Part shown: positions 1-64,000 of the stretch, piece by piece
Numbering within the stretch: position 1 is the stretch's first letter
Layout: every line of letters starts with the position of its first letter
Assembly: GCA_963751345.1 (NCBI GenBank)
Contig: CAVVUS010000011.1
Location: forward strand, 384,001-448,000
Direction of reading: 5' to 3'
Source: an uncultured Chloroflexia bacterium
GTDB lineage: Bacteria > Chloroflexota > Anaerolineae > B4-G1 > SLSP01
DNA length: 64,000 bases
Program-made: the position numbers and the translations under genes
The notes under the pieces: generated by a model
What the model was told of the DNA's origin: nothing
Database searches by the model: none
What the model saw: the letters and a program-made list of their open reading frames with translations, nothing else

Positions 1-1252
1 CGAGGGCCGTAGGCGATCTCGTCGCCGACGTATTGCTCGAAGATCTGTGTCTCCGGCATCTGGAAGACAAGGCCCACCATGTGGCGCATCGCGCTGATGT
101 CGTCGGCAGCGGCCCGCTCACCGCCTCGGAATATGAGACCGTCAACCCGAACGGTGCCCTCCTGGGGGCGCAGCAGAGCGTTGAGGTGCTGCAGCAGCGT
201 CGACTTCCCGGCTCCCGTGGCTCCGATCAGGCCGTGAGCGCTCTGCGGACCTACGGCGAGGTTCACGTGCTCCAGCGCGCGTTGTGCGAAGGGCGTGCCC
301 CGCATATAGACGTGACCCAGATCGGTGACCTCGATGATGTCAGGTTGCCGGCCTGGAATTGCGGCGACCGCGTTCCCTGCCGCGTCTTGGGGTCCCGGCT
401 TCGTCCGGCCGTGCTCGGACCTCCCACCCAACGCTGCCGCCAGGTCGTCGACCGTGTACAGCCGGGCGGGTAGGGTCCGGAATCCGAGACCGCAGGATGT
501 CGGCCAGCCGTGCGACCACCGGCACATCGAGCCCGAGGTTCTGCAAGAGACCCCTCTCGGCAAACACGACCGCCGGGCGATCGTCGAGCACCACGCCGCC
601 CGCGTCGATCACGACGACGCGATCGGCATCGAGCGCTTCCTCCATGACGTGGGTAATCGTGATGATCGTCATACCCTGCCGGTTCAGCTCGGCCATCAAC
701 TGCCGGACCACGCGCTTGCCCACCGGGTCAAGCATCGCCGTCGCTTCGTCGAAGACAATGCATCGCGGCCGCATCGCCAGAACGCCCGCCAGCGCCAGGC
801 GCTGCATCTGCCCCGCCGAGAGCATTGTAGGGCGGACGCGTCCGCTCCTCCCAGAGCCCCACGGTCTCCAGCGCATTCCTGACCCGCGCCCGGATCTCGT
901 CGCGTGGCAGTCCGAGATTCTCCGGCCCGAACGCCACGTCGTCTTCGGCGACGGTGGCGACCACCTGATCCTCGGGGCGCTGGAAGACCATGCCGACGGT
1001 CCGCCGGATCTCCGGGTGGTTTTCCGGCTGTCGCGTGTCGAGACCCGCGACGGTCACGCGCCCTTGATCGGGGAGCAACAGAGCATTGAGATGGCGGGCC
1101 AACGTCGACTTCCCGGAGCCGTTGGCCCCGATCATGGCGACGTATTCACCCTCATCTATTTGCAGCGAAAGGTCTCGCAGCGCGGGGCGTGAGGTGCCGT
1201 CGCGAGCCTGGTAGGCGTACGTCACCTGGTCGACCGAGATCAATGAACTCAC
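1..1252 (-). CDS. ecfA: ECF transporter ATP-binding protein, EcfA1-EcfA2 (probably fused; frameshifted; runs off the window start)
   Basis: First domain has Walker A GANGSGKST, VGMVFQRPEDQ, LSAGQMQRLALAG and IVFDEATAMLD (ORFs 728..1252 and 340..876). Reading the minus strand below ~340 gives a second ATPase: GATGAGKSTLLQHLNALLRP and PETQIFEQYVGDEIAYGP. Confidence 0.88.
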
Positions 1253-1259
1253 ACCACAG

Positions 1260-1287
1260 AGTATAAAGGGCGACGGTTGGACGTCAA
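1260..1287 (-). promoter_or_regulatory. sigma70-type promoter TTGACG-N16-TATACT for ecfA (probably leaderless)
   Basis: cgtcaa at 1282-1287 and agtata at 1260-1265 on the plus strand; the GTG start lies 7 nt downstream with no Shine-Dalgarno site. Confidence 0.6.
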
Positions 1288-1309
1288 CGCGTGTCGTCAG
1301 CGGGCACGC

Positions 1310-1318
1310 TGGTATAAT
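1310..1318 (+). promoter_or_regulatory. extended -10 promoter TGgTATAAT for the ECF S-component gene
   Basis: tggtataat at 1310-1318, upstream of an AAGGA Shine-Dalgarno-like site and ATGs at 1374/1386. Confidence 0.55.
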
Positions 1319-1385
1319 GAGCGGGGGAAAACCGGGTCGGCAACTTTCTGCCGCCTCGGGTCACAAGGAAAGGATGCAGGCGACG

Positions 1386-1943
1386 ATGTCAAGTGATAGA
1401 ACACGCAAGATTGTGATTGCCGGTGTCTTGGGGGCCATCTCAGCACTGTTGGGGTGGACGCGTCTGGGCTTCATTCCGTGGTTCTCGGGTGCCTCGTTGA
1501 CGATCATGCACGTCCCGGTCATTATCGGTGCGGTCCTTGAGGGCCCGTGGGTTGGGTCGGCCATCGGCCTGATCTTCGGCGCCTTCAGTATGCTTCAGGC
1601 TGCCATTGCCCCGAATGGGCCGACCGATGTGTGGTTCACAAATCCGCTGCTGTCGGTGTTGCCCCGGCTCTTCATCGGGCCGTTGGCCTGGCTCGCGTAT
1701 CGCGGGCTCAAGCGTTGGCCCGTGCCTGCACTCATCATTGCCGGTATCGTGGGAAGCGTGACCAACACGGTCCTGGTGCTTGGGATGATCGGTCTGCTCG
1801 GTGACCTGCCGTGGCAGGCCCTGCCCGCCATCGCGCTGGCCAACGGCGTTCCCGAGGCCATCGCGTCTGCGGTCATTGTGCTGGCTGTCGTGGCTGCCTG
1901 GCGCCAGATCCGCGTCGGATCGAAGCAGGGCTCAAAGCTCTAG
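1386..1943 (+). CDS. ECF transporter S component, PanT-like (pantothenate, predicted)
   Basis: Hydrophobic multi-TM protein with LGFIP...TIMHVPVIIGAVLEGP...GLIFG and SVLPRLFIG motifs typical of PanT-type S components; divergent from the ECF ATPase. Start is 1374 or 1386. Confidence 0.8.
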   Translation: MSSDRTRKIVIAGVLGAISALLGWTRLGFIPWFSGASLTIMHVPVIIGAVLEGPWVGSAIGLIFGAFSMLQAAIAPNGPTDVWFTNPLLSVLPRLFIGPLAWLAYRGLKRWPVPALIIAGIVGSVTNTVLVLGMIGLLGDLPWQALPAIALANGVPEAIASAVIVLAVVAAWRQIRVGSKQGSKL

Positions 1944-1970
1944 TTCCGACCTGCTACTTTGGGTGACCTC

Positions 1971-2014
1971 TGGAGTTTCTTGTCGGGCAGGCACCCGCCC
2001 GACAAGAAACTCCA
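1971..2014. terminator. perfect 18-bp inverted repeat, terminator or REP-like hairpin
   Basis: tggagtttcttgtcgggc, 8-nt loop, gcccgacaagaaactcca, followed by an A-tract; lies just after the S-component stop. Confidence 0.6.
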
Positions 2015-2217
2015 AAAAGGCCTCAGCGCGAACGCAGATTCCCCCGGTCTGACCCCTCTCGTCGATTTTTCTCGCCGCGTTCCCTCGCGCCTCCGCGTAA
2101 CTTCCCGTGGGTCGGGGTGTATTAACGTGTTGAGCGCGATCTTGGCTAGCGCCGGGTCGCGCTCGAGTTGTGGCGCCGGGCCGGGGCCACCGATACCGAT
2201 AACCGACAAGGGGAGAC

Positions 2218-3786
2218 ATGACGGAGACGACAACCCTCTCACGATCCGTGACCGAGGCAGCACTGGAGGAGAGACGTGCCGATGCTCGCCAGGGTGGCGG
2301 ACAGGCCCGGATCGATCGTCAGCACGCCAAGGGCAAACTCACGGCGCGGGAGCGGATTGAGGCGCTGCTCGATCCGGGTACGTTCACCGAAGTCGGGACC
2401 TTCATTGCACACCGGGCTACCGGTTTCGGGATGGAGAGTTCTCATCCGGCGGGTGACGGGGTGGTGACCGGCTCCGGGATGATTGACGGACGTCCGGTCT
2501 GCGTCTTCGCCCAGGACTTCACCGTGTTGGGTGGCTCCGTGGGCGAAGCGCACGGGCGCAAGATCGCCAGGATCATGGAGATGGCGCGCCAGACCGGCGT
2601 CCCCCTGATTGGCCTCAATGATTCCGGCGGCGCGAGGATCCAGGAGGGCGTGGATGCCTTGGCCGCCTACGGTGAGATCTTCTACCAAAACGTGCAGGCC
2701 TCTGGCGTCATCCCCCAGATCTCCGTGATTCTCGGGCCCTGCGCCGGCGGCGCGGTCTACTCGCCGGCGATTACCGACTTCATCGTTATGGTGTCGCAGA
2801 CGTCTCACATGTTCATCACGGGCCCACAGGTGATCCGGGCCGTGACGCACCAGGAGATCGACTTCGAGTCATTGGGTGGGGCGGCGATCCACGGCGGGGT
2901 GAGCGGCGTCGCCCATCTTGTGGCCGCCGATGAGGAGATCGCCCTGTCGCAGGTGCGCTGGCTGCTCTCCTTTCTCCCCCAGAACAACCTGGATCCGGCG
3001 CCCTACTATCCTTCGGATGACGATCCCAACCGCGAGACCCCCGAGCTTTCCGGCGTGGTCCCGGATGACCCGCAGTATCCCTATGACGTCAGGGCCATTA
3101 TCGAGAGGCTCGTGGACGATGGAGAGTTCCTTGAGGTTCAGGAAGCCTATGCGCAGAACATGGTGGTTGGGTTCGCGCGGGTGGAAGGGTATCCGGTGGG
3201 CATCGTCGCCAACCAGCCGGATGTGCTGGCCGGCGTTATTGATATCAACGCCAGTGACAAGGGCGCGCGCTTTGTCCGTTTCTGTGATGCCTTTCACCTG
3301 CCGCTGGTGACGTTGGTGGACACGCCCGGCTTTCTTCCCGGCGTCGAGCAGGAGCATGGCGGGGTCATCCGCCACGGCGCGAAGTTGCTCTACGCCTACG
3401 CGGAAGCCACGGTGCCAAAGGTCTCACTGGTCCTCCGCAAGGCCTATGGCGGCGCCTACATCGTGATGAGTTCAAAGCATCTTCACGGCGACGTCAACCT
3501 TGCGTGGTCCGGAGCGGAGATCGCCGTCATGGGGCCGGAGGGCGCGGTCAATATCGTCTTCCGAACCGAGTTGGCTGAGGCAGAAGATCCGGCGGCGAAA
3601 CGGGCGGAGCTGGTTCAGGCCTATCGCGGCGAACTCGCCAATCCCTTCATCGCGGCGTCCCGCGGCTACCTCGATGACGTGATCTCGCCTGCCGAGAGCC
3701 GGTCCCGTATCGCTGCTGCGCTGCGACTCCTGCGGAACAAGCGCGAGAGCACGCCCAAGCGCAAGCACGGGAATATCCCACTCTAG
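2218..3786 (+). CDS. pccB: acyl-CoA (propionyl-CoA-type) carboxylase, carboxyltransferase subunit beta
   Basis: GKLTARERI, DSGGARIQEG, GPCAGGAVYSPA, DTPGFLPG, RKAYGGAY and C-terminal KRKHGNIPL; Shine-Dalgarno site GGGGAG. Confidence 0.93.
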   Translation: MTETTTLSRSVTEAALEERRADARQGGGQARIDRQHAKGKLTARERIEALLDPGTFTEVGTFIAHRATGFGMESSHPAGDGVVTGSGMIDGRPVCVFAQDFTVLGGSVGEAHGRKIARIMEMARQTGVPLIGLNDSGGARIQEGVDALAAYGEIFYQNVQASGVIPQISVILGPCAGGAVYSPAITDFIVMVSQTSHMFITGPQVIRAVTHQEIDFESLGGAAIHGGVSGVAHLVAADEEIALSQVRWLLSFLPQNNLDPAPYYPSDDDPNRETPELSGVVPDDPQYPYDVRAIIERLVDDGEFLEVQEAYAQNMVVGFARVEGYPVGIVANQPDVLAGVIDINASDKGARFVRFCDAFHLPLVTLVDTPGFLPGVEQEHGGVIRHGAKLLYAYAEATVPKVSLVLRKAYGGAYIVMSSKHLHGDVNLAWSGAEIAVMGPEGAVNIVFRTELAEAEDPAAKRAELVQAYRGELANPFIAASRGYLDDVISPAESRSRIAAALRLLRNKRESTPKRKHGNIPL

Positions 3787-3792
3787 GGGCTC

Positions 3793-5385
3793 ATGAAGAT
3801 GAAAGTCCTGGTGGCAAACAGAGGCGAGATCGCGGTGCGCATCTTGCGGGCATGCCGAGATCTGGGGTTGCCGAGTGTCGCGGTCTATTCGGAGGGCGAC
3901 CGCGAGGCCCTGCACACACGGTATGCCGACGAGGCCCTGCTGATCGGTCCCACTACAGCGGCCGAGAGCTATCTCAGGATCTCCACGTTGATCGAGGCCG
4001 CGCGCAGGTGCGGCGCCGATGCCATTCATCCCGGCTATGGTTTTCTGTCTGAGAACGCGGAGTTCGCCGAGGCCGTGGAGGATGCCGGCATGGCCTTCAT
4101 TGGGCCGCGACCGGAGACGCTGGCAATGACCGGGGACAAAGTGGTCGCCCGCAGGATCGCCCGCGAGGCCGGTCTGCCGGTGCTAGGGGGACCGGACCAT
4201 GCGGTCGAGTACGACCGGGCGGCCGAGTACGACCGGGCGGTCGAGTATGGCGGGCGGTCGACGACGGGCGGACGGCGACGGACAGCACGGTGGCTGCGGC
4301 GCGCGCTGCGATGGACGGGCTTTCGTACCCGGTGCTGGTGAAGGCCGTCGCCGGCGGCGGTGGGCGGGGGATTCGATTGGCGCGCAGCGCCGACGAACTG
4401 CTTCCAATGATTGCTGCCGCCCGCAGGGAAGCCATGGCTTCCTTTGGCGACGATGGTGTCTACCTTGAGCCCCTGGTCGAGCACGCGCGTCACATTGAGG
4501 TCCAGATTCTCGGGGACGGCCAGGGCAAAGTCCTGTGCCTTGGCGAACGTGAGTGTTCTATCCAGCGTCGCCGCCAGAAGCTTATTGAAGAATCCCCCGC
4601 TCCCGGCCTCACGGAGAGCCAGCGCTCTTTCCTGATGGAGGCTGCGATGCGCCTGGGTGCGGCCCTGCGATACCGCAGTCTGGGCACCGTGGAGTTTCTT
4701 CTCGATAGGGCCGGTGCCTTCCATTTCATCGAAATCAATCCCCGTATCCAGGTGGAGCATCCGGTCACCGAGATGGTCACCGGCATGGACCTCGTCAAAG
4801 AGCAACTGAGATTGGCTGCAGGGCGCCCCCTGCGGTGGCGCCAGGAGCAAATCTCCCCGCGGGGTGCGGCCATCGAGGCGCGGGTGCTGGCCGAAGATCC
4901 CACCAGCAACCACGGCACGAGCTTCCTGCCCACGATCGGGGAGATCACTTATCTCAAAGAGCCCGGGGGCCCCGGCATCCGGGTGGACAGCGCCTTGTAC
5001 CAGGGGATGCACGTGACCACGGACTATGACTCCTTGCTGGCGAAGGTAGATTGCGTGGGGTGAGTCGCGCGCGGTCGCCCTGTTGAGGTTGCGTCGAGCC
5101 CTGCGTGAGTTCCAGATTGGCGGCGTGGTGACCGATCTGGAGTTCCTGCTGCAGATTCTTGAGAGCGTGCCCTTTATGACCGCCAGGCTGGACACGACCT
5201 TCCTGGATGGTTTTGTGCCACCGCAGCCCGAGCATTCCCCGGCATCGGAATCCGAAATCGCCGCCGCTGCGGCCTTCTTGGCGCACCGGCGACGTGCGGT
5301 GGTCGTTCCTCTACCGAAGAGGAACGCCGGGAGTCTGGATGGCGCGGCTGTGTGGCGCGCCAGCGCCTGGCGAGAGCAGATGTAG
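3793..5385 (+). CDS. accC: biotin carboxylase subunit (two apparent frameshifts, ~4260-4290 and ~5050)
   Basis: [68 protein letters not shown] and GIRVDS...YDSLLAK across ORFs 3793..4341, 4290..5063 and 5083..5385. Confidence 0.9.
4201..4265. repeat. 18-nt hairpin tandem repeat (CGGTCG-AGTA-CGACCG) inside accC
   Basis: gcggtcgagtacgaccgg, gcggccgagtacgaccgg, gcggtcgagtatggcgg; encodes [17 protein letters not shown]. Confidence 0.85.
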
Positions 5386-5450
5386 CCAACCACCCCTGAG
5401 CCTGGCCCTAGGGCCAGGTCACGCAGGGCAATGGAAAGGAAGAATAGGCC

Positions 5451-5955
5451 ATGACAATGTATGCTGTATCAGTCGGAGATCGTCAGTACTGCGTTGAAGT
5501 GCGGGAGTCGCAGCTACTCGTCGACGGTGAGCCTGTGAATTTCGAGCTGACATCGCTCAACGGGAATGGCATGCATCTCTTCCGGCAGGGCGAGCGCAAC
5601 ACCGAGATGTACTTCAAGGCTGTCGGCGACGATGACTACGAGGTCCACGTCCGAGGACACTACGTTGTGGCGCAGGTGGATCCGATGGGGGGACGCCGTC
5701 TCAAGCTGGGTGCGGGGCGCGCGCTCCGAGAAGGCGGCGGGTGACGTTACAGCCCCCATGCCGGGCCTGGTCGTGGATGTGCTGGTGCAAGCCGGTCAGG
5801 CGGTGGAGCAGGGAGACGTGCTGCTCACTCAGGAATCGATGAAGATGCAGATGCAATTGAGGGCGCCATTTGCCGGACGGGTCAAGGCCGTCCACGTGGC
5901 GCCGGGTGAGCAAGTGGACAAGGGCGCCCTGATGGTAGAGGTGCGTGCAGAGTAA
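5451..5955 (+). CDS. biotin carboxyl carrier protein (frameshift ~5725)
   Basis: C-terminal VTAPMPGLVVDV...ESMKM biotinyl-lysine motif in ORF 5566..5955; N-terminal part in ORF 5451..5744. Confidence 0.85.
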
Positions 5956-5999
5956 GGCGTAAAGGACGGGGAATCGGGAATACCAAGGGAGACATAACG

Positions 6000-6540
6000 A
6001 TGGAAGAGGTGTTGGCAAGAGCTAATAGCCGGGGATGGACCCGGGCCGCCGTGAATACCGCAGCCGTGCTTGCGTGGGCCTATGTCATTGCGATCAGTTC
6101 GCAGGTTCGGCTGACGCTTCCTTTCAGCCCGGTGCCCATCACGGCCCAGACCCTGTTTGTGCTGCTGGGCGGCGCGCTGCTGGGGACGCGTCGCAGCGTG
6201 CTCTCTGTGGCTACCTATCTCATCGGCGGGGCGGTGGGGCTGCCGTTCTTCGCCGGTGGTGCGTTGGCCGGACCCACGGGTGGGTACCTGGTGGGATTCA
6301 TCGCGGCTTCCTATGTTGTGGGCACGCTGGTGGAGAGCGGATGGGGACGTCGCCCGACCACTGCGTTCGGCCGCGACTCTCCTTGGTAATATGGTAATCT
6401 ACCTCTTCGGCCTGCCGTGGCTGGCCGTGTACGTTGGGTGGGGACCGGTCCTCTCGCTGGGGCTGCTTCCCTTTGTCGCAGGAGATCTAGCCAAGGCGCT
6501 CTGCGCCTCGGGCCTCATCCTGGCACGATCTCGAGCCTGA
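6000..6540 (+). CDS. bioY: biotin transporter BioY (frameshift ~6370)
   Basis: PFSPVPITAQT, YLIGGAVGLPFFAGG, GPTGGYLVGF, then LGNMVIYLFGLPWL and LPFVAGDLAK. Confidence 0.9.
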
Positions 6541-6629
6541 CGGTATTAGCGCGACCGTCCGCTGGCTGATCGCTGAAAGCTGAGAGCTATCACCTTTCAG
6601 CACACACCCTACAAAAGGACCATAACTCA

Positions 6630-9457
6630 ATGCAGATGTCACCTATTGCGATCGTCGGAAAAGCCGGCATCTTTGCCCAGGCTCACGACGCCCGCGAGTA
6701 TTGGCAGAACATCATCGACAAGATTGACTGCATCGCCGACGTTCCACCCTCGCGGTGGTCGATCGATGACTACTACGATCCCGATCCTCAGGCCCGAGAC
6801 AAGGTCTACTGCAAGCGCGGTGGCTTCATCCCGGATATCGACTTCAATCCGATGGAGTTCGGGATTCCCCCGAACCAGCTTGAGGTAACCGATGTCTCCC
6901 AGCTTCTGAGCTTGGTCGTCGCCCGCGACTTGCTGATCGATGCCCGGTATGGCGAGGAGTACGGTGGTCGGCCCTTCGACCGGGCGCGTGTGGGGGTTGT
7001 GCTGGGGGTCGCCGGAGGGCAGAAACTCATCACACCCCTGACCTCGCGGCTCCAGTATCCGGTCTGGGAACGCGTGCTGCGCAGCCATGGTCTGCCCGAG
7101 GATGAGGTAAGTGAGATCGTTGACAAGATCAAGCTCGCCTACGTCGAATGGAATGAGAACTCCTTCCCCGGCCTGCTGGGCAACGTGATCGCGGGCCGTA
7201 TCGCGAACCGCTTCGATCTGGGCGGGCTGAACTCGGTCGTCGATGCGGCTTGCGCCAGCAGCCTCAGCGCCATCAAGATGGCGGTGAGCCAGTTGGCCGA
7301 GGGGAGCGCGGAGATGATGATCACGGGTGGGGTGGACACCGACAACTCCCCCTTCTCGTTCATGTGCTTCAGCAAGACGCCGGCTTTCACGCCCGGCGAG
7401 GCTCCACGGCCCTTCGATGCCGACGCCGACGGTATGATGGTCGGCGAGGGGTTGGGCATGATTCTGCTCAAGCGATTGGCTGATGCCGAGCGCGATGGGG
7501 ACAGGATCTACGCCGTGATTCGGGGCATCGGTGCCTCCAGTGACGGGCGTTACAAGAGCATCTACGCGCCCCGACCGGAGGGGCAGGCGCTGGCCACGCG
7601 TCGAGCTTACGAGCAGGCCGGTGTGGATCCGCTGAGCGTTGGGCTCGTCGAGGCGCACGGCACCGGCACACGTGCCGGCGACCCCGCCGAGTTTGAGGGG
7701 CTCGTACAGGTCTTCGGGTCGGCTAATGGCAAGGGGCAGCACATTGCCCTCGGCAGTGTGAAGTCACAGATCGGCCACACCAAGGCGGCAGCGGGCGCCG
7801 CCGGCCTGATCAAGGCCGCTATGGCGCTGGACCAGAAGGTGCTACCTCCTACCCTCCACGTCACACAGCCCAACCCGAAGCTGGGCATTGACGATACGCC
7901 GTTCTATATCAACACCGCCAGCCGCCCCTGGATTCAGCCTGAGGGTGCAGGCCCGCGGCGCGCGGGTGTAAGCGCCTTCGGGTTTGGCGGAACGAATCTC
8001 CACGTCGTGCTGGAGGAGTATAGTGCGGACCATGCGCTCGCGGACGAGCGTGCGCGCCGCGGGTGGACGGGCGGATAGCTTACCGGATCAACCGTGTGAC
8101 TCAGCCGGTTGTCCTGGTCGCTGCAACGCCACAGGCGCTGCTCGAGCGCTGTGAGCAGCTTCTGGCGGCCATGGAAGGCCAGGGCGAGGCGGCGATGGCT
8201 GCCTATCAGGAGGTCACGCAGGCCGGCAAGGCTCCTGAGATACCTGCGGACGCTGCCCGGCTCGGCTTTGTCGCTGACACCTTGGAGGAGGCCAGGGGGC
8301 TTCTGAAGAGCGCCGTCACGACACTGCGGGCCCGTCTGGACGCTGAGAGCTGGGACCACCCCAAGGGAATTACCTACCGGCGCACGGGAATGGCGACAGA
8401 GGGACATCTTGTCGCGTTGTTCCCCGGGCAGGGCTCACAGTATCTCAACATGGGCGCCGATCTTGCGATGAACTTCCCCCCGATCCGCGAGATGTACGCC
8501 CGGATGGACGCCCTTTTCCTCGACGAGGGGCTGACCCCCTTGTCGACGGTCGTCTTCCCGCCGCCTGTCTTCGACAAGGAGAGCGAGAAGCTGCAGGATG
8601 AGGCGTTGCGGGCCACGGACTACGCCCAGGCCGGGATCGGTGTGTTCAGCGCCGGGCTCTTCAAGCTGCTGGCCGGAGCCGGGTTCCGGCCTGATTTCAC
8701 GGCCGGCCACAGCTTCGGCGAGCTGTCCGCTCTGTGGGCCGGCGGCATCCTGAGCGAGGACGATTTCCTGAAATTGGTCAAAGCGCGTGGCAAAGCTATG
8801 TGCCCACCCGATGACCCCGATTTCGACGCCGGAAGCATGGCCGCCGTCCAGGGCGCACTTCCGGAGATCGAGAACGTGATCGAGGCCTTTGAGAACGTCA
8901 TTATCGCCAACCAGAACTCGAATACGCAGGTGGTGATCGCCGGTCCGACGGAAGACGTCCGGCTTGCGGGCGAGGCCCTCGGTGCAAAAGGCATCAAGGC
9001 CACGATCCTTCCGGTCTCTGCGGCATTCCACACGCCGGCAGTTGGCCACGCGTCCGAACCGTTTGCCAAAGCCGTGATGCCTACCACCTTCCACAAGCCT
9101 CGGGCCGTCGTCTTCTCGAATACGACGGGAGACCCCTATCCAGGGGAGGACGATGCTGAGGCCGCCAAGTCATTGCTCGCCAACCACATCCTCAATCCCG
9201 TGCTTTTCAAGCGACAGATCGAGCGCATCTATGAGGCCGGCGGGCGCATCTTCGTGGAGTGTGGGCCACGGCGCATCACGACAGGACTGGTCGAGGACAT
9301 TCTCGGAGCTGCTGCGGATGGCGGGGAATTCGTAGCCGTAGCACTCAACGCAAGCCGCACCGCATCAAGTGACCGGCAATTCCGCGAGGCCGTGGTCCGG
9401 CTGCGGGTCGCCGGCCTCAACCTTGGCGACGTCGATCCTTACGAGCTGGCGGCGTAG
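6630..9457 (+). CDS. PfaA/HglE-like iterative PKS, KS-MAT part (frameshift ~8060)
   Basis: KS catalytic motifs DAACASS, EAHGTGT and IGHTKAAAG, plus WNENSFPGLLGNVIAGRIANRFDLGG typical of PfaA/HglE; MAT motifs FPGQGSQY, GHSFG and SAAFHT. Confidence 0.92.
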
Positions 9458-9484
9458 CGGCACAAAGAAGCCGGGAGGATAGGT

Positions 9485-11027
9485 ATGGCATACAAAGTAA
9501 AACTCAATGGAAGCAACTACGTAAGTGACAATCGGGTTCAGGCTTTTCAGCAGTCCCTGACGGAAGGCCGTCCGGCTGACGGCGGCAGGCAGAGCAGCCA
9601 TCAGCAGCCGGCTGCGGCACAGGCAGAGGTGCGAACGCCCCCACCTGCAGCTCCGGAGCCGGCGAACGGCGCTCCTGCGATCTGCCGGGGGTTCACCGCC
9701 GGCTGGGGTGGCACCCCAGGTCATGCAACCGTCGGTGGACTACTCACAGGTGCTTGAGAGCCTGGAGCGAGGGTTGGCACAGTCCTACGAACACCAGAGC
9801 GAAACGCTGCGGGTTCACCAGTACTACCTCAACAACGAGGCGGCCTACGCCAGCATCTTCTCACAGCTCATGGACCAGGAGAGCAAGCTCATGCTGGAGG
9901 GGGCCGCATCACCCGAGCGGTCTGAGGTCGTGCTCAACGTGCTCGAGACCTTGACACACAGCGTGGAGCAGTTCCACACACACCAGACTGAGACGCTCAA
10001 CGTGCACAGCCAGTTCCTGAACCAGCAGGCAACCTATGCTGAGGCCTTCGTTGAACTCCTGCAGGACCATTACGGTACGGTGCTGCACGGCACCAATGGC
10101 AACGGGAACGGTAACGGCAATGGTCACGGGAATGGGAATGGCCATGGCTCGGGTAACGGGAACGGACACACGTCCGAGGCAACGGTGCAGGCCAAAGCCA
10201 CGGCCGGCCGGGGCAATGGCAATGGGCACGACCCCGCGCTGGGTCAGCCGCTTGCCGCCCAGCTCAACGCCGCGGCGCCTGTCGTAAGTCCACCGGCACC
10301 CGCTGTCAGGCCCGGTGTGCCGCAGCAGGCGATAGCGACCGCTGCGGTAGCGCCTCAGACGGCGGTGGCGCCTCAGACGGCGGTAGCGCCTCAGACGGCG
10401 GTAGCTGCCGCCCCTGCGACAACACAGGCCCCCGCCATCAGTGCCGAGGCACTTTCAGCGTCGCTGCTTGACATCGTCAGCGACAAGACGGGCTACCCGG
10501 CCGAGATGCTCGACCTCGATATGGACATGGAGGCGGACCTGGGCATCGACTCCATCAAGCGCGTTGAGATTCTGGGTGCGCTCCAGGAGGCCTATCCGGA
10601 AATGCCGGAGGTGGAGACCGACGCGCTGGCCGAGCTGCGCACGTTGGCTCAGATCGTGGCCTATACAGGGAGCCGGCTGCCATCCGGTGCGCCGGTTGAG
10701 ACGGTCGTCCCTGATGCGGTCGCCTCCGAGCCGGCGCAAGTGGCTCCCGAGCCCGCTACCGCAGCAGTGGATGTCGACGCACTTACTGAGGACCTGCTGG
10801 CGATCGTAAGCGACAAGACGGGCTACCCTGCGGAGATGCTCGAGCTCGATATGGATATGGAGGCCGACCTGGGGATCGATTCCATCAAGCGCGTCGAGAT
10901 CCTCGGCGCACTCCAGGAACAGCATCCTGAGCTGCCCGAGGTGGAGGCGGATGCCCTCGCCGAGCTCCGGACGCTTGCCCAGATTCTGGGCTATATGCAG
11001 GAAAGGACGGCACCAAAAAAAGCCTGA
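9485..11027 (+). CDS. PfaA/HglE-like linker plus tandem ACP-ACP part (frameshift ~9690)
   Basis: KLNGSNYVS motif, two helical repeats (QSETLRVHQYYL and QTETLNVHSQFL), an NG/NGH-rich linker and two ACPs with DLGIDSIKRVEI. Confidence 0.88.
10344..10405 (+). repeat. 18-nt tandem array, GCGCCTCAGACGGCG family
   Basis: (gcggtRgcgcctcagacg) x3.4; encodes AVAPQT. Confidence 0.9.
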
Positions 11028-11032
11028 AGCGG

Positions 11033-11875
11033 GTGGGCCTCGGCGAGCCAGAGCGCCTCGGAGAATCTGAGGGCGCTCGTCTTGAGGGCGACGTGCAGCC
11101 GGATGATGACAGGCTGCAGCCGGTCGCGGTTCGGGTTCGAGGTTTACCCGCTCCCGATACACTGGAGTTCGGCCTTCCCCAGGGCGACGTCTGCCTGGTG
11201 ACGGATGACGGCTCCGAGATTGCGCCCGCCGTGGTCGATCGGCTGACGACGCTTGGGTGGCCCGTGGTGATGCTGGGTCTGCCGGAGGGTGTGCAGCGCG
11301 AAGCGCCTGCCCGCGTGCCACGCTCTACGCCGGCGGTGCCGGTGATCGGTCTGACGGGGGTTGAGGAGTCGGACATTCGTGAGGCGCTGGCGCGCGTCCG
11401 GGCGGAACACGGTCCCGTGGGCATATGTATCTACCTGCATCCGCGCTTCCCCGCGCGCTCTCAGGCTGACCAGGCTCTGGCACCTGAGGACCGTGTCCTG
11501 CTGTCGGTCCCATTCCTGGTCGCCAAGATTCTTCAGCCGGATCTGGTAGCTGCGGCCACGGCCGCGCAAACCGAGACACTCAGCCGGGCCTGCTTTCTCA
11601 CGGTGACCGCGCTCGACGGTGTGTTGGGGCTCGACGGATGCGGCGATGCTGGCCCGATGGCCGGCGGGGTCGCAGGTTTGACCAAGACGCTCAGGCTGGA
11701 GTGGCCTGACGTCTACTGTCGTGCCGTCGATCTCGACCCTCGGCTGGCTGCCGATCAGGCCGCGGACGCGATCCTCGCGGAACTGCGGGATCCCAACCGT
11801 TTGGTGGCTGAGGTAGGGTATGGTCCCGAGGGACGGGTGACGCTGGAACAGGCCGATGGGCAGATCAGCAAATGA
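11033..11875 (+). CDS. KR N-terminal structural subdomain of the PfaA-like synthase (HglF-like)
   Basis: VCLVTDDGS, FLTVTALDGVLG, GGVAGLTKTLRLEWPDVYCRAVDL; lies in the -1 frame right after the ACP ORF. Confidence 0.75.
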   Translation: MGLGEPERLGESEGARLEGDVQPDDDRLQPVAVRVRGLPAPDTLEFGLPQGDVCLVTDDGSEIAPAVVDRLTTLGWPVVMLGLPEGVQREAPARVPRSTPAVPVIGLTGVEESDIREALARVRAEHGPVGICIYLHPRFPARSQADQALAPEDRVLLSVPFLVAKILQPDLVAAATAAQTETLSRACFLTVTALDGVLGLDGCGDAGPMAGGVAGLTKTLRLEWPDVYCRAVDLDPRLAADQAADAILAELRDPNRLVAEVGYGPEGRVTLEQADGQISK

Positions 11876-13853
11876 GCAGATCGATGCATCGACGGATCTG
11901 CAGACGGACACACGGGCATATGACGATGGAATACAGTGGCGGGTCGATGGCTGCCCCGCTGACGCGGGAGCGAATAGCGTGACGATAGGGAGTGAGATGG
12001 CATTGGGCCGTGACCGAATGCCTACGGATCAGACAGTGTTTCTGGTCAGCGGCGGGGCCAAGGGCATCACGGCTGCCTGTGTCATTGCGTTGGCCCGCCG
12101 GTATAGGAGCCGCTTCATCTTGGTGGGGCGTTCGCATTTTGAGGCGAACGCCGAACCTGCGTGGGCTGCGGACGCTGCCGGTGAGGCCGATCTGAAGCGC
12201 CTGGCAATGGGAGCTCTTGCCGCTTCGGGGGAGCGTCCCACGCCCCGTCGTGTCCAGCAGATGGTGGCCCAGGTGACCTCCCAGCGGGAGATCGCCGCCA
12301 CGCTTGACGCCATTGCCGAGGTGGGCGGGACTGCGGTCTATGTCGCGGCCGACGTGACGGACGGCGAGGGGCTGGCGGTGGCTGTGGCACAGGCCGCCGA
12401 CGAGGTCGGTGCTGTCAATGGCATTGTCCACGGGGCCGGCCTACTGGCCGACAAGCTAGTGCAGGACAAGAGTGCAGCGGACTTCGACCGCGTGGTCTCC
12501 GTCAAGGTGGATGGCCTCCGCAACCTGCTCGCCGTTGTTCCGACCGAACGCCTCGAGTACCTGGTCCTCTTCTCGTCCGTCGCCGGCTTCTACGGCAATG
12601 TGGGTCAGGCCGACTACGCGGTGGCAAACGAGGTACTTAACAAGATGGCCCACTGGGTGCGGGCCCATTCGCCCGCGTGCCACGTGGTATCGGTAGACTG
12701 GGGTCCGTGGGATGGAGGGATGGTCACGCCTGAGCTCAAGAAGCAGCTTGCCCTGCGGGACATCAAAGTCATCCCAATCGAAGAGGGGACGGAGATCCTG
12801 GCCGATCTGCTGAGGCCGCGCCGCGTCGTTGGCCGCGCGAACTCACAGGTGATCGTTGGGAGTCCAATGCTCCCACCACTGCGTCAGCCTCCCACGGAAG
12901 AGCGCACCTACCACATTCGGCGCAGGCTGCGCGTCGAGGACAATCCCTTTCTCCTCGACCACGTCATCGGCGGAAATGCCGTGCTTCCCACGGTCTGCGC
13001 TGTTGCCTGGATGGCCAATGCCTGCGAGCAGCTCTATCCGGGGTACCAATTCCTGCGTGTGGATGACTACCGCGCACTCAAGGGCATCGTCTTCGACGAG
13101 GATCTTGCGGCAGAGCATACGCTGGATCTCCGCGTGCGAGCAGGTCGCCCTGAGAGCTCGGCAGCCGATGATCGCCGTACCGGGCGGCCGGGGGATCCCG
13201 CGGTTCCATCCACGATCGAGCGACTGAGTACAGTCGAGGCGGATGCGCTGATATGGAGTGACTCGGGTGGGGATCTGCCGCGCTATCACTACCGCGCCCA
13301 AGTGACGCTCTGCCGGACGTTGCCCGATGCGCCCACGCACCCCGTCCCCGACGCCGGTGTCGCGCCGGTGTTGAGGGGCGCCGATCTCTATGCGGATCGA
13401 CGTCTCTTCCACGGTCCGGGCTTCCAGGGGGTGCAGGAGATCCTCACGATGGATGAGACCGGCCTGACGATGAAATGCCTTTTGCCTCCCCTCTCGAGTG
13501 CGACGCAGGGGCAGTTTCCGGTGCAGGTGTTCAACCCCTACGTGGTCGATGTCCAGCTCCAGAGCTTGTTGGTCTGGGCCAATCACTATTTCGGCTATGG
13601 TGGGCTGCCCCTGCGCATCCGGCGGGGTGTGCAGTACCTGCCCTTGCGGTTCGGCGAGACCACTTACGCGTCGATGTACGTCAGGTCGCGGAGTCCTCGC
13701 AGTCTGGTCGCCGATGTGCTGATCTACGACGACGCGGGCATCGTTCATATGGAGGTGCGGGGCGCTGAGATCACCCTGAGCGAGCGACTCAACACGCTCT
13801 TCGAGCAGAATCGGTTGGAGATGGCCCTGCCGGTTGAGAACGGAGCCCTGTAA
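11856..13853 (+). CDS. ketoreductase plus PKS-type dehydratase (PfaA C-terminus/HglG-like); true start possibly ~11997 or ~12018
   Basis: LVSGGAKGITA, HGAGLLADK, FSSVAGFYGNVGQADYAVAN, WGPWDGGMV; DH motifs FLLDHVIGGNAVLP and LFHGPGFQ. Confidence 0.88.
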   Translation: MGRSANEQIDASTDLQTDTRAYDDGIQWRVDGCPADAGANSVTIGSEMALGRDRMPTDQTVFLVSGGAKGITAACVIALARRYRSRFILVGRSHFEANAEPAWAADAAGEADLKRLAMGALAASGERPTPRRVQQMVAQVTSQREIAATLDAIAEVGGTAVYVAADVTDGEGLAVAVAQAADEVGAVNGIVHGAGLLADKLVQDKSAADFDRVVSVKVDGLRNLLAVVPTERLEYLVLFSSVAGFYGNVGQADYAVANEVLNKMAHWVRAHSPACHVVSVDWGPWDGGMVTPELKKQLALRDIKVIPIEEGTEILADLLRPRRVVGRANSQVIVGSPMLPPLRQPPTEERTYHIRRRLRVEDNPFLLDHVIGGNAVLPTVCAVAWMANACEQLYPGYQFLRVDDYRALKGIVFDEDLAAEHTLDLRVRAGRPESSAADDRRTGRPGDPAVPSTIERLSTVEADALIWSDSGGDLPRYHYRAQVTLCRTLPDAPTHPVPDAGVAPVLRGADLYADRRLFHGPGFQGVQEILTMDETGLTMKCLLPPLSSATQGQFPVQVFNPYVVDVQLQSLLVWANHYFGYGGLPLRIRRGVQYLPLRFGETTYASMYVRSRSPRSLVADVLIYDDAGIVHMEVRGAEITLSERLNTLFEQNRLEMALPVENGAL

Positions 13854-16800
13854 TGGGCAAAGCCGGCATCATTGGTATGGACTGCGTCTTCGGGGACGCG
13901 GGCGACCTTGAGGTGTTTGCTCGCCTGGTCTATGTGGGCACGCCGTTACCCCTTGGTGCGCCTCAGATGTCGCCTGAGAGCGGGACCTCCACGCCAGGCG
14001 GGCTTGCTCTGCTCGTGAAGCGGCTCCTGGGCGCTCGACCCTCAGGGATGAGCGACGGGCCCGCCCCTCAGATCGGGGCCATTGTCTGCGCTACGGAAGC
14101 GAGTGTGGACGCAGCCACGATGGCGGCGACGCTCTCGTTCTATGGCACACCAGGTCCGAGCGAGGGCTTCGACCTGGGCCGGATCGCGGAGGCGTTGGAG
14201 CTCGCCCAGGCGTGGTTGACCCAGGGGGCCGCAGATCTGGTTCTGCTGGCGTCACACGATCAGGTCGGCACCTGTGGCATCGTGATAGCACCTGCCCAGG
14301 CCGTTTCCCCGGCTCGCATCTACGCTCTCGTCGAGAGCGTCACCGTGGGCGTCACAGAGCAAGGCTCCGCGCTCTATCGTCGGGGCTTGGCGGAGGCTGG
14401 CGCGACCCCGGCCGAGGTCGGGCTGCTGCAGGTCTCTGACTGGCCACCCAGTGCGGAGTTGGCTGCCGGATACATGACAGCATCTGAGGATCTCACGTGC
14501 GCTGTGGGCACGACGCCCGTAAGGCCGGACCCGCAGGGCGGTAGACCACCGGGCGAGGGCGCCGTATCCCCGCTCTGGAACGTGATCAAGGCGGCGCTCT
14601 GTCTCCACCGACGAGTGATCCCACCGACCGGCTTGTATTCCTTGCCGGTGACGGAATCCGCCGAAGCCGGCGTGCCCATTCGCGGCTCATCCGGCTGGCA
14701 GGACACACCTTTCTACATCGTACCGGAAGCCCGACCGTGGTTTGCGGGAAACGGGCGCCGCATCGCCTCCATTGTTCGCGAGGCGGACGTGGCCTGGCAG
14801 ATCGTCCTGTCGGAGCCTGCCCCGTCTCGGGAGATCGGGACATCCGGACGTATGGCCATCCGGCCCGGAGCAGCCGGTGAACCGAGCGTCCTTTTGCCCA
14901 TCGCCGGTGAGGACAAAGGCCAGATCCTCTCGCGGATGGACGCACTCCGTCGAAGTCTCGAGGGGGGAGCGTCGCTGCCGTCGGTGGTTGAGGCTGCCTA
15001 CGAGCGGTATGCCGCCGAGGCGGAGGCCCCCTATGCCCTCGCCCTGGTGGGGCGCAGGTCCGGGCGGTCGGAGTTGAAGGACGCGATCCTGAAGGAGATG
15101 GCGTTTGCGGCTGAGGGCGTCGAAGGGGCGGACCGGCAGGAGTGGCAGACGCCCGGTGGTAGCGTCTTCACGGCGCACCCGCTTGGGTCGCAAGGGGTGG
15201 CCTTCGTCTATCCTGGGGCGTTCAACTCCTACATCGGCCTGGGCAAGGACCTCTTCCAGCACTTTCCGGATCTGCACGAGCGCCTCTCCGGCCTGGTGTC
15301 CGATCTGGGGCGGGCTGTAGCCGATAGACATATCTATCCGCGCAGCCGAACGCGTCTGACGGAGAAAGACCTCGCTGGACAGGCAGGAGCAACTTACCGC
15401 AGACCCGCCGGCGCTGATCGAGTCGGGCACGGTCTTTGCCGTTGCTCACACGCACGTCATGTGCGAGGCATTCGGGGTGCAGCCACAGGCGGCGCTGGGC
15501 TACAGTCTGGGCGAAACGAGTATGCTCTGGGCGGCAGCCGTATGGCAGGACGGTGACGCGGGCGCGAGCGCTATGCGGTCGTCGCCTCTCTTCGGGGATC
15601 GAATTGTGGGGCCCAAGGCAGCGGTCCGTGAACACTGGGGCCTCGGTCCCGAAGAGGATGTCGATTGGGCGGTATTCCTGCTCAAGGCGCGCGTCCACGA
15701 TGTCCAGGAGGCGCTCAAGCGAGAGCCCCGGGTCTATCTGACGCTGGTCAACCAGCCCGGCGAGGTGGTAATCGCGGGCGACGCAGCCGGCTGCCAACGC
15801 GTCGTCGACGCCCTTGCGTGTCACGTGCTGCCCGTTCCCTACGACGTCGTCATCCACGCCGAGGCCATACGATCAGAGTACGGGGCGTTCGCCGAACTCT
15901 ATACGCATCCCGTGGCCAACCGCCCTCCGATGGATTTCTACTCGGCGGCGGACTACGGGCCTCTCACATTGGACAGCGCCGCGCTGGCGGACGCGATGGC
16001 GAGGATGACGTGCCAGCCCGTGGATTTCCCGCGCCTGGTTCAGCGCGTCTACGACGATGGCGCGCGTGTTTTTGTGGAGCTGGGTCCTCTCGGCACGTGC
16101 ACGCGGCGGATCAAGCGGATTCTGCGGGGCAGACCTCACGGCGCTGTGGCGATCAATCCTGGTGTTGGGGATGATTTCGATGGTGTTGTCCGCGCGCTCG
16201 CGTACCTTGTAGCGCATCGCGTGCCGATGGATCTTTCACCGCTATACGCGAGCGAGGCCGCGCTCCCTGTCCTTCCGGTTCTGTGGGCGGAGCCTGAGAT
16301 GGTAGAGGCGCCCTCGCCGTCTGAGGCGCCTTCGCCGTCCGAGGCGCCTTCGCCGTCCGAGGCGCCTTCGCCCCAGTCCCTTGAGGTGCTCCTGGAGGCG
16401 TATGGTCGCCGGCTGCTTCCCCACCGGCAGAGAGTGGCGATGTCGCACGAGAGATTCCTCGCGGCCCGCCATGCTGCCCAGGTGGGGGCCGGCGCCTTGA
16501 TTGACATGCAGCTTTCTGTAGGTCGGGTCATGCTGGGGACGCAGGTCCGGGTTCCCCATCGCGCCACCCCCCCCGCTCCTCCGCCTCCCTACGGGGAAGC
16601 GGAACTGCGCGCCTTCGCAATGGGTGACGTGGAGCGATGTTTCGGTCCTGATTTCGCCGTGTATCGCGGCAGGCGTCTGCCCAGGATCCCGAACGGGGAT
16701 CTGCTCTTGATGAGCAGGATTGTGCACATCGCGGGGAATTCAGACGACGGGCGTCATGCCGGCGCACCCGGTGCAGGACGCGGGCCGCCGTTCCGGTGCG

Positions 16801-17818
16801 GCGGGCGCTGCTGTGCCCGCCTTGCAGGGCGAGCACGCCCTCGTGAGCGAGTTCGATGTGCCGGATGATATCTGGTTCTATCGGGAGGCGGGCGCAGCCA
16901 CTCGTGGCTATCCCGGACTGCCACCTCACATCGCCTTGATGGAGATGGGGCTGCAGCCTTGTGGCTTCCTTTCGGCGCATCTGCGTTCCTCACTGCTCCT
17001 GCCGGAGGCGGATCTCTATTTCCGGAATCTGGATGGGGACGGCCGTATACTTGCGACTCCGGATCTCAGAGGGCGGACGGTTACCAATGAAGTGCGTATG
17101 CTCTCATCCGTACGCGGGCAGGGCACGATCCTCCAGAGCTTCGCGTATGGCCTCTCGTGCGAGGGCCAGCGATTCTACGAGGGTGAGGCGACCTTCGGCT
17201 ACTTCCGGCTCGATGCCCTGGTGCGTCAGGTGGGGCTCGATGGTGGGATGGAGGTCCGACCGTGGTTGGGGGATGCGTTGACTACGCCGTGCGGCTGAGG
17301 TCAGCCGTGCGCCGGCCGGCGGTGGGGTCCGTATTCCTCCGGCGCCGACGCCCGCCGTGCGGCAGTTGCAGGTCCTGGATGACCTGGTCGTGGTCCCCGA
17401 CGGTGGGCAGCATGGCAAAGGATACCTGTACGCCACGGGTTCGATCTCCCCTCGCGATTGGTTCTTTCACGCGCACTTCTACCAGGACCCCGTTATGCCG
17501 GGCTCGCTGGGCGTAGAGGCCGCACTTCAGGCGATGGCCTCCTATGCCCGGTGGAAGTATCCTGAGTTTGCGGCTGCCGGCGTTGGGTATCCGGTGGATG
17601 CTCACGCTGAATGGCGATACCGGGGCCAGATCACGCCCCAGGATAGGGACTGGTCGCTGGAGGTCCACATCTCCAATGTTGAGGAAACGCGCGATAGCGT
17701 GACGCTTGTCGGCGACGTGAGCGTCTGGAAGGCAGATCCTGAGCGGATTGGCGGCGCAGGTCGCCGGATCTATGAGGTGTCCGGCCTGGCGGTTCGGCTG
17801 GAGCACCCTCAGGGCTGA
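13853..17818 (+). CDS. PfaB/PfaC-like fusion: degenerate KS-like region, PfaB-type AT and two FabA-like DH domains (3 apparent frameshifts)
   Basis: WQTPGGSVFT, FVYPGAFNSYIGLG, GYSLGE, VFVELGP, RIPNGDLLLMSR, LMEMGLQPCGF, YFRNLDG and DWFFHAHFYQDPVMPGSLGVEA across ORFs 13853..15556, 15459..16868, 16720..17298 and 17357..17818; TAATG overlap with the upstream gene. Confidence 0.82.
16305..16372 (-). repeat. 18-nt tandem array, GCGCCTC(A/G)GACGGCG family, reverse orientation
   Basis: (gaggcgccYtcgccgtcY) x3.8; encodes EAPSPS. Confidence 0.9.
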
Positions 17819-17875
17819 TGTACCTGAAAATCTCCCAGCGGGCTGTGGCTGCCCGCGGAAGGCAGAAAGAGCACT

Positions 17876-19522
17876 ATGGTAGAGTATTCTCGAGCGCCGT
17901 CGGGTATGGCCGGGCTCGTGTGGTACGGTCGCCCCGACTCAATTGCGTACGATGAGCCCCGCATCCTGGAGAAAATCGAGAATCTGGATGCGCCCTGCTA
18001 TGTCGTCTATTCGAAGAATGGCAGCTCGGCGGATGACGAATCGGACCACCGGTCCATCGGGGTGACCAACGAGGGCGAGCTGTCGTCTTCCGGGACCTCC
18101 CCCTCGGAGGCTGAGAATCAGACGGGGTCCGAGGTTCGTGACTTCGCGTTTGTGACCCCTGCTATGTCTCGTCGGTCGCTGGGGGATCCCCGGTTCGTCG
18201 AGACCTACGGGTTGGAGTGCGCCTATATGGCCGGGGCCATGGCGAACGCCATCGCCAGCGAGGAGATGGTGATCGCTCTGGGCCGCGCGGGTATGCTGGG
18301 ATCCTTTGGCGCGGGTGGCCTCTCCCCGAGCCGGCTCGAGGCATCGATCCGCCGGATTCAGGAGGCGCTGCCTGATGGGCCCTACGCTGTCAACCTGATC
18401 CACAGCCCCAATGAGCCGGCTGCCGAAGAGCGAGCCGTCGATCTCTTTCTGCAGTACGGTGTCCACACCGTCGAAGCGTCTGCATACCTGGCCCTGACAC
18501 CTCACGTCGTGCGCTACCGGGCCGCCGGCCTGGCGGAGGATGGCGCCGGCAATGTCATCATCAGGAATCGGATCATTGCCAAGCTGTCGCGACGGGAGGT
18601 CGCCGCACACTTTCTGCAGCCTGCTCCCACGAGGATGCTGGCGCAACTCGTCGAGCAGGGCCTGATCACGACACAGCAGGCCGCACTCGCGGAGCGTGTG
18701 CCGATGGCGGATGACATCACCGTGGAGGCGGACTCCGGTGGCCATACAGACAACCGCCCGTTGGTCTGTATGTTGCCATCCATCCTCGCGCAGCGGGATG
18801 AGGTCCAGGCCGAGAGAGCCTATGCTACGCCGGTGCGCATCGGCGCTGCAGGGGGCATCGGGACGCCGCTCTCGGCCTTTGGTGCTTTCATGATGGGAGC
18901 GGCATACGTCGTGACGGGCTCGATCAACCATAGCTGCGTGGAAGCGGGCACGTCAGAGCACGTGAAGGCGCTGCTGGCTCAGGCTGATATGGCCGACGTC
19001 ATGATGGCCCCCGCAGCGGACATGTTCGAGATGGGCGTGAACCTGCAGGTGCTCAAGCGCGGCACGATGTTTCCGCTGCGCGCCCGCAAGCTATATGAGC
19101 TCTACCAGACCTACGACTCATTGGAGGCTATCCCGGCACCCGAGCTGGCGAAGTTGGAGAAACAGGTGCTCCGAAGGTCGGTGGACGATGTCTGGGAGGG
19201 GTGCGTGGATTTCTTCAGCGAGCGAGATCCCCGCCAGATCGAGCGCGCCAGGGAAAACCCAAAGCGCAAAATGGCCCTCGTCTTCCGATGGTATCTGGGT
19301 CTGGCAACGCGTTGGGGTATCGCCGGCGAGCGGGGCCGCGAGCTTGACTACCAGATCTGGTGCGGTCCGGCGATGGGAGCATTCAACGACTGGGCGCGGG
19401 GATCTGAGATGGAGTCGCCTTCGGGCCGCCGTGTCGCGGAGGTGGGCGGCGCGATTATGGATGGTGCGGCGCTACTCTACCGGAAGCAGATGCTCAAGCT
19501 GGGGGGCCTGCACGTGTCCTGA
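17876..19522 (+). CDS. pfaD: PfaD/HglA-family FMN-dependent enoyl reductase
   Basis: AYMAGAMANAIAS, VEASAY, IIAKLSRREVA, ITVEADSGGHTDNRP, GAAGGIGTP, MAPAADMFEMGV and YQIWCGPAMGAFN. Confidence 0.93.
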   Translation: MVEYSRAPSGMAGLVWYGRPDSIAYDEPRILEKIENLDAPCYVVYSKNGSSADDESDHRSIGVTNEGELSSSGTSPSEAENQTGSEVRDFAFVTPAMSRRSLGDPRFVETYGLECAYMAGAMANAIASEEMVIALGRAGMLGSFGAGGLSPSRLEASIRRIQEALPDGPYAVNLIHSPNEPAAEERAVDLFLQYGVHTVEASAYLALTPHVVRYRAAGLAEDGAGNVIIRNRIIAKLSRREVAAHFLQPAPTRMLAQLVEQGLITTQQAALAERVPMADDITVEADSGGHTDNRPLVCMLPSILAQRDEVQAERAYATPVRIGAAGGIGTPLSAFGAFMMGAAYVVTGSINHSCVEAGTSEHVKALLAQADMADVMMAPAADMFEMGVNLQVLKRGTMFPLRARKLYELYQTYDSLEAIPAPELAKLEKQVLRRSVDDVWEGCVDFFSERDPRQIERARENPKRKMALVFRWYLGLATRWGIAGERGRELDYQIWCGPAMGAFNDWARGSEMESPSGRRVAEVGGAIMDGAALLYRKQMLKLGGLHVS

Positions 19523-19569
19523 GTACTGTTGAGCGTAGGATCTGTAGTGTTCCAGCCAGGAGGTCAGCG

Positions 19570-19809
19570 ATGATGAAGAAAGTCTGTCCGAACTGCCGGT
19601 CGACGCGCATCATACCCAATGCCGACGCGGTCGAAACCCAGAACCTCTCGATCCGGATCTACGAGCAACCGGATCTGGCGCTGCGGCGCGAGCGCCGCTA
19701 TCCGCTGAAGGCCTGGGTCTGTCTGGACTGTGGCTTCACCCAACTCTACGTAAGCCAACCTGCGGAGCTGGCCCGCAGCTACGACCGCTTCCTCGGCCGG
19801 GAGGCGTAG
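19570..19809 (+). CDS. small zinc-ribbon protein
   Basis: CPNC...VCLDCGFTQLY; strong Shine-Dalgarno site AGGAGG. Confidence 0.7.
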   Translation: MMKKVCPNCRSTRIIPNADAVETQNLSIRIYEQPDLALRRERRYPLKAWVCLDCGFTQLYVSQPAELARSYDRFLGREA

Positions 19810-19811
19810 AA

Positions 19812-19860
19812 GGACGTCCGAACGTGGGAACGTTTCAACGTGAGAACGTTCCCACGTCCG
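19812..19860. repeat. palindrome built from 8-nt ACGT-core units between convergent genes (possible bidirectional terminator)
   Basis: gacgtccg aacgtggg aacgtttc aacgtgag aacgttcc cacgtccg; 13-bp arms acgtgggaacgtt and aacgttcccacgt. Confidence 0.7.
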
Positions 19861-19866
19861 TTCGCC

Positions 19867-20413
19867 TCACCACGCGACGGGCACCCGCTGAATGCGGTAT
19901 TGGCGGTCGAAGTACTGGACGTAGCGGTACTGTCTGCCGAATTCGTAGACACGGCGGGTCACGTCCACATCTTGTTGGCAGTAGTCGAATATCTCCTCAA
20001 CGCGGCCCTCTCGCCACCACTGCACAGCCTGCAGCCCGTCCGCGCTCTTCCCGACCTGAAGCGTTGCGGTCGCGACGGAGTCCAGTCTGAGTCGAAACCC
20101 CAGACGTTTCTGGATCTCAACCATCATGTCGAGGGTGGGGAGCTCTGCAAGAGCTCACGGCATCCGTGTACTGCTGCAGCACGATGTAGTCGAACCCGAG
20201 CAGGTTGTAGCCCACGATCGGGCCGTTCGTCGGACTGTGCGCGCGGTGCAGTAAGTCGAGCGCCAGTTGGGGCGCGTCAGCCTCGCTGTAGCGGTGGAAG
20301 GTCTCGTCCGATGTGTCGTAGGTGACCGCGACGGACATCCGCAGGCGCTCGGGATAGTGCCCACCGACTTCCTGGAACGAGTTCTGGGTCTCAAGGTCAA
20401 AGACGATCGGCAT
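19867..20413 (-). CDS. RNase H-like/DnaQ-family exonuclease domain protein (RNase_H_2 type; frameshift ~20140)
   Basis: IVFDLETQ, IVGYNLLGFD, RLRLDSVA...GKSADGLQAVQWW and YCQQDV across ORFs 20117..20413 and 19867..20127. Confidence 0.8.
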
Positions 20414-20544
20414 AGAGTGCTCCTTTGGGCGCTAATAGCCACTGATGAGTAACGAGTGACGATTGATCGGAAGTGTCTTGGATGTAGTATGCCATGGTCG
20501 CGCGGTTGATCCGTGAAATCTGTGCAATCCTTCGAATCCGTGAT

Positions 20545-21636
20545 TCAGACAATCACCCCGCCGCCAAGCACCTCCTCCCCGCTATAGAACACCAGCGACT
20601 GTCCTGGCGCGACGCCAAACTGGGGACCATCGAAGGTCACATGGGCCCGGTCGTCGCTGTCCACAGACACGGTGATGGGGACCAGCGGGGCACGATAGCG
20701 AATGCGTCCGAGTGCCGTGAACGGCGTCGCCGGTGGCGACCCCATAGTAAACGTCAGATCCGTCACGACACATTCCCGGCGCGCCAGGCCGGATCTGGGA
20801 CCGACGATCAAGGCGTTGTGTTCTGGATCCAACTCCAGCACGTACAGCCGCTCCGAGGCGGCGATGCCCAGGCCGCTCCGCTGCCCGACGGTGTAGAGGG
20901 CGAGCCCGCGGTGCTGCCCGATTTCGGTGCCCGCCTCGTCGTAGATGGGTCCCGGGCGCAATGCCTCCGGCCTGAGGGAGGCGAGCACGTCCGGGTATCC
21001 CGCACTCGCCACGAAGCATAGATCCTGGCTGTCGCCGGTCTCGGCGGAGGGAAGCCCCAGCGTTCGCGCGATGTCGCGGACCTCGTCTTTGCTCTCGACG
21101 TCTCCCAACGGCAGCAGTAGACGCCTGAGTTGGCGCTGGGTTAGCCGGTAGAGGGCGTAGCTCTGGTCCTTCGCCCTGGCACGCGCCATGACGAGATGGC
21201 GTGCCTGTTCCCTATCGCCTTCCGAGGTGAGCACTCGGGCATAGTGCCCTGTCGCCACCCAGCGTGCGTCGTGAGCGTCGGCCTCCTCGATCAACGTGGC
21301 GAACTTCAGCGTCGGGTTGCAGAGAGTACAGGGATTGGGCGTTCGCCCCGCCGCGTATGCGTCCACAAAGGGCGCCACGATGCGCTCGTAGAACGCCTGT
21401 CGAACGTCGCGCCGGATCAGGGGAATGTGCAGATGGTCCGCCACCGCCTGCACGCGCGCCGGAGACTCCTCCGGGTCCGCTTGACCCGCGGGTTCGGGTG
21501 CGTGCCAGGTCTCAAGGGTCACACCGATGACGTCGTAGCCCTGCGCCTGGAGCCGGGCCGCAGCCACCGCACTATCGACACCCCCGCTCAGCCCCACGAC
21601 CACTCGCCGTGCGGCACCTTTAGTTCTCGTGTGCAT
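20545..21636 (-). CDS. mnmA: tRNA 2-thiouridine(34) synthase MnmA
   Basis: VGLSGGVDS, GRTPNPCTLCN, ATGHYA, KDQSYAL, DSQDLCF, YTVGQRSGLG and VAPGQ. Start taken at ATG 21636, 9 nt below a TATAAT. Confidence 0.95.
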   Translation of the reverse strand: MHTRTKGAARRVVVGLSGGVDSAVAAARLQAQGYDVIGVTLETWHAPEPAGQADPEESPARVQAVADHLHIPLIRRDVRQAFYERIVAPFVDAYAAGRTPNPCTLCNPTLKFATLIEEADAHDARWVATGHYARVLTSEGDREQARHLVMARARAKDQSYALYRLTQRQLRRLLLPLGDVESKDEVRDIARTLGLPSAETGDSQDLCFVASAGYPDVLASLRPEALRPGPIYDEAGTEIGQHRGLALYTVGQRSGLGIAASERLYVLELDPEHNALIVGPRSGLARRECVVTDLTFTMGSPPATPFTALGRIRYRAPLVPITVSVDSDDRAHVTFDGPQFGVAPGQSLVFYSGEEVLGGGVIV

Positions 21637-21689
21637 CGTGAGGCCATTATAGCGCAGCCTGGCGGTCGGGGAATGGGCCTCAACGGTGC

Positions 21690-21718
21690 TTGACATTTGG
21701 TTATATCGCCCATACAAT
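21690..21718 (+). promoter_or_regulatory. near-consensus sigma70 promoter TTGACA-N17-TACAAT
   Basis: ttgaca at 21690-21695 and tacaat at 21713-21718; AAGGAG Shine-Dalgarno site before ATG 21785. Confidence 0.75.
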
Positions 21719-21784
21719 AGTACACGGAGCGTGAGACCTGCTCTTATCTAGCACCTGCAGCTCATTCAGCAAAGGAGATATACT

Positions 21785-22135
21785 ATGGCAGTAGTGGATC
21801 CTCAACCCTCTGTAGACATCACCGATGACGACAAACTATGGGCATTGCTGTCTTGGATCTTCTCACCGATCGTCCCGATCATCGTATTGTTGCTTGAGGA
21901 CAAGAAGCAGCGTCCGTTCATCAAGTACAATGCGATTCAGGGCATCGTCGTGAGTGTAGTGGGCTATGTGATCTCGGCCGTCCTCTCGGCTGTGGTCGTG
22001 GGCTGCTTCACGGGCCTGGCACTGCTGGTCTACATCATCTATCTGGCCATTCAGTCTTACCAGGGCAAGTGGGTGACCATTCCCGTGGTGACGGATTTCT
22101 GCGTCAACCAGGGCTGGATCGAGCGCGCTCCATAG
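21785..22135 (+). CDS. small membrane protein, DUF4870/Tic20-like
   Basis: DDKLWALLSWI...RPFIKYNAIQ, 3 TM segments, YQGKWVTIP. Confidence 0.8.
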   Translation: MAVVDPQPSVDITDDDKLWALLSWIFSPIVPIIVLLLEDKKQRPFIKYNAIQGIVVSVVGYVISAVLSAVVVGCFTGLALLVYIIYLAIQSYQGKWVTIPVVTDFCVNQGWIERAP

Positions 22136-22218
22136 ATCCACCCTAGATAGAAGGATCACCTGCTTCGGCTAGCGCCTGGATGGCATCGTGTCCTCCACGC
22201 CTTAGCATGTCTCGATGT

Positions 22219-22443
22219 GTCCTGGCGGCGGCCTGTTGCGTGTGATGAACTCGCCACAGGTGGGCGGGTCTCGGGCGCACGATATGAGTTAGGTGAGAGC
22301 GGCTTTTCCTTTTCGGAAAGCCGCTCTTTTACATGCACCTACGCGGTGGTATACTACCGCGTTGCATTGGCATAGGTGGTCCCACTTTGGCGCGTCCGGG
22401 TCCGTCTCGGGGCCCAGAGGCCCCGTCCGCGACCTGACAGAAC
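22219..22443 (-). ncRNA. candidate 6S-like structured RNA
   Basis: Minus-strand ends pair (GUUCUG with CAGGAC); GGACCCG pairs with CGAGUUC and GUGGG with CCCAC around a central bubble; 3' CCCACCUG..GCGAGUUCA resembles the 6S conserved element; apical hairpins at 22296-22367. No covariance search was run. Confidence 0.4.
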
Positions 22444-22457
22444 GACTCGAGCGATAC

Positions 22458-24241
22458 ATGGAAACATTGACCCGTAAGCGTTGGAAAATCGCAGCGCAGG
22501 CACCTGCCGAGTTTATCGGCGGCCTGCAGCCCTTGCACCCCCTGGTTGCCCAGGTGCTATACAGTCGGGGATTCGTCGACCCTGAGGCCGCCGGCCGATT
22601 CCTGGACCGTACCCCTCCGCTCGGCGACCCCTTCGCCCTCGATGGGGTCACGCAAGCGGTGGCGCTGATCCGGGACGCGCTGTCGCGTGGCGAGCTTATC
22701 GTCGTCTACGGTGACTATGACGTCGACGGTGTAACCGCCGCCGCCGTCCTTGTGGAGACGCTGCAGGCACAGGGGGCCAGAGTGAAGCCCTACATCCCCA
22801 GCCGCGAGGACGAGGGCTATGGCCTCAATCCGGAGGCGATCCGTGCGTTGGCCGAGGAAGGGGCGCGTCTGCTGATCACCGTGGACTGCGGCATCCGCTC
22901 GCTGGAAGACGTGGCACTTGCCCGCAGTCTCGGCCTTAAGATCGTCGTCACAGATCACCACCAGCTCGGCCCCGCGCTGCCGGATGCGGATGCCGTCATC
23001 AACCCCAAGCGCAGCAGCCGTCCGGCGGCAGTGGGCGGATGCCCAATGGCGTCACGTTGGCTTCCGATCTTGCCGGCGTGGGCGTGGCTTTCAAACTCGC
23101 CCAGGCGCTGATTGAGGCGAATCGCCAGGCGCCCCTGCCGACGACAGAACGGGATCTGGATGAGAGCGATCTGCTCGACCTCGTGGCGTTGGGCACGGTG
23201 GCCGATATGGTCGCGCTGGTCGACGAGAACCACACGCTGGTCTCGCGTGGCCTCGAGAGGATCAATGCTGCTCACCGTCCGGGACTCAGTGCACTGATGC
23301 GGGTGACCGGCGTAAACCCGGGCAAGGTCACGACAAAGACGATCGGCTTCACACTCGCACCACGGCTCAATGCGGCGGGGCGACTCGATGAGGCGATGAC
23401 CGCGCTCGAACTCCTGCTGGCACCCGATATGGCATCTGCGCTGCCCCTCGCACAGGAGCTCGAGGCGCTCAACCAACGGCGCCGCGAGATCACGATGGCG
23501 GTTCGCGAGAAGGCCACGGCTCTGCTGCAGTTTGCTGATGGCGTTCCCGCGCTGATCTTCGCGGCCTCCGATGAGTTCCCTCCCGGCGTGGTTGGACTGG
23601 CGGCGAGCCGGTTGCTGGACGACTATTACCGCCCGGCGGTCGTGGTGTCAATGGATAGTGAGTTCTGCAAGGGGTCCGCGCGATCTATCCCGGAGTTCCA
23701 CATCACAGAGGCGCTGGATTCGCTGGATGGGCTGCTCGAACGCCACGGGGGACACGCCGCCGCGGCCGGATTCACAGTTCGAACCTCCCGTCTGCAGGAG
23801 CTGGAGTCACGGCTCGTGGCTTTGGCCGAGGAGAAGTTGGGCGATCTGCTGCTTGTGCCGACCTTGAATGTGGATGCTGACGTGCCGCTGGAACAGCTTT
23901 CCTGGGACCTGCACAATCAACTGGAGCAGTTGCAGCCCTTTGGGTTCGGCAACCCTGAGCCGACGTTTGTCAGCCGCAGGGTGCGGGTCATGCACGCGCG
24001 TGCGGTCGGGAGTGAGGGCCGGCATCTGAAGCTCTACATCGCCGACGAACTCGGGAAATCCTGGGATGCCATCGCGTTCCGACAGGGGTATTGGGAGGAC
24101 CGTCTCCCCGCATGGGTGGATCTGGTCTACGTGCTTGAGTCAAACGAGTGGAACGGCAGGACCAATCTGCAGCTCAATGTGCAGGACATCCGGCCTTCAG
24201 AGGACATCGGGTGGGCGGATGCCCCGCCACCGACGAGGTAA
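22458..24241 (+). CDS. recJ: single-stranded DNA exonuclease RecJ (frameshift ~23040)
   Basis: YGDYDVDG, ITVDCG, TDHH, ALGTVAD, LAPRLNAAGRL, KGSARS, GGHAAAAG and PFGFGNPEP. Confidence 0.95.
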
Positions 24242-24247
24242 GAGACG

Positions 24248-25252
24248 ATGCGCATTCTGGTAACCGGGGCTGCAGGCTTTATCGGGAGTCACCTCGCTGA
24301 GGCATTGCTGCAGCGTGGCGACACGGTCGTGGGCCTCGACAACTTCAATGACTACTACAGCCCGGCACGTAAGCGCGCGAACGCTGCCCTGCTCGACCGT
24401 AACGATCGCTTCACGATGGTTGAGGCGGACCTGCGCGATGAGGGGGCGCTTGCCGCTGCCGCAGCCGGCGGCGGTTTCGATGCCGTCGCGCATCTTGCCG
24501 CGATGGCCAACGTCCGCTATTCGATCCTGCGCGCGCCTCTCTACACGGACGTCAACATCCGCGGGACCGTGAATGTGCTGGAGGCGATGCGATCCTCCGG
24601 CATACCGCACATTGTCTTCGCCTCGACCTCGTCCGTGTACGGCAAGACGGAACAGCTGCCGTTCCGGGAGGACGATCCCCTGGGCAAGCCGCTCGCTCCC
24701 TATCCCGCCTCGAAGATCACGGGCGAGCTAATGGGCTACACCTACCACAACCTCTTCGACATCAGCTTCACTGCGGTGCGCTTCTTCAGCGTCTATGGAG
24801 AGCGGGGACGCCCGGATATGATGCCCTACATCATCACAGACAGCATTGTCGCGCAGAAGCCCTTCAAGCTCTTCAATGCGGGAGAGATGTTCCGAGATTG
24901 GACCTATGTCGGCGACATCGTCAAAGGCGTGATGGCGGCGCTGGACCGGCCCCTGGGCTACGAGCGGGTGAACCTCGGACGCGGCCAACCCGTGCGCATG
25001 GCCGACTTCGTGGAGCTGGTCGAGTCCCTCGTTGGCCGGCGCGCCGTTATGGAGACGCCTCCCGCGCCCGCCAGCGAGCCGGTGATTACCTATGCCGACA
25101 TTTCCAAGGCGAAGCGGCTCCTGGACTATGCGCCGGCTGTCCCGGTCGAGGAAGGCATGTCGCGGTTCTGGCGATGGTACCGGGATGAGGTGATGGGCCA
25201 GGAGCGCCCGGTGCCGGTCATTGCCGAAACTCCGCCCTCGGCACGGTCTTAG
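24248..25252 (+). CDS. NAD-dependent epimerase/dehydratase (UDP-glucuronate 4-epimerase-like)
   Basis: TGAAGFIG, DNFNDYY, ASTSSVYG, YPASK, RFFSVYGERGRPDM and RDWTYVGDI. Confidence 0.9.
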   Translation: MRILVTGAAGFIGSHLAEALLQRGDTVVGLDNFNDYYSPARKRANAALLDRNDRFTMVEADLRDEGALAAAAAGGGFDAVAHLAAMANVRYSILRAPLYTDVNIRGTVNVLEAMRSSGIPHIVFASTSSVYGKTEQLPFREDDPLGKPLAPYPASKITGELMGYTYHNLFDISFTAVRFFSVYGERGRPDMMPYIITDSIVAQKPFKLFNAGEMFRDWTYVGDIVKGVMAALDRPLGYERVNLGRGQPVRMADFVELVESLVGRRAVMETPPAPASEPVITYADISKAKRLLDYAPAVPVEEGMSRFWRWYRDEVMGQERPVPVIAETPPSARS

Positions 25253-25404
25253 CTCCTGCGAGTGATATGTTTGAGGTGTGGGTCACCTGCGCCATAGGAT
25301 GCTGGGCGTGAGCATCTTCAAGATCCGGCTGCGCCGAGGCTGCGTCGTTGTGCCGCGCCTCTGAGCTGGCGCCGGCAGGCGAACTCGTGTAGGACGGTCG
25401 GCCC

Positions 25405-26919
25405 GTGTATCTGAAGCCTGATAGAAAGCTCTTTCGCGAGCGTCGCGGTTTCTGGGGGGCGCGCCTATTGATCGTCGCGCTGTTGCTGGGCGGGATGGGC
25501 TTCGTTGGTTATCGAGCCTTCCAGAGCTACGCCGAGCCACTGATCGCGGGGAGTAGCACGCCGACTCCGGTACCTACGGCGACGCCGGCTGCGGGCTACT
25601 ACGCGGCACAGGGCGATGATGCCTACTGGCAGGGCGCGACCGGTGAGGCCATCGCTGCATACCAGGCGTCGCTCGATATGCAGCCGGGCCAGACTGAGCT
25701 CTATCTTGCCCTGGCCCGCCTGTTGACCTTCCAGGGACACCCGGAGCGAGGTCTCGAGATGGCCCGGCAGGCACTGGCGCGCCAGCCGGATAACGCGCTC
25801 GCCTGGGCGCTGTTGGGGATGACTTATGATTGGCTGGGACTGACCAACCAGGCGGTGACCTACTGCCAGCATGCCGTGGACCTCGATCCGACGCTGCCCG
25901 AAGCTTACGCCTACCTCGCCGAAGCCTACATCGACGACGGCCAGTGGTTTTCGGCCAACGATGCTATGGCGACGGCGATGGAATTGGACGACACCAATGT
26001 GGATGTCCTGCGAGACCGGGCCTATGTTCTTGAAAGCCAGGGCAACTACTACGGTGCCATCCAGGCTTACCGCGATGCGATCGCCCTCAACGACAAACTC
26101 GTCCATCTCTACCTGGGGATTGGCCGCAACGCGGGCGCGCTGGGCAACCTCCAGACCGCGCTGGAAGCCTACCAGGACGCCGTCGCAGTTGATCCCAACC
26201 ACGCCCTCGCACTGGACCAGTTGGGCTGGACGCAGCTGCTGCTGGGCGACTATACCTCCGCCCGTGAGAACCTCACCGCAGCCCTGGAGCTCGATCCCGA
26301 TCTGGCGGATGCCTACGGACATCTGGGGACGCTCTACTTCCATCAGCGTAACTACGAGGACGCCATCGTCGAGTTCGGGCCGGCGATCGAATACGCGGAG
26401 GCGCGGTCCAGGCGACGAACCGTGCTCTTCGTGGTCACCGCCGAGGAGATCAATGCGATTGGCGAAACGCCCTCCGGGGCACAGGTTGCCGTGGCCGAGT
26501 TTCTCCATCCCACCGATCTTCAGACCCCCTTGCGCGGCCAGTTCACGGCCGCAGCCGGTGGAGCGTCGATTGATGGGCAGATCCGGTTTGACGTGATGAC
26601 GGGCAAGTACGATGGGACGGTTTCCGGGATTCCGCCCGCTCCTTCCGGAAAGGTCTACGTCGGTTGGTTCCTGCAGCTCTTCTCGCCGGAGGGGCGCTTG
26701 GTGCACACGGATCCGATCTTCCCCGCACCGAACGGGCAGGTTGTGCTGACGGGAACGACGGGCCACGTCAAAGGCCCTCCTATCGAGAACTACTACAGCT
26801 TCGCACTCTCGTACTATCTCCTGGATCAATGCGACAAGGCGATACCGCTGATCAACGTGGCATTGCAGATCGATCCGGCGGACGCCAACGCTCAGGCCGC
26901 GCTCGATCTATGTCGCTAG
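25405..26919 (+). CDS. membrane-anchored TPR protein with an inserted beta-rich domain
   Basis: N-terminal TM, PTPVPTATP linker, about 8 TPR-like repeats (e.g. ALELDPDLADAYGHLG), an insertion, then a final TPR. Confidence 0.85.
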   Translation: MYLKPDRKLFRERRGFWGARLLIVALLLGGMGFVGYRAFQSYAEPLIAGSSTPTPVPTATPAAGYYAAQGDDAYWQGATGEAIAAYQASLDMQPGQTELYLALARLLTFQGHPERGLEMARQALARQPDNALAWALLGMTYDWLGLTNQAVTYCQHAVDLDPTLPEAYAYLAEAYIDDGQWFSANDAMATAMELDDTNVDVLRDRAYVLESQGNYYGAIQAYRDAIALNDKLVHLYLGIGRNAGALGNLQTALEAYQDAVAVDPNHALALDQLGWTQLLLGDYTSARENLTAALELDPDLADAYGHLGTLYFHQRNYEDAIVEFGPAIEYAEARSRRRTVLFVVTAEEINAIGETPSGAQVAVAEFLHPTDLQTPLRGQFTAAAGGASIDGQIRFDVMTGKYDGTVSGIPPAPSGKVYVGWFLQLFSPEGRLVHTDPIFPAPNGQVVLTGTTGHVKGPPIENYYSFALSYYLLDQCDKAIPLINVALQIDPADANAQAALDLCR

Positions 26920-29759
26920 AGACCGGCCCCACAGAACGACCCGCACCCGTGCTCCCCTCGCATTCGGCGATCGAGCCGGAATCGACGACCGGCGAAGGAC
27001 GGTGGCATCCGGTCGGCGACCGGATCGAGATGATCCTGGCGCCCGTTGTGATGCTCGCCTTCGTCACGTGGGTCTACCGGCGTATCGTCGCAGGGCAGGT
27101 GCTGGCCGGAGGGGACCTCCAGCTCTATTTCTTCCCGTATTGGACTGCGGTGGTGCGGTCACTTCGAGACGGCAGCCTCCCACTTTGGAATACCTACCTC
27201 TTCGCCGGGTCCCCGCTGTTGGCAAACTCACAGGTCGGCGTCTTCTATCCGCTCAACTGGCCCTTCTGGCTGCTGTCACCGTCGTCACTTCTGGGTATCA
27301 CCCGCGCGATCCACTGGAGCGTCGTGCTGCATCTCTGGCTGGCTGCGGCGAGCGTCTATGTCCTCTGCCGTCGGACAGCCGCACTGGGGCGCTGGCCCAG
27401 TGCCCTGGCCGGGGTCATCTATGCAGGCAGCGGCTTCCTGGGCGTCCACGTCGACCATCTCAACCAGTTGCAGGCGCTGGCATGGCTGCCGCTCCTTTTC
27501 CTGCCCGAGGTGTCGTGGGGAGGGATCGGCCATCCTGGCGAGGGCGGGGGGCCTGAGGCGCTCGACCGACCGGTGTGGCGAGGACTGTGGATGCCCAACC
27601 CGCTGTCCATCCTGGCGTTTTCGATGATCCTGTTGGCAGGGCACACGCAGATGGCGTTCATTGGCGGGTGCGGCCTGGCGGTCTGGCACCTCGTGCGTTC
27701 CGGACGGGACACCGCCCTCGGACGGGGTGTCGCCTTGTCCATGCAGATTGGGCGGTGGCTTCTCGCCTTTGTCGTCAGGATGATGCCTTTCGCGTTGGCG
27801 GGCCTCATCGCTGCCGTGCAGCTCCTGCCTACGCTGACCCTTGCGGATCTTTCGGGACGCGGCGGTGGCTTGGATTGGCGCGAGGCCGTCTCCTTCTCCG
27901 TGCCGCCCTGGGAGCTCCTCAAGGTGCTACTGCCGCCCTATATCGCATCCCCGCTGCTGCCCGAGGGTGTGGCCTACCTGGGCATCCCCGCGTTGCTGTT
28001 GGCGGCGCTGGGCGGCTGGCGCAGCTTGCGCTCTTCATCCCCCCGCGAGAGAGGGTTGGGGAGGTGGGCGTGGCTGGTCATCGCTGCGATGGGGGTGCTG
28101 CTCGCGCTCGGCGGGTACAATCCTCTCTACCTGGCCGCGGTCCGGCTCGGCATCCCCGGCTTCATCCATTTCCGCGCGCCGGCCCGCTTTCTCGCCCTCT
28201 ACGTTCTGGCGGGGTCGGTGCTCGCGGGTATCGGGCTGGAGACAGTGAGGCCTGTCGAGCCTAGACCCGGGTCTGCTTGGCTCGAAAGCCCGGAGATCGG
28301 TGCCCCTGGTGGTACTTGTGGTGGTCGGCGTGGAGTTGGCGCTCGCAGGCCTCTACCTACCTTACGGGCGTGCGACCACACCCCAGGCCTACACGGACCT
28401 TCGCCCGGCGACCGCGGATCTCGTGGCGGCAACACAGGCCGCGGTGGAGGCCGGTAGCGTGCCGGGCCGCTTTCTGAGCATTTCGCAGACCCTCTTTGAG
28501 GTTGGTGACAAGGCTGAGATTGAGACTGCCTACGCCGGCGCGCTGGACGACGACGCACTGATGAGCTACCTGGTCGCCACCAAGGAGCGCGAAGTGTTGG
28601 CGCCGAACCTGCCGCTGGCGTTCGGCGTGCCGGCGGTGGATGGCTATGACGGCGGCCTCCTGCCGATGCGCCACTACATAGCATTCTCGAAGCTGCTGCT
28701 CCCCGATGGCACGACCGACGGTCGGCTGAGAGAGAACCTTGCCGATATCCCGGAAGCCCGTTGGCTCAAGCTCATGGGTGTTCAGTATCTGCTGACGGAC
28801 AAGACGACGGATGTGTGGGTCGACGACATCCTGTATGATCGCCAGTTCCATCCGACCCTCCAACCGGGGCAGGCCCTTGACGTGGCTTGGCTGCCTGAGG
28901 ATTTCCCTGCCAACGCCCTGGGACTGCTCTACACGGGTGAGGGAGGCGAGGTCGAACTCGGCCTCGCTGACGGGCGCGTCCTTTCGCTGCCGCTCCCTGC
29001 GTCGGATAACTCAGACGAGGTCCGGTGGGTTCGCTGGGACGACGCTGTGCCCATCCGGAGTCTCAGCATCATAGCTTCCCCTCCGGAGGACGGCGTCGTC
29101 GGTCCCCTGGCGCTGGGAGGGGCAAGTCTGGCCGACGGTCGCACGGGCGCGTTCTACCCGGTCGTGCTGTCGGATGTCTACAGATTGGTGCATTCCGGTG
29201 ACGTCAAGATCTACGAAGCACTGACCCCGGTGCCGCGAGCTTTCCTGGTTCACCGCGCGTGCACGGTCTCGGACCGAGGACGACGCCCTCAACCTGATGC
29301 GCGATCCGAGATTCGATCCATCGCAGGTCGTGGCGCTGACTGGTGCGCCATCGCCCGAAGAGACCTGTGATCTCTCCGCTGGGACGCTGGTCGGCGGCGG
29401 ACGAGTCGGTGTCCGTTATGCGGTACGATGCAACCGAGGTCACGGTGGACGTGGTCGCTGAGACGCCGGGTTACCTGGTCCTGACCGACACCTGGTATCC
29501 GGGCTGGACAGTGACGCGTGAGCCGCTCTCAAGGGAGGCGTTGGCCCAGCCCGAGGAGATCGTAAAGGCCGACCTGCTGTTCCGTGCCGTGCCGATTTCC
29601 TCCGGAACCTGGCGCGTGACCTTCTCCTACCGACCGGTGAGCCATATCATCGGCGCCGCGATCAGCGCCGTGGGGCTGATGACTCTGTTGCTTTATGCGC
29701 TGGCAGCGACAAAGGGTGTCGAGGTTAGAAATCGAGGGGGATTCTTCGCCATTCGTTAA
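26910..29759 (+). CDS. YfhO-like GT-C membrane glycosyltransferase (frameshifts ~28270 and ~29280-29345)
   Basis: GDLQLYFFP, PLWNTYLFAGSPLLANSQVGVFYPLN, FRAPARF, GYDGG, and C-terminal GYLVLTDTWYPGW...ADLLFRAV...FSYRP. Confidence 0.82.
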
Positions 29760-29800
29760 CTCGTTGGTTATGATTAGGTTTGTGGGCCCCAACCGTTTCA

Positions 29801-29809
29801 TGCTATAAT
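29801..29809 (+). promoter_or_regulatory. extended -10 promoter TGcTATAAT heading the signalling operon
   Basis: tgctataat in an AT-rich gap ~45 nt upstream of ATG 29855 (Shine-Dalgarno site GAGG). Confidence 0.6.
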
Positions 29810-29854
29810 GAACTCATTGCCCATCCCTATATACACTATCAGGTCGAGGTAAGG

Positions 29855-30223
29855 ATGAAGGTACTCTACATCGAGGACAGCCCATCAAACCGCCTGCTCG
29901 TCAAGCGGGTCCTTATGGCCGAGGGCTATCAAGTCCTTGAGGCTGAGGACGGGAGCGCTGGAATGGATGTGGCGAAGAGGGAGCGCCCTGACCTCGTACT
30001 GATGGACATGAACCTGCCGGATGTCGACGGATATGAGATGACGCGTCGCATTCGGGCAACCCCCGAGCTTGCCTCTATCCCGATCGTCGCGATGACGGCG
30101 AATGTCATGCATGGAGATCGGGAGAAGGCGCTGGAAGCGGGATGCGTGGGCTATCTTCCCAAACCTATCGATGTTGATGCATTGCCGATGCAGATCGCAC
30201 GCTTTATCGAGGCCAAGCTCTAG
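29855..30223 (+). CDS. single-domain response regulator (DivK-like)
   Basis: VLYIEDS, DLVLMDMNLPDVDG, VAMTA and GYLPKP. Confidence 0.92.
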   Translation: MKVLYIEDSPSNRLLVKRVLMAEGYQVLEAEDGSAGMDVAKRERPDLVLMDMNLPDVDGYEMTRRIRATPELASIPIVAMTANVMHGDREKALEAGCVGYLPKPIDVDALPMQIARFIEAKL

Positions 30224-30308
30224 CTGCATCGGCGGTCCGTGCACGATGCGGTAGGTTGCCGGTTGAGACACCACGGATCTTGCCGTGGGAGCTGGAGGAC
30301 TATCGACT

Positions 30309-30728
30309 ATGAAGTGGAAGGTGATACCCCCGACGGAGGCGACCATCCTCATCGTCGAGGATAACCTCAGCAATTTCATCCTGATGACGCGTCTGCTCGC
30401 GTATCTGGGCGTAAAGAAGTGCGAATGGAAGGCGTCGGGGTGGAAGGTCCTTGAGTTCGCCGAGACGCTCGGCAGGATTGACCTCATTCTTATGGACATC
30501 GCGCTTCCGGATGCGGACGGGTTTGAGTCCCTGGCCTCGCTGCGCTCCGATGATCGCTTTCAGGGCGTGCCCATCGTCGCGGTGACGGCAGACATCTCTG
30601 CGGCAAATCTCAACCGTGCCAGGGATGTCGGGTTCAATGGATTTATCGGCAAGCCTCTGGACCCCGATCGCTTCCCCAACCAGGTTCGTCGAATCCTGCA
30701 GGGCGAGGAGGTATGGGAACAGGAGTGA
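30309..30728 (+). CDS. single-domain response regulator
   Basis: ILIVEDN, DLILMDIALPDADG, VAVTA and FIGKP. Confidence 0.9.
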   Translation: MKWKVIPPTEATILIVEDNLSNFILMTRLLAYLGVKKCEWKASGWKVLEFAETLGRIDLILMDIALPDADGFESLASLRSDDRFQGVPIVAVTADISAANLNRARDVGFNGFIGKPLDPDRFPNQVRRILQGEEVWEQE

Positions 30729-30779
30729 GGGCCTGGGCCGCGCGCTGAGGGCACCTCCAGGGCGATCCCAACGACAGGG

Positions 30780-33326
30780 ATGCGGGGGGGCCTGGGCCGG
30801 ACGCTGCTGACTGCGTTTCTGATCCTCACGATTCTTCCTTTGGTCGTTATCGGCGGCTATGCAGTCCGCCAGAACCGGATGAACCTCGAACACGAGGTCG
30901 CATCTCGGCTGCTCTCTGTGGCCGCCGTCGAAGGCCAGACGTTGTCGCGTTGGCTCGATCAACTGGAGACCTCGCTCTCGACTGTTGTGCTGGTCGAAGC
31001 GAGCCGTGGTGTGCGAGATGCCGAGGCGTCGGGCTATGCGACGTGGTGGTCGGCGCAGCAACGGCAGGTGTCGGGGCTCACCGGGATGGTCGTGCTGGGA
31101 GATGCAGGTGCGGGCGCGACGCCCAGTCCGCTGGGCGCCTCGTCCAGTCCGCTGGGCGCATTCACCCCGGCAGTCCTCTGGCAGACCGGGGCGTGTCGAC
31201 CGGCTGCGGAGGCCATCACGCCTGAGCTACCTGACCTGATTTCCGCTGCACGCAAGGCTCAGCCCTCGGTCTCCCGTCAGGTCGTCGCCTTCGATCCGGG
31301 CACGGCTGGGCCAGAAGCGGGCTTGGCGGTCGTCGTGGGAGCAGCGGAGAACACCATCACCAACGGCGGGTGGCGGGCCGCTGTCTTGTGCGTCGATGCA
31401 GCAGCCGTCCAGGACGTCCTGCAAACTGGGGCGGGGATTGGCGAGACCGGGCGCGTCAGGCTCGTTCACGGATCGGTCGTATGGCCTGGCGGCGAGCCAA
31501 GCGTCATGCCTGCAGTTGCCCTGGCGAGCGACCGTGGCGATGGCGGACGGCCGCTCGGCAGCTACCAGGATCAGGATGGCACCCAGGTCGTCGGTGCATG
31601 GTACCCGCTCCCCGATCTTGGGGGGGGCATCCTGGTCGAGCAGTCTCAGGCCGAGATCACGCAGTCAACCGATAGTATAGCGGCGACCCTGATTGCGCTC
31701 ATCCTCGGCGTCGCCCTCGGTACGACCGCGATTGCGGCGGTCGTGATACGGCAGATCACGCGCCCCGTGATCGACCTGACCGAGTCGGCGGTGGCGATGG
31801 CCGAGGGTGACCTTGACCAGCACCTGTCCGTGCGCTCGCGGGACGAGATCGGGATTCTGACGTACGTCTTCAACGACATGGCGGCGCAGCTGAAGTCGCT
31901 GTACGAGGATCTGGAGGCGAAGGTTGTCGAGCGAACCAGGCGGCTCCAGGAGGCCAACACCCAGATTCAGCGGCGCGCGCTCCATCTGCAGGCGAGCCAA
32001 GAGGTCAGCCAGGCGATCACGTCCATTCGCGACCCGGAGCTGCTGCTGATGCAGGTGACCGACCTGATACGGAACCACTTCGTCTATGGGGCCGTGGCTG
32101 TCTACCTTGTCCCACCCGGAGGCGGAGAGGCGCGACTGCAGGCGCATGCGCCTCAGACGGCGGCGCCTCAGACAGCGACGCCTCAGACAGGGGCGCTCGA
32201 GACGGCCTCCCTCCCCCCGCGCGGGAGCGTTGGGGAGGGGGCGTGGCCGGCGACGGTTCACATCGGCGACAGCTCGGTGGTCGCGGCGACCCTGCGGGCA
32301 GGGACGGCCACCGTCCACAACGAGCCGGCACTCGGCGAACACGACTGGTATGCCCGGATGCTCAGCAGGGCGGCCGTCCCGCTAAAGATGGAGGACCGCG
32401 TCGTCGGCGCTATCGCGGTCACGGCGACGGTTCACGAAGGCATCGAGCAGGACGAGCTGGAGGTACTGGAGGTGCTGGCGAATCAGGTGACCATTGCGCT
32501 GGAGAACGCCCGGACGTATGAGCGCGAGCGTCAGGCGATAGCGCAGCTTGAGGAGGCCGAGGCTTTCAAGGCCCGCTTCCTGGCGAATATGTCGCATGAG
32601 CTGATGGAACCTCTGAACACGATCCTCGGGTTCTCCCGCTTGCTCATCAAAGGCGTGGAGGGTCCGCTGAATCAACGTCAGCAGGAGGACCTGGAGCAGA
32701 TCCACGGTGACAGCCAGCACTTGCTGGATTCCATCAGGGATATACTATCTATCTCACAGATAGAAGCCGGCCTGCTGGAACTGCGGCTGCAGCCCGTCGA
32801 TCTCCGGGAGCTGGTCGCCGGCGTTGTGCCGACGGCAAGCGCGCTGGTTCGGGGGCGAGCGATCGAGCTCAAGTACGATGTACCTGCGGATCTGCCGCGG
32901 CTTCGCGCGGATCCTTCTCGTCTGCGGCAGGTGCTGGTTCATCTGCTCAACAACTCGGCCAAGTTCACGGAATCGGGCGAAATCAGACTTCGGGCATGGT
33001 CCGCTGGAGGGACTGGGCGACTTCAGCCGGACGTGGACGGCCGTTGCGTGATCTTTGTCAGCGTGAGCGATACGGGTATCGGCATTCCTGCCGAGGATCG
33101 GGAGCGCATCTTTTCGCAGTTTGAGAAGGGGGGCAAGCGTGCCCGGACGGCGGCCGGCAGCGGGGCGGGCCTGGGCCTTGCGCTCTGCCGCGAGTTTGTG
33201 GCGCTCCACGGCGGTCGAATGTGGGTGGATAGCGAGGTAGGGGTGGGGAGCGTCTTCACGTTCTCCGTACCGGCATACTGCGACGCGGAAGAGGGAAGTG
33301 CCGCTCCCGGTGCAGGCGTGGCCTGA
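30780..33326 (+). CDS. membrane sensor histidine kinase (TM-Cache-like-TM-HAMP-GAF-HisKA-HATPase)
   Basis: HAMP ITRPV...DEIGIL..FNDM; GAF ending ANQVTIALENAR; H-box FLANMSHELMEPL; LLNNSAKFT, DTGIGI and GAGLGLA. Confidence 0.9.
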   Translation: MRGGLGRTLLTAFLILTILPLVVIGGYAVRQNRMNLEHEVASRLLSVAAVEGQTLSRWLDQLETSLSTVVLVEASRGVRDAEASGYATWWSAQQRQVSGLTGMVVLGDAGAGATPSPLGASSSPLGAFTPAVLWQTGACRPAAEAITPELPDLISAARKAQPSVSRQVVAFDPGTAGPEAGLAVVVGAAENTITNGGWRAAVLCVDAAAVQDVLQTGAGIGETGRVRLVHGSVVWPGGEPSVMPAVALASDRGDGGRPLGSYQDQDGTQVVGAWYPLPDLGGGILVEQSQAEITQSTDSIAATLIALILGVALGTTAIAAVVIRQITRPVIDLTESAVAMAEGDLDQHLSVRSRDEIGILTYVFNDMAAQLKSLYEDLEAKVVERTRRLQEANTQIQRRALHLQASQEVSQAITSIRDPELLLMQVTDLIRNHFVYGAVAVYLVPPGGGEARLQAHAPQTAAPQTATPQTGALETASLPPRGSVGEGAWPATVHIGDSSVVAATLRAGTATVHNEPALGEHDWYARMLSRAAVPLKMEDRVVGAIAVTATVHEGIEQDELEVLEVLANQVTIALENARTYERERQAIAQLEEAEAFKARFLANMSHELMEPLNTILGFSRLLIKGVEGPLNQRQQEDLEQIHGDSQHLLDSIRDILSISQIEAGLLELRLQPVDLRELVAGVVPTASALVRGRAIELKYDVPADLPRLRADPSRLRQVLVHLLNNSAKFTESGEIRLRAWSAGGTGRLQPDVDGRCVIFVSVSDTGIGIPAEDRERIFSQFEKGGKRARTAAGSGAGLGLALCREFVALHGGRMWVDSEVGVGSVFTFSVPAYCDAEEGSAAPGAGVA
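31120..31162. repeat. 21-nt hairpin tandem (CCAG-TCCG-CTGG family) in the kinase periplasmic domain
   Basis: gcccagtccgctgggcgcctc and gtccagtccgctgggcgcatt. Confidence 0.8.
32148..32207 (+). repeat. 15-nt tandem array, GCGCCTCAGACGGCG family
   Basis: Encodes APQTA APQTA TPQTG ALETA inside a GAF loop. Confidence 0.85.
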
Positions 33327-33376
33327 GGGGCGACGTGTGGGGTCCGTTCGTAGGTTTCCGGAGAGGCTAAGCATAG

Positions 33377-35375
33377 ATGGCCAAGCGGAGTAACAGGGAT
33401 CGGGAACTGAGGGCATCGTCGCCGGGCCGCGCGTCGCGCAGCCTGCTGCCTGCGATGCTACGTTTGAGTCGAGTCGCAACGCTACTCGCGTTCGTCGTGA
33501 TCTGCGCGTCGATCCTGATGTTCTATCGCGACATGTTGGCCTGGGCCATCCCTCTTGGCGTCATCGGTTTGGTGCTCGCAATCATCGGGGGAACGCTGAC
33601 GCAGAGCCTCCTCATCCCGAAGCTCGCGGCACAGTTGTTCTCAGCACAGAGCAGCTTCCGCTCCGCGCTTGATGATCGCGCGGCGCTGGCGAGTCAGGTC
33701 GCCGGGCTACGGGACGATCGGGATGAGCTGAAGCAGCGTCTCCTGGCGCTGGAGGATGTGCCTGCGCCTCAGACGGCATCCGCGCCTCAGACGGCATCCG
33801 CGCTTCAGACGGAGGCCGCGCCGCAGACGGCGTCCGCGTCGCAGACGGCGTCCGCGTCACGCGATGCCGGATGCCTCCGGGCAGGGGAAACGCGCCGGGG
33901 CTGCGCCGCACGGGACAGCTGCCGCCCCCGATGGGGCGGATGAGATACTGCGATGGGCCGGCAGATTGGCCACCTCAAGAAGCATCTCGGCTCTCTATGG
34001 GGTTGTCAACGAAGCTATGCAGGGCAGCCGGCCGGCGCGCGTGCTCATCGTCTCGGGGAGCGCCAACAGCCAGGGCGGTCAGGCGATCGACGCCGGTATG
34101 GCCGTCGTGAGCGATGTGCAGGACGGTGGTCAGGTCGCGCCCTCGGCTGGCTCGCATCGTGATGATCTATCCTTGATGGCCGTGCATCCGCCCCAACTGG
34201 CTGACCTGATCCTGCTCGGATCGGGACTCTCCCAACCATTGTGGGTCGAGGATCTGTCCTGCGTCGATCCCGTATTGAGCCCCGAACTCGGCGAAGCGCT
34301 CGTCGGCTTGCGGGAGACCACCCTCTTTGGGGCGTTGGCGCTGATTCCGATGCGTGTCGACCTGCAGCGAGAATCTGGAAGCCCGGGGGACCCTTCACTG
34401 AAAGGGGGCGCTTTGCCCCTGGCGCGGGGGGCGGTTATTGCTCTGTTCGGGGCTGCCCACACGTTCGGGCCGGATGAACGTCGGCTCCACGAGTTGATCG
34501 GCGGTGTGTTCGGCGTCACGTTGGAGCGGATGCGCTCGCTGAGCGACACCCGTGCCGGCCTGATACGGCAGAACGATCTGTCGACGATGGGGCGCAAGAT
34601 CCGCCGTGCCACCGGCGCGGATGCCATCCTGCGGATTTCGGTGCAGGAGCTGAGCCTGGCATTGGGGGCATCCCGCGCGGAGATCCGTCTTGACCCGCAG
34701 GCAACTCGCGACGTGATGGGGTACCTTCCTGCAGACGGCTCTGGTGGCCTTCACGTCGTCGTCGCGTCCGGTGCTGGGGTCCCATCTTGTGCTTGGGTCA
34801 CGGACCTGGGCGATGGATGTTGCGAGCTGTGTGCTCCCATCGTGGTGGCGGACCGAACTCTCGGGTCGATCGTCTTTGAGCAAGATCCCGGTGATGAACC
34901 CTGGGGCACGGCGGATGCTGCTCTGGTCGATCACGCGTGCGAAGAGATCGGTCAGGCACTGGGATATGTCCGGCACCTGGAGGAGATGCAGAGCCGTACC
35001 AACTACGAGCACTTGGGCAGGGAGATCGGCGAGCGTCTGCGCGCCGGTGACGGGGCCTCGCTGCGTCTTGGTGGCGACGGTCGCGGTCCGGACGGGGCAT
35101 CCCCCCGACTCTACCGTGACGGGAACACAGCCGCGATGGACGTCGATCGCATTCTGCGGGCCACGCTGGGTGAGTTGGCCTCCGCACTTGGGGCCACCGG
35201 GACGATCACGCTTCATGCACCTGACGGCTGGGTGACGAGCGCCGCAGGGACGGGCGACGAGCCCCGTGTGGGTGAAGCCACCCCGGGCGCGCAGGCCGGC
35301 GGTAGTGACGCAGACGGGGCACAGCCTCCTAGCTTCGACGACGATGGTAGCGGTCCGGATGGAGGCGTGTCGTGA
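33377..35375 (+). CDS. membrane-anchored protein with degenerate GAF domains and split-GAF tail (frameshift ~33865)
   Basis: Two N-terminal TMs and a coiled coil (33377..33943), then GAF-like segments and tail VDRILRATLGELASALG (33756..35375). Confidence 0.65.
33764..33858 (+). repeat. 18-nt tandem array x5, GCGCCTCAGACGGC family
   Basis: Encodes APQTAS APQTAS ALQTEA APQTAS ASQTAS. Confidence 0.9.
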
Positions 35376-36626
35376 TAGGGTCGCAGCCTCTGGCCATACT
35401 CGCTGTCACCGTCGGGGGTCTATGCCTCGTCCTGGCAATCATCATCTGGCGCCGGCAGGACCGCGCGAGGCACGCAGCTTACGAGGCGGCGTTGCGTCAG
35501 TCAGCCACGGCACTGCGGGATGTCGAGGCGTCAATCGATGCCCAAGTGCAGGCCAGGACCAGGGACCTCCGCCGGCGCTCCGATCTCTTCCGGGGCGCGG
35601 CTGCTGTGGCCAGGGATCTCACCGGGATGCACGACGAAGACGAGTTGATCCATTCTGTCGCCGAGATGATTTGCCGGCGCTTCGATATCGACCGGGCAGC
35701 AGTCTTTCTGACTCCCGGTGGGGTTGGGTGGTCTGCGGAGACGGTGCTCGTGCTAAAGGCCGTGTTCCCTCTGCAGGGACAGGCCTTGCAGGTTGGCGAC
35801 CTGGACCTGGGTGCTGGCCCGGAGAGCGCCGTCTGGGGGGCCTATCGGGAGGGTGAGCCACGGATCAACCACGGTATGGGATCCGAGATCGCGCTGCCAC
35901 TCAGGCTCCAGGACCATGGAGATGCGACAAGCGAGGCCGGGCATTCGCCCCGCTTCCCCAACAGGGGGGCGCGTCATCGGGGTTTTGGACATCCAGTCCG
36001 CGGAGCCCGGGGCGTTTAGCCGTGAAGACCTCGACGTGTTCGGCATCGTGGCCGATCAGCTCGCCTTGGCGATCGAGAACGCGAGTGCGCTCAATGCGTG
36101 CCGCCAGGCCGTCCAGCGGCTCGATATGGCCTACGATACACGGCTGGCGGCCATGTGGCGCGAATCGATAGTGCCCTGGCAGTATCGATTCGACGGTGTA
36201 GAGGTCCACCGTGTTGGTGTCGGCGAGGCCTACGGGGAGCGGGTGGAGCCTCGACCGACCCGCCCGCCGCAGCCCGCCGAGGGAGATTTGGTGGTGCCGC
36301 TATCGCTTCGGGGCCAGGTGATCGGCACGATCGCCCTGAGGCGGAACGGGGAGGCACCTGGATGGTCGCCGCAGGAGCGCGCGCTCGCAGCCTCTGTGGG
36401 CGCGCAGGCCGGGCAGGCCCTGGAGAGTGCACTGCTGCTCAGGGAGAGCCAGATGGCCTTGCTGAGCGAGCAAGCCGCTGAGCGTATCGCTTCCGGGATG
36501 CAGCGGACGCCGGATGTGGACGCGGTCATCCAGACGGCTATGCGAGACCTGCAGGCTCTGTTTGACCTAGAAGCGGTTGAGGTGCGTGTCGATCCGGCCT
36601 CGTCGGCCAAGGGGGAGGCGGGATGA
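35372..36626 (+). CDS. TM-coiled coil-GAF-split-GAF protein, no output domain (frameshift ~35960)
   Basis: SEIALPL / VIGVLDIQS...ADQLALAIENA; VVPLSLRGQVIG; tail DVDAVIQTAMRDL; GTGA overlap with the upstream gene. Confidence 0.8.
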
Positions 36627-38717
36627 GTCGCGAGACGACGCAGCCTAACCGTGGACCCGATCGGGCGTCGCTTCGTCTCTACAGAGGCGGGCGCGCGCCG
36701 ATAGTGGGCGGCGGGTCCCGATCCCTCGTACGTGGGTCGGTTCGCCACCGTCTTCGGACCATGTTGCTTGTCTCCGGTGCGGTGACACTTGCGGTCCTGG
36801 TGGCGTTTGCTGTATACACGCTGCTCATTGGCCGCCAGTTGCAGGTGGTTCTGGGGTTAACGAGTGTCTCCGATAGCGTAGCGGAGGCCTCAGAGCAGCT
36901 GGCATCGTCTCGCGCCGGTCTGCTTAGCTACGCCGGAGGCGTGGCCCCCACGCCGGATGAGGCTGTGGCGAGCCTGGATCGCGCCTCAAACCTCCTGGCA
37001 GAGTCTCGCGCCAACGCCGGTCAGGAGTTGGGTGCACAGATCGAGACCCTGCAGCAGGCTCTCGTGGATCATCGAGTTGAGCTGGCAGCGATAGTAGAAG
37101 CATCGCCCCTCAAAAACCCTGTCCCTGAGGGCGAGGGAGTTCTGGCGGCATCGCCCTTGGTGGACGAGGCGGTTGCGTCGAGCCTGGATCTCAACAACCG
37201 GATCGGGCGCGTGGCCGAGGATGTCCGGCAGGCATCGAATGTTGCCCACGCGATGCTGAGACAGCGAGTCTATCTGTTGGCGATGGTGATTCTGAGTCTG
37301 GCCTTTGTCGGCCTCGTCGGCGTCTCGCTCGTCTTCGCCAACACGACAGGGAGTATTGCCCGCGGGATCGAGGCCCTGCACGCCGGTGCCCAGCAAGTGG
37401 CACGCGGCCGGCAGGGCGTCACAATCCCCGTCGAGGGTGATGGTGAACTGGGCGCCGTGGCTGTGATGCTCAACAGGATGTCTTCGAGATTGGCCGTTCT
37501 GGGCAGTCCGGCATCCACGTCGGTGCCGTCCGTGGAGGCGAGGTTGCTTCCCAGCGTCACACGGGGTGCGCAAGCCAGGTCTATGGTGATGCAAGGCGTC
37601 ATTCGGGTCGGTCGCGCAATTGCCGGTCCCCTGGATCTGGCGACAGTCGAACACAGAGCGGCTGCGGAGATCCGCGACACGTTTCTCCTCGACTGGGCCG
37701 GGATCTACCTTGTGGCAGAGAACGGGCGGACGATCGAGTTGCGAGCGAGTGCGGGCGATGTGGGGGGCAATGCTGATCCACAGGAACGACGTCTGGCGAT
37801 CGGCCAGGGCCTGGTGGGAGGCTCTATCGCAGAGGACAAGCTTCGCGGGAGCGCGCTGGAGATGGCAGCCGCCACCGGTGCGGAGGAGTCGGAGCCCGCG
37901 TCGAGAGCCGAGCGGATCACGCGGGTAGCGATTCCCTTACGTGCAGGCGGGCGTGTCATAGGGGCATTGAGTCTGGTCCTCGATCAGGGGGGATCCCGTT
38001 CGACCTCCACTGCGGGCGGTCTCTCTCTCCCGGCGACCCTAGATGTGCTCGTCGCTGAGGCGCCCGATTTGCTCCAGGCGATGGCGGATCTGGTTGCCGG
38101 TGCCATTGAGAGCGCCCGGCGCTATGGGGCGTCGCCGTCGGCCTTGGCCCCTGGGGGCGAGACGTACCGCAGCTTCACCCGGGATGGATGGCGGCGCGTG
38201 TTCGGTGATCGGGCAGCCGAATACCAACTGACCGGGGCCGGCGCTGTGTCGCGCTCGGAAGGCCCATCGCAGCCCGAGCTGGAGCCTGCGAGGGTGTCGG
38301 GCGAGGTCGTGCGGGAAGGACGGACCGTAACCCTTCCCCTCTCGGTTCGGGGCGAGGCCATCGGGGCCGTGCGCCTGCGGAAGGAAGCCTCGAAGACATC
38401 GCCCGGCGAGATCGATCTGGACAGACCACGAGGTCGAGCTCGCGAGGACGATTGTGGCTCGGCTTGGCGTCGCCCTCGACAGCGCGCGGCTCTATCAGGA
38501 CGCGCAGTTGAGTCTGGCGCGGGAGCGTGCGGCGCGTGAGGTCGCGGATCATATGAGGAATACGCTCGACTGGGACGAGCTGATGCAGACAGCGGTTCGC
38601 GAGATCGGTCGTACGGTTCAGGCGTCGCGAGTTTTCGTGCAGTGGGTGCCGCCCGAGGCGGAGTCTGAACACTCCCCCAGTCCGACGACGACCTCCGCGC
38701 CGCAGTACGGCGTCTGA
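36623..38717 (+). CDS. TM-helical periplasmic-TM-HAMP-GAF-split-GAF protein, no output domain (frameshift ~38420)
   Basis: HAMP GELGAVAVMLNRM; GAF; LPLSVRGEAIG; tail DWDELMQTAVREIG; ATGA overlap. Confidence 0.8.
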
Positions 38718-38758
38718 GCCGCGTACGGCGTCCGAGCCGCGTACGGCGTCCGAGCCGC
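38705..38758. repeat. 18-nt tandem x3, stem-swapped variant CGGC-GTCYGA-GCCG
   Basis: (gtacggcgtcYgagccgc) x3; the first unit contains the upstream gene's TGA. Confidence 0.9.
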
Positions 38759-38783
38759 AGCCGCCTGGGATTGAGAGGGAGGT

Positions 38784-41211
38784 ATGAGCCCCGCGTCCGT
38801 TCTGGCTATAGCGCTGCGCGTGCTTGCGGCCGGGGCGGCGGCGGTCGTGATCTGGCTGCTCGTCCGAGCGGCGACCGTTCGTTGGCGCGTAGCGGGAATC
38901 CGGACCCGACTGGCGGTGATCTCGATCGCGTTGGTTCTGGCCGTCGCGGTGGCCGTAGGTGGTACCTCAGTCTTCGTCGGCGTTCGCGCCTCTCGACAGC
39001 GAGCTTTCGACCAGCTCGAGACAGCGGTGGTCCTGAAGCAGCAGGCGGTCGATAGCTGGGTCCATCAACTCTCGTTTGCCCTGGATTCCCTGGTCGTCGA
39101 GGACTATGAGGTCCAGCGAGCGCAGTCGGTACTCCTCGGGAATCTGCCTGAGGATTTCCGCGCGACCGCCCGCCAAGAGCTCAGGACGCGATTCCTCAGT
39201 GTCATCCACCGCACCCAGTGGTTCGACGAAATCTCTCTCGTCACCACCGACGGTGTGGTCGCGCTGTCCACGGATGCCGATCAACAGGGCCGGAATGTAA
39301 CGGGCGCACCGTATTTTGCCGAAGCGTTAACAGGCCCCTACATCACGCCCCCCTATTACGACCCGGTCGCCGGTGGGGCTACGGTCGTCTTCGCGCGACC
39401 ACTCCAACTCGGCAACTACGTCTATGGTATCCTCGCGGCACGTTCGAGTATGGATGGGTTGACGAGAATCACCGGTGGGATGGCTGGCACGGCGCCGGCG
39501 GCCCAGCTGGGGACGGAGGCCTCAGCCGGTAGTGCGACGTATCTTGTCGGGCGTGACTACATCCTGCTGACGGCGCCTGTGCTGGCGGGTGGGTACCTTC
39601 CGGTTCACAGCCCGGCTGTCGATGCGGCTGTAGGCAGTCACGTGACGCTGGGCCGCGGGACGTATACGAACCATCGGGGCATATCGGTCCTGGGTGTCTA
39701 CACCTGGGTACCCAGCCTTGGAGTTGGCCTTGTCGAGGAGCTGACGACCGCCGAGGTGTTGGCCGGTGCGCGGCAGACCTCATACGCCACCGTTGGTATA
39801 GCCGGGCTCGCCGCCTTGGCTGCTGTGCTGGCAACGCTCGTCTTCTCGCGCGGTATCACCAACCCACTGACGGATCTTGCCAGGACTGCCACCCGCATTG
39901 CGGAGGGCGATCTACAGCTTCAGGCCCCTATTGAACGCGAGGATGAGGTGGGTGCTGTGGCCGGGGCTTTCAACGCGATGACGGCGCAACTGCGTGATCT
40001 GATTAGCGATCTCGAACGCCGAGTAGAGGCGCGAACCCGCGGCCTGCAGGCCGTGGCCGAAGTCTCCCGGACGACGACGTCGGTGCTGGATCCGGAATTG
40101 CTCTTGCCCCAGGTGGTCAATCTGGTTCAGCAGCGGTTTGGACTCTACTACGTCGGGTTGTTCCTGTGGGCGCCCGCGCCGTCCGAGGCGCTTTCGCCGT
40201 CTGAGGCGCTTTCGCCGTCCCCTGCCCAATCGTACGCTGTCCTGCGTGCCGGAACGGGAGAGGCGGGCGCCACAATGCTGGCGCAGGGCTGGCGTCTGGC
40301 GGTCGGCGGCGAGTCGATGATCGGGCAGTGCCTTGCTACAGGCGAGCCATTCGTCCTACAGCGGCAGGAGGATAACGTCGTGCGCCTGGCGAATCCACTG
40401 CTCCCTGAGACGCGATCTGAGCTCGCGCTGCCGCTGCGCTACGGTGAGCGCGTGATCGGCGCAATGACCGTTCAGAGTACTGAGGAGGCTGCTTTCGGTG
40501 AGTCCGACATCTCTGTGTTCCAGAACCTCGCCGACCAGGTGGCCGTGGCGGTGCAGAACGCCCAGTTGTTCGCCGAAACCCAGGCTGCGCTGGATCGCGC
40601 TCGTCGCCTCCAACGGCGGTACCAGACTCGGGCGTGGTCCGACTATCTGAGTGACCTGGACGTCACCGGTTACGAACTACGCGCCTCGGACGGCGTAGGC
40701 GCCTCGGACGGCGTGCGGACGCCTCGGACGGGGCGAAGCCGCATACCGGCGACAACGGTCACACTGGAGACGCCGGGGGGGACGACTGACCCGATTGACG
40801 CAAGGAATCCTTCCGGAGGTCCGCGAGGGCTTGGCCCTGGATCACCCGGTTGCCCAGGGCTCCCAGTTACGTATACCCCTTCGGCAGGGCGGGCAGGTCG
40901 TGGGGTTGATGGGCATTGAGCGGGCGTCGGGATGGCAGGAGGACGAGATCGAGCTGGTCCAAGGCCTGGTTGAGCAGCTCACTTTGGCCGCCGAGAATCA
41001 GCGGCTGCTTGACGATGTGAGTAGTCGCGCGGCGATGGAGAGAACCATCAGTGAGATCACATCTCGGGTCCGCGCCGAAATCGAGATAGAGTCGGTGCTG
41101 GAGCGGGCGCTGGCCGAATTGGCGAGGGCGTTGGATGCCGAGCACGGCGTGGCATTGCTGGAGCTCAACGGGTCGCCGGCCGACGGTTCGGATGGGGAGG
41201 ACAGCGCATGA
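38784..41211 (+). CDS. dCache-like-HAMP-GAF-split-GAF protein, no output domain (frameshift ~40720-40800)
   Basis: Cache-like periplasmic domain; HAMP DEVGAVAGAFNAM; GAF NPLLPETRSELALPL; tail IESVLERALAELARAL. Confidence 0.85.
40177..40220 (-). repeat. 18-nt tandem, GCGCCTC(A/G)GACGGCG family, reverse orientation
   Basis: (cgccgtcYgaggcgcttt) x2.4; encodes PSEALS in a GAF loop. Confidence 0.85.
40681..40732 (+). repeat. tandem GCGCCTCGGACGGCG x3
   Basis: Read in a different frame as ASDGVG ASDGV. Confidence 0.85.
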
Positions 41212-42960
41212 CCGGGCGGATGGCACGCAGTCAGGTGTCTGAGCGCTTGCGACGGCTGTTCGCGGTCGATGTCTCCGGGAATGGGGCTGAGGGCGCCACG
41301 ACTGAGCGATGCCAGACTTGGAGCCCTCGTGACCACCCTTTCCGCGATGGGTTTCCTGATCGCCGGGGCACTGCTGATCATCGTGGAGGTCGGCCGGCGT
41401 CGGGGCTACTTCGGGTCGGGACGCCAGGTGCTCGTCACGTCCCTCTTTCCCCTGGCCTTTCTGCCGCTCTCGGTCTACTGCTTTGCATTGGCCAAACGGG
41501 GTCACGTGCGCGGCGCTGCGAGGGTCTACGCGTGGACGACCTTCGTCGCGATTGTGCTTGCTGCCGCGCTGTTCAACGGCTACCTGTCGGCAACGTGGAT
41601 ACTGGTGTTCTGGCCCCTGGCGCTGGCGGGCAGTCTGCTGAGCCCGATCCGCGCAGTTCAGTTTGCTGTGGCTGCATTGGCTGCCTATGGCGGGATCTAT
41701 GTGGTCGAACGGGCCGGGTGGTACCGGCCCCCCTTGCCGACCGCACCCGCCGGATTCTCCTTTTTTGCGCTGTCGTTCGGTTGGCTGATGCTCGCCATCG
41801 CCGCGGGCATGGTGAACTACCTGCACGGGCGAAGCCTGCAGGGCACGCTGACCGAGCTCCGCGAGACCTCACGCGACCTGGAGGTCGCCCGACGCGACCT
41901 GGTCGTGCGGGTGGAACAGCGCACGGCAGAACTCAGCAGGCGTGCCGAGCAGTTCAGGGCGATTGCCGAGTTATCGCAGGCGGCGGCTGCGATCCGGGAT
42001 CCGGATGAACTTCTCACGGCAGCAGCAGCATTGATCTCGCGAGAGCTGGACTTCTACCACGTAGGGATCTTCATGCTCGATGGCGGGTGGGCGGTGCTGC
42101 GCGCCGCATCGTCGGAGGGTGGCCAACGGATGCTCGCGCGAGGACACCGCCTCAGGATTGGGCAGCAAGGCATCGTCGGCTATGTTGCGGAGATGGAGAC
42201 GTCCCGCTATGCGTTCAACGTCGGAGATGACGCGGTGTGGTTCAACAATCCCGACTTGCCGAGCACCAAGTCCGAGATCGCCCTGCCGCTGATCATCGGC
42301 GCACGCATCAGGGGAGTGTTGGATATCCAGACGGAGGTGCCGGTCGCATTTGGTGACGAGGATGTCAAGGTGTTGCGCGTCCTTGCCGACGGTATCGCCA
42401 TCGCAATCCAGAACGCACGATCGTTGCAGGAGATCCAGGCTGCGATGGAGCGCTTGGAGCGCTACCAGACGACCGATGTGCTGCAGGCCTGGCGTCGCAC
42501 CCTGGCTCGCAAGGATCTGCGGGTGGGTTACGTCTACACGGATGGGGAGACGATGCGACGCCCGTCCGGCGCAGACCGGCAGCCCAATCACGCGGACGGC
42601 ATCGCGGACGTGACTCAACAGACCACCGAGGACGGTAGCTATCTCCTGCTGGCCCCGGTTCGGGCGGCTGGACGAGACGTCGGGGTGATGTCGTTCGAGC
42701 GAAGCACCCCGTGGAGCGCCGAGGCTATGCAACTGGTCCGAGCCGTCGTGGCACAGCTCGATCTGGCGCTGGAAAACGCCCGACTGTTGGAGGAGACACG
42801 CCGCAGGGCAATGCAAGAGGCAGCGCGTGGCGAGATCGTCGGACGGATCCGGGCGACCGCGAGCACGGATGCTATCCTGCGAAACGCTGCGGAAGAGCTG
42901 GGCCGTGCCCTGCAGGTCGAACGCAGTCGTATTCAGTTGGTGCCGCCCGAGGAGATGTGA
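41208..42960 (+). CDS. multi-TM-GAF-split-GAF protein, no output domain (start 41208 with an early frameshift, or ~41269-41281)
   Basis: About 5-6 TMs; GAF FYHVGIFML...GHRLRIG...NPDLPSTKSEIALPL; tail TDAILRNAAEELGRAL. Confidence 0.85.
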
Positions 42961-42964
42961 GGTC

Positions 42965-45900
42965 GTGAACCAACAAGGCAATCGGGCCGCACGGCCTGGC
43001 ACCAGCAACCGGATGACGTTGATCGTGGCGGGGCTTCCTCTGCTCTTTCTCGCGCCCCTCCTCATCGGCCTGGGGTGGTACTACCTGGACGCCCATCGAG
43101 AGGACGCCTGGAGCCAGGCTGACCTCGCAACGCTGCAGGTGCGTCAGATCGTCAATGCCCTCACACCGTCTGTCGGTACGATCGAGGATGCGCTTGGCAT
43201 CACGGGTTATCTCGAGGAAACGGCCGGGAACGCGGCGGACTTCGACTTCATCGCCCTGGTGACCTACGATGGCACCGTTCTGGCGCACGCCAGTCCGCTG
43301 GCGCACGCCAGTCCGCTGGCGCATTCGCTCTCCGGCTACCAGGGGCTCAGGGTGGCGGAGTTGGCAAACCTCTACCAGGGGACGATCCCACGGGGCCCGG
43401 TTCAAGATCCCGGGGCTACGCCCACGAGCGGGGTTACCCGGCGCACCCTTCCCGGCGGAGATGTCTATCTCGTCTGGCGCGCCATGGCTATGCCGGGAGG
43501 CAGCGTCTCGGGTCCGGAGGGCCGGCTTTACATCGTGGTGGGTGAACCGGTAAGCGTCGTGGATCTGCCGGTTTACCCGTTCGTTATCGCGGGGGGAGTG
43601 GCCATCCTGGTGATCACCTTGATTGTCCATATGACACTCCGCCTGTTAGTGGTCGAGCCTTTAGGGAAACTCGCCGAGGGCGCTGTTCGCATCGGTGCTG
43701 GAGATCTGGCGCACACGATTCAGTTGGACCGCAAAGATGAGTTCGGGTTCGTTGCCCGTGCTCTTAATGATCTATCCGGCAGGTTTGGGGTCGCCGTATC
43801 AAGCTTGGAGCGTACCGTCGCGTCGCGCACGGCCGAGCTGGAGCGCCGAAACACGCAGCTTCGTGCGGTGAGCCTCGTTGCGCAAGAAGCCACGCGAGAA
43901 CGCGACGTGAACTCGCTGTTGACGACGGCGGCCAGTGCGATCTCCGACAACTTCGGATACTACCACACAGGCGTTTTCCTCGTCGATGACGCAGGGGAGT
44001 GGGCCATCCTGCGGAGTGCCTCGTCGGAGGGCGGCAAGCGAATGCTCAGCCGGGGACATCGGCTGAGGGTCGGACAGGTGGGTATCGTCGGCTACGTGGC
44101 GGCGCGCGGCAAACCGCGTGTCGCCTCGATGGTGGACAAGGACGAGGTTTGGTTCGATAACCCGGATCTTCCCGAGACCCGGTCCGAGCTTGCGCTTCCG
44201 CTGCTCGCGCGACGCCAATCTGCCGGCGCTCGCCAGGCCGATGGCGCTCGCCAGGCTGCTGGCGCTCGCCAGGCTGCTGGCGCCTTACCCTCCGTCATCG
44301 GCGTGCTCGATGTCCAGAGCGTTGAGATGGCAGCGTTCACGGAGAGTGACATTGCCACGTTGCAGCTCATGGCAGATCAACTGGCCGTGGCCCTCAACAA
44401 TGCCCAGGCCAATGACCTAATGGAAATGGCTCTGGCGGAGCTGCGTGATCTGCAGGTTGACTATGGCCAGAGGGGTTGGGCAAGGGTCGCACGGCGCATG
44501 CGCCCGATGGCCTATGAGTACGATCGTGCCTCCACGGTGCCGGTGCCCCCTGTTCCTATACCTCCCGATCTGGCGGAGGGCCGGATCTTGTCCGGCGTGG
44601 TGATGGATGGGGGAGTCCCCACGATCCTGGAGGCGCTTCGCGTTGGAGACCGGACGCTCGGGTACCTGGGTCTGACCGACGCCAACCGGGTCTGGGCGGA
44701 GGACGAGCTGGCCCTCGTCAGAAGCGTCGGCGAGCAGGTGGCCCTGGCGCTCGACAATGCGCGGCTGTTCGAAGACACCCAGCGCAGCGAGCGCCAGCAG
44801 TATCTGATCAGCCGCATTCTGCAGGCGGCTGCGGCGCCTCGGACGGCGGAAGCGCCTCAGACGGCGGAAGCGCCTCAGACGGCGGAGGCGCCTCAGACGG
44901 CGGAGACCGAGACGGGACAGCGCCCCGTCTCCGCGACCGCCGGCGATGGCCGGGAGCCGCAGGCGGCAACGGTGCTGCGTGAGATCGCGCGAGTACTGGC
45001 CCAGGGACTCAATATGGCGGTGGTGATCTTCACCTTCCCCAATCCGGGACGCCCCGTAGTTAGGTCGCACGCCGTCATCGACCCCAGCGGCGAAAGGCTG
45101 CCGCTCTTTGAAGAGGATCTGACGCTATCACCTGAGCATTTCTATTTCTTCCATGGTCTGGCAGATCCGGAGTTGGGGCCTCTGGCTCCACTCTTGGAGG
45201 GCTCGGATACTCTCCGTCGGCATCGTGCCGATCCCGCTGCCTCTCAGCCGGACGACAGCTATCTTGGAGCGTTGGACCGTTTCGACACCGATCGCGTGCT
45301 CTATGTGCCGATCGCCCAGATCTCGCAGAGTCGCATCCGCGAGGGCTTGAATGTGGCAGCGTCGCGAGCGACGGCAAGTCGCAGCGGTTTCATCGCCCTG
45401 ATCCCGGTGCGCGACGCTCCTCCGGTGGATCCCGACACTCGTGAGTTGGCCCAGGATCTCGCCAACCAGGTCGCCGTGGTCCTGGAGAACCTGAACCTGT
45501 CCGAGGAGACCCGTCAGCGTTCGGAGGAGTTGCGCGAGCTTTATCGGATCTCGCTGGAGCTCGCCGAGATCCTTGAGCCCGGGGAGGTGCTTGCCCGCCT
45601 GATGGTCCGGGGCACGGCCCTTCTGGGAGCAGACGCTGCCAATCTCTGGATCTATGACGCTGATGCGGGTGGGCTGGTGCCGGCGTCTCGATCACGTTCG
45701 TTGGGACGCAGAAGACGGGGACGCGGCGCGAGCATACCGACGGCGAGGGAAGGGTACCCGCGGCGCCGGTTGTCCGTCCGATTCGGTTGGGACGCGACTT
45801 GGCGGACGAGGCGCTCGACCGGCAGCAGACGGTCTACACGCCCGATGTCGCCGCGCAGGGAGAGTTGAGTGATGCCGCAGGGCCGTTCCGATCCTTGATG

Positions 45901-48003
45901 GCAATCCCCTTGTCGGGCGGCTGGGTCCCCTGGGTGTGCTCGTGGTTATGTCGGAGGAGACAGGGGCCTTTGGCCCGCGAGACGCGGGACTTGCCGGCCT
46001 CTTCTCGGCTCAGGCGGCGGCGGCCCTCGAGAACGCGCGCCTCAATCGGGAGGCTCAGCGACGGGCTGAGGAGTTCTCTCAGCTCTACGATGCAGGCATC
46101 GACCTCATCACGATCCTCGATGTCGAGGATCTCCTGAACAGATCTGCCGACTGGGCCCGGCGTGTGTTCGCTGCCGAGCGGGCGGTCGTCTTTCTGCGAT
46201 CTCCCGGCCGGGGCGCCGGACGATATCTGCGCGGGCAGATGGCGGATGGGGCGCAGAATCTGTTCGATCCGGAGACAGACCAGCCCAGCTCTGATGGGCT
46301 AACCGAGCATATCATCACTACGAACAAGAGCATCATTGTACGGGACAACCGCGAATCACCGCTGCCCAGTGCGGCACGCCTGGTCGAAGCCGGGCTGTTC
46401 TCGCAAATGGGGACGCCCCTGCGCGTCGGCGATGAGGTGATTGGCGCGCTATTTGTGAATGGGGCGGAGGCGGACCGGTACGGTGACCGGGATCTGAATC
46501 TCCTGGAGTTCCTGGCGACGCAGATCTCTTCCGCGCTGCAGAACGCCATCCAGTTCGGCCAGACCGAGCACGCGTTGGCGCTCGTGGGGCGACAGGCACG
46601 CTACCAGACCAACGTCTCTCAAGCGGTGGCATTGCTCAACGAGCTGGGCACCGATGCCGGTCCCGACGTGCTGCGGCTCGTTGGAGAGGCCGCGGGGGCA
46701 CAGGAGGTGCTCTACTACACGGCCGGCCAGGGTCGCTGATGGGTCAGAGAATGGCGACGTTGAGGGCGTCGTCTGGCGGCTGAAGAGTGCCTGGGTTGCT
46801 GAGAGGGTAGATAGCCCGTCGCCGGTGACCTCGCCATCAGGTCTCCTCTCGGCGAAGGATTTCCCACGCTGGCGGAGGTCTCTGGAGGAGGAGGGCTACT
46901 GGGCCTCGAACGGGGCCGGTCGATCTCCCGCGTCTCCCTTCGACGCTGCGCTGTGCCTGGGTCTGGCCGTGCCGGCGGAGGGTTCGTGTCCGGGCTTTCT
47001 CGCTCTGCTGAGTGACGGCGATGTGCCGTGGGAGAAGCAGGACATCGTCGCGCTGCAGACGGTGGCGGCTGCTTTCTCCAACACGTCGGCGCGGGAAGCG
47101 CTTTTCCGGCAGGTTGAATCCACGCTTAGCGAGACGGATGCCCTGTACAGGGGCAGCGCAGCTTTGAGCGAGGCCCGCACCTACGACGCCATTCTGGAGA
47201 CCCTGTTGCAGCATACCGTTCTCGGTGAGGGTTCGCAGAGAGCCACGCTTGAGCTGTTCGACCGGCCGTGGGCCGAGGCTACGGTGCCCGAGCCCTACAC
47301 CCGCCGCCCTGCCGAGGAGGGCCAGGCGACAGGGATACCTCAGGACTCGGAAATCGTGGCCTACTGGCCTATGGGTGAGAGCATTGAGATACGCGCACGA
47401 TACGCCGGGCGCAAGTTCCGGGCGCTCTTGCGCGCGCTGGAAGCAGGCGCACCCGTCTTCATAGAGGACCTTGGGAAGGTTGGGCTGGATCGTCCCCATA
47501 CAGACGAGCCTCCTGACCCCGCGCGCGAATCGCTCGTGCTGGACCGAAGGGCACTGGCCCTGTTTCGGAGGGCGCTGGGGGCGGAGAGCGTCATCTTTGT
47601 GCCGCTCACCGTGGGAGGCCAGAAGATCGGGTTCCTGCACGCCGACTATGCTTCTCCCCGGACGTTCTCGGATGCGGCGCGACGTCGTCTGGTCAGCCTG
47701 GCACAACAGGCGTCCGTCGCGGTCCTCAACCTGCGGCAGCTTCGCGAGACCGAGGCCCGCGTGAGGAGAGAGCAGTTGATCCGCCGGATTACGGGTCAGA
47801 TCCAGGAGGCCCCGGACGTGGAGGGCGTTCTGAAGACCGCGGTGATGGAGCTTGGGCGAGCCTTCGGGACACCGCGGGGCCGGATCCTGTTCCGGGAGCC
47901 CGAGACGGCCCACCGGGGTATCTCGACAGCGGATACGGACCCGGGTGGTGGTGGCGGGCCGAGCCAGCCCGATGACAAGCGCGGGAAGGGCACCGATTTA
48001 TGA
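42965..48003 (+). CDS. large TM-HAMP-multi-GAF protein with split-GAF tail, no output domain (about 3 frameshifts)
   Basis: ORFs 42827..45868, 45787..46137, 45936..46739 and 46654..48003 give about 6-7 GAF-type units ending in ALDNA/LEN motifs; tail DVEGVLKTAVMELGRAF. Confidence 0.78.
43280..43323. repeat. 18-nt hairpin tandem CGCCAG-TCCG-CTGGCG
   Basis: (ctggcgcacgccagtccg) x2.4; encodes LAHASP. Confidence 0.85.
44225..44282. repeat. 18-nt hairpin tandem CGCCAG-GCTG-CTGGCG
   Basis: (ggcgctcgccaggctgct) x3; encodes GARQAA in a GAF beta-hairpin. Confidence 0.85.
44834..44905 (+). repeat. 18-nt tandem x4, GCGCCTC(A/G)GACGGCG family
   Basis: Encodes APRTAE APQTAE APQTAE APQTAE. Confidence 0.9.
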
Positions 48004-51000
48004 AGCGCGCGAGCAGAAGCCGGGCCGTGCTTCTCGATGAGGTGAGAGACCTTCGGGAGCAGCTTGCCACGTTCTCGGGAGATGATCTGGCGACCACCGT
48101 CCGGCTGGTCCAGCCACTCATCGATGCAATACCGAACCCGATCTACTACAAAGCCGCGAACGGCGTCTACCTGGGCTGTAACGCTGCCTTTGCCAGGGAT
48201 GTGCTGGGGATAACCCGGGATAGGATTGTTGGCTGCACCGTAGCCGATCTGGCCGACGCGGTCCCTGCGGAGCTTGGCGACCTGCACGACAGGCAGGACA
48301 TCGCCCTTATGGCCTCGCACGGGACGCAGGTGTTTGAGGCGCCTGTCAGGTTCGCCGATGGATCTGAGCGTGACGTCCTCTTCAGCAAGGCCGTGCTTGA
48401 GGGGCCCACGGGCGGGATTGCCGGTATGGTAGGGGTTATGGTCGACGTGAGTGCCTACAAGTCGCAGGAGACCGGGCGCGACGCCGATCTGCTCGATGCA
48501 CAGCGACGGGCCACGCGTCTGCAGGTGGCCGCCGAGATCTCGCGGGCTGCATCCTCACTGCTTAGCCTTGATGAGCTGCTCCCGAAGTCCGTGAATCTCA
48601 TTCGCGATCGCTTTGACTTCTACTACGCCGGCATCTTCCTGCTCGATGAGCTCTCCGAATGGGCAGTTCTGCGCGCCGGAACCGGCGAGGCCGGCAGCAA
48701 GATGCTGGCTGCCGGGCATCGGCTGCTGCGCGGCGGCGATTCGATGATCGGCCAGTGCGTGGCCACCGCCGAGCCCCGCATCTCGCTTGACGTCGGCGAA
48801 GTGGAGACCCGCTTCGATAATCCCCTCCTTCCGGAGACGCGCTCGGAGATGGCGCTTCCCCTCATCAGCCGGAACAGGGTGATCGGAGCGATGACGATCC
48901 AGTCCGACCAGGCGGGCGCCTTTGCCGAGGAGGATATCACGGTCCTGCAGACGATGGCCGACCAGCTTGCCAACGCCATCCAGAACGCGCATCTCTTCGA
49001 GCAGATGGATGAGGCGGTCCGTGAGAACGAGATGCTCTATAACGTGAGTACCGCCGTCGGGGACGCCCGGTCACTGGAAGGCGTGCTGCAGGCGGCAGTC
49101 GACGTAGCGGCCTTCCTGGCGATGGACAGTGCTGCGCTCTGGACGTTCACGCGCTGGGATGCAGAAGGCGTGCCTGTGGCGGCAGATGTGCATACGGAGA
49201 CCTTGCGCCAGGCCGGAGCCGCGGATTTCCAGGAAGAGCAGGGCATAGCCTTCGACCGGGATCTGTATGGCTGGCTGTTTGCCGATCCCAGGCGCATCCA
49301 CGCTTACGCGGACCTGGGCGAATCGGCGGACCTGCAGGTCGTTGCGGGGGCAGCACCTGAGCTTCCCCCCCGGCAATCCTGGACCCCATGCGGCGTCAGG
49401 GGAATCGCAGCCTGATCGCCGCCGTGCTGGTCTCGCGGGAAAGACACCAGGGCGTCCTGATGTTGTATGGCCCCCAACCCCTCAAGGCGCTCCCCGATCA
49501 TCACGTCCAGGTGTTCGCTCGGTCGCTGGCCGATCAGGTGGCTTCGGTCCTGGACCGCCATGCGCTAGCTGCGGAGGCGGCGCGGCGGGCGTCGCAATTG
49601 GCCGCAGCGGCTGAAGTCTCGCGCGCCCTCTCGGCATACCTCGACTTGGAGCAGTTGCTGTCGGTGGCTACGTCACTCATCCAGGATCGTTTGGGAGTGG
49701 CCTACGTGGGTGTCTACGTGCAAGGGGAGGCGATCGGGACTGCGCCTGCCGGCCTGGATTTGCGGGCCGGGAGCGGCGACACAGCAGGCCGGTGGGATCC
49801 CGAAAATCCCCCTGCCTGGATCGGCAGATCCATCGGCGAACGCCGAGTCATGCGCAGCAGCTCGCCGCACTCGGAGAAGGCGAGCCGGGCGTGGGGAGCC
49901 ACGCCGAGCCTTGCAGCCCTCCCGCTTATCAGCCACGGCGAGGCGGTCGGTGTCGTAGTCATTGAGGCTGCGACTTCGGCGGCGCTCGACGACAATGATG
50001 TGGCGATCTATGCGACGCTTGCCGATCACCTGGCCAATGCGATTGTCAATGCCCGGCTGTTCGCGTCCTCCCAGGCGAGCCTCGAAGAGCTGCGTCGCCT
50101 GCAGCAGCAGTACGCTATGGGTATGTGGCGAGACTACTTGGCGCATCAGGAAGTCCTCGGCTATGCCTATGATCGTGAGGAGATTCTGCCGGTGGAAATC
50201 CCGGGTGCGACGGAGGGAGATGAGAGCCCGGAGCTCGCAGCAGCCGGGTCGTGGGAGCGGACCCTCGAACGTCCCCTGCATATCCGGGGCGAGACCGTCG
50301 GGGTGATGAGCTTCGGCGCCCCAGACGGCGTCGGCGACGCCGGAAACCCCGCCGGCGTGGTCAGAAGACCAGGTCGCGGTGCTGGAGGCCGTCCGTGAGC
50401 AGCTCGAATTGGCCCTGGAGAACCGGCTATTGATGGACCGTTCGCAGCGCTCGCTGGCGGAGACGAGGGCGCTCTATCGGATCGCCCAGCAGATCACCGA
50501 CGCCCGCGACACGACATCCGTCTTGCGGGCCGCAGTAGGGGGCATCTCCGTTCGTCAGTCTGAGGATACGGCGGTCGGGCCGGACTACGTCATAGCAGCG
50601 CTGCTTGAGCCCCGGACCGGCCCGAACAGGCTTCGCATCGTAGCCTCGCAAAGTCGCTCCGGCGACCCTGCACCGGTGGATGGCCTTTATTTCGATGATG
50701 TCCGCCGGTTCTATGAGGTGCTGCGCATCGAGGACCGGTTCATCACGCCGGATGTGAGCGGGAATCCTCTGTTCGGGGAGGGCATGCGGCGCTTCTTCGA
50801 GGAGTTGGGCATTCGTGCGACGGCGGCGTTTCCGCTGAGGGTTCGTGACGCCTACTATGGCACGATGATGGTCCACAGCGAGAGCGTTCGGGAGTTCACG
50901 GCCGCCGAGCTGAGCTTCTATGAGAATGTGGCGCGGCAGGCCTCGGTGGCGCTCGACAACCTCAGCCTTGTGGATGTCACCCGCGCGCAGGCCGAGCGTC

Positions 51001-53093
51001 GCGACATTCTGAACCAAGTTCTGCGTATCGCTTCGGCTTCCCTGGATCAGGCCACGATCGTCGGCGATGTCGGCGAGGCGCTCTCCCGGCGGCTGGATCG
51101 AGCCGTGTTGACGTGGGAGCACACCAGGACCTCAACCCGCCCGATATCGGCACACGAGGCCGGCGGCCGACGTATACCGTTTGAGATGTTAGACACCCAG
51201 GTCGTCGGGCCCGGTTGGCTCCCGGTGGCGGAACTGTGCTCGGCATGTGGCCGAAGGGGGCGAGCCGGCGATGTTGCGCCTTCGTGAGTCCGCAGAAGAC
51301 GGGGAACTGCCCCGTCTCTACAGTGGAGAAGGGGCACCAGATGGAGCACCGCCCAATCTACTCCTGGATCTAGTCGATGCGTATGCCGTGCCCCTCGCCG
51401 CGCGCGATACGGTCTACGGCGCGATCGTTCTCGGACGCCAGAACGGCCAGGAGCCCCTCGACGACCTGGAGTGCGAGTTGCTGCAGGTGGTGGGCACCAG
51501 TGTCGGCACGGCTCTGGAGACTGCAGCACTCTATCGGGATGCCCAGGAGACGGCTGTCAAGCTCAAGGAAGTCGACGACCTTAAGAACCAGTTCATGGCG
51601 AACATGTCCCACGAGCTGCGGACGCCGCTGAACTCTATCATTGGATTCTCCCGGGTGATGATCAAGGGCATCGATGGGCCGCTGACCGACATGCAGGAGA
51701 CGGACCTGAACGCGATCTATGACAGTGGGCGTCACCTGCTGAATCTGATCAACGATATCCTCGACATCTCCAAGATCAATGCCGGCAAAATGGAGATCAT
51801 CTTCGAGGCCATCGACCTGCGGGAGATGGTGCAGAGCGTTATGTCGACGGCCCTCGGTTTCGTCAAAGATCAGCCGATTGCCCTGCTGACCGACATACCG
51901 GATGACTTGCCACTCGTCGTGGCCGATTCACGCCGGATTCGACAGGTGCTCATCAACTTGCTGGGCAACGCGGGCAAGTTCACCGACAAGGGCTTCATCA
52001 AGGTGTCGGCTACCTACGACGACTACCAGGTAATCGTCAGCGTCCAGGATACCGGGATTGGCATCCCGCCCGACCGGATCCACGCCGTTTTCGAGCAGTT
52101 CGAGCAGGTCGACTCTACTTCGACGCGGCGCTATGGCGGTACGGGACTGGGCATTCCCCTTAGCCGGGAGTTCGTCCTCATGCACGGCGGCGATATGTGG
52201 ATCCAGGAGACCGTGGTCGGCCAGGGCACGATCTTCTGCTTTTCCCTGCCTCTCGGCGGACCCGAGGTCCGGCCTGAGGAGAACCGCCAGGAGGGGCTCA
52301 GCTTCATTCCGGCGCCGGTCTGCCCGGGAATCGAGGTGGGGTCTCCAAGGTTGTTCTCACGGTCGACGACGATGCGGGCGTCGTGACACTGTTCCGCCGT
52401 TACCTGGAGAAACAGGGGTATCGCGTCTTTGGCCTTACGAATGGGACGCGCGTGGTAGACGAGGCCAGGCGCCTCAGACCGTATGCGATCACGCTCGATG
52501 TCGTTATGCAGGATGAGGATGGGTGGTCCATCCTGGAGAGTCTCAAGGCGGATCCGGAGACGCGCGACATCCCAATCATCCTGTGCTCCATCCTTGGCGA
52601 CAAGCACAAGGGGCTGAGCATGGGGGTTGCTGACTATCTGGTCAAGCCGATCACCGAGCAGGATCTGCTTGAGTCGCTGGCTCGACTGGACACAGGATCT
52701 GGCCGCGGGCACGTGCTCCTCGTCGACGACAATGCTGGGGACAGGAAGTTGTGGCGGCGCATCCTCGAGGATGCCGGCTATCAGGTCGTTGAGGCCGGTG
52801 GCGGCGCTGCTGCAATCGACCACATTCACACAGCGCGCCCATCCGCAGTCGTTCTGGACTTGATGATGCCGGAGGTCGATGGGTTCCAGGTACTGGAGCA
52901 GCTTAAGGCAGACCCGAACACGCGTCAGGTGCCCGTCATCGTGGTCACCGCGAAGGACCTTGGGACAGAGGAACGTAGCAGGCTGCAGTTGCGAACCGTG
53001 GCGCTGCTACAGAAAGGGTTGTTCGATCAACAGCAACTCCTGGCCGACGTCGCCTCTGCGCTTGCTCGCGCCGACCATGCTCGGGTCACCTGA
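48000..53093 (+). CDS. cytoplasmic hybrid histidine kinase PAS-multi-GAF-HisKA-HATPase-REC-REC (about 4 frameshifts)
   Basis: PAS IPNPIYYK..YLGCN; several GAFs; FMANMSHELRTPLNSIIGFS; NLLGNAGKFT; GGTGLG; two receivers ITLDVVM and VLDLMMP; ATGA overlap with the upstream gene. Confidence 0.88.
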
Positions 53094-53095
53094 TC

Positions 53096-53123
53096 TTGAC
53101 ACCCTTCTGCAGTACAGTACAAT
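53096..53123 (+). promoter_or_regulatory. sigma70 promoter TTGACA-N16-TACAAT for ferredoxin
   Basis: ttgaca at 53096-53101, tacaat at 53118-53123, AGGAGG at 53163. Confidence 0.7.
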
Positions 53124-53175
53124 GGTCACCGGTTAGCTTTGAGACAGTATTACCCATCTGATAGGAGGCGTATCG

Positions 53176-53442
53176 ATGACATATGCGATTACCCCGATCT
53201 GTGAGCGTGCCGGTCTGTGCGTGGACGTCTGTCCGACGGACTCGATCCACTTCGTGGATGGCGACAGCGATTGGCCCATCTACTACATCAATCCGGATAC
53301 CTGCATCGACTGCGGTGCGTGCGCGGCCGAGTGCCCCAACGAGGCGATTTTCGCCGACATGGACCTGCCCGCGCAGTATGAGAGCTACGTTGATGTCAAC
53401 GAGGCGTTCTACGCGAAGGGCCCCGGTGCAGCCCTGGTCTAG
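53176..53442 (+). CDS. dicluster ferredoxin (possibly 7Fe type)
   Basis: CERAGLCVDVCP and CIDCGACAAECP. Confidence 0.9.
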   Translation: MTYAITPICERAGLCVDVCPTDSIHFVDGDSDWPIYYINPDTCIDCGACAAECPNEAIFADMDLPAQYESYVDVNEAFYAKGPGAALV

Positions 53443-53461
53443 GCAGTAGGGCGTTACTTAT

Positions 53462-53494
53462 ACGAGGCCGGCATCCGCCGGCCTCGTTTCTGTT
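53462..53494 (+). terminator. intrinsic terminator between convergent genes
   Basis: acgaggccggc-atcc-gccggcctcgt followed by ttctgtt. Confidence 0.7.
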
Positions 53495-53504
53495 GTGGCT
53501 GTCG

Positions 53505-54785
53505 CTAGAGTGCGTAGATCGGGCTGGCGAAGATCCAGCCCACTCTGCGCCCGAGGTATCTCCGGTAGACCTCCACCCGGTAGATCCCGGCCTCGGCGGA
53601 CGTGTACCTCATGCTTTGGCCGTTCACTCTCTGGATCACCCGTCCATCGCGACGGAGGTGGATCTCGCCCGGCGCCGGCAGCGTGATCGTCAGGTTGATG
53701 GCACCCAGTCGGCGTATTTCCTGACCGGGCACGGCGGATGCCGATCCGCTCTGCATCTGGCACCGGAAGCCCCGTGTCGAATGCGGGAGGTCGTAGCCCA
53801 CCCACGTGCGGCCTGAGCGGAGCGCATCATAGATCAGGGCCTTGTCATCCTCCACCTCACCTGAGAGCGGCGAGCTCGTCAAGATGTGGGTATTGACGCA
53901 CCGGAAGAGGTATTCGTACGGGAGCATCGTGCGCCGGAACGGCCCCAGCTTGTAGGTGGCGGCCCGAGCGTCTGCCCCGCCGAGGGCCGCGATGCGGTAT
54001 CCTTGCCCGAGGAGCTCGTCCCAGAGCCGGAGCGTCGAGCGATAGGGACCACGAATGCCCGCCGCAGGCCAATAGGCGTACGCCAGAGCGGCCAGCCTTG
54101 ACCAGAGCAGTCCCTTGAACTCCGACATGTAATTCCAGATCTCCATGCCGTGGATACCCTCCGGTGGCCACTCGGCCCACGTGGCGGGGTGACGTCGGAG
54201 CGGGGGTGACTCGCGGGGAATGGCGGTAAGAGTCGGGCTCATCGGGCTGCGATGCTCGATGGGATGCGCGATGTAACAGACGCCCTCGCGTTGCCTGCAG
54301 GCCTGGATCAGGCTCCGGGTGCCGCTGAATGCGTAGGGAGCCATCTCCTTCTCGGCGCCGTAGACGAGCAGGTGATCGGCCTGCGGCCTGCGGCGGACGT
54401 TATGTAGCTCCTCCCCGGTGAGAACGAGCGTCCCCCCGCGATAGCCTTCTGCGCCCTGGGGGCGCACGTTGTGGTCGGTGACGATCACGAAGTTTAGCTT
54501 GGCCGCCGCCGCCGCCGAAGCGATGCGGCCATAGCCGCCGGTCCCATCGGAGTAGACCGAGTGCACGTGCGGGTTGCCGGCATACTCGCGGTAAGTGTCC
54601 ATGTCGCTCCCGGCTCCACCTAGACCGTCGTCCACCCTTAATGCATCAGGAACCGCGGACTGCCGCGTCCGTCCAGGTTGTCGTGAACGACGGTCCGCGA
54701 TCGGGATGCGACCCGCCGTCGTGGCCGTCTCAACCAACGCCGAGAGCTCGCGCCAGAAGCGGGAAGACTCAGGGGCATTGTCCAT
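53505..54785 (-). CDS. PHP-domain metallohydrolase (CehA/McbA-like)
   Basis: GNPHVHSVYSDG, VTDHN, GEE, IAHP, EIWN, GGADA and IFASPIY. Confidence 0.82.
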   Translation of the reverse strand: MDNAPESSRFWRELSALVETATTAGRIPIADRRSRQPGRTRQSAVPDALRVDDGLGGAGSDMDTYREYAGNPHVHSVYSDGTGGYGRIASAAAAAKLNFVIVTDHNVRPQGAEGYRGGTLVLTGEELHNVRRRPQADHLLVYGAEKEMAPYAFSGTRSLIQACRQREGVCYIAHPIEHRSPMSPTLTAIPRESPPLRRHPATWAEWPPEGIHGMEIWNYMSEFKGLLWSRLAALAYAYWPAAGIRGPYRSTLRLWDELLGQGYRIAALGGADARAATYKLGPFRRTMLPYEYLFRCVNTHILTSSPLSGEVEDDKALIYDALRSGRTWVGYDLPHSTRGFRCQMQSGSASAVPGQEIRRLGAINLTITLPAPGEIHLRRDGRVIQRVNGQSMRYTSAEAGIYRVEVYRRYLGRRVGWIFASPIYAL

Positions 54786-54799
54786 ACATCATTCCTGCA

Positions 54800-55924
54800 T
54801 CAGAGTATCAGCATCGCGTCGCCAAATGAGAAGAACCGGTACCGTGCTTCGATGGCTTCCCGATAGGCCCGACGGATGTTGTCTACGCCCGCAAATGCCA
54901 TCACCAGCGCCATCAGCGTGCTCCGGGGCAGGTGGAAGTTGGTGATGAGGGCATCGACCACCCGGAACTGGAACCCTGGCGTGATGTAGAGATCGGAGAA
55001 TCCCTCAAATGGCGAGAGCGACCGCCAGGGACACTGGGGAGAGACACCGTCCGTACCGCACGTCCCTGCCTCGAGGTCGCTCCCGACTTCTGGGTCGGCC
55101 TCGATCGGCGATTGCAGCAGCCCGTGACGCGCGGCAGTCTCCAGAACGCGAACGCTCGTGGTGCCTACCGCGACCACGCGGCGGCTGCTGACCTTGGTAC
55201 GGTTGACTTGCTCGGCCGTACGGAGATCGACCTGGCACCACTCCCGATGGATCTCGTGCCCCTCCAAGGTGCGCTCCGTAATCGGTCGGAAGGTATCCAG
55301 GCCGACGTGCAGCGTGACGAAGGCCAGGCCGACGCCCTCCGCCCGTAGCCCCAACATCAGGTCCGGTGTGAAGTGCAGCCCCGCCGTGGGTGCGGCCGCG
55401 CTCCCTGGCGTTCGGGCGTAGATGGTCTGGTAACGCTCCGGGTCATCGAGCCGCTTATGGATATAGGGCGGAAGGGGAGTGTGCCCGAGTGCCTCGAAGT
55501 ACCTCTCGACAGGCTCGGAGAAACGCAGCGTACGCTCGCCCCTCTCACCGCTTTCGATCACTTCGGCGGTGAGCTGCGAGGGCTCGTCATCCCTCAGCAG
55601 CCGGATTCTCGACCCCTTGCGTGTTGTTGCGCCGCCCACCAGGCAGCGCCAGCTCTGCTCGCCTAGCTTGCGCAGCAGGAGGATCTCCACTCGTCCGCCG
55701 GTGGGCTCCTTCTGACCGTACATGCGGGCCGGAATAACCCTACTCTCGTTGGCGACGAGAAGATCGCCGCGTGCCATGTAGTCACCGACGTCCCGGAAGA
55801 TCCGGTGCTCGATCTCGCCTGTATCGCGATGGAGCACCAGGAGACGGGATTCGTCACGATGGTCGATGGGCTCCTGAGCGATGAGCTCCTCCGGGAGCTC
55901 GTAATCCAGTTCATCAGTCTTCAT
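54800..55924 (-). CDS. queA: SAM:tRNA ribosyltransferase-isomerase QueA
   Basis: DYELPEELIAQ, PLPPYI, YQTIYA..GSAAAPTAGLHF, VGTTSVR, TNFHLPRSTL and YRFFSFGDAM. Confidence 0.96.
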   Translation of the reverse strand: MKTDELDYELPEELIAQEPIDHRDESRLLVLHRDTGEIEHRIFRDVGDYMARGDLLVANESRVIPARMYGQKEPTGGRVEILLLRKLGEQSWRCLVGGATTRKGSRIRLLRDDEPSQLTAEVIESGERGERTLRFSEPVERYFEALGHTPLPPYIHKRLDDPERYQTIYARTPGSAAAPTAGLHFTPDLMLGLRAEGVGLAFVTLHVGLDTFRPITERTLEGHEIHREWCQVDLRTAEQVNRTKVSSRRVVAVGTTSVRVLETAARHGLLQSPIEADPEVGSDLEAGTCGTDGVSPQCPWRSLSPFEGFSDLYITPGFQFRVVDALITNFHLPRSTLMALVMAFAGVDNIRRAYREAIEARYRFFSFGDAMLIL

Positions 55925-55960
55925 TGATAGCCTTCTTGGCCCTCCCGCTTCGCGAAGGTT

Positions 55961-57307
55961 TCATCTTTCCGGCAGCAGGACGGGGCGAAGTTCAGGAGCG
56001 TAGGCGTCCAGCAGCTCCGGCGTGAGGGCGTTGCCACGCGCGATGGCGCCGTAGAGGTCGGCGCTGGGCCGTGGTGTCCGTTCCTGTGTGTGCGGGTCGA
56101 CTTCGATGAGGCCAAAGGGAAGCGTCCAGCCCTCCGACCACTCGAAGTTGTCCACAAGCGTCCAGTGATAGTAGCTCATCACCGGCACGTTTTCCTGGAT
56201 GACGCGCCAGAGCTGGTGCAGATGCCGGAGCAGCGCCCGAGGGCGTTGGTCGTCATCGCCGTCGGGTATCCCGTTCTCCGTGATGTGAATCGGAATGTTG
56301 AGGCGTGCCAGTCGCCTGCACGCGCGGGCCAAGCCCTCCGGATAGAGCTCGCCGTAGTCGCCGTCGAGGAGTTCTGCATCCTCGCTGTGCAGTAGCTGGC
56401 TCATCCCAGGCTCCTCAGAATGCCGATCAAACCGCACCAGATCGCGGGTGTAGTAGTTGAGGCCGATCCAGTCCAGTGTGCCCTGTGTGGCAAATGCAGG
56501 GAGAAACCCAAGCGGTGGCAGCCACCAACCGAGCGGCACCAGCTTGCCGGGTGCCAGGGCTCTGAGTGTGGTCTGATTGAACCATAGATCGTGGACCCAC
56601 GCCGCTATGCGGTCGAGCGGGCGCCTCGGGTTAGCAGGGTCGAAGAACCGCAGGTTATGTGCCAGGCCGACCTGTGCATCCTCCTGGCTCCGGTGTATCA
56701 CCCGGTAGGCCGCGGCATGGGCGCGCAGCATGTTGCGCAACACGGTCGCCGCCATGTTGAGGTCCTGCGCTCCCGGGGGAAATGTGCCCAGGATGTAACC
56801 CTCTGAGGCGTAGACGTTGGGCTCGTTGATCGTACACCACAGCGTGGCATAGTCGCCGAGCGCGCGCATCACCTGGTCCACATAGCGGACGAAGTAGGGG
56901 ATCACGTCAGGGTTGGTCCATCCGCCCTTCTCCGCCAGCCAGAGGGGATCGGAGAAGTGGTGCAGGGTCACCATGGGCTCGATGCCGCGGTCGCGCAGTC
57001 CCCGCAGCATCTCACGATAGCGGTCGAGTGCCGCGGTGTCGATCCGGCCGGGCGCTACCTCGACCCGACTCCACTCGATGGAGAGCCGCAGCGTCGTCAG
57101 GTTCATCGCTGCCGCGCGGTCGAAGTCCGCCTCGGCGTTGTCCCACCAGTCACAGGCTAGACCGGATGTATGTCCCCCGGCGATCCGGCCGGGTTGCTGT
57201 TCCCATGCCCACCACTGATTGTTGGTGTTGTTACCCTCGACCTGGTGAGACGCCGTGGCGGCGCCCCACCTGAAATCGGGTGGAAAGTGGTATGTGGCAT
57301 CGGGCAT
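55961..57307 (-). CDS. glycoside hydrolase family 1 (beta-glucosidase-like)
   Basis: FRWGAATASHQVEG, INEP (acid/base), ITENG (nucleophile) and DNFEW. Confidence 0.93.
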   Translation of the reverse strand: MPDATYHFPPDFRWGAATASHQVEGNNTNNQWWAWEQQPGRIAGGHTSGLACDWWDNAEADFDRAAAMNLTTLRLSIEWSRVEVAPGRIDTAALDRYREMLRGLRDRGIEPMVTLHHFSDPLWLAEKGGWTNPDVIPYFVRYVDQVMRALGDYATLWCTINEPNVYASEGYILGTFPPGAQDLNMAATVLRNMLRAHAAAYRVIHRSQEDAQVGLAHNLRFFDPANPRRPLDRIAAWVHDLWFNQTTLRALAPGKLVPLGWWLPPLGFLPAFATQGTLDWIGLNYYTRDLVRFDRHSEEPGMSQLLHSEDAELLDGDYGELYPEGLARACRRLARLNIPIHITENGIPDGDDDQRPRALLRHLHQLWRVIQENVPVMSYYHWTLVDNFEWSEGWTLPFGLIEVDPHTQERTPRPSADLYGAIARGNALTPELLDAYAPELRPVLLPER

Positions 57308-57456
57308 TGATCGACTCCATCATCAGAAGACGACCCGTCGGGTCGTCTCTGTAGTCCAGGTACATTGAGGCCCGGCAGTCAGCCGGGCGCTGCAAGGCAT
57401 TATAGTCGATCCGACCTACCAGGCAATCGCACACTCGTTGGACGTGTAGTCGTGCC

Positions 57457-60400
57457 CTACGGCGCGACTCGAACCGGCTCGTCGAGCGTCACACGGTTGG
57501 CCTGCACCATCTTTGGGTCGGGTGCTGTCGCCGTCAGGCGATCTCCCGTCCCTGGATCGTACCACCCGACACCCAGGTGATACGTCCCCTCGGGGACCTC
57601 TGCCACGTCGAGGGTCACGGTCTCGCTGACCACCTCTCCGGCCATCCACAAGGTGGTCGGGTAGGTCCAGTCTCGCGGCATCGCGTCATTCTGGGTGACG
57701 ACGACCTCGGTCTCCGGATTGTAGAGGTGCACGAAGCGCTTGTAATCCTGTGAGGGTGTGGCCGCGGCCTGCCACCATAGTGTCAGCTGCAACTGCTGCC
57801 ATCCGAAGCGCCCGTACCCCCGATGAGGTCGTAGCCCAGCAGCCGGATCGTGTCTTTTCTCCGAAGGAGGCGTCTGCTCCGAAGGAGGCGGACTCGGGGT
57901 GAGAGATCGTCGGGGCGGTGAAGAGCCGTGGACGCGCAGCCACCTGCACGGTGGCCACCGGGCCGCATGCGGTGACGCCCGATACCTCTCCAGCCAGCGT
58001 CAAGCCGAGTTCATAGGTGCCCTCGGCGAGCCGCGTCGGGAGACCGACGGTCACGGGAGAGAGCACCCACGTGTGCCGCGGCCACGCCGACGTCCTGCTC
58101 CCTGCGGCCAATGGGGCTGTCGTGGTGCCGACGATGTTGCCGGTCGAGTCGGTCAGCGTCCACGTGGCACTCAGATCGTCAGTTGGCTGAAGCAGGGCAT
58201 TCCACTGTGGCTGCAGTTGGAGGCTCTCTCCCTCCTGGATCGTGTCGGGCACGTCCAGGCCGAGGAGGGCCACCTCGCCGTTCTGACAGAGGATCGTCGC
58301 CCCCTTTCGGGTCTGCTCGCAGCACGCCGTGCGAAGATCATAGAGAGTGGGCGTGTCGAGGCGGATGGGGAGGTCAACCTGGCCCCCGCCTTCCATCGTG
58401 GCCTGCAGGTAGGTCACGACCTGGAGGACATAGTCGCCCGGCGCCAGTCCCTCGGGAAGAGGCACAACCACGGTGTCCACAACGCGTTGTCCCGGCTCCC
58501 AGAGGGTGGTGGGAAGGTAGCCGTAGCCGGGTTGCAGGTCTTGCTGGGCAAGCCGTCGCCCGTTCAAGTCCAGGACCCTCAGCGAGAGACGCCAGTTCCT
58601 GGCTGTGCCTGCAGTGGAGACGAGGCACCTGATCTTTCTCTCCGACGGCAGCCGCACTTTGGGTAGGGCACTCCCCTGTCTCTACGAGGGCGGTCGCGGG
58701 TTGGGCGGGACACTGCTCTGCCTCCACGCCGGCGGTCGTGCCTTGGGCGCACGACGCCGTTTCAGCTTCGACGGCAGGCTGGCTCAGAGTCCAGGTCATC
58801 TTCAGACGGAGGGTCTCGGGCTGTGGCTGTTCCACATCGAGCGCGAGCAGGTTCAGATCCTGGAATTGGGCGAGCACCGGGTCGTCATCATCCGCGGGTG
58901 GACCCTTGGGCACGCGGAGTTCACCGACGTAGAGCGGGCCCATCGTGTGCCCCTCGGCAGTCATCGGTGAGAGTTCCCCCGATGCGCCGGTGACACGGAG
59001 CTGGACGAGATAGAGTCCGCGCGAGAGGTCAACCGGAAGCGTCAGGGTCAGCCGGTTCGTCGCTGCAAGCGGTGCGGCGGCCTGCGCGACCGCAGCATCG
59101 ACGCCGTGCCGTGGTTCGGCCGGCGACACCACCTTGAGCGTCACCGTGAGGGGCTCCGCTGGGGGAGTGTCCCATACGAGGTCGACCGTGATAGTCTGGC
59201 CGGGTTCCACCGTCTCGGTCGATAGCCGGGCCGATTCCAGGCCGAGGTCACCGTAGGCCACCGGCCCGCGGTGGGGATAGGGCATCTGGTCGAAGTCGAA
59301 GAAGACGGCCTCACCTTCCGCGGGCTGCCCGGTCACGACCCCCGGCTGCAGGAAGAGTGGGCCGATCAGAGCAGCCCCAAGCACGCTGATGGCAATGCAT
59401 GCACCCCGGACCAGCGCCTTGATCTCTCGGTTTCCAGGCTGCTGTCTCCAGCCGCCGGCCCATATGAGGGCAACGGCGGCAACCACGACGGCGCCAAGTG
59501 AGCCTAGAGATGAGGCGCGTTCCAATGGCGTCGCCCGCAGCCTTAGGCTCACGGTGTGATTGCCCGGCACGAGATCCACTGCCAGTCGGCCGGAGCCCTC
59601 CACAGCATAGCACGGTGAAGGAGCGCCATCCACCGTCGCCGTCCACCCGGGCCACCAGTTAACCGGGAAGGCTACGGATGTGTTCGCCTCCATCACCGTG
59701 ACCGACCACGTCTGTTTGACCGGTGTGGATGCTATCAACTGGCCGTCGATGAGCGCGGGTCCCGCCGACTCGCCATCACCCACGGCGCGCAGCGACCCGT
59801 GGCGCTATCGCTCAGTCCGCTGGGCGCCTCGACCAGTCCGCTGGGCGCTTCGACCAGTCTGCTGGGCGCGTCGACCACGGCCTCCGAGATGTAGAGCCGG
59901 GGCACGACGGCGGCCGGGAGATATTCGTAGCGAATCGTGGTGCCGATGTTGCCCGTGAAGGTCTCATAGAACTGCAGATTCTCCCACGTCACATCACCGG
60001 GCGAGATGGCGAGCCGGTCCGGATGGAGGCCGAGAAGCGCCGCAGCGACCGTGAGGATCCCCGCGGCCAGGGCAAGTCCGCCCCGCACGTATCCCTGCCG
60101 CAGGTGCGGTTGCCCGGGGGCAGCCGCGTCCAGGCCGGCCAGAGGCTCGATGATCGCACCGGCGATGGCGGCGGTGAAGAGCGCCTGGATGGATAGGAAA
60201 CGCCAGGGGAACTGCGTCAGCGCCAGAAGCGACAGTCTCTTCCACAAGACGGCCGACAGTGGCGTGATCATGAAGGTGCTCAGCAGCAGGCCGGGCAGAA
60301 GCGCAAATGGCAGATAGGCAGCCGGCAGGCTCCGAGGGCCGGTGGGCGAGGTCGTCTCCGTGAGTGATGCTTCCCGCGACCTGGCAGCGAGGCGGCGCCC

Positions 60401-61482
60401 GACGGCGATGACGACTGCCGCGCTGCCCGCAAGGGCGAGCAGTGCCTGGACCAGACCCATCGCAAACGGCCCCGCTGCGTCCAGCGTGCCTGCCACGCTG
60501 TAGTTGAAGATCGGGACGCGCTGCACAAGATTGAGCCCGCGGAAATGGTTGCTGTAATTGAAATACCCCTCGGTGAACGCGGATCCCATCTGACCGTACT
60601 TCGTCTCAGCGATGGCGGGCAGCCAGAACCACATCGTCAGCAGGATCCCCGTCACGAACGACATCAGCACGCCGACGAGCCGGAAGACCTTTGGGGCAAG
60701 CCCAGAGTCTGCTCGGACCGGAAACCCCAAAGGTCTCGGCGTGGGCGATCCACACCGACACCAGGGCGTAGAAGAGTGCAAAGGGAGAGAAGATCAGCGC
60801 GGAGACGTTGTGGGTGAGGATGAGGGCCCCATAGGCGCCCCCTGCAGCGAGGACGCGTCCAACCGTGGGCCGGGACGCCACGCGATCCAGTGCCCATAGG
60901 ATGAGGGGAAACCAGACAAAGGCGTAGAACTCCGACAGCGAGTCTCCCCGCACATAGACGTTGACCAGGTGGAAGGGGGCGAAGGTATAGGCGGTCACAG
61001 CCAGCAGACGTGCCGTGGTGCCCCGGAAGATGCGGCTCGACCAGAGTCCCATCGTGATCGCTGCCAGGATGAAGCCGAGTGTCTGTGTTGCCTGTATCGC
61101 CGACAACACATTGATGCCCAGAGCCGTGAGCCCGCCGCTGACATAATAAGGGAGCGCGGCGTAGTAGTTGAAGAACGGATAGCCCAGGTCGTAAGCCGCG
61201 TGGGACATCCAGCGCGGCGGGAAAATGCCGTGGGCCAGGCTGTCCGCCATATCCATCGTCCGCTGCAGGAGAAACGGACTGTCGCCACCGCCACGGGTGT
61301 TGACGATGCCCGGCCCCCAGAGCGGGGCCGCCGCCAGGAGGCCGAGGAGTAGCCAGATCACAAACGACCTGGAGGCAAAGATCGAGCGGCGGGAGACGGA
61401 CGCAGACGCCCCTCGCCGATTCCGACGGCTCGCCGATTCCGATCGGCGTGGCGTCGAGCCGCAGCGTCTTTGGCATCGTCAT
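57457..61482 (-). CDS. large GT-C-type membrane protein (PTPS-related membrane domain) with C-terminal beta-rich domains (several frameshifts)
   Basis: PRWMSHAAYDLGYPFFNYY, YVRGDSLSE, LTHN, QFPWRFL, WWPGWTATVDG, and repeated PT..W..G..V.D...L..G.Y.L modules across ORFs 60606..61361, 59735..60781, 58374..59783, 57686..58657 and 57457..57792. Confidence 0.72.
57859..57894. repeat. 18-nt tandem x2 with CTCC-GAA-GGAG mini-hairpin
   Basis: ctccgaaggaggcgtctg and ctccgaaggaggcggact; encodes ASFGAD ASFG on the minus strand. Confidence 0.65.
59813..59875. repeat. 21-nt tandem x3, CCAG-TCYG-CTGG family
   Basis: (cagtcYgctgggcgcNtcgac) x3; encodes VEAPSGL on the minus strand. Confidence 0.88.
60683..60737. 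repeat. REP-like nested palindromic element, copy 1 (intragenic)
   Basis: 12-bp arms agacctttgggg and ccccaaaggtct around an inner hairpin; near-identical to 63614..63667. Confidence 0.88.
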
Positions 61483-63688
61483 TGCGGCGGCTCGGTGAGG
61501 ATGACGGGTAGGTTGACGCCACCCATTGTCATGCGTCCCGTTGACCTGTGCCGCCACGCCCTCGCCCGTCTCCGAATCGTAGAGCCCCACCAACAGGCGA
61601 TCCTCGCCGGGCGAAGCGTGGTCGGGGGAGGGGCTCACGCCAGCGACCGGATGAAGGTCGAGGACGAGGTCGCCGGGCTGCCAGAACGACGTCGCGAGGT
61701 GGCCGAAGCCCGGTTGTCCGTCATGCTGGGCGATCTTGACACCGTCGCGTAGATAGTGGACAAATACGGTGTAGTCGCGATCGAGAGGTTTGGTCGTCTC
61801 CCACCACAGGTAGACCACGGCTCCCGCGGAGATGTCGGGCTCCCTCCTCCCGACGGAGAGGGCTGGGGAGGGGGCCGGCGCGACGAGCGCCGCGCGCAGC
61901 ACCACGCCGTTGTCGAACTCTGCCACGGGCGGCGGGACGTCAGGACGCGTGGCGGGCGATGATGATCGTGGCGATGCTGTAGGGCGCCGGGTCCAGGTCT
62001 CCCTGCGCCTCCGGTCCCTGTCTCACCTGCAGATAGGCGGGGTGGGGGAGATAAGGCAGCACGTCGGGCTCCCAATCGCGGTAGGGCCAGACGACGAAGG
62101 CCAGGCCGGCGTCATCCGACCGGCGTTTGCTCGATTGGGAGGAATGCCACCGACGACGCTGGGACGAGAAAGGGCAGCGACGTCCACTCGTCCCAGATCT
62201 GGCGGTCGACGTAGACGTATATGCTCTCTCCACCTCCTCCCGCCGTGGGGGAGGGCTGGGGAGGCGAAGCGGAATGCAGCATACGCGAGCCGTCCCACCC
62301 CGTGCCGATGAGCGTGTTGATCTCTCCGGCGAGGTCGACCGGACCCGCCTCAAACCAGTGGTAGGCCAGCGGCTCTGAAGGGTAGCGTATGAAGTAGTCG
62401 TGCGCCGTGCTGCCGAGTCCTGCCGCCAGGATGAGCGCGGGGAGCAGGTGCGTCAGGCCGCGCCCGCCGCGTGCCGGCCACCGCTTGTGATAGCCACGCC
62501 AGGCCGAGGACCGGCAGCAGTGCCGCCGTTGGCAGCACCCCCACACCTCGAAGGAAGTGCGGCGCGTCCTCAGCCAGCAGCGTGGGCACCGCCATAGCGG
62601 CGGTCCACAGGAGGACGGTCGCCATCGCCGCGCTGCGGCGGAATCGTGCGAGGGCAACCCCGACGCCAATCGTGAAAGCCAGCCCCAGCGCAGGGCCCCA
62701 CACCGGACGCCCCGAGACGTTGTGACGCCAAATCCGATCGCCCCGGATCGTGAACATGCCGAGGGTCGCCAGTGTGTGGCGCCCCAGGGTCTGCCAGAAG
62801 TGGCCGCCGTTGATCTGTTCGCTGAACACCGATACCTGTCCGGTACGCGCGAGCACGATGTCGGGATGCCCCAACGTATAGAGCCCCAGCGGCAACAGAA
62901 CGACGAGGGCGACCAGGCCTGCCCATACCGCGCCGCGCCAAAGACGCTTCATCTCTTCCCGGTGGGTGAGGAGCCCATAGATACCCAGGCACGCCACGGC
63001 GACCGGCGTAAACCGGGCCGCATTGTATGTGTACCAACTGGCACCATAGAGTGCGCCTGCGGCTATCCAGTGCGCCATCGGGCGAATGCCCTGTCGGCGC
63101 GCGCACGGCAGTAGTCTGCCGCACGGCAGTAGCCTGCCGCACGGCCTTAGCCGCCTGCGAGAGAAAGAGCGCCGTCAAGAGCGGAAGCAACACCGCGCGA
63201 AACCCGACCCGGCTCAGGTGCACGTGCCACAATGTCACGGCCAGGACGCCGAGTGCCAGGCGCCCCGCGCGCCGCCCCCAGAGCGTCCGACCCAGATCGT
63301 ACGTCGCAGCCAGGGTCAGGAATCCGACGTAGAAGGAGGGCAGGCGCACGGCGAGGGGACTGCGTCCCAGGATCGCGACGCCCAGTGTCACCAGGTAGAC
63401 GAAAAGCGGCTCACGCCCGTTGTTCGCCCCGAAATAGAGTTGGGGGCGCCCACCGAGGATGGAAAGTGCGTCCAGCCCGTGCTGGGCTTCGTCGTGGTAG
63501 AGACCTGGGGGGACTTGTCCGAAGGCTGCGAGCCGCAGCACTGCGCCCAGGAGAAGGAGTCCGAGAACGAGCAGGCGGCCTCGCCAGAACCGCCTGCCCC
63601 GTGCGGTCCCGATGAAGACCTTTGGGGCAAGCCCGAGTCTGCTCGGGCCGGAAACCCCAAAGGTCTCGATGCGGGCGTGCCGGTTCAT
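61479..63688 (-). CDS. ArnT/PMT-like (GT-C) glycosyltransferase (several frameshifts)
   Basis: PPGLYHDEA, NNGREPLFVYL, WHVHLSRVGFR, YTYNAAR, GDRIWRHN, APHFLR, and C-terminal DYTVFVH...QHDGQP..W.PGD module. Confidence 0.8.
63103..63145. repeat. 18-nt hairpin tandem CGGCAG-TAGY-CTGCCG
   Basis: (gcacggcagtagYctgcc) x2.4; encodes AVRQAT AVRQTT on the minus strand. Confidence 0.85.
63614..63667. repeat. REP-like nested palindromic element, copy 2 (54 nt, in frame)
   Basis: gaagacctttggggcaagcccgagtctgctcgggccggaaaccccaaaggtctc; encodes ETFGVSGPSRLGLAPKVF. Confidence 0.88.
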
Positions 63689-63746
63689 CCCCGAGAATCT
63701 CCTCTGTCCTGGCACTGGGCGACGCAGCTTGGGAAAAGGCGCAATC

Positions 63747-64000
63747 TCAGGTCGCCGTTCCGGACGCGCAGACCAGTGTGCCGTAAGCGAACCCCTCCGG
63801 ATCCAGCAGGGCATCTCTCAGGCAATCGGGGTCCGCCCCTGTCATAATCCGCACGCGGAGCCACGGCTGTTCGCTCACCAGGCTGACCATTCTTTCGACC
63901 TTGTCTGCCATACCCCCGGTGACGTCGGTGTACCCTGATTGGCGAAGGTATTCCCGGACCTGCGGGTAGCTCTCCGGCGTGATCACCGGTATGACCTGCC
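63747..64000 (-). CDS. C-terminus of an amino-acid-kinase family protein, isopentenyl phosphate kinase-like (partial)
   Basis: DVTGGMADKV motif and terminal GT motif; the 5' part lies outside the window. Confidence 0.65.
   Translation of the reverse strand, partial: QVIPVITPESYPQVREYLRQSGYTDVTGGMADKVERMVSLVSEQPWLRVRIMTGADPDCLRDALLDPEGFAYGTLVCASGTAT

Follow-up and report, generated by a model that had tools for sequence, protein, structure and literature searches.

The window, i.e., the whole stretch of 64,000 nt analysed here, contains short tandem arrays within and between ORFs, several of which contain GAF domains. Tandem Repeats Finder (score of at least 30) returned 38 rows, including 11 distinct period-18 arrays at 4201, 10344, 16305, 33764, 38694, 40177, 40681, 43280, 44200, 44822/44834, and 63102 (Table 1). 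A period of 15 was found at 32148 and weakly at 25909, a period of 21 at 31112 and 59813, and periods of 24 and 17 at 10094 and 61412, respectively. The many short 18-nt arrays, accompanied by 15- and 21-nt arrays, that had been reported in a preliminary description are thus present, as are all hairpins quoted therein, and alignments bore out both paralog insertions it had proposed. The repeat at 10094 is not a hairpin unit.

Table 1. Repeat features of the window and the corresponding sites in the main comparison genome G002 (F1, F2, F3: unit families; x: copy number).
Feature	Position	Strand	Peptide or hairpin	Context	Site in G002
18-nt array x3.4, unit GCGGTCGAGTACGACCGG	4201..4281	+	AVEYDR; stem CGGTCG/CGACCG, loop AGTA	within ORF 3793-4341	5.2 copies; second locus with identical unit
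24/12/6-nt coding repeat	10094..10165	+	Asn/Gly/His-rich	ordinary low-complexity linker	shared, 12-nt length difference
F1 array x3.4 (GCGGTA-GCGCCTCAGACG)	10344..10405	+	AVAPQT	linker between TrAA12-like and PP-binding domains, ORF 9708-11027	shared, degenerate, lower copy number
F1 array x3.8, reverse orientation (CGCCGTCYGAGGCGCCTT)	16305..16372	+	EAPSPS	past acyltransferase domain of ORF 15459-16868	approx. single degenerate unit
F3 array, 21-nt unit x2.3 (GGGCGCC..CCAG-TCCG-CTGG)	31112..31159	+		N-terminal part of histidine kinase ORF 30780-33326	4.6 copies
F1 core without linker, 15-nt period x3.3	32148..32196	+		within GAF domain, ORF 30780-33326	shared
F1 array x5.2 (GCGCCTCAGACGGCGTCC)	33764..33856	+	APQTAS		loop TGAGAC, linker TAC
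18-nt array x3.6 (TCCGAGCCGCGTACGGCG)	38694..38758	.		inter-ORF, upstream of 38784-40919	canonical F1 array x6.2
F1 array x2.4, reverse orientation	40177..40220	+	PSEALS	16-residue insertion, GAF-domain loop of ORF 38784-40919	unit flipped to opposite orientation, one 19-nt unit
F1 array x2.7	40681..40731	+	ASDGV(G/R), second reading frame	close to C-terminus of ORF 38784-40919	one unit more
F2 array x2.4 (CGCCAG-TCCG-CTGGCG-CA)	43280..43323	+	LAHASP	ORF 42965-45868	~1.3 units
F2 array x4.6 (CGCCAG-GCTG-CTGGCG-CT)	44200..44283	+	ARQAAG	25-residue insertion at turn joining two GAF beta-strands	shorter
F1 array x4.7 (GCGCCTCAGACGGCGGAA)	44822..44905	+	AP(R/Q)TAE	separates two GAF domains of ORF 42965-45868	shared
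18-nt unit, ~2 copies (alignments)	57855..57890	-	CTCC-GAA-GGAG	within broken gene 57460-60700	period 18 x1.9 (Tandem Repeats Finder)
F3 array, 21-nt unit x3.1	59813..59877	-	APS(R/G)LVE	65-nt insertion	absent
17-nt array x2.1	61412..61447	.	CGCCGAT-TCCGA-TCGGCG type		21-nt-period array x3.1
18-nt array x2.4	63102..63145	.	CGGCAG-TAG(T/C)-CTGCCG		shared

Period, hairpins, and unit families

In the source genome (G000), 114 period-18 arrays with a score of at least 50 were counted, compared to 22 of period 17 and 11 of period 19; with a score of at least 70 these numbers are 68, 12, and 3. Two triplet-shuffled genomes yielded 6 and 7 period-18 arrays, in agreement with the period excess presumed beforehand. 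Per 100 kb, ~17 period-18 arrays occur in the window, 2.1 genome-wide, and 0-0.6 in relatives of equal GC, for which the excess was not found. A perfect stem of at least 4 bp is formed by 71% of 101 period-18 units; shuffled units and random genic 18-mers reach 35% and 23%, respectively. For stems of at least 6 bp, the corresponding values are 17%, 3%, and 2%. If the same peptides (n=75) are recoded synonymously, the fraction with stems of at least 4 bp falls from 68% to 31% and of at least 6 bp from 19% to 3%, so that the supposed hairpin architecture of the units also holds against codon-level controls.

Most hairpin arrays fall into three related, dispersed families with GC-rich arms in common. 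The main family F1 (GCGCC-N6-GGCG) consists of a 15-nt core and a linker of 2-3 nt, F2 is given by CGCCAG-N4-CTGGCG, and F3 by GCGCCCAG-N4-CTGGGCGC with a 21-nt period. Together they comprise 74 of the 276 arrays of period 14-22, and 130 are singletons without relatives in the genome. Among singleton period-18 units (n=35), stems of at least 5 bp occur in 20% versus 9% of shuffles; arrays not belonging to F1, F2, or F3 show a genuine yet modest hairpin excess.

In total, 123 F1 cores were counted, grouped into 69 clusters, compared to 0 occurrences of a reversed control. These loci are clumped in the 5.4 Mb, one 50-kb bin containing 12 arrays and a second one 8. According to gene calls from a crude home-made caller, 27 of the 69 clusters are intergenic or located at gene edges, and the genic clusters are distributed over sense frames 0, 1, and 2 (19, 7, and 6) and the antisense frames (3, 4, and 3). 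F1 arrays reside in 34 different genes (just 3 with a GAF domain), including those of glutamate 5-kinase (ProB), 6-phosphogluconate dehydrogenase, a GH2 and an S9 peptidase protein, and ABC ATPases. Linkers are uniform within a single array and vary from array to array, and the same 18-nt and 21-nt units were found again at unlinked loci. Since the 15-nt core is read in six frames as well as occurring between genes, and the hairpin excess outlasts synonymous recoding, the units are a DNA-level feature rather than a peptide motif.

Apart from G000 itself, F1 dimers were detected in 5 of the 21 further genomes of its genus; none was detected in 19 genomes representing other genera. When 185,579 genomes, one for each species, were scanned, 44 of 46 matching stretches came from these five Chloroflexota carrier MAGs. 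Thus, the arrays are confined to a sub-clade of one genus of uncultured Chloroflexota and are not a general property. The "general rule" of hairpin units put forward previously applies insofar as the hairpin excess is real, but it is largely due to F1, F2, and F3 and restricted to this sub-clade. An assembly or binning artefact would be conceivable for a MAG of 49 contigs with an estimated contamination of 5.6%, but hardly deserves credence: the F1 unit is present in six MAGs of the genus, contigs containing it come from four public runs belonging to three studies, the same arrays occur at orthologous sites of the independently assembled G002, and they are shorter than a sequencing read.

Turnover, reading frame, and protein structure

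G002 is ~82% identical to G000. Of 15 window arrays, 11 are arrays with another copy number or unit in G002, 3 are reduced to ~1-1.5 units, and 1 is absent; conversely, ~13 of 24 aligned G002 arrays are absent from the window or present with at most ~1.3 units. At 33764 the G002 array has been homogenised towards another loop and linker, which indicates concerted evolution, and at G002:14531 a compensatory stem change was observed. Hence, arrays change copy number, homogenise, flip, appear, and vanish between both genomes. At the strain level, a single low-depth, near-identical metagenome contig (544 nt, 13 further differences) is shorter by precisely one 18-nt unit at 44822. The array at 43280 is unchanged in an X1 contig spanning it. 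Amplification and turnover, in line with the formerly proposed process that inserts or amplifies units, were therefore observed, but many "empty" sites keep ~1 degenerate unit (43280 and 44200; 14531, 53542, and 57831 of G002), and for this reason expansion of a seed, or contraction to a seed, is no rarer than clean insertion.

Many "empty" alleles hold a partial unit, so that telling gain from loss takes outgroups; the ProB and 59813 sites are the two that were polarised. Empty sites exist at both, as had been expected. The ProB loop is short or empty in 16 of 22 orthologs, its peptide differs in every carrier, and the ancestral site (..GCCTCGACGGTGGCG..) is already similar to the F1 core. 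The array at 59813 adds 65 nt and breaks the reading frame of its host gene, of which relatives carry intact copies; no repeat occupies this position in the 16 informative orthologs.

This resemblance of the ancestral ProB site, the "empty" alleles with ~1 unit, and the large share of singletons would fit a purely local origin, in which slippage on local quasi-palindromes creates each array separately and the units resemble each other due to convergence of GC-rich codon usage. Such an origin appears unlikely to us, given an identical 15-nt core at 69 loci with no hit for the reversed control, its use in six frames and between genes, its absence from equal-GC relatives and nearly all species genomes scanned, the recurrence of the same units at unlinked loci, and the strong strand bias of F1 described below.

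Signs of a filter on frame and protein structure are evident. Among genic arrays, 187 of 215 have periods divisible by 3, versus 43 of 91 among intergenic ones, and exceptions, intergenic and other, include period-17 arrays of the same unit. Contrary to the preliminary description, the period is thus not always a multiple of 3, and its statement that in-frame loop insertions survive is valid for the genic majority, but out-of-frame cases exist in G000 and apparently in G002 as well. All insertions examined are located at loops, linkers, or termini, and 52 of 87 genic period-18 arrays are situated within the outermost fifth at either end of the ORF. In a predicted model, the GAF insertion lies between two strands with a pLDDT of ~50; for the array at 44200, alignment to the model places it in the turn between strands E129-137 and E140-149. 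When ProB is aligned to the solved enzyme, the insertion interrupts the match between residues ~66 and 67 of the chain.

Such placement, together with the persistence of several arrays in both G000 and G002 and the prevalence of sense frame 0 (A-P-Q/G/R-T-A-x), which with 19 of 42 genic clusters exceeds every other frame, would also be in agreement with selection at the protein level, with hexapeptides such as APQTAx and ARQAAG serving as flexible linkers or loops and hairpins arising as a by-product. We assign little probability to this explanation: the five other readings make up 23 of 42 genic clusters, 27 of 69 F1 clusters lie outside genes, the hairpin excess persists against recoding, and the peptide at 40177 reads PSEALS in one genome versus SAPGTA in the other. 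Frame-breaking arrays and the carrier-specific ProB peptides point in the same direction.

Strand orientation, REP-like context, and origin

The F1 core is located at the apex of two palindrome families, A with 20 and B with 40 copies, which flank RAYT-like genes in G000, G005, and G012. In a MAG of 49 contigs, GC skew can serve only as a surrogate for the direction of replication; by this measure, the GCGCCTSRGACGGCG orientation is located on the locally G-rich strand in 58 of 69 F1 clusters (p=8e-9), in 22 versus 5 of the intergenic clusters alone, and accordingly in 26 of 29 untied 100-kb bins. Similar to G000, contig C6 of G002 with positive skew contains 18 forward and 4 reverse F1 cores, and C2 with negative skew 4 and 13, respectively. 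For core-less palindrome B, a strand bias was not seen (9 to 6). Relative to flanking genes, 8 F1 clusters are oriented with and 7 against their direction, yet 13 of these 15 remain on the G-rich strand; the bias is therefore independent of flanking-gene direction.

Orientation along the G-rich strand is reminiscent of polar chromosome signals, and intergenic F1 cores are often located at the tip of long REP hairpins; of the intergenic clusters, 9 are flanked by convergent, 15 by same-direction, and 3 by divergent genes. These observations would fit a functional strand-polar DNA or RNA signal with secondary genic copies, for instance a chromosome-architecture or recombination signal resembling KOPS or Chi, a site bound by a protein, or a hairpin that stabilises mRNA or acts as a terminator. 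Such a function is improbable with just 69 clumped loci in 5.4 Mb, the majority of F1 clusters genic, intergenic orientation unbiased towards transcription (8 to 7), the element missing in close relatives with the same chromosome biology, and no Rfam match in the window.

As stated in the preliminary description, no responsible enzyme is encoded in the window. Elsewhere, the source genome contains three Y1/HUH genes, and a reverse transcriptase was not found in it. Carriers and non-carriers alike possess Y1 genes, i.e., their co-occurrence does not tie them to the units. For the RAYT-like gene of G000, the best match within G002, the main other carrier, reaches 31% identity and is thus no close ortholog; a 61% ortholog exists in the non-carrier G005. 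No enzyme is tied to the units. Compared to the known REP elements inside genes, the arrays represent a miniature, tandem variant, but the F1 stems comprise only 4-5 bp and the GTAG tag is not conserved, with GTAG resulting from 3 of 35 F1 dimer linkers. In PMC6006769, the lagging-strand template is described as the target of Y1 transposases.

With moderate confidence, we favor the interpretation of the arrays as miniature REP-like palindromic DNA repeats, which behave as neutral or selfish DNA rather than as a peptide motif and would be shaped by strand-specific seeding, slippage, and selection. A unit would be seeded at a new place by a process acting on one DNA strand at the replication fork, possibly by a Y1/HUH (RAYT-type) nuclease in trans, or alternatively by microhomology-guided template switching with another array as source. 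Hairpin-aided slipped-strand mispairing would then amplify, contract, and homogenise the unit together with its local linker, resulting in head-to-tail arrays with a natural period of ~17-18 nt. Selection would purge frame-shifting or fold-disturbing copies, leaving multiple-of-3 periods in loops, linkers, and termini of genes and any period between genes. In the proteins of these bacteria, the arrays add floppy loops.

Census of the arrays and their unit families

The preliminary description had reported short arrays of hairpin-forming units, mostly with a period of 18 nt, and these are real: the TRF period spectrum, shuffled genomes and folding all agree. In the source genome G000 (a Chloroflexota MAG of 5.40 Mb in 49 contigs, 62.8% GC, with an estimated completeness of 93% and a contamination of 5.6%), 114 arrays of period 18 reached a score of at least 50 after removal of overlapping rows, compared to 22 and 11 arrays of period 17 and 19, respectively. 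At a score of at least 70, the numbers are 68, 12, and 3. Two genomes shuffled by triplets in 1-kb blocks retained 6 and 7 period-18 arrays. With 11 distinct period-18 arrays (score at least 50) in 64 kb, besides arrays of period 15, 21, 24, and 17, the window is a hot spot of about 17 arrays per 100 kb vs 2.1 genome-wide. Its repeat-bearing genes encode, among others, GAF/HAMP/HisKA sensor kinases, a PP-binding protein and an acyltransferase, and a conserved protein of the window has its closest relatives (identity of at most 75%) in MAGs labelled Anaerolineae or Chloroflexota. All genome-wide genic and intergenic labels used here derive from our own crude gene caller (4,980 genes, 86.8% coding) and have to be read accordingly. 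The domain content of the ORF run in the first part of the window (see table) suggests a candidate polyketide- or fatty-acid-type cluster.

A perfect stem of at least 4 bp with a loop of 3-8 nt was found in 71% of 101 period-18 consensus units, compared to 35% of shuffled units and 23% of random genic 18-mers; for stems of at least 6 bp the values are 17%, 3%, and 2%, respectively. The excess remains when the peptide is kept and synonymous codons are redrawn from genome usage (n=75), with 68% observed vs 31% recoded for stems of at least 4 bp and 19% vs 3% for stems of at least 6 bp. At the level of single arrays, 10 of the 75 exceed 95% of their own recodings. No Rfam family matched anywhere in the window at gathering thresholds.

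Clustering of the 276 arrays with a period of 14-22 assigned 74 to three multi-locus hairpin families, which have GCGCC.../...GGCGC arms in common. F1, the largest one, consists of a 15-nt hairpin core (GCGCC-N6-GGCG) and a linker of 2-3 nt; of its 58 arrays, 40 have a period of 18, 10 one of 17, and 4 one of 15. F2 (CGCCAG-N4-CTGGCG) is represented by 11 arrays and F3 (GCGCCCAG-N4-CTGGGCGC, 21 nt) by five. The rest fall mostly into two non-hairpin families and 130 singletons, and the latter fit ordinary VNTRs. Beyond F1-F3, a hairpin excess persists and is modest: stems of at least 5 bp occur in 31% vs 11% of period-18 units (n=64), and in 20% vs 9% of strict singleton units (n=35). Due to this clustering and the modest excess outside the three families, what had been proposed as a general rule of hairpin units is mostly the occurrence of three related, dispersed families, to which a weaker general hairpin tendency is added.

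The first non-hairpin family comprises 14 arrays, one in the window and 13 elsewhere in G000, with a 16-nt period, an 8-nt sub-period and AACGTTnn-like direct repeats. Its members are mostly intergenic and look like tandem operator or binding sites. The second one includes 13 arrays with a period of about 15 nt and ATTCTC/GAGAAT words.

F1 is a DNA element rather than a peptide. Its core, GCGCCT[CG][AG]GACGGCG, occurs in 123 copies in 69 clusters of G000, and the reversed pattern does not occur. Twenty-seven of the clusters are intergenic or located at gene edges, which is roughly threefold the non-coding fraction of the genome, and the 42 genic ones use all six readings (19, 7, and 6 in the sense frames; 3, 4, and 3 in antisense), the commonest being the mild A-P-(Q/G/R)-T-A-x. 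Neighbouring cores are spaced by 18 nt in 35 cases and by 17 nt in 11, and 53 of the 54 spacings join cores of one strand. The 3-nt linker is uniform inside one array and variable from array to array; core and linker are therefore duplicated together, locally, as arrays grow. Paralogy was considered as the cause of F1 dispersal and is ruled out by the unrelated host families, since the GAF-type domain of the window is present in just 3 of the 34 genes that host F1. Ten scanned hosts comprise, among others, glutamate 5-kinase, 6-phosphogluconate dehydrogenase, GH2 beta-galactosidase, S9 peptidase, GH94, ABC ATPases, HlyD, and APH.

The F1-type repeat is lineage-specific. The dimer pattern has 35 matches in G000 and was found in 5 of the 21 further genomes of its genus, namely G002 (35), G016 (23), G012 (15), G004 (5), and G007 (1), and in none of the 19 genomes of other genera searched. 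A scan with one genome per species (185,579 species) returned 46 stretches, of which 44 belong to the same five Chloroflexota MAGs and the other two come from two Myxococcota MAGs with one match each. In relatives of equal GC content, the sampled stretches contain 0.6 (G011), 0 (G010), 0 (G033), and 0.25 (G021) period-18 arrays per 100 kb, compared to 18 per 100 kb in the G002 stretch syntenic to the window.

Positions of genes, repeat units and comparison loci (bare positions refer to the window; C, contig; L, sub-stretch)
Feature	Location	Strand	Description
ORF run	6630-17000		Same-strand ORFs including a PP-binding-domain protein and an acyltransferase-domain protein; conserved and syntenic in G002
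AACGTTnn-like array	19820-19857		Member of the first non-hairpin family
ATTCTC/GAGAAT arrays	G000:C37:174086-174149; G000:C10:29167-29229		Examples of the second non-hairpin family
Broken gene	57460-60700	-	Four frame segments in G000
Ortholog of ORF 38784-40919	G002:C6:46992-47559 (L146:6992-7559)		Frame change across an array with one 19-nt unit; 4 stops in translation
glutamate 5-kinase (ProB) loop of G003, a genome without the F1 dimer	G003:C48 (L231)		Own 18-nt tandem repeat, NHAVRG x~3; unit forms the hairpin CACGC-CGT-GCGTG
RAYT-like Y1/HUH gene	G000:C19:139446-139937		165 residues; HYH as HUH motif; Y-I-H-A-N-P (Tyr, Asn four residues on)
REPtron-like unit	G000:C19:139331-140160 (L001:1227-2057)		RAYT-like gene and three flanking palindrome B copies (AGTGCCGGGGA..TCCCCGGCACT)
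Tandem ~164-nt units	G000:C19, L003:1953-2791		17-bp stem each (GCGGATCACAGATCCGC...); beside another Y1_Tnp-like ORF
Palindrome A copies beside Y1 gene	G012:C211 (L341:76-346)		Three copies; one with nested apex hairpin TGAGGCCCGAG-CAGA-CTCGGGCCTCA

Protein loops, reading frame and turnover between relatives

Arrays of F1-F3 are located in at least 45 different host genes, including conserved housekeeping enzymes, and the genic period-18 arrays amount to 87, of which 52 are situated in the first or last fifth of the ORF. Both paralog comparisons from which insertion had been deduced were reproduced. In an AlphaFold model built from an alignment of 11 sequences for the GAF domain at 40032-40592 (mean pLDDT 86.6, pTM 0.83), 16-20 extra residues with a pLDDT of about 50 lie between strands 40-47 and 68-74; the top three matches of the model among solved GAF domains have target-normalised TM-scores of 0.72-0.80. 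By alignment, the 25-residue F2 insertion at 44200 lies in the turn between strands 129-137 and 140-149; the GAF segment 44000-44700 had no match in a sequence search of the PDB.

Orthologs with an empty site exist for glutamate 5-kinase (ProB). In 16 of 22 genomes of the genus the protein has a four-residue loop (PELA, PDLP and similar), in G000 this loop is occupied by a 27-residue F1 array, and G002, G012, G016, and G019 contain shorter, diverged inserts. Units have landed or expanded in the ProB loop more than once. When the G000 protein is aligned to a solved enzyme, the alignment is broken at the insertion point of the loop. The ancestral DNA of the site is already similar to part of the F1 core, and several clean insertions elsewhere have 3-6 nt in common with their own flanks; both observations fit a microhomology-guided seeding without proving it. 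At the identical loop, the ProB gene of G003 carries a tandem repeat of its own (see table).

The period had been described as always being a multiple of three. This does not hold outside genes: with respect to arrays of period 10-30, a multiple of three was found in 187 of 215 genic arrays vs 43 of 91 intergenic ones. The intergenic mode is still 18 (23 arrays), beside 16, 17, and 20. From the two spectra it follows that the natural unit measures about 17-18 nt and that multiples of three are retained in coding sequence. This filtering by frame can fail: the 65-nt F3 array at 59813 sits at one of the frame-change points of the broken gene listed in the table, is absent from G002 and was found at this site in 0 of 16 informative orthologs. 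In G002 the ortholog is one uninterrupted ORF with 1,104 residues, and in other relatives its length is mostly about 1,200-1,290 residues. Frame-breaking differences to G002 occur at about 59813 (65 nt), 58630 (1 nt), 57855 (2 nt), and 57799 (14 nt). In G000 it is probably a pseudogene, an assembly error being the alternative; it looks decayed, with the array as cause inseparable from the array as effect. A change of frame across the array is also seen in the G002 ortholog of ORF 38784-40919.

The window is collinear with contig C6 of G002 at 73-86% nucleotide identity. Alignment of 15 window arrays to G002 shows that 11 of them are arrays there too, with other copy numbers or units, whereas those at 16305, 43280, and 44200 correspond to approximately 1-1.5 units and the one at 59813 has no counterpart. 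In the opposite direction, 24 of 26 G002 arrays could be aligned (flanks of two were not found), and about 13 of these are absent from the window or have no more than about 1.3 units there, including a six-copy F3 array of which no trace is left. The copy number differs between G000 and G002 at 4201, 31112, 40681, and 44822. At 33764, each genome is homogenised for its own variant (TCAGAC+TCC in G000 vs TGAGAC+TAC in G002), and at 40177 the units have opposite orientations, in effect an inverted loop. At G002:14531, compensatory changes in both arms distinguish the two genomes (CCGTCG/CGACGG vs CGCTCG/CGAGCG). At the level of strains, exactly 18 nt of the 44822 array are missing in a 544-nt metagenome contig with 13 other differences, a single low-depth observation, and the 43280 array is unchanged in another public metagenome contig that spans it. 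Both stem from four public runs with short contigs that cover 5-20% of the sampled words of 38500-45000 and have no bearing on habitat or expression; stretches that they leave uncovered carry no evidential weight. Thus, copy number changes by whole units between close relatives, as in VNTRs, but the units of the three hairpin families are not private to a locus.

Strand polarity, nested palindromes and Y1 transposase genes

A property not recognised in the preliminary description is a clear and strong strand polarity. The GCGCCTSRGACGGCG reading of F1 is located on the locally G-rich strand in 58 of 69 clusters (binomial p=8e-9). This bias is stable across half-windows from 5 to 100 kb and is observed in 26 of 29 untied 100-kb bins and 17 of 18 untied contigs. 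Intergenic clusters alone show it as well (22 vs 5). Among 15 intergenic clusters between co-directional genes, 8 are oriented with and 7 against the genes, yet 13 are on the G-rich strand; the bias therefore tracks the chromosome strand and not transcription or reading frame. In G002, the C6 stretch has a positive skew and 18 forward vs 4 reverse cores, and the sampled pieces of C2 have a negative skew and 4 forward vs 13 reverse cores. Judged by GC skew, which is only a proxy in this fragmented MAG, F1 orientation is tied to replication direction, as in elements that move as single-stranded DNA. The G-rich strand is usually the leading strand and hence, one round later, serves as template when the lagging strand is made. 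It is on the lagging-strand template that Y1/HUH transposases (IS200/IS605 and REP types) are described to work by Quentin et al. 2018 (PMC6006769), and the F1 bias is what would be expected from such a process.

The intergenic F1 core frequently forms the apex of a longer hairpin structure. There are 20 copies of palindrome A (CTTCCGGGTTG...CAACCCGGAAG), with a 7-8 nt loop at the tip in five and an F1-like inner hairpin in about nine. Palindrome B (GCCGGGGA...TCCCCGGC) occurs in 40 copies, roughly a dozen with an F1-like inner hairpin and one with a small F1 array. The short loops of "empty" copies (CTCGGAG, CTGCAGAAAG) are similar to the F1 loop. Copies of palindrome B without an F1 core show no significant strand bias (9 vs 6). 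Both palindromes behave as classical repetitive extragenic palindromes (REPs). Inner hairpins at REP loop tips recur across the genus, as in the G012 locus of the table.

The search for a responsible enzyme identified three Y1 genes in G000. One of them encodes a protein similar to REP-associated tyrosine transposases (RAYTs), with a score above the cut-off for Pfam Y1_Tnp and of 64 bits for the NCBIfam RAYT model, under its 80-bit cut-off. Together with its palindromes it forms a unit resembling a REPtron, a REP family with its own RAYT: palindrome B is found on both sides of the gene, and the left copy contains an F1 core at its apex. In G005, which does not carry F1, a 61% ortholog lies between B-like hairpins; palindrome A flanks a 48% relative in G012; and G002, the main other carrier, has no close ortholog (best 31%). 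Across 41 genomes, and likewise within the set of five carriers, the occurrence of RAYT genes showed no relation to that of F1. No F1, F2, or F3 units were found within flanks of about 1.5 kb on each side of the two other Y1 genes of G000. The tandem array of ~164-nt units on C19 represents one more REP-like family, likewise with a putative transposase of its own. As the genome, 93% complete, contains no reverse transcriptase (PF00078), retron- or DGR-type templating was dropped. Target-site duplications or a conserved tag at array ends were likewise considered and rejected, the flanks showing decaying partial units alone.

A far-reaching reading would make F1 and its relatives the smallest known bacterial mobile or templated element. 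Its 15-nt hairpin core would be copied on the lagging-strand template without a dedicated transposase in the carrier, would land at microhomologies of a few bases, including the loops of larger REP hairpins, and would grow into 18-nt arrays that routinely write surface loops into enzymes and sensors. We regard this as unlikely; if true, the element would be a replication-coupled generator of protein insertions, beyond a tolerated REP.

Relation to known repeat systems

Coding minisatellites and VNTRs change by slipped-strand mispairing, and ordinary coding repeats are private to one gene. The present arrays resemble them in that periods are in frame, copy numbers vary from relative to relative and from strain to strain, and units of one array are homogenised. 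F1 differs in that its unit is shared by dozens of unrelated loci, intergenic ones and several reading frames included, forms hairpins and is strand-biased. Rickettsia palindromic elements (RPEs) have a size of roughly 100-150 bp and occur as single insertions. Like F1, they are palindromic repeats inserted in frame into genes, and their host genes probably still encode working proteins (work cited in a passage of PMC3733652), but they belong to another phylum, have no sequence likeness and form no 18-nt tandem arrays. The PARCELs share tandem coding repeats, DNA dyad symmetry and a patchy distribution (PMC2996958); they are, however, 25-residue amphipathic protein domains in ORFs of unknown function, spread by horizontal transfer, whereas the units considered here comprise 5-7 codons and are inserted into ordinary enzymes and sensors.

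The closest likeness is to REPs. In the passages of Di Nocera, De Gregorio & Rocco 2013 (PMC3733652) dealing with the GTAG and CGTC super-families, REPs are short GC-rich stem-loops, dispersed, species- or clade-specific and at times tandem, with stems of 6-13 bp (5 bp in Thauera) and elements of 20-40 bp. The same passages mention intragenic REPs in several species, as dimers or groups in known genes where they code for 20-30 or more residues, and describe head-to-tail dimers as absent or under-represented. For a Chloroflexi genome, that of Thermomicrobium roseum, they report small REPs that are clustered and nested in other small palindromes (PMC3733652), which is comparable to F1 at the apex of palindromes A and B. 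F1 is likewise a short, GC-rich and clade-specific stem-loop, dispersed in many copies, tandem and intragenic.

Differences concern four features. The F1 stem has 4-5 bp, with a 6-nt loop; F2 has 6 bp, and F3 alone reaches 7-8 bp. With regard to a terminal tag, linker plus first G reads GTAG in 3 of 35 G000 dimers and other linkers vary, CGTC spans the stem-loop border of the core and is never terminal, and no other conserved tag was found in the flanks of F1 arrays, where partial units are seen. Most F1 loci are genic, REPs being mostly extragenic. Finally, F1 units are arranged almost wholly head-to-tail at a fixed period of 17/18 nt, whereas REPs occur as inverted (head-head or tail-tail) dimers. 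Because of these differences, F1 is filed as REP-like, outside the described families. Similarly, the resemblance to REPIN/RAYT systems consists in a RAYT-like HUH gene flanked by REP hairpins, one with an F1 core, but the flanking REPs are palindrome B and not F1, the gene is missing in G002, and F1 forms tandem arrays and not inverted doublets. Literature searches found no report of such repeats in Anaerolineae and nothing relevant on in-frame 18-bp tandem stem-loop repeats in bacteria. Closer precedents may be listed in the supplementary intragenic-REP and REPtron tables of PMC3733652.

Thus, the observation of the preliminary description stands, and its interpretation, an active process that inserts or amplifies hairpin units in general, was only partly right. 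The arrays are a lineage-specific, miniature, head-to-tail variant of REP-type repeats with an unusually large coding footprint and a clear strand polarity; on present evidence they do not constitute a new category of element. In practical terms, such arrays both inflate and fragment gene calls in MAGs, and the hypervariable loops that they create can mislead ortholog alignments. G000 shows, at unusual scale, a non-coding hairpin repeat turning into protein sequence. Due to the strong, transcription-independent bias and the availability of related MAGs that either carry or lack the element, the spread of REP-like sequences, a long-open question, becomes more approachable: seeding by a Y1 nuclease or by template switching, and the rate of loop gain and loss, can be addressed here. 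The genus thus offers a natural system for the spread of such repeats and their conversion to protein loops.

Follow-up and report, generated by a model that had tools for sequence, protein, structure and literature searches.

A 15-nt hairpin repeat is dispersed through the genome of this Chloroflexota bacterium (G000), with copies that are identical as DNA and not as peptide and with arrays that are limited to a few species of one genus. The repeat is best read as akin to the REP-type selfish repeats known from bacteria, though unusually small. The window, that is, the whole 64-kb stretch of DNA analysed here, contains 15 exact copies of the core GCGCCTCRGACGGCG, a sequence that occurred in none of 100 dinucleotide-preserving shuffles. 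Allowing up to two mismatches gave 29 matches against 1.86 expected and a shuffle maximum of 7, in agreement with the "about 25 units" counted in the initial annotation. Throughout the 5.4-Mb genome there are 108 exact copies of GCGCCTCRGACGGCG, on 22 of 49 contigs, and a genome-wide search with a reversed-pattern control of the 15-mer returned 0 matches, so that the core is over-represented well beyond the window.

We counted 116 core loci in total and 49 core arrays, each of 2-7 units and running head-to-tail, with a sole inverted pair seen at C30:16348/16365. Of the core loci, 54 lie in confident ORFs, where the array period is 18 nt in 39 of 41 coding loci, and 62 lie outside them, where periods of 17 nt (15), 18 nt (21) and 20 nt (6) occur; this "non-coding" class and its isolated 17-nt periods are less certain because we called genes by a crude ORF score of our own and because rpoB, mutS and mutL contain frameshift errors in the assembly. 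The family, initially described as intragenic, is therefore intragenic in part and not purely so. Within the window, the core and its variants occur as follows:

10344-10405, plus strand: array of period 18 (3.4 copies by Tandem Repeats Finder), three exact units at 10350, 10368 and 10386, linker GTG/GTA; read as APQTAV in ORF 9708-11027
16305-16372, core on the minus strand: array of period 18 (3.8 copies), three exact units and one degenerate unit; read as SPSEAP in the plus-strand gene 15459-16868, downstream of the acyltransferase domain
32148-32196, plus strand: array of period 15 (3.3 copies) with no linker, one exact, one one-mismatch and one degenerate unit; read as APQTA in the HAMP-GAF histidine kinase ORF 30780-33326
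33764-33856, plus strand: array of period 18 (5.2 copies), five units with one or two mismatches, linker TCC/GCC; read as APQTAS in ORF 33377-33943 or in an Arg-rich frame in ORF 33756-35375, the frame being unsettled
38694-38758, minus strand: variant array of units GCGGCTCRGACGCCG (matches at 38708-38758), stem CGGC/GCCG, linker TAC, between ORFs 36623-38539 and 38784-40919
40177-40220, minus strand: array of period 18 (2.4 copies), two exact units and one partial unit; read as PSEALS in the GAF region of ORF 38784-40919
40681-40733, plus strand: array of period 18 (2.7 copies over 40681-40731), two exact units and one degenerate unit, periods 18 and 20; read as ASDG if within the C-terminal tail of ORF 38784-40919, or else situated just past the real stop
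44822-44905, plus strand: array of period 18 (3.9 copies over 44834-44904), four exact units, linker GAA/GAG; read as APQTAE in the HAMP-GAF protein ORF 42827-45868
50316-50330, plus strand: single variant unit GCGCCCCAGACGGCG with one mismatch, near the end of the GAF-protein ORF 49388-50398

ORF 9708-11027 has two PP-binding stretches, the best at aa 253-319, and its array (about aa 212-232) lies upstream of the latter. Each of the places given in the initial annotation (10344, 16305, 32148, 33764, 40177, 40681 and 44834) was also reported by Tandem Repeats Finder, and the strands are as claimed: two groups of cores (16315-16365 and 40177-40209) are minus-strand and the others plus-strand. 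The single variant copy at 50316 and the peptide readings APQTA, PSEA and ASDG were likewise correct, as were the linkers GTA/GTG, GAA/GAG, TCC, TTT (AAA when read along the core) and none; at 16305 the linker is CTT. Linkers are uniform inside one array and differ from array to array. The variant array at 38708-38758 and the hairpin nature of the unit had been overlooked.

Within genes, the claim that the core is conserved as DNA and not as peptide holds. The 54 coding loci use all six frames, giving APQTA (23), PSEA (8), ASDG (7), RLRRR (7), AVRG (5) and RRPRR (4), and the core is in sense orientation at 37 loci and antisense at 17. All AVRG-frame loci have G at the variable position, since an A there would create TGA; in the APQTA frame the A/G variant switches Gln to Arg. 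At least one insert in each frame other than APQTA has Pfam domains running across it or bordering it in frame, the supporting domains being HlyD_D23, TPP_enzyme_C/POR, CarA GATase, MoaC and CBM_48. Among 3,094 confident ORFs, the exact 15-mer accounts for 28 of 33 AP[QR]TA peptides, compared with a fraction of 0.006 or 0.002 predicted from codon usage, and the rare proline codon CCT (13% usage) is present in 31 of the 33. The core is thus not confined to one frame and is almost without synonymous variation. Its occurrence in unrelated genes was also borne out, since the 53 array-bearing ORFs form 51 BLASTP clusters, which excludes spread via gene duplication; the host genes of the core include CarA, MoaC and 6-phosphogluconate dehydrogenase, and the arrays sit in linkers and loops, for example between ACP domains and in GAF loops. 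An ordinary slippage-born intragenic tandem repeat, with a unit unique to its locus, does not account for the same 15-mer at more than 100 loci and in so many unrelated clusters.

The core unit is a small hairpin with the stem CGCC/GGCG and the loop TCRGAC (GTCYGA on the other strand). When compared with shuffles, five of eight arrays folded at z -1.9 to -2.7 (at most 9 of 200 shuffles folding as well) and three of eight were no different, the 4-bp stem being weak. The core belongs, as a subfamily, to a larger set of short hairpin tandem arrays in this genome that vary in their stems and share a TCYG loop: such a loop, closed by at least four base pairs, was found in 61 of 308 short tandem arrays compared to about 1.5 in shuffled units, and these 61 arrays have 33 different stem sequences. 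Rfam contains no family matching the window. The sibling arrays in the window are:

4201-4261, no strand assigned: sibling 18-nt hairpin array GCGGTCGAGTACGACCGG, hairpin CGGTCG-AGTA-CGACCG
31112-31159, plus strand: sibling array of 21-nt hairpins with a CCAG-TCCG-CTGG core, within the kinase ORF 30780-33326
43280-43323, plus strand: sibling array CTGGCGCACGCCAGTCCG with the hairpin CGCCAG-TCCG-CTGGCG; translated as LAHASP within ORF 42827-45868
44200-44283, plus strand: sibling array GCTGCTGGCGCTCGCCAG with the hairpin CGCCAG-GCTG-CTGGCG; translated as AGARQA within the GAF domain of ORF 42827-45868
59813-59877, no strand assigned: sibling 21-nt hairpin array CAGTCCGCTGGGCGCCTCGAC, CCAG-TCCG-CTGG
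61412-61447, no strand assigned: sibling 17-nt hairpin array, GCCGAT-TCCG-ATCGGC
63102-63145, no strand assigned: sibling 18-nt hairpin array CGCACGGCAGTAGCCTGC, CGGCAG-TAGC-CTGCCG

Exact core copies number 108 in G000, 136 in its sister species G002, 45 in G016, 31 in G012 and 20 in G004; 16 of 21 congeners have 0-2 copies, and 19 genomes of other genera have none. Empty orthologous sites exist: three genes of the window contain, between them, six arrays that 2-8 orthologues from congeners lack. In the kinase gene, the arrays at 31112 and 32148 have no counterpart in the G010, G019, G020 and G004 orthologues, while G002 has the 32148 array and about two units more at 31112. The 40177 array is missing in the G020 and G019 orthologues, and the G002 units at this site run the opposite way. 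Both the 44200 and the 44822 array are missing in eight congeneric orthologues, G002 having three units at the latter, and the 43280 array, with fewer units in G002, is an exact 36-nt insertion relative to six congeneric orthologues (two more orthologue matches do not cover the region). In the opposite direction, all four alignable G016 arrays are missing in G000, and a four-unit array at window position 46245 is present in G002 and not in G000.

The arrays also vary by whole units, both between the sister species and in a near-identical strain. Copy number is unequal between G000 and G002 at most common sites, and hairpin units make up many of the 74 indels of at least 9 nt between the sister genomes in the window. 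At the 10344 site G002 has two good units plus degenerate ones; at 16305 it has no clear array, and G000 has two extra blocks of 17 and 18 nt. The G002 array at 33764 has the linker TAC, and at 38694-38758 G002 has canonical core units with the loop oppositely oriented. It has one unit more at 40681, three units at 50316, an extra 19-nt unit at 61412, and two units of the 4201-4261 family inserted at window position 36258. A metagenome contig that is about 97.6% identical has one 18-nt unit fewer in the 44822 array. The only sign of mobility was presence/absence polymorphism at orthologous sites; across 27 site-outgroup pairs, the empty sites revealed neither a target motif nor microhomology (p = 0.08-0.99).

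Orientation is biased towards the G-rich strand, where the core lies at 68 loci versus 21 (binomial p = 6e-7), although this bias is not cleanly separable from gene strand (Fisher p = 0.08). The split is 36:10 outside confident ORFs and 27:6 by 50-kb bins, and genes overall are just 59% co-oriented. Sibling TCYG arrays had no skew bias (13:17).

In addition, at least four kinds of larger REP-like palindrome carry the core at their tip, namely REP-A (about 12 of 47 copies), REP-B (10 of 17), REP-C (13 of 27) and a fourth family. The genome encodes three RAYT-type Y1 transposase genes, one of which has three flanking REP-A copies, two of them plain and one tipped with the core. Against the NCBIfam model NF047646 (cut-off 80 bits), the L002 and L003 genes score 92.3 and 81.4 bits, respectively, and the L001 gene beside the core-tipped REP scores 64.1 bits, below the cut-off, with about 40 N-terminal model positions missing. 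A RAYT-type gene, which the initial annotation had suggested looking for, thus lies beside one of the core-tipped palindromes, and the likeness to intragenic REPs that it had drawn gains from the palindromic core being the tip of larger REP-like hairpins. In a REPtron, a RAYT gene has copies of its cognate REPs directly beside it and is found together with them across genomes; here, co-occurrence of the core, REP-A and L001-gene homologues across genomes is not clean. G005 has REP-A and the closest homologue (61%) of the REP-A-neighbouring transposase, yet 0 cores; G012 and G004, with their 31 and 20 cores, have no REP-A; and G002, with 136 cores, has only a 31%-identical homologue of this transposase. 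A role for RAYT is weakened because the core does not track REP-A or its transposase.

REP/BIME elements and their RAYT transposases are reportedly the subject of work by Nunvar (2010) and by Bertels and Rainey (2011). Like them, the core is a short GC-rich imperfect palindrome in many dispersed copies, lineage-specific, both single and clustered, with some copies in frame inside known genes and with RAYT-type genes present, one of which is flanked by related palindromes. Unlike them, it is not mainly extragenic, about half of its loci (54 of 116) being in confident ORFs; it forms direct head-to-tail arrays of period 17-18 rather than inverted dimers, and it doubles as a tip module on several different outer stems. 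Di Nocera, De Gregorio and Rocco 2013 (PMC3733652) place such palindromes in other bacteria mostly downstream of coding regions, many of them plausibly transcribed, and describe intragenic dimers encoding 20-30 residues as well as stems down to 5 bp, in Thauera GTAG-1, found via a tandem-repeat database. The core has 15 nt and a 4-bp stem, whereas REPs are 20-40 bp with stems of 5-13 bp. The constant GTAG or CGTC tag is also missing. In the GTAG superfamily of Di Nocera and co-workers, every unit has a 5-13-bp stem and, on one side, an unpaired terminal GTAG. In the core arrays this tag, typical of RAYT substrates, is formed at just about 10 of some 85 unit junctions (those with the linkers TA, GTA and TAG), which also weighs against a RAYT role; linkers without it include TCC, GT, GAC, GAA, TAC and GAT. 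The CGTC superfamily, described as having a terminal CGTC, a CCA-like tail, a 4-5-nt loop and an 8-9-bp stem whose first pairs are A/T, fits no better, since the core stem is all-G/C, the loop has 6 nt and CGTC appears only in the minus-strand stem-loop junction. Nor are the arrays REPINs (two inverted REPs with a short spacer), given the single inverted pair.

Several other systems are comparable. Rickettsia palindromic elements are palindromic selfish DNA, found in frame in unrelated protein-coding genes and tolerated as extra surface peptide, and RPE-1 measures roughly 100-150 bp, usually with one copy per site. RPE-1, RPE-4 and RPE-6 are named in PMC3733652. The core shares with them palindromic DNA in frame within unrelated genes, and differs in its unit of 15-18 nt in tandem arrays and in its host phylum. 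Elhai and co-workers (2008) are said to have described very small dispersed repeats (SDR, about 20 nt) and STRR heptamer arrays in heterocystous cyanobacteria, reportedly also very short, hairpin-capable, mobile-looking repeats linked to tandem arrays and sometimes in genes, with other sequences, another period (7 nt in STRR) and another phylum. IS200/IS605-family single-strand transposition, reportedly treated by Ton-Hoang and co-workers (2010), is said to share hairpin substrates, a Y1 HUH enzyme and an orientation bias relative to the replication fork; those elements reportedly have their own transposase, defined ends and target tetranucleotides, none of which was found for the core.

We consider it somewhat probable that the core is a miniature non-autonomous REP-like hairpin, one of a lineage-specific set of short hairpin repeats of an Anaerolineae genus, seeded via a single-strand DNA step and amplified by slippage. 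A new site would first receive a single core, through a step that uses single-stranded DNA at replication forks; as enzyme, the best candidate is one of the three RAYT-type Y1 (HUH) transposases that the genome encodes. The core, with two or three neighbouring bases, would then be amplified locally by replication slippage, favoured by alternating hairpins, and selection would spare just those insertions of 18 nt, or six residues, that keep the frame and fall in loops and linkers able to tolerate them. It is possible, if doubtful, that no transposase takes part, and that template-switching during replication or gene conversion between arrays, followed by slippage, produces a self-propagating recombinational repeat. 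Array-specific linkers, and same-site G000 and G002 arrays that differ in linker, stem or loop orientation, suggest local homogenisation; whole-unit indels are common, the 36 nt inserted at the 43280 array share 9 nt with the native flank, and the core lacks clean co-occurrence with any RAYT or REP-A. However, the microhomology test at empty sites was negative, and recombination alone predicts neither the orientation bias relative to GC skew nor the precise nesting of the core at hairpin tips. Rather unlikely, in our judgement, is a bolder proposal in which the 15-nt hairpin represents the smallest mobile DNA class yet described, a tip module able to stand alone that would travel in single-stranded form along the template of the lagging strand, insert into exposed hairpin loops of other REPs and into coding DNA via a RAYT used unconventionally or an unrecognised enzyme, and be a major source of six-residue loops and linkers in the housekeeping and signalling proteins of the genus.

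A service to the host seems improbable. The core could be a cis element, that is, a binding site for a protein on DNA or RNA, or an RNA stem-loop acting in termination or mRNA stability, with genic copies as by-products, and this would accommodate a conserved loop motif (TCYGA/TCRGA) on varying stems and the many intergenic copies within REP-like palindromes. Yet the near-absence of the core from 16 of 21 congeners and its absence from the 19 genomes of other genera imply that no general function depends on it, and its two orientations within genes, its insertion into unrelated enzymes and the lack of an Rfam match in the window also argue against such an element. We give hardly any credence to peptide selection, in which a flexible Ala/Pro/Thr-rich linker APQTA arose repeatedly by convergence. 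The prevalence of the APQTA frame and the position of arrays in linkers and loops are in its favour, but it is contradicted by frame use, by encoding through an identical 15-mer and by the in-frame Pfam cases, and fits poorly with the period-17 and period-20 arrays outside confident ORFs, the Gln-to-Arg switch and the same core at REP tips between genes.

If the core is indeed a miniature REP-like hairpin, then a REP-type selfish element can shrink to a 15-base hairpin and still spread, and hairpin units would explain many length differences between orthologous proteins in one lineage. Annotators should then bear in mind that short "low-complexity linkers" in Chloroflexota proteins may be mobile DNA. 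These genomes would offer a natural system for the seeding of repeats inside genes by single-strand DNA enzymes or replication errors, and for the tolerance of repeated six-residue insertions by CarA, MoaC, GAF sensors and ACP linkers.

The core repeat, GCGCCTCRGACGGCG, matched the 64-kb window exactly 15 times and never occurred in 100 dinucleotide-preserving shuffles, and with up to two mismatches 29 matches were found against 1.86 expected. Tandem Repeats Finder recovered every array that the initial annotation had placed on the plus strand (10344, 32148, 33764, 40681 and 44834) and on the minus strand (16305 and 40177), with 2.4-5.2 copies at a period of 18 nt (15 nt at 32148), and the strands, linkers and three peptide readings reported there were all borne out by the sequence; a variant array at 38694-38758 had been overlooked. 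Most of the window's hairpin arrays sit in a HAMP/GAF run at 30780-50400. The HAMP/GAF signalling proteins there number six or more, all encoded in one direction; one is a full histidine kinase, and three are paralogues. At positions 2200-19520, co-directional genes form a cluster similar to a synthase of the polyunsaturated-fatty-acid or heterocyst-glycolipid type. It comprises tandem PP-binding, KR, PS-DH and acyltransferase, together with a PfaD-like enoyl reductase that has a FabD helical insert. Outside Chloroflexota, the PfaD-like gene has its closest relatives in heterocystous cyanobacteria (~57-64% identity), and the closest named relatives of one window protein come from 'Anaerolineae bacterium' MAGs (68-75% identity).

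The window corresponds to C11:384001-448000 of the genome G000 (5.40 Mb, 49 contigs, 62.8% G+C). Throughout this genome, 351 matches with up to two mismatches were found at 263 loci, 49 of which are arrays of 2-7 units. We retained 116 core loci, comprising every array and the singletons with at most one mismatch, and left out 147 singletons with two mismatches as likely noise. Exact copies numbered 108 in G000, 136 in its sister species G002, and 45, 31 and 20 in the congeners G016, G012 and G004, with 0-2 in 16 other congeners and none in 19 genomes of other genera. Since the reversed-pattern control gave 0-1 across the same genomes, the genome-wide excess anticipated in the initial annotation was confirmed, and the core repeat is a real feature. 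A pattern of three GTCYGA loops at 18-nt spacing had 11 matches in G000; of 300 other genomes in the class only four had any, and the matches listed for them fall at one or two loci per genome.

We also found the empty orthologous sites that the initial annotation had called for, at the 43280, 44200, 44834, 40177, 31112 and 32148 arrays. The three arrays of the HAMP-GAF gene at 42827-45868 (43280, 44200 and 44834) are cleanly missing from those congeneric orthologues whose alignment extends over the sites (six for 43280, eight for each of the others), and only the sister G002 shares them, with different unit numbers; the arrays at 40177, 31112 and 32148 are missing from outgroups. G002 aligns collinearly along the window at ~80-82% identity, and the two differ by 74 indels of at least 9 nt, many of which are hairpin units. 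Individual sites differed as follows.

Array sites compared between G002 and G000
46245: four-unit array in G002, none in G000
50316: three units in G002, a single copy in G000
16305: no clear array in G002
33764: linker TAC in G002, TCC in G000
40177 and 38694: loop orientation opposite in the two genomes

All four G016 arrays with alignable flanks were missing from G000, and in a metagenome contig that spans the 44834 array and matches the window at ~97.6% identity, the array is shorter by exactly 18 nt. Linkers are constant inside an array and differ among arrays (TCC 8, TA 6, GT 6, GAC 6, GAA 5, TAC 5, GAT 5, and others). Arrays grow and shrink by whole units. Loss of mismatch repair was rejected as the cause, because the carriers G002, G016, G012 and G004 all have an intact mutS1. 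This gene, intact in 17 of the 22 genomes of the genus, is split over three frames in G000, as are rpoB and mutL over two each (contigs C14:159645-162229; C10:143888-147659; C32:36681-38277); because an essential gene is also hit, these splits are probably assembly indel errors, not real pseudogenes.

Fifty-four of the 116 core loci lie inside confident ORFs, a division blurred by the assembly indel errors and by the home-made codon-bias ORF scorer from which the gene calls derive, and all six frames are used.

Reading of the core at the 54 coding loci
APQTA: 23 loci
PSEA: 8 loci
ASDG: 7 loci
RLRRR: 7 loci
AVRG: 5 loci
RRPRR: 4 loci

The AVRG loci all carry the G variant of the core, since the A variant would create TGA. 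Because stop-to-stop ORFs can overstate coding, 20 of the ORFs that hold these loci were checked against Pfam; one supposed RLRRR case proved to be an intergenic palindrome within an open frame, and in the following cases domains lay across or on either side of the insert in the same frame.

Inserts in frame with Pfam domains
ASDG: inside HlyD_D23
AVRG: flanked by TPP_enzyme_C and POR
PSEA: inside the CarA glutamine amidotransferase
RLGRR: in MoaC
RRPRR: inside CBM_48 of an isoamylase-like enzyme

The array period was 18 nt for 39 of 41 intervals in coding loci; outside confident ORFs it was 17 nt for 15 intervals, 18 nt for 21 and 20 nt for 6. Among 3,094 confident ORFs, 28 of 33 AP[QR]TA peptides are encoded by the exact core 15-mer, where codon usage predicts 0.2-0.6%, and the rare proline codon CCT is present in 31 of the 33. 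Six-frame use, the single 15-mer and the in-frame Pfam support led us to reject peptide-level selection and uphold the earlier proposal that the core is conserved as DNA while the peptide varies. Spread by paralogue duplication was likewise rejected, given that BLASTP sorts the 53 ORFs with arrays into 51 clusters, the sole paralogues being the three HAMP-GAF proteins of the window; together with the identity of the 15-mer, this means that the copies have a common descent as DNA and did not spread through duplicated genes.

Structurally, the core is a hairpin of CGCC, a six-base loop TCRGAC and GGCG. The loop reads GTCYGA on the opposite strand, so the A/G position of the initial annotation is the Y of a TCYG loop. 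A unit with its 2-3-nt linker can also pair as GGCG-linker-CGCC, and an array is therefore a series of alternating small hairpins. When folded as single-stranded DNA, five of eight window arrays scored z = -1.9 to -2.7 against their shuffles, of which no more than 9 in 200 folded as well, and three were indistinguishable from shuffles. Genome-wide, G000 has 385 non-overlapping short tandem arrays, 114 of them of period 18. Among the 308 arrays of period 14-24, a perfect stem of at least 5 bp occurs in 97 (~31 in shuffled units) and a TCYG loop closed by at least four pairs in 61 (~1.5 in shuffles), with 33 different stems. The core family is one among many families of hairpin arrays in which stems vary and the loop is constant.

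Seven such sibling arrays lie in the window. Directly after the 44834 array, a perfect 8-bp-stem hairpin, GAGACGGG..CCCGTCTC, at 44905-44950 belongs to the same 38-residue insertion and is missing from orthologues. A small family of its own is formed by tandem 16-nt repeats built on AACGTTCC-like half-sites, which might be an operator-like motif and occur at four loci, window 19820-19857 and G000 C11:494555, C21:95362 and C20:9678. An AT-rich, ATTCTC-like family of 15 arrays with 15-23-nt units (C10:29167, C37:172923, C37:174086, C18:45684 and 11 more G000 loci) is unlike the rest of the GC-rich genome in composition. A known RNA family was rejected, as Rfam gave no match in the window at gathering thresholds.

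Outside confident ORFs, single cores cap four or more kinds of larger REP-like hairpin, three of them listed here.

REP-like palindromes in G000
REP-A: arms GTGCCGGGGA / TCCCCGGCAC, 47 copies, ~12 core-tipped; loops of plain copies such as CTTTCTGAAG or CTTTCCGCAG
REP-B: 17 copies, 10 with a core-like tip
REP-C: 27 copies, 13 core-tipped; plain loops CTCGGAG

At C30:16336-16391 a REP-C with two inverted cores in its loop makes a perfect long palindrome, the only inverted core pair seen. The look for an HUH/RAYT gene that the initial annotation had advised turned up three Y1-transposase genes in G000, at C19:139446-139937, C23:~278870-279620 and C19:~22200-22790, all matching the NCBIfam model 'REP-associated tyrosine transposase', two above the cut-off and the third, N-terminally short, at 64 bits against 80. 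This third gene has a pair of plain REP-A copies upstream, with GTAG before the first of them, and on its downstream side a REP-A copy tipped by the exact core. A search of solved structures with the transposase sequence of L001, the Y1 locus adjoining a core-tipped REP-A, returned no match. At another locus, L003 (C19:20974-24111), the RAYT-type gene (L003:1225-1821, minus strand) adjoins a long tandem array of ~164-bp units, each with two different 10-bp-stem hairpins, CGGGCGGATC.. and CCCGCGGATC... The alternative suggestion of a reverse-transcriptase gene failed, and that route was rejected, with no RVT_1 match in the 93% complete genome. The association of core, REP-A and RAYT does not carry over cleanly across genomes: the congener G005 carries REP-A in 18 copies and a homologue of the third Y1 gene at 61% but no cores, G012 (31 cores) and G004 (20 cores) lack REP-A, and G002 combines 136 cores and 41 REP-A copies with a homologue at just 31%. 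The REP-A palindromes of G005 have longer and quite different inner stems and loops; since this core-less genome has REP-A with other inner parts, the outer arms and the tip module evolve independently.

In addition, the core has a preferred strand. When GC skew within ±25 kb served as the proxy and 27 loci with weak skew or on short contigs were set aside, the core strand was G-rich at 68 loci and C-rich at 21 (binomial p = 6e-7), a bias not fully separable from gene strand. Loci outside confident ORFs split 36:10 and those inside 32:11, against 59% co-orientation for genes overall; by 50-kb bins the split was 27:6 with 8 ties. Non-core TCYG arrays showed no skew bias (13:17), and a generic TCYG-loop rule was rejected on that ground. 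Single-strand DNA transposition at the replication fork, as in IS200/IS605, gives such an orientation bias.

Di Nocera et al. 2013 (PMC3733652) describe REPs of 20-40 bp that have stems of 5-13 bp and carry a GTAG or CGTC tag, among them copies within genes and, in Thauera, arrays with short stems. Measured against that account, the core carries neither as a constant tag and its stem falls outside this range; its arrays are direct, not inverted. Searches on Anaerolineae REP/RAYT and on Chloroflexi hairpin tandem repeats yielded no description of the core repeat in the literature searched.

The main rival explanation is spread without a transposase, by template switching or gene conversion. Three empty sites looked similar to the unit by eye, but a formal longest-common-substring test of 27 site-outgroup pairs (p = 0.08-0.99), in which the outgroups were distant, supported neither microhomology nor target similarity at empty sites and so gave this rival no support. 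A binding site or RNA element serving the host is unlikely given the patchy distribution of the core across genomes and its intragenic copies in both orientations.

Taken together, our results support the DNA-level, REP-like reading of the initial annotation, and are consistent with the core being a miniature, non-autonomous REP-like element. Its seeding would involve a single-strand step, for which RAYT is the best, as yet unproven, candidate. One core may be seeded and then amplified locally with its neighbouring bases, which fits linkers that the units of one array share and that change from array to array, and selection would then retain those insertions that are in frame and tolerated.

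Follow-up and report, generated by a model that had tools for sequence, protein, structure and literature searches.

How can six membrane receptors that carry no output domain of their own pass on a signal? This question is raised by a 23-kb gene cluster in the window, that is, the whole 64,000-nucleotide stretch of DNA analysed here, from an uncultured Chloroflexia bacterium. The initial annotation reported ten co-directional genes at 29855-53093, and these were recovered in the ORF lists and Pfam matches: two single-domain receivers, a membrane kinase (HK1), six membrane proteins (G1 to G6) and a hybrid kinase (HK2) (Table 1). As detailed below, the window holds one copy of a gene array that is conserved in Anaerolineae and that probably feeds many signals into one shared kinase.

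Table 1. Features of the receptor-kinase cluster, in window coordinates.
Feature	Position	Strand	Description and support
Promoter-like site upstream of RR1	29746..29774	+	TCGCCA-17-TATGAT, 9/12 matches; weak consensus match only
RR1, stand-alone receiver, 122 aa	29855..30223	+	Response_reg only, E 7.8e-29
RR2, stand-alone receiver, 147 aa	30285..30728	+	Response_reg only, E 2.5e-19
HK1, membrane histidine kinase	30780..33326	+	TM, ~265 periplasmic residues, TM, HAMP, GAF, HisKA, HATPase_c
G1	33377..35375	+	2-TM, hexapeptide-repeat linker, GAF (E 7e-7), degenerate stub
G1 frame break	near 33756-33943
G1 stub			tail HMM: internal match E 1e-6; terminal match E 0.94; degenerate
G2	35372..36626	+	1-TM, GAF, mini-GAF, stub (ORFs, Pfam, stub match)
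G2 frame break	near 35793-36019
G2 stub	36414-36590	+	E 3e-15; 11 residues ahead of stop
G3	36623..38708	+	TM, helical periplasmic part, TM, HAMP, GAF, mini-GAF, stub (ORFs, Pfam)
G3 frame break	near 38400-38540
G3 stub	from 38469	+	E 8e-23; 23 residues ahead of stop
G4	38784..41211	+	dCache-like periplasmic domain, HAMP, GAF, mini-GAF, stub (Pfam, stub match)
G4 frame break	40795-40919
G4 stub	40984-41160	+	E 2e-18
G5	41269..42960	+	5-TM, long helix, GAF, mini-GAF, stub (Pfam); intact
G5 stub	42763-42939	+	E 1e-20; 6 residues ahead of stop
G6	43013..48003 (start approximate)	+	TM, ~150 periplasmic residues, TM, HAMP, ~six GAF-like units, stub (ORFs, Pfam)
G6 frame breaks	near 45687 and 46738
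G6 stub	47716-47892	+	E 3e-20
HK2, soluble hybrid kinase	48000..53093	+	PAS_4, several GAF, HisKA, HATPase_c, two Response_reg (Pfam)
HK2 frame breaks	~49365-49415, ~50338, ~51245, ~52290-52386

Pfam searches (E<=0.01) covered all 19 reading-frame pieces of the cluster, 11 of which belong to G1-G6. These 11 pieces matched GAF families, HAMP and dCache_1, with two further sub-threshold matches (JIP_LZII and DUF3369), and none contained HisKA, GGDEF, phosphatase or MCPsignal at this threshold; the N-terminal piece of G1 had no match at all, and an 18-bp repeat lies in G1 at 33764-33856. In G4, HAMP (7.8e-14) and GAF_2 (1e-14) were accompanied by dCache_1 at 4.6e-5, under the cut-off of that family. 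A hydropathy scan returned the same list of differing input ends as the initial annotation, with two adjacent TM segments in G1, one in G2, five in G5, a TM segment, ~140 periplasmic residues and TM-HAMP in G3, a dCache domain between TM segments followed by HAMP in G4, and a TM segment, ~150 residues and TM-HAMP in G6. HK1 has TM segments at residues 3-31 and 296-326 and lacks a receiver domain. HK2, laid out as coiled coil, PAS, about five GAF-like units, HisKA, HATPase_c, REC and REC, has no TM segment in its first 471 residues, which agrees, together with its Pfam domains, with its description as a soluble PAS-multi-GAF hybrid kinase. The translation of RR1 retains the acidic pocket, the phospho-Asp motif LMDMNLPDVDG, and the Thr and Lys.

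Stop and start codons overlap between G1 and G2 (GTGA), G2 and G3 (ATGA) and G6 and HK2 (ATGA), and intergenic gaps span 0-75 bases. Of the four overlaps first proposed, those at 35372, 36623 and 48000 are true junctions, whereas the ATGA at 41208 opens an off-frame ORF; the start of G5 was placed at 41269 because its orthologues align from there. A single promoter-like site was found against 0.4 expected, the consensus match being weak. The receptors and HK2 draw on one set of GAF and mini-GAF units, and the G4 GAF and the first HK2 GAF have extended stretches of identical sequence in common (SMIGQC, NPLLPETRSE, VIGAMT). The GHRL..NP.LP.TRSE.ALPL motif noted at the outset is clear in the translations of G4, G5, G6 and HK2, but only in those. 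The helix entering the first GAF carries an ERT-type motif (VVERTRRL in HK1, VEARTRGL in G4, VEQRTAEL in G5, VASRTAEL in G6) and follows HAMP in HK1, G4 and G6.

About eleven frame breaks within 23 kb divide the cluster genes in this assembly: the reading frame is interrupted in G1, G2, G3, G4, G6 (two breaks) and HK2 (four breaks), which leaves G5 as the only intact gene among G1-G6 and HK2. Such a density might suggest that the six genes are decaying kinase remnants, or that output domains are hidden by the breaks, a reading that we regard as very improbable. In the related locus L001, the G3 orthologue runs on in frame 3 across 38418-38705, G6 is a single stop-to-stop frame of 1,716 residues and HK2 a single frame of at least 1,631 residues, and the breaks that L001 does have fall at other sites. 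Independent short-read contigs had one base fewer at four of the six breaks in 44000-53100 (45687 and 46738 in G6, 50338 and 51245 in HK2), thereby restoring the frame, the remaining two being uncovered. Compared with L001 (76-91% identical), dN/dS was 0.087-0.249 in 12/12 segments on both sides of the breaks (0.13 for HK1, 0.14 for G4). The cluster genes are under purifying selection, and on both grounds, dN/dS and short-read contigs, the frame breaks look like assembly errors; another split gene in the window is a RecJ-like housekeeping gene. The initial annotation had named, as outcomes that would refute it, fused output domains revealed by polishing and a cluster that is not conserved; neither applies. 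Intact orthologues from many assemblies stop at the same position, and the short intergenic gaps leave no space for an additional domain. The receptors are truly without an output domain, as first claimed from the sequence, and this is not an artefact.

The common stop position lies just past a stub of ~55 residues that looks like the opening helix and strand of a phytochrome-type GAF. In the window and 23 related loci (24 sequences), 125 receptor genes end 0-45 residues past this stub, and a sample of 36 stubs aligned without gaps. The initial description of the middle proteins as a GAF plus conserved tail does not fit G6, a giant poly-GAF protein of ~1,660 residues, and the stub of G1 is degenerate. 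The stub gave 14 domain hits in the genome, and all those with E<=1e-3 (7/14) are within this cluster; of the weaker ones, four are in the cluster and three outside it (E 0.026-3.5). G5 has 1,196 homologues, mostly of similar length, and the 120 listed contain GAF families only, two also with DUF3369. The possibility that the shared tail is a special docking motif was considered on sequence grounds and rejected. When mini-GAF and stub were searched together as a profile, 16,548 representative proteins scored at E<=1e-30, some with as many as 21 stretches; the profile thus fits every GAF-to-GAF junction of poly-GAF proteins, and the stub is not receptor-specific. In a model built from 98 sequences (a 134-residue monomer), the last strand of the stub (130-133) was assigned as a beta-strand, whose partners, in a monomer of this length, would have to be mini-GAF strands. 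The model assigns it to a beta-ladder, probably formed with the small domain just before it, although the strand was not seen in a full-length AF2 model of G5 (pLDDT 81). The role of the stub may be no more than to complete the last small domain, in which case no partner would be needed to account for its conservation.

Comparison of the 24 sequences confirmed that gene order is conserved across Anaerolineae: a receiver pair, 5-10 receptors, often a ParA-like ATPase and one hybrid kinase, often followed by a threonine-synthase-like enzyme fused to a receiver (PALP-REC, 7 loci) and an EamA transporter (5 loci). All 11 sequences with the kinase core in view have a HisKA-HATPase gene downstream on the same strand; the remaining 13 break off within a receptor, at the ParA-like gene or in a long soluble poly-GAF frame, and no array among the 24 was seen to end without a kinase. 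Orthologues of RR1 (53-56% identical) and RR2 (53-58%) are the first and second genes, one to one and in the same order, of three distant arrays (L008, L011 and L015). HK1 was not seen at its position in the distant arrays, where a receptor directly follows the receiver pair and the soluble hybrid kinase is the only one. The ParA-like AAA_31 gene occurs between receptors and kinase in 13/23 related loci; none is present in the window operon, and the best one in this genome lies on another contig (36% identity). The threonine-synthase-like enzyme sits here on contig C22, adjoining its own soluble GAF/PAS kinase. The window copy is thus atypical in having HK1 and in lacking the ParA and PALP genes. 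Orthologues of HK2 of ~2,190 aa have HisKA, HATPase_c and REC, and the kinase N-terminus differs by lineage: it is PAS in the window and L003, whereas L002 starts directly with a GAF, and L008, L012 and L020 have a short basic motif and a mini-GAF there; no common docking site is evident across the N-termini compared. A SpoIIAA-like gene lies inside the L002 array.

Gene content and order suggest that the array consists of many paralogous receptors acting in trans on one shared co-operonic kinase, a proposal to which we give an even chance. The initial annotation had put forward such an array, and output-less receptors, conserved order and one downstream kinase agree with it, but its DivK-like receivers do not: the DVU0259_DivK model scored 57.8 bits against a cut-off of 160, and the best matches in the receiver comparison were receivers of hybrid kinases. 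According to this proposal, paralogous membrane sensors, which have no transmitter of their own, would keep the full stalk, from a variable periplasmic or membrane input through HAMP and/or a long ERT-type helix to GAF, mini-GAF and stub, and would be co-transcribed with one soluble hybrid kinase and two stand-alone receivers. They would act in trans on HK2, possibly also on HK1, through contacts along dimeric GAF and helix stalks, as mixed dimers or side-by-side rods, so that the autophosphorylation of a single kinase would depend on many inputs. Phosphoryl groups would go to the two receivers of HK2 itself and/or to RR1 and RR2. Against the proposal, a search of this genome, which is 93% complete, found no Hpt domain that might carry the signal beyond the receivers of HK2. 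The ancestral output was probably the direct control of a metabolic enzyme, because the kinase in most relatives precedes the threonine-synthase-like PLP enzyme-receiver fusion and EamA-type transporter.

Contact between receptors and kinase is inferred from synteny only, and tandem paralogues can stay adjacent without any need to interact. The receptors might act alone, as membrane-bound GAF ligand binders or as scaffolds recruiting or sequestering another target, with kinase adjacency arising only from tandem duplication out of a kinase and from shared regulation. In Chloroflexota, such GAF units are generic building blocks: poly-GAF proteins without an output domain, reaching about 2,700 residues, are common, and the same units are also joined to HD-GYP, GGDEF, HWE or STAS outputs; the variable kinase N-termini and a stub that may only complete the last domain point the same way. 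Nevertheless, the kinase downstream in all 11 sequences with a kinase core in view, the receiver pair kept at the operon head and the overlaps tying G1 to G2, G2 to G3 and G6 to HK2 argue against independent receptors, and no alternative target gene is conserved within the arrays beyond ParA, kinase and PALP-REC, so that we consider this explanation unlikely.

Less likely still, the receptors would pair not with soluble HK2 but with the membrane kinase HK1, in mixed dimers or membrane clusters formed via similar HAMP/GAF stalks. The TM-HAMP-ERT helix-GAF stalk recurs in HK1, whose gene immediately precedes G1, and both partners would sit in the membrane, but the distant arrays make do with the soluble kinase. 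An ordered supramolecular array of receptors and kinase, positioned by ParA where present and signalling cooperatively like a chemoreceptor lattice, appears similarly doubtful. The many receptors, whose inputs vary while the distal end stays constant, one kinase with stand-alone receivers, the ParA-like gene placed exactly between receptors and kinase in 13/23 loci, and a basic N-terminal motif (RLNRLF.DIK) common to ParA-adjoining kinases are consistent with it. Yet MCPsignal, CheW and CheA-type domains are absent from the cluster, and the window operon has no ParA-like gene.

No published description of this layout was found in the literature searched, in line with the initial statement that no characterised system has it, and the proposed many-receptors-one-kinase array is best seen against partial counterparts. 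Chemosensory pathways combine many MCP receptors, CheW, one CheA kinase and CheY, and in some species are positioned by ParA-like ATPases such as ParC or PpfA. The array likewise has many paralogous membrane receptors that differ in their inputs, lack an enzyme domain and share a constant membrane-distal end, together with one soluble kinase gene and stand-alone receivers. The ParA-like gene in 13/23 related loci strengthens this analogy, although the window operon has none. In contrast to these pathways, the array kinase is a HisKA-type hybrid kinase, and Pfam detected no MCPsignal, CheW, CheA-type (Hpt, P5) or CheB/CheR domain in the cluster. Chemosensory genes occur in this genome as a small set of their own on contig C13, where one MCPsignal match and two CheW matches were found.

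In the stressosome (RsbR paralogues, RsbS and the RsbT kinase), sensors with differing N-terminal inputs, a conserved C-terminal assembly part and no enzyme domain control one kinase. The array sensors are likewise paralogous, with variable N-terminal inputs, a constant C-terminal part and no enzyme domain, but the constant part of the stressosome is a STAS domain, found by Pfam in no window gene, and its kinase is a Ser/Thr kinase. By sequence, the segment made up of mini-GAF and stub is similar to the GAF-to-PHY junction of SyB-Cph1 (8w26; E 1.2e-4), which is also its top, if weak, fold match (E 5.6e-3, TM 0.43). As in the phytochrome GAF-PHY helical spine, the last strands and a long helix are followed by the first helix and strand of a next domain; unlike phytochromes, the array has no bilin-binding PAS-GAF-PHY module, and its receptors stop just past the first strand of the would-be next domain. 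In the RetS-GacS multikinase network, one sensor modulates another kinase by direct contact. An array sensor would similarly alter another kinase by protein contact rather than phosphotransfer, but RetS, unlike the array receptors, retains a kinase-like core.

Output-less GAF proteins acting on a kinase are also known as accessory components. NreA of Staphylococcus carnosus is a GAF-only accessory sensor that controls the histidine kinase NreB in trans. In Streptomyces coelicolor, CvnF8 is reported to be a GAF-domain accessory protein that binds and activates the sensor-less histidine kinase CvnA8, with a stable complex and stimulated autophosphorylation (PMC13343842), which sets a precedent for the proposed action in trans. 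By description, the array resembles both pairs in having output-less GAF proteins encoded beside a kinase without an extracytoplasmic sensor. CvnF8 and NreA, so described, are single small soluble proteins, one per kinase, whereas the array has five to ten or more large membrane receptors per kinase, every one of which has an input domain, HAMP and helical stalk of its own.

The ten genes of the cluster (29855-53093), as read from the ORF listing and Pfam, all lie on the + strand. They include a two-component phosphorelay, with HisKA and HATPase_c in the membrane kinase HK1 (1.3e-14 and 2.5e-25) and in the soluble hybrid kinase HK2 (7e-21 and 1e-26, together with two REC domains), and Response_reg in the stand-alone receivers RR1 and RR2. 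The six membrane receptors standing between the kinases, G1 to G6, gave no Pfam match to HisKA, HATPase_c or Response_reg. Curated cut-offs of the GAF models (PF01590, PF13185, PF13492) were exceeded in G1, G2, G4, G5, G6, HK1 and HK2; the score of G3, whose conserved C-terminus is strong, fell below (19.5 vs 22.4 bits). A hydropathy scan reproduced the varied input ends listed for the receptors in the initial annotation, and three of the four (A/G)TGA overlaps proposed there to couple genes (35372, 36623 and 48000) are true gene junctions, the fourth, at 41208, opening an off-frame ORF. The start of G5 was placed at 41269, because its orthologues align from this position. The operon ends at 53093, since the small gene that follows HK2 is separate, with promoter-like and terminator-like sites of its own; it also has a GGAGG ribosome-binding site. 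No Rfam match was obtained over the whole window at gathering thresholds.

Genes and putative signals of the receptor cluster and its borders (window coordinates)
Feature	Position	Strand	Description
Promoter-like site	29746-29774		weak
RR1	29855-30223	+	stand-alone receiver, REC (Pfam)
RR2	30285-30728	+	stand-alone receiver, REC (Pfam)
HK1	30780-33326	+	TM, ~265 periplasmic residues, TM, HAMP, GAF, HisKA, HATPase_c
G1-G6	between HK1 and HK2	+	six membrane proteins
HK2	48000-53093	+	soluble hybrid kinase: PAS, ~5 GAF-like units, HisKA, HATPase_c, two receivers
Promoter-like site of small gene	53096-53123		strong, 11/12 matches
Small gene after HK2	53177-53443		~88 residues, two Cys-rich 4Fe-4S ferredoxin-like motifs (read by eye)
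Terminator-like hairpin	53462-53487		after small gene

The lack of an output domain in G1 to G6, claimed from the sequence in the initial annotation, is real, and Pfam searches, homologues of G5 and the ends of related frames agree on it. In the 11 frame pieces of these receptors, Pfam detected only GAF families, HAMP and a weak dCache_1 (E<=0.01), the N-terminal piece of G1 being without any match at this threshold. Homologues of G5 numbered 1,196 at E<=1e-3 among 8,000 scored candidates; those listed are mostly of similar length, the named ones are labelled Anaerolineae, Thermoflexales or Thermoflexia, and 120 of 120 carry only GAF-family Pfam domains, apart from an additional DUF3369 in two. 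Using a home-made HMM on the window and 23 loci fetched around G5 relatives, 125 frames were found to end 0-45 residues past the same conserved C-terminus of ~55 residues, hereafter the stub.

The consensus of the stub is ALENARLL..Q.RA.RE....EIT..I........IL.TA..EL.RAL......I, and 36 sampled stubs align without gaps. It follows a reduced GAF, or mini-GAF, with which it forms a module; across 98 modules, mean pairwise identity was 0.35 for the stub and 0.33 for the mini-GAF core vs only 0.14 for the preceding linker. All stub matches in the window's genome at E<=1e-3 fall inside the cluster. The predicted structure of full-length G5 (pLDDT 81) consists of five TM helices, an 80-residue helix, a GAF, a long helix and a C-terminal part with a disordered loop, three strands and two helices. 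For the last 134 residues, a structure predicted from 98 sequences (pLDDT 78) has three strands followed by a 38-residue helix, another helix and a short strand at the end, which in this monomer model can presumably pair only with the mini-GAF sheet. In sequence, the stub matches the beginning of a GAF or PHY domain of phytochrome type (8w26, E 1.2e-4), and the best fold match of the module model was a phytochrome GAF-PHY junction, at a weak score (E 5.6e-3, TM 0.43). The fold search against the PDB gave no match at E<=0.001, and the phytochrome likeness is therefore a lead only. At E<=1e-30, matches to the module profile were obtained in 16,548 representative proteins, a single protein containing as many as 21 of them; the module is therefore the ordinary junction between successive GAFs in poly-GAF proteins. 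In the receptors, the poly-GAF stalk thus breaks off right behind the first strand of what would be the next GAF, and the stub may be a docking end or merely the smallest stable end of the last domain. The idea that stub and kinase N-terminus each supply one half of a split GAF was rejected on reading the sequences, because the kinase N-termini of three fetched loci (L008, L012, L020) resemble a complete mini-GAF with a long insert and because HK2 begins with a PAS domain.

The initial annotation had named conservation of gene order as a check on its reading, and a common order was indeed found across the window and the 23 loci, by the home-made HMM scan supplemented with Pfam on six loci. This order runs from two receivers through the receptors, a ParA-like ATPase and a hybrid kinase to a threonine-synthase-like PLP enzyme fused to a receiver (PALP-REC) and an EamA transporter. 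Every sequence that shows the upstream end (window, L008, L011, L015) has the receiver pair, and the orthologues of RR1 and RR2 in L008, L011 and L015 are 53-58% identical and in the same order. There are 5-10 receptors per array, with inputs as varied as dCache, HAMP, MASE11, PAS and periplasmic binding domains, and one hybrid kinase with a HisKA-HATPase-REC-REC C-terminus. The ParA-like AAA_31 ATPase occurs in 13 of the 23 loci, PALP-REC in 7 and the EamA transporter in 5; the threonine-synthase likeness of PALP-REC falls short of NCBIfam cut-offs. A kinase core is visible in 11 of the 24 sequences, each time downstream; the remaining 13 break off within a receptor, at the ParA-like gene or within a long soluble frame of poly-GAF type. 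We define an array as at least five co-directional stub-ended receptors with two receivers before and a hybrid HisKA kinase after, an arrangement found in the window, where G2 to G6 have strong terminal stubs and G1 a degenerate one.

As an array marker, the module profile was rejected: at E<=1e-8 it hits 283 of the 301 Chloroflexota genomes sampled, matching any GAF-to-GAF junction, and is therefore unusable for counting arrays. The profile is informative only in its strong class (best E<=1e-30), which holds 25 of the 300 genomes sampled besides that of the window, including 19/19 genomes of one family (f2) of the window's class and none of the five unpublished genomes in the sample (G145, G038, G227, G272, G173), which underlie no further claim here. 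Two single-contig genomes have 9 and 11 matches in a row on a single strand, in stretches of 16 and 21 kb. Kinases that follow the ParA-like gene share a basic N-terminal motif, ..RLNRLF.DIK.. (L008:14892-, L012:11871-, L020:13736-), succeeded by a Pro/Ala-rich linker and then the mini-GAF; it is absent from the L002 and L003 kinases, and HK2 and the kinase of L001, a relative 76-91% identical to the window, begin with a different basic helix. This motif could be a candidate contact site for the ParA-like ATPase. Genes inserted inside the arrays of the nearest intact relatives are SpoIIAA/STAS-like (L002:3142-3519) or resemble ABC substrate-binding proteins (L002:12344-13618, L003:9868-11280), the window having neither type.

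The copy in the window has its own peculiarities. HK1 is placed after the receivers, and the ParA-like ATPase, the PALP-REC enzyme and the EamA transporter are all three absent from the window, with no PALP-REC or EamA gene following HK2. The best ParA-like gene of the genome lies on another contig (C40, 36% identity). On contig C22 of the same genome (~49600-55900, minus strand; loci L034, L024), a second signalling module was observed, with a soluble GAF-PAS-GAF-PAS-GAF HisKA kinase (1,188 aa frame) followed by a threonine-synthase-like PALP enzyme that carries two receivers (PALP-REC-REC, 697 aa frame), then by a stand-alone receiver and a GNAT acetyltransferase; it may represent the array's output arm, now detached. 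L001-L003, too, keep PALP-REC genes elsewhere. Tandem repeats of 15 or 18 bp, an in-frame period, occur at 32148-32196, 33764-33856, 38694-38758, 40177-40220, 40681-40731, 43280-43323, 44200-44283 and 44822-44905, as well as at 10353-10389 and 16315, and several share the core GCGCCTCAGACGGCG.. They occupy linkers of HK1, G1, G4 and G6 and the 3' end of G3, and encode hexapeptides such as PQTASA. The 12-base repeat core has 55 occurrences at 41 genome sites vs ~2 expected, copy number differs in L001, and one short-read contig is without one 18-bp unit. This looks like a dispersed, expandable mini-repeat tolerant of coding regions.

Several genes of the operon are interrupted, with one frame break each in G1, G2, G3 and G4, two in G6 and four in HK2, and decay or artefact would be one way to read the cluster. 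In L001, itself broken in G4 and G5, one uninterrupted frame covers G6 (1,716 residues) and another HK2 (at least 1,631 residues). All 12 segments compared between this relative and the window, lying on either side of the breaks, have a dN/dS of 0.087-0.249. Short-read contigs from four public runs, compared with window 44000-53100, have one base fewer at 45687, 46738, 50338 and 51245, which are four of the six breaks in this interval, the remaining two having little or no short-read cover. An extra A at 45908 in contigs of two runs (X2, X4) corresponds to no frame break and may be a difference of a more distant strain. A homopolymer of at least 5 bases is found in only 5 of 10 break zones. 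Outside the operon, a RecJ-like gene (22293-24241) is split into two overlapping frames (DHH, 22293-23111; DHHA1 and RecJ_OB, 23039-24241), and a long upstream gene without Pfam match (26664-29759) is split across three; frame breaks are therefore general in this assembly. Together, the single frames of L001, the low dN/dS, the short-read contigs and the split RecJ-like gene point to assembly errors rather than decay, and decay or artefact is essentially excluded.

The domains, their conservation and the selection acting on them are established by the data above. That the receptors act in trans on a shared kinase we infer, at about even confidence, because they have no other output, because they have signal-passing stalks with ERT-type motifs (seen in the helix that runs up to the first GAF of HK1, G4, G5 and G6, after HAMP in HK1, G4 and G6), because they are consistently linked to one soluble kinase made of the same units, and because a GAF accessory protein, CvnF8, is reported to activate the sensor-less kinase CvnA8 (PMC13343842). 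That the receptors act independently of the kinase seems unlikely. A complex prediction of HK2 residues 1-430 with the G5 module straddles the mark of 0.32 with scores of 0.33, 0.31 and 0.26, controls giving 0.00, a result that favours neither binding nor its absence. A protein of 2,352 residues (P0188, HAMP...HisKA), examined as a possible G6-HK2 fusion, has generic GAF-to-GAF similarity only. Pairing of the receptors with HK1, their neighbour in the window, is distinctly improbable; in the order common to the relatives, the kinase stands downstream. We give as little credence to a putative true lattice positioned by ParA, the ATPase accompanying arrays elsewhere and missing from the window. 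Beyond trans control of a shared kinase, a second, non-MCP kind of bacterial receptor array might be built from the stub-ended GAF receptors and the soluble hybrid kinase, joined by the ParA-like ATPase in loci that have it, a reading that we hold as doubtful. Many receptor dimers would then dock onto one kinase via their GAF stalks and constant distal ends. The stand-alone receivers would read out the sum of their signals, and the ancestral output would be a threonine-synthase-like enzyme, coupled to an exporter and controlled directly by phosphorylation. If true, such a sensory lattice would switch metabolism or the production of secreted compounds rather than motility.

Bacterial transmembrane signalling is usually described in two ways, as a receptor with its own kinase or cyclase or as many MCPs sharing CheA. 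If the receptors act on a shared kinase, many transmitter-less full-length receptors beside one HisKA-type hybrid kinase would represent a third design, in an array conserved across a whole class of abundant environmental bacteria and apparently accompanied in most members by a receiver-bearing PLP enzyme. Trans control, if true, would show how a signal exits a GAF/coiled-coil stalk without covalent output, offer synthetic biology a natural module leading from many inputs to one output, and hint at a regulated metabolite new to what is known of Anaerolineae. The MAG that contains L015 is labelled Anaerolinea thermophila; this species has a type strain in culture, and bench tests would be possible if that strain carries the array.

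The closest parallels among known systems each differ in some respect. A chemosensory array relies on MCPs, CheW and CheA; in contrast, Pfam detected no MCPsignal in the cluster receptors, and the cluster has no CheW adaptor or CheA-type kinase (Hpt, P5). Hpt (PF01627), a domain that could pass phosphate on from a hybrid kinase, was found neither in the cluster nor in the 93%-complete genome, whereas of 14 genomes 9 gave a match in the control. The genome has a minimal chemosensory set of its own on contig C13, with the only MCPsignal match of the genome and two CheW matches confined to that contig. Stressosome sensors carry a STAS domain, whereas Pfam detected none in any window gene. Phytochromes are marked by a PAS-GAF-PHY photosensory module with a bilin site; the cluster has no PHY or phytochrome Pfam match, only the junction resembling 8w26. 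The name DivK-like, given to the receivers in the initial annotation, is not supported: NF045717 scores RR1 at 57.8 bits vs a cut-off of 160 and is absent among the best 25 families for RR2, and the best matches are hybrid-kinase receivers (BarA, TorS). Accessory GAF sensors of the CvnF/NreA type bind and control a partner kinase; the putative partnership here is read from gene linkage. Full-text literature searches found no description of an array of this layout, nor was one met in passages of PMC8199190. Its parts are known domains, the layout appears undescribed, and we file the array as a variant of two-component signalling with accessory sensors.
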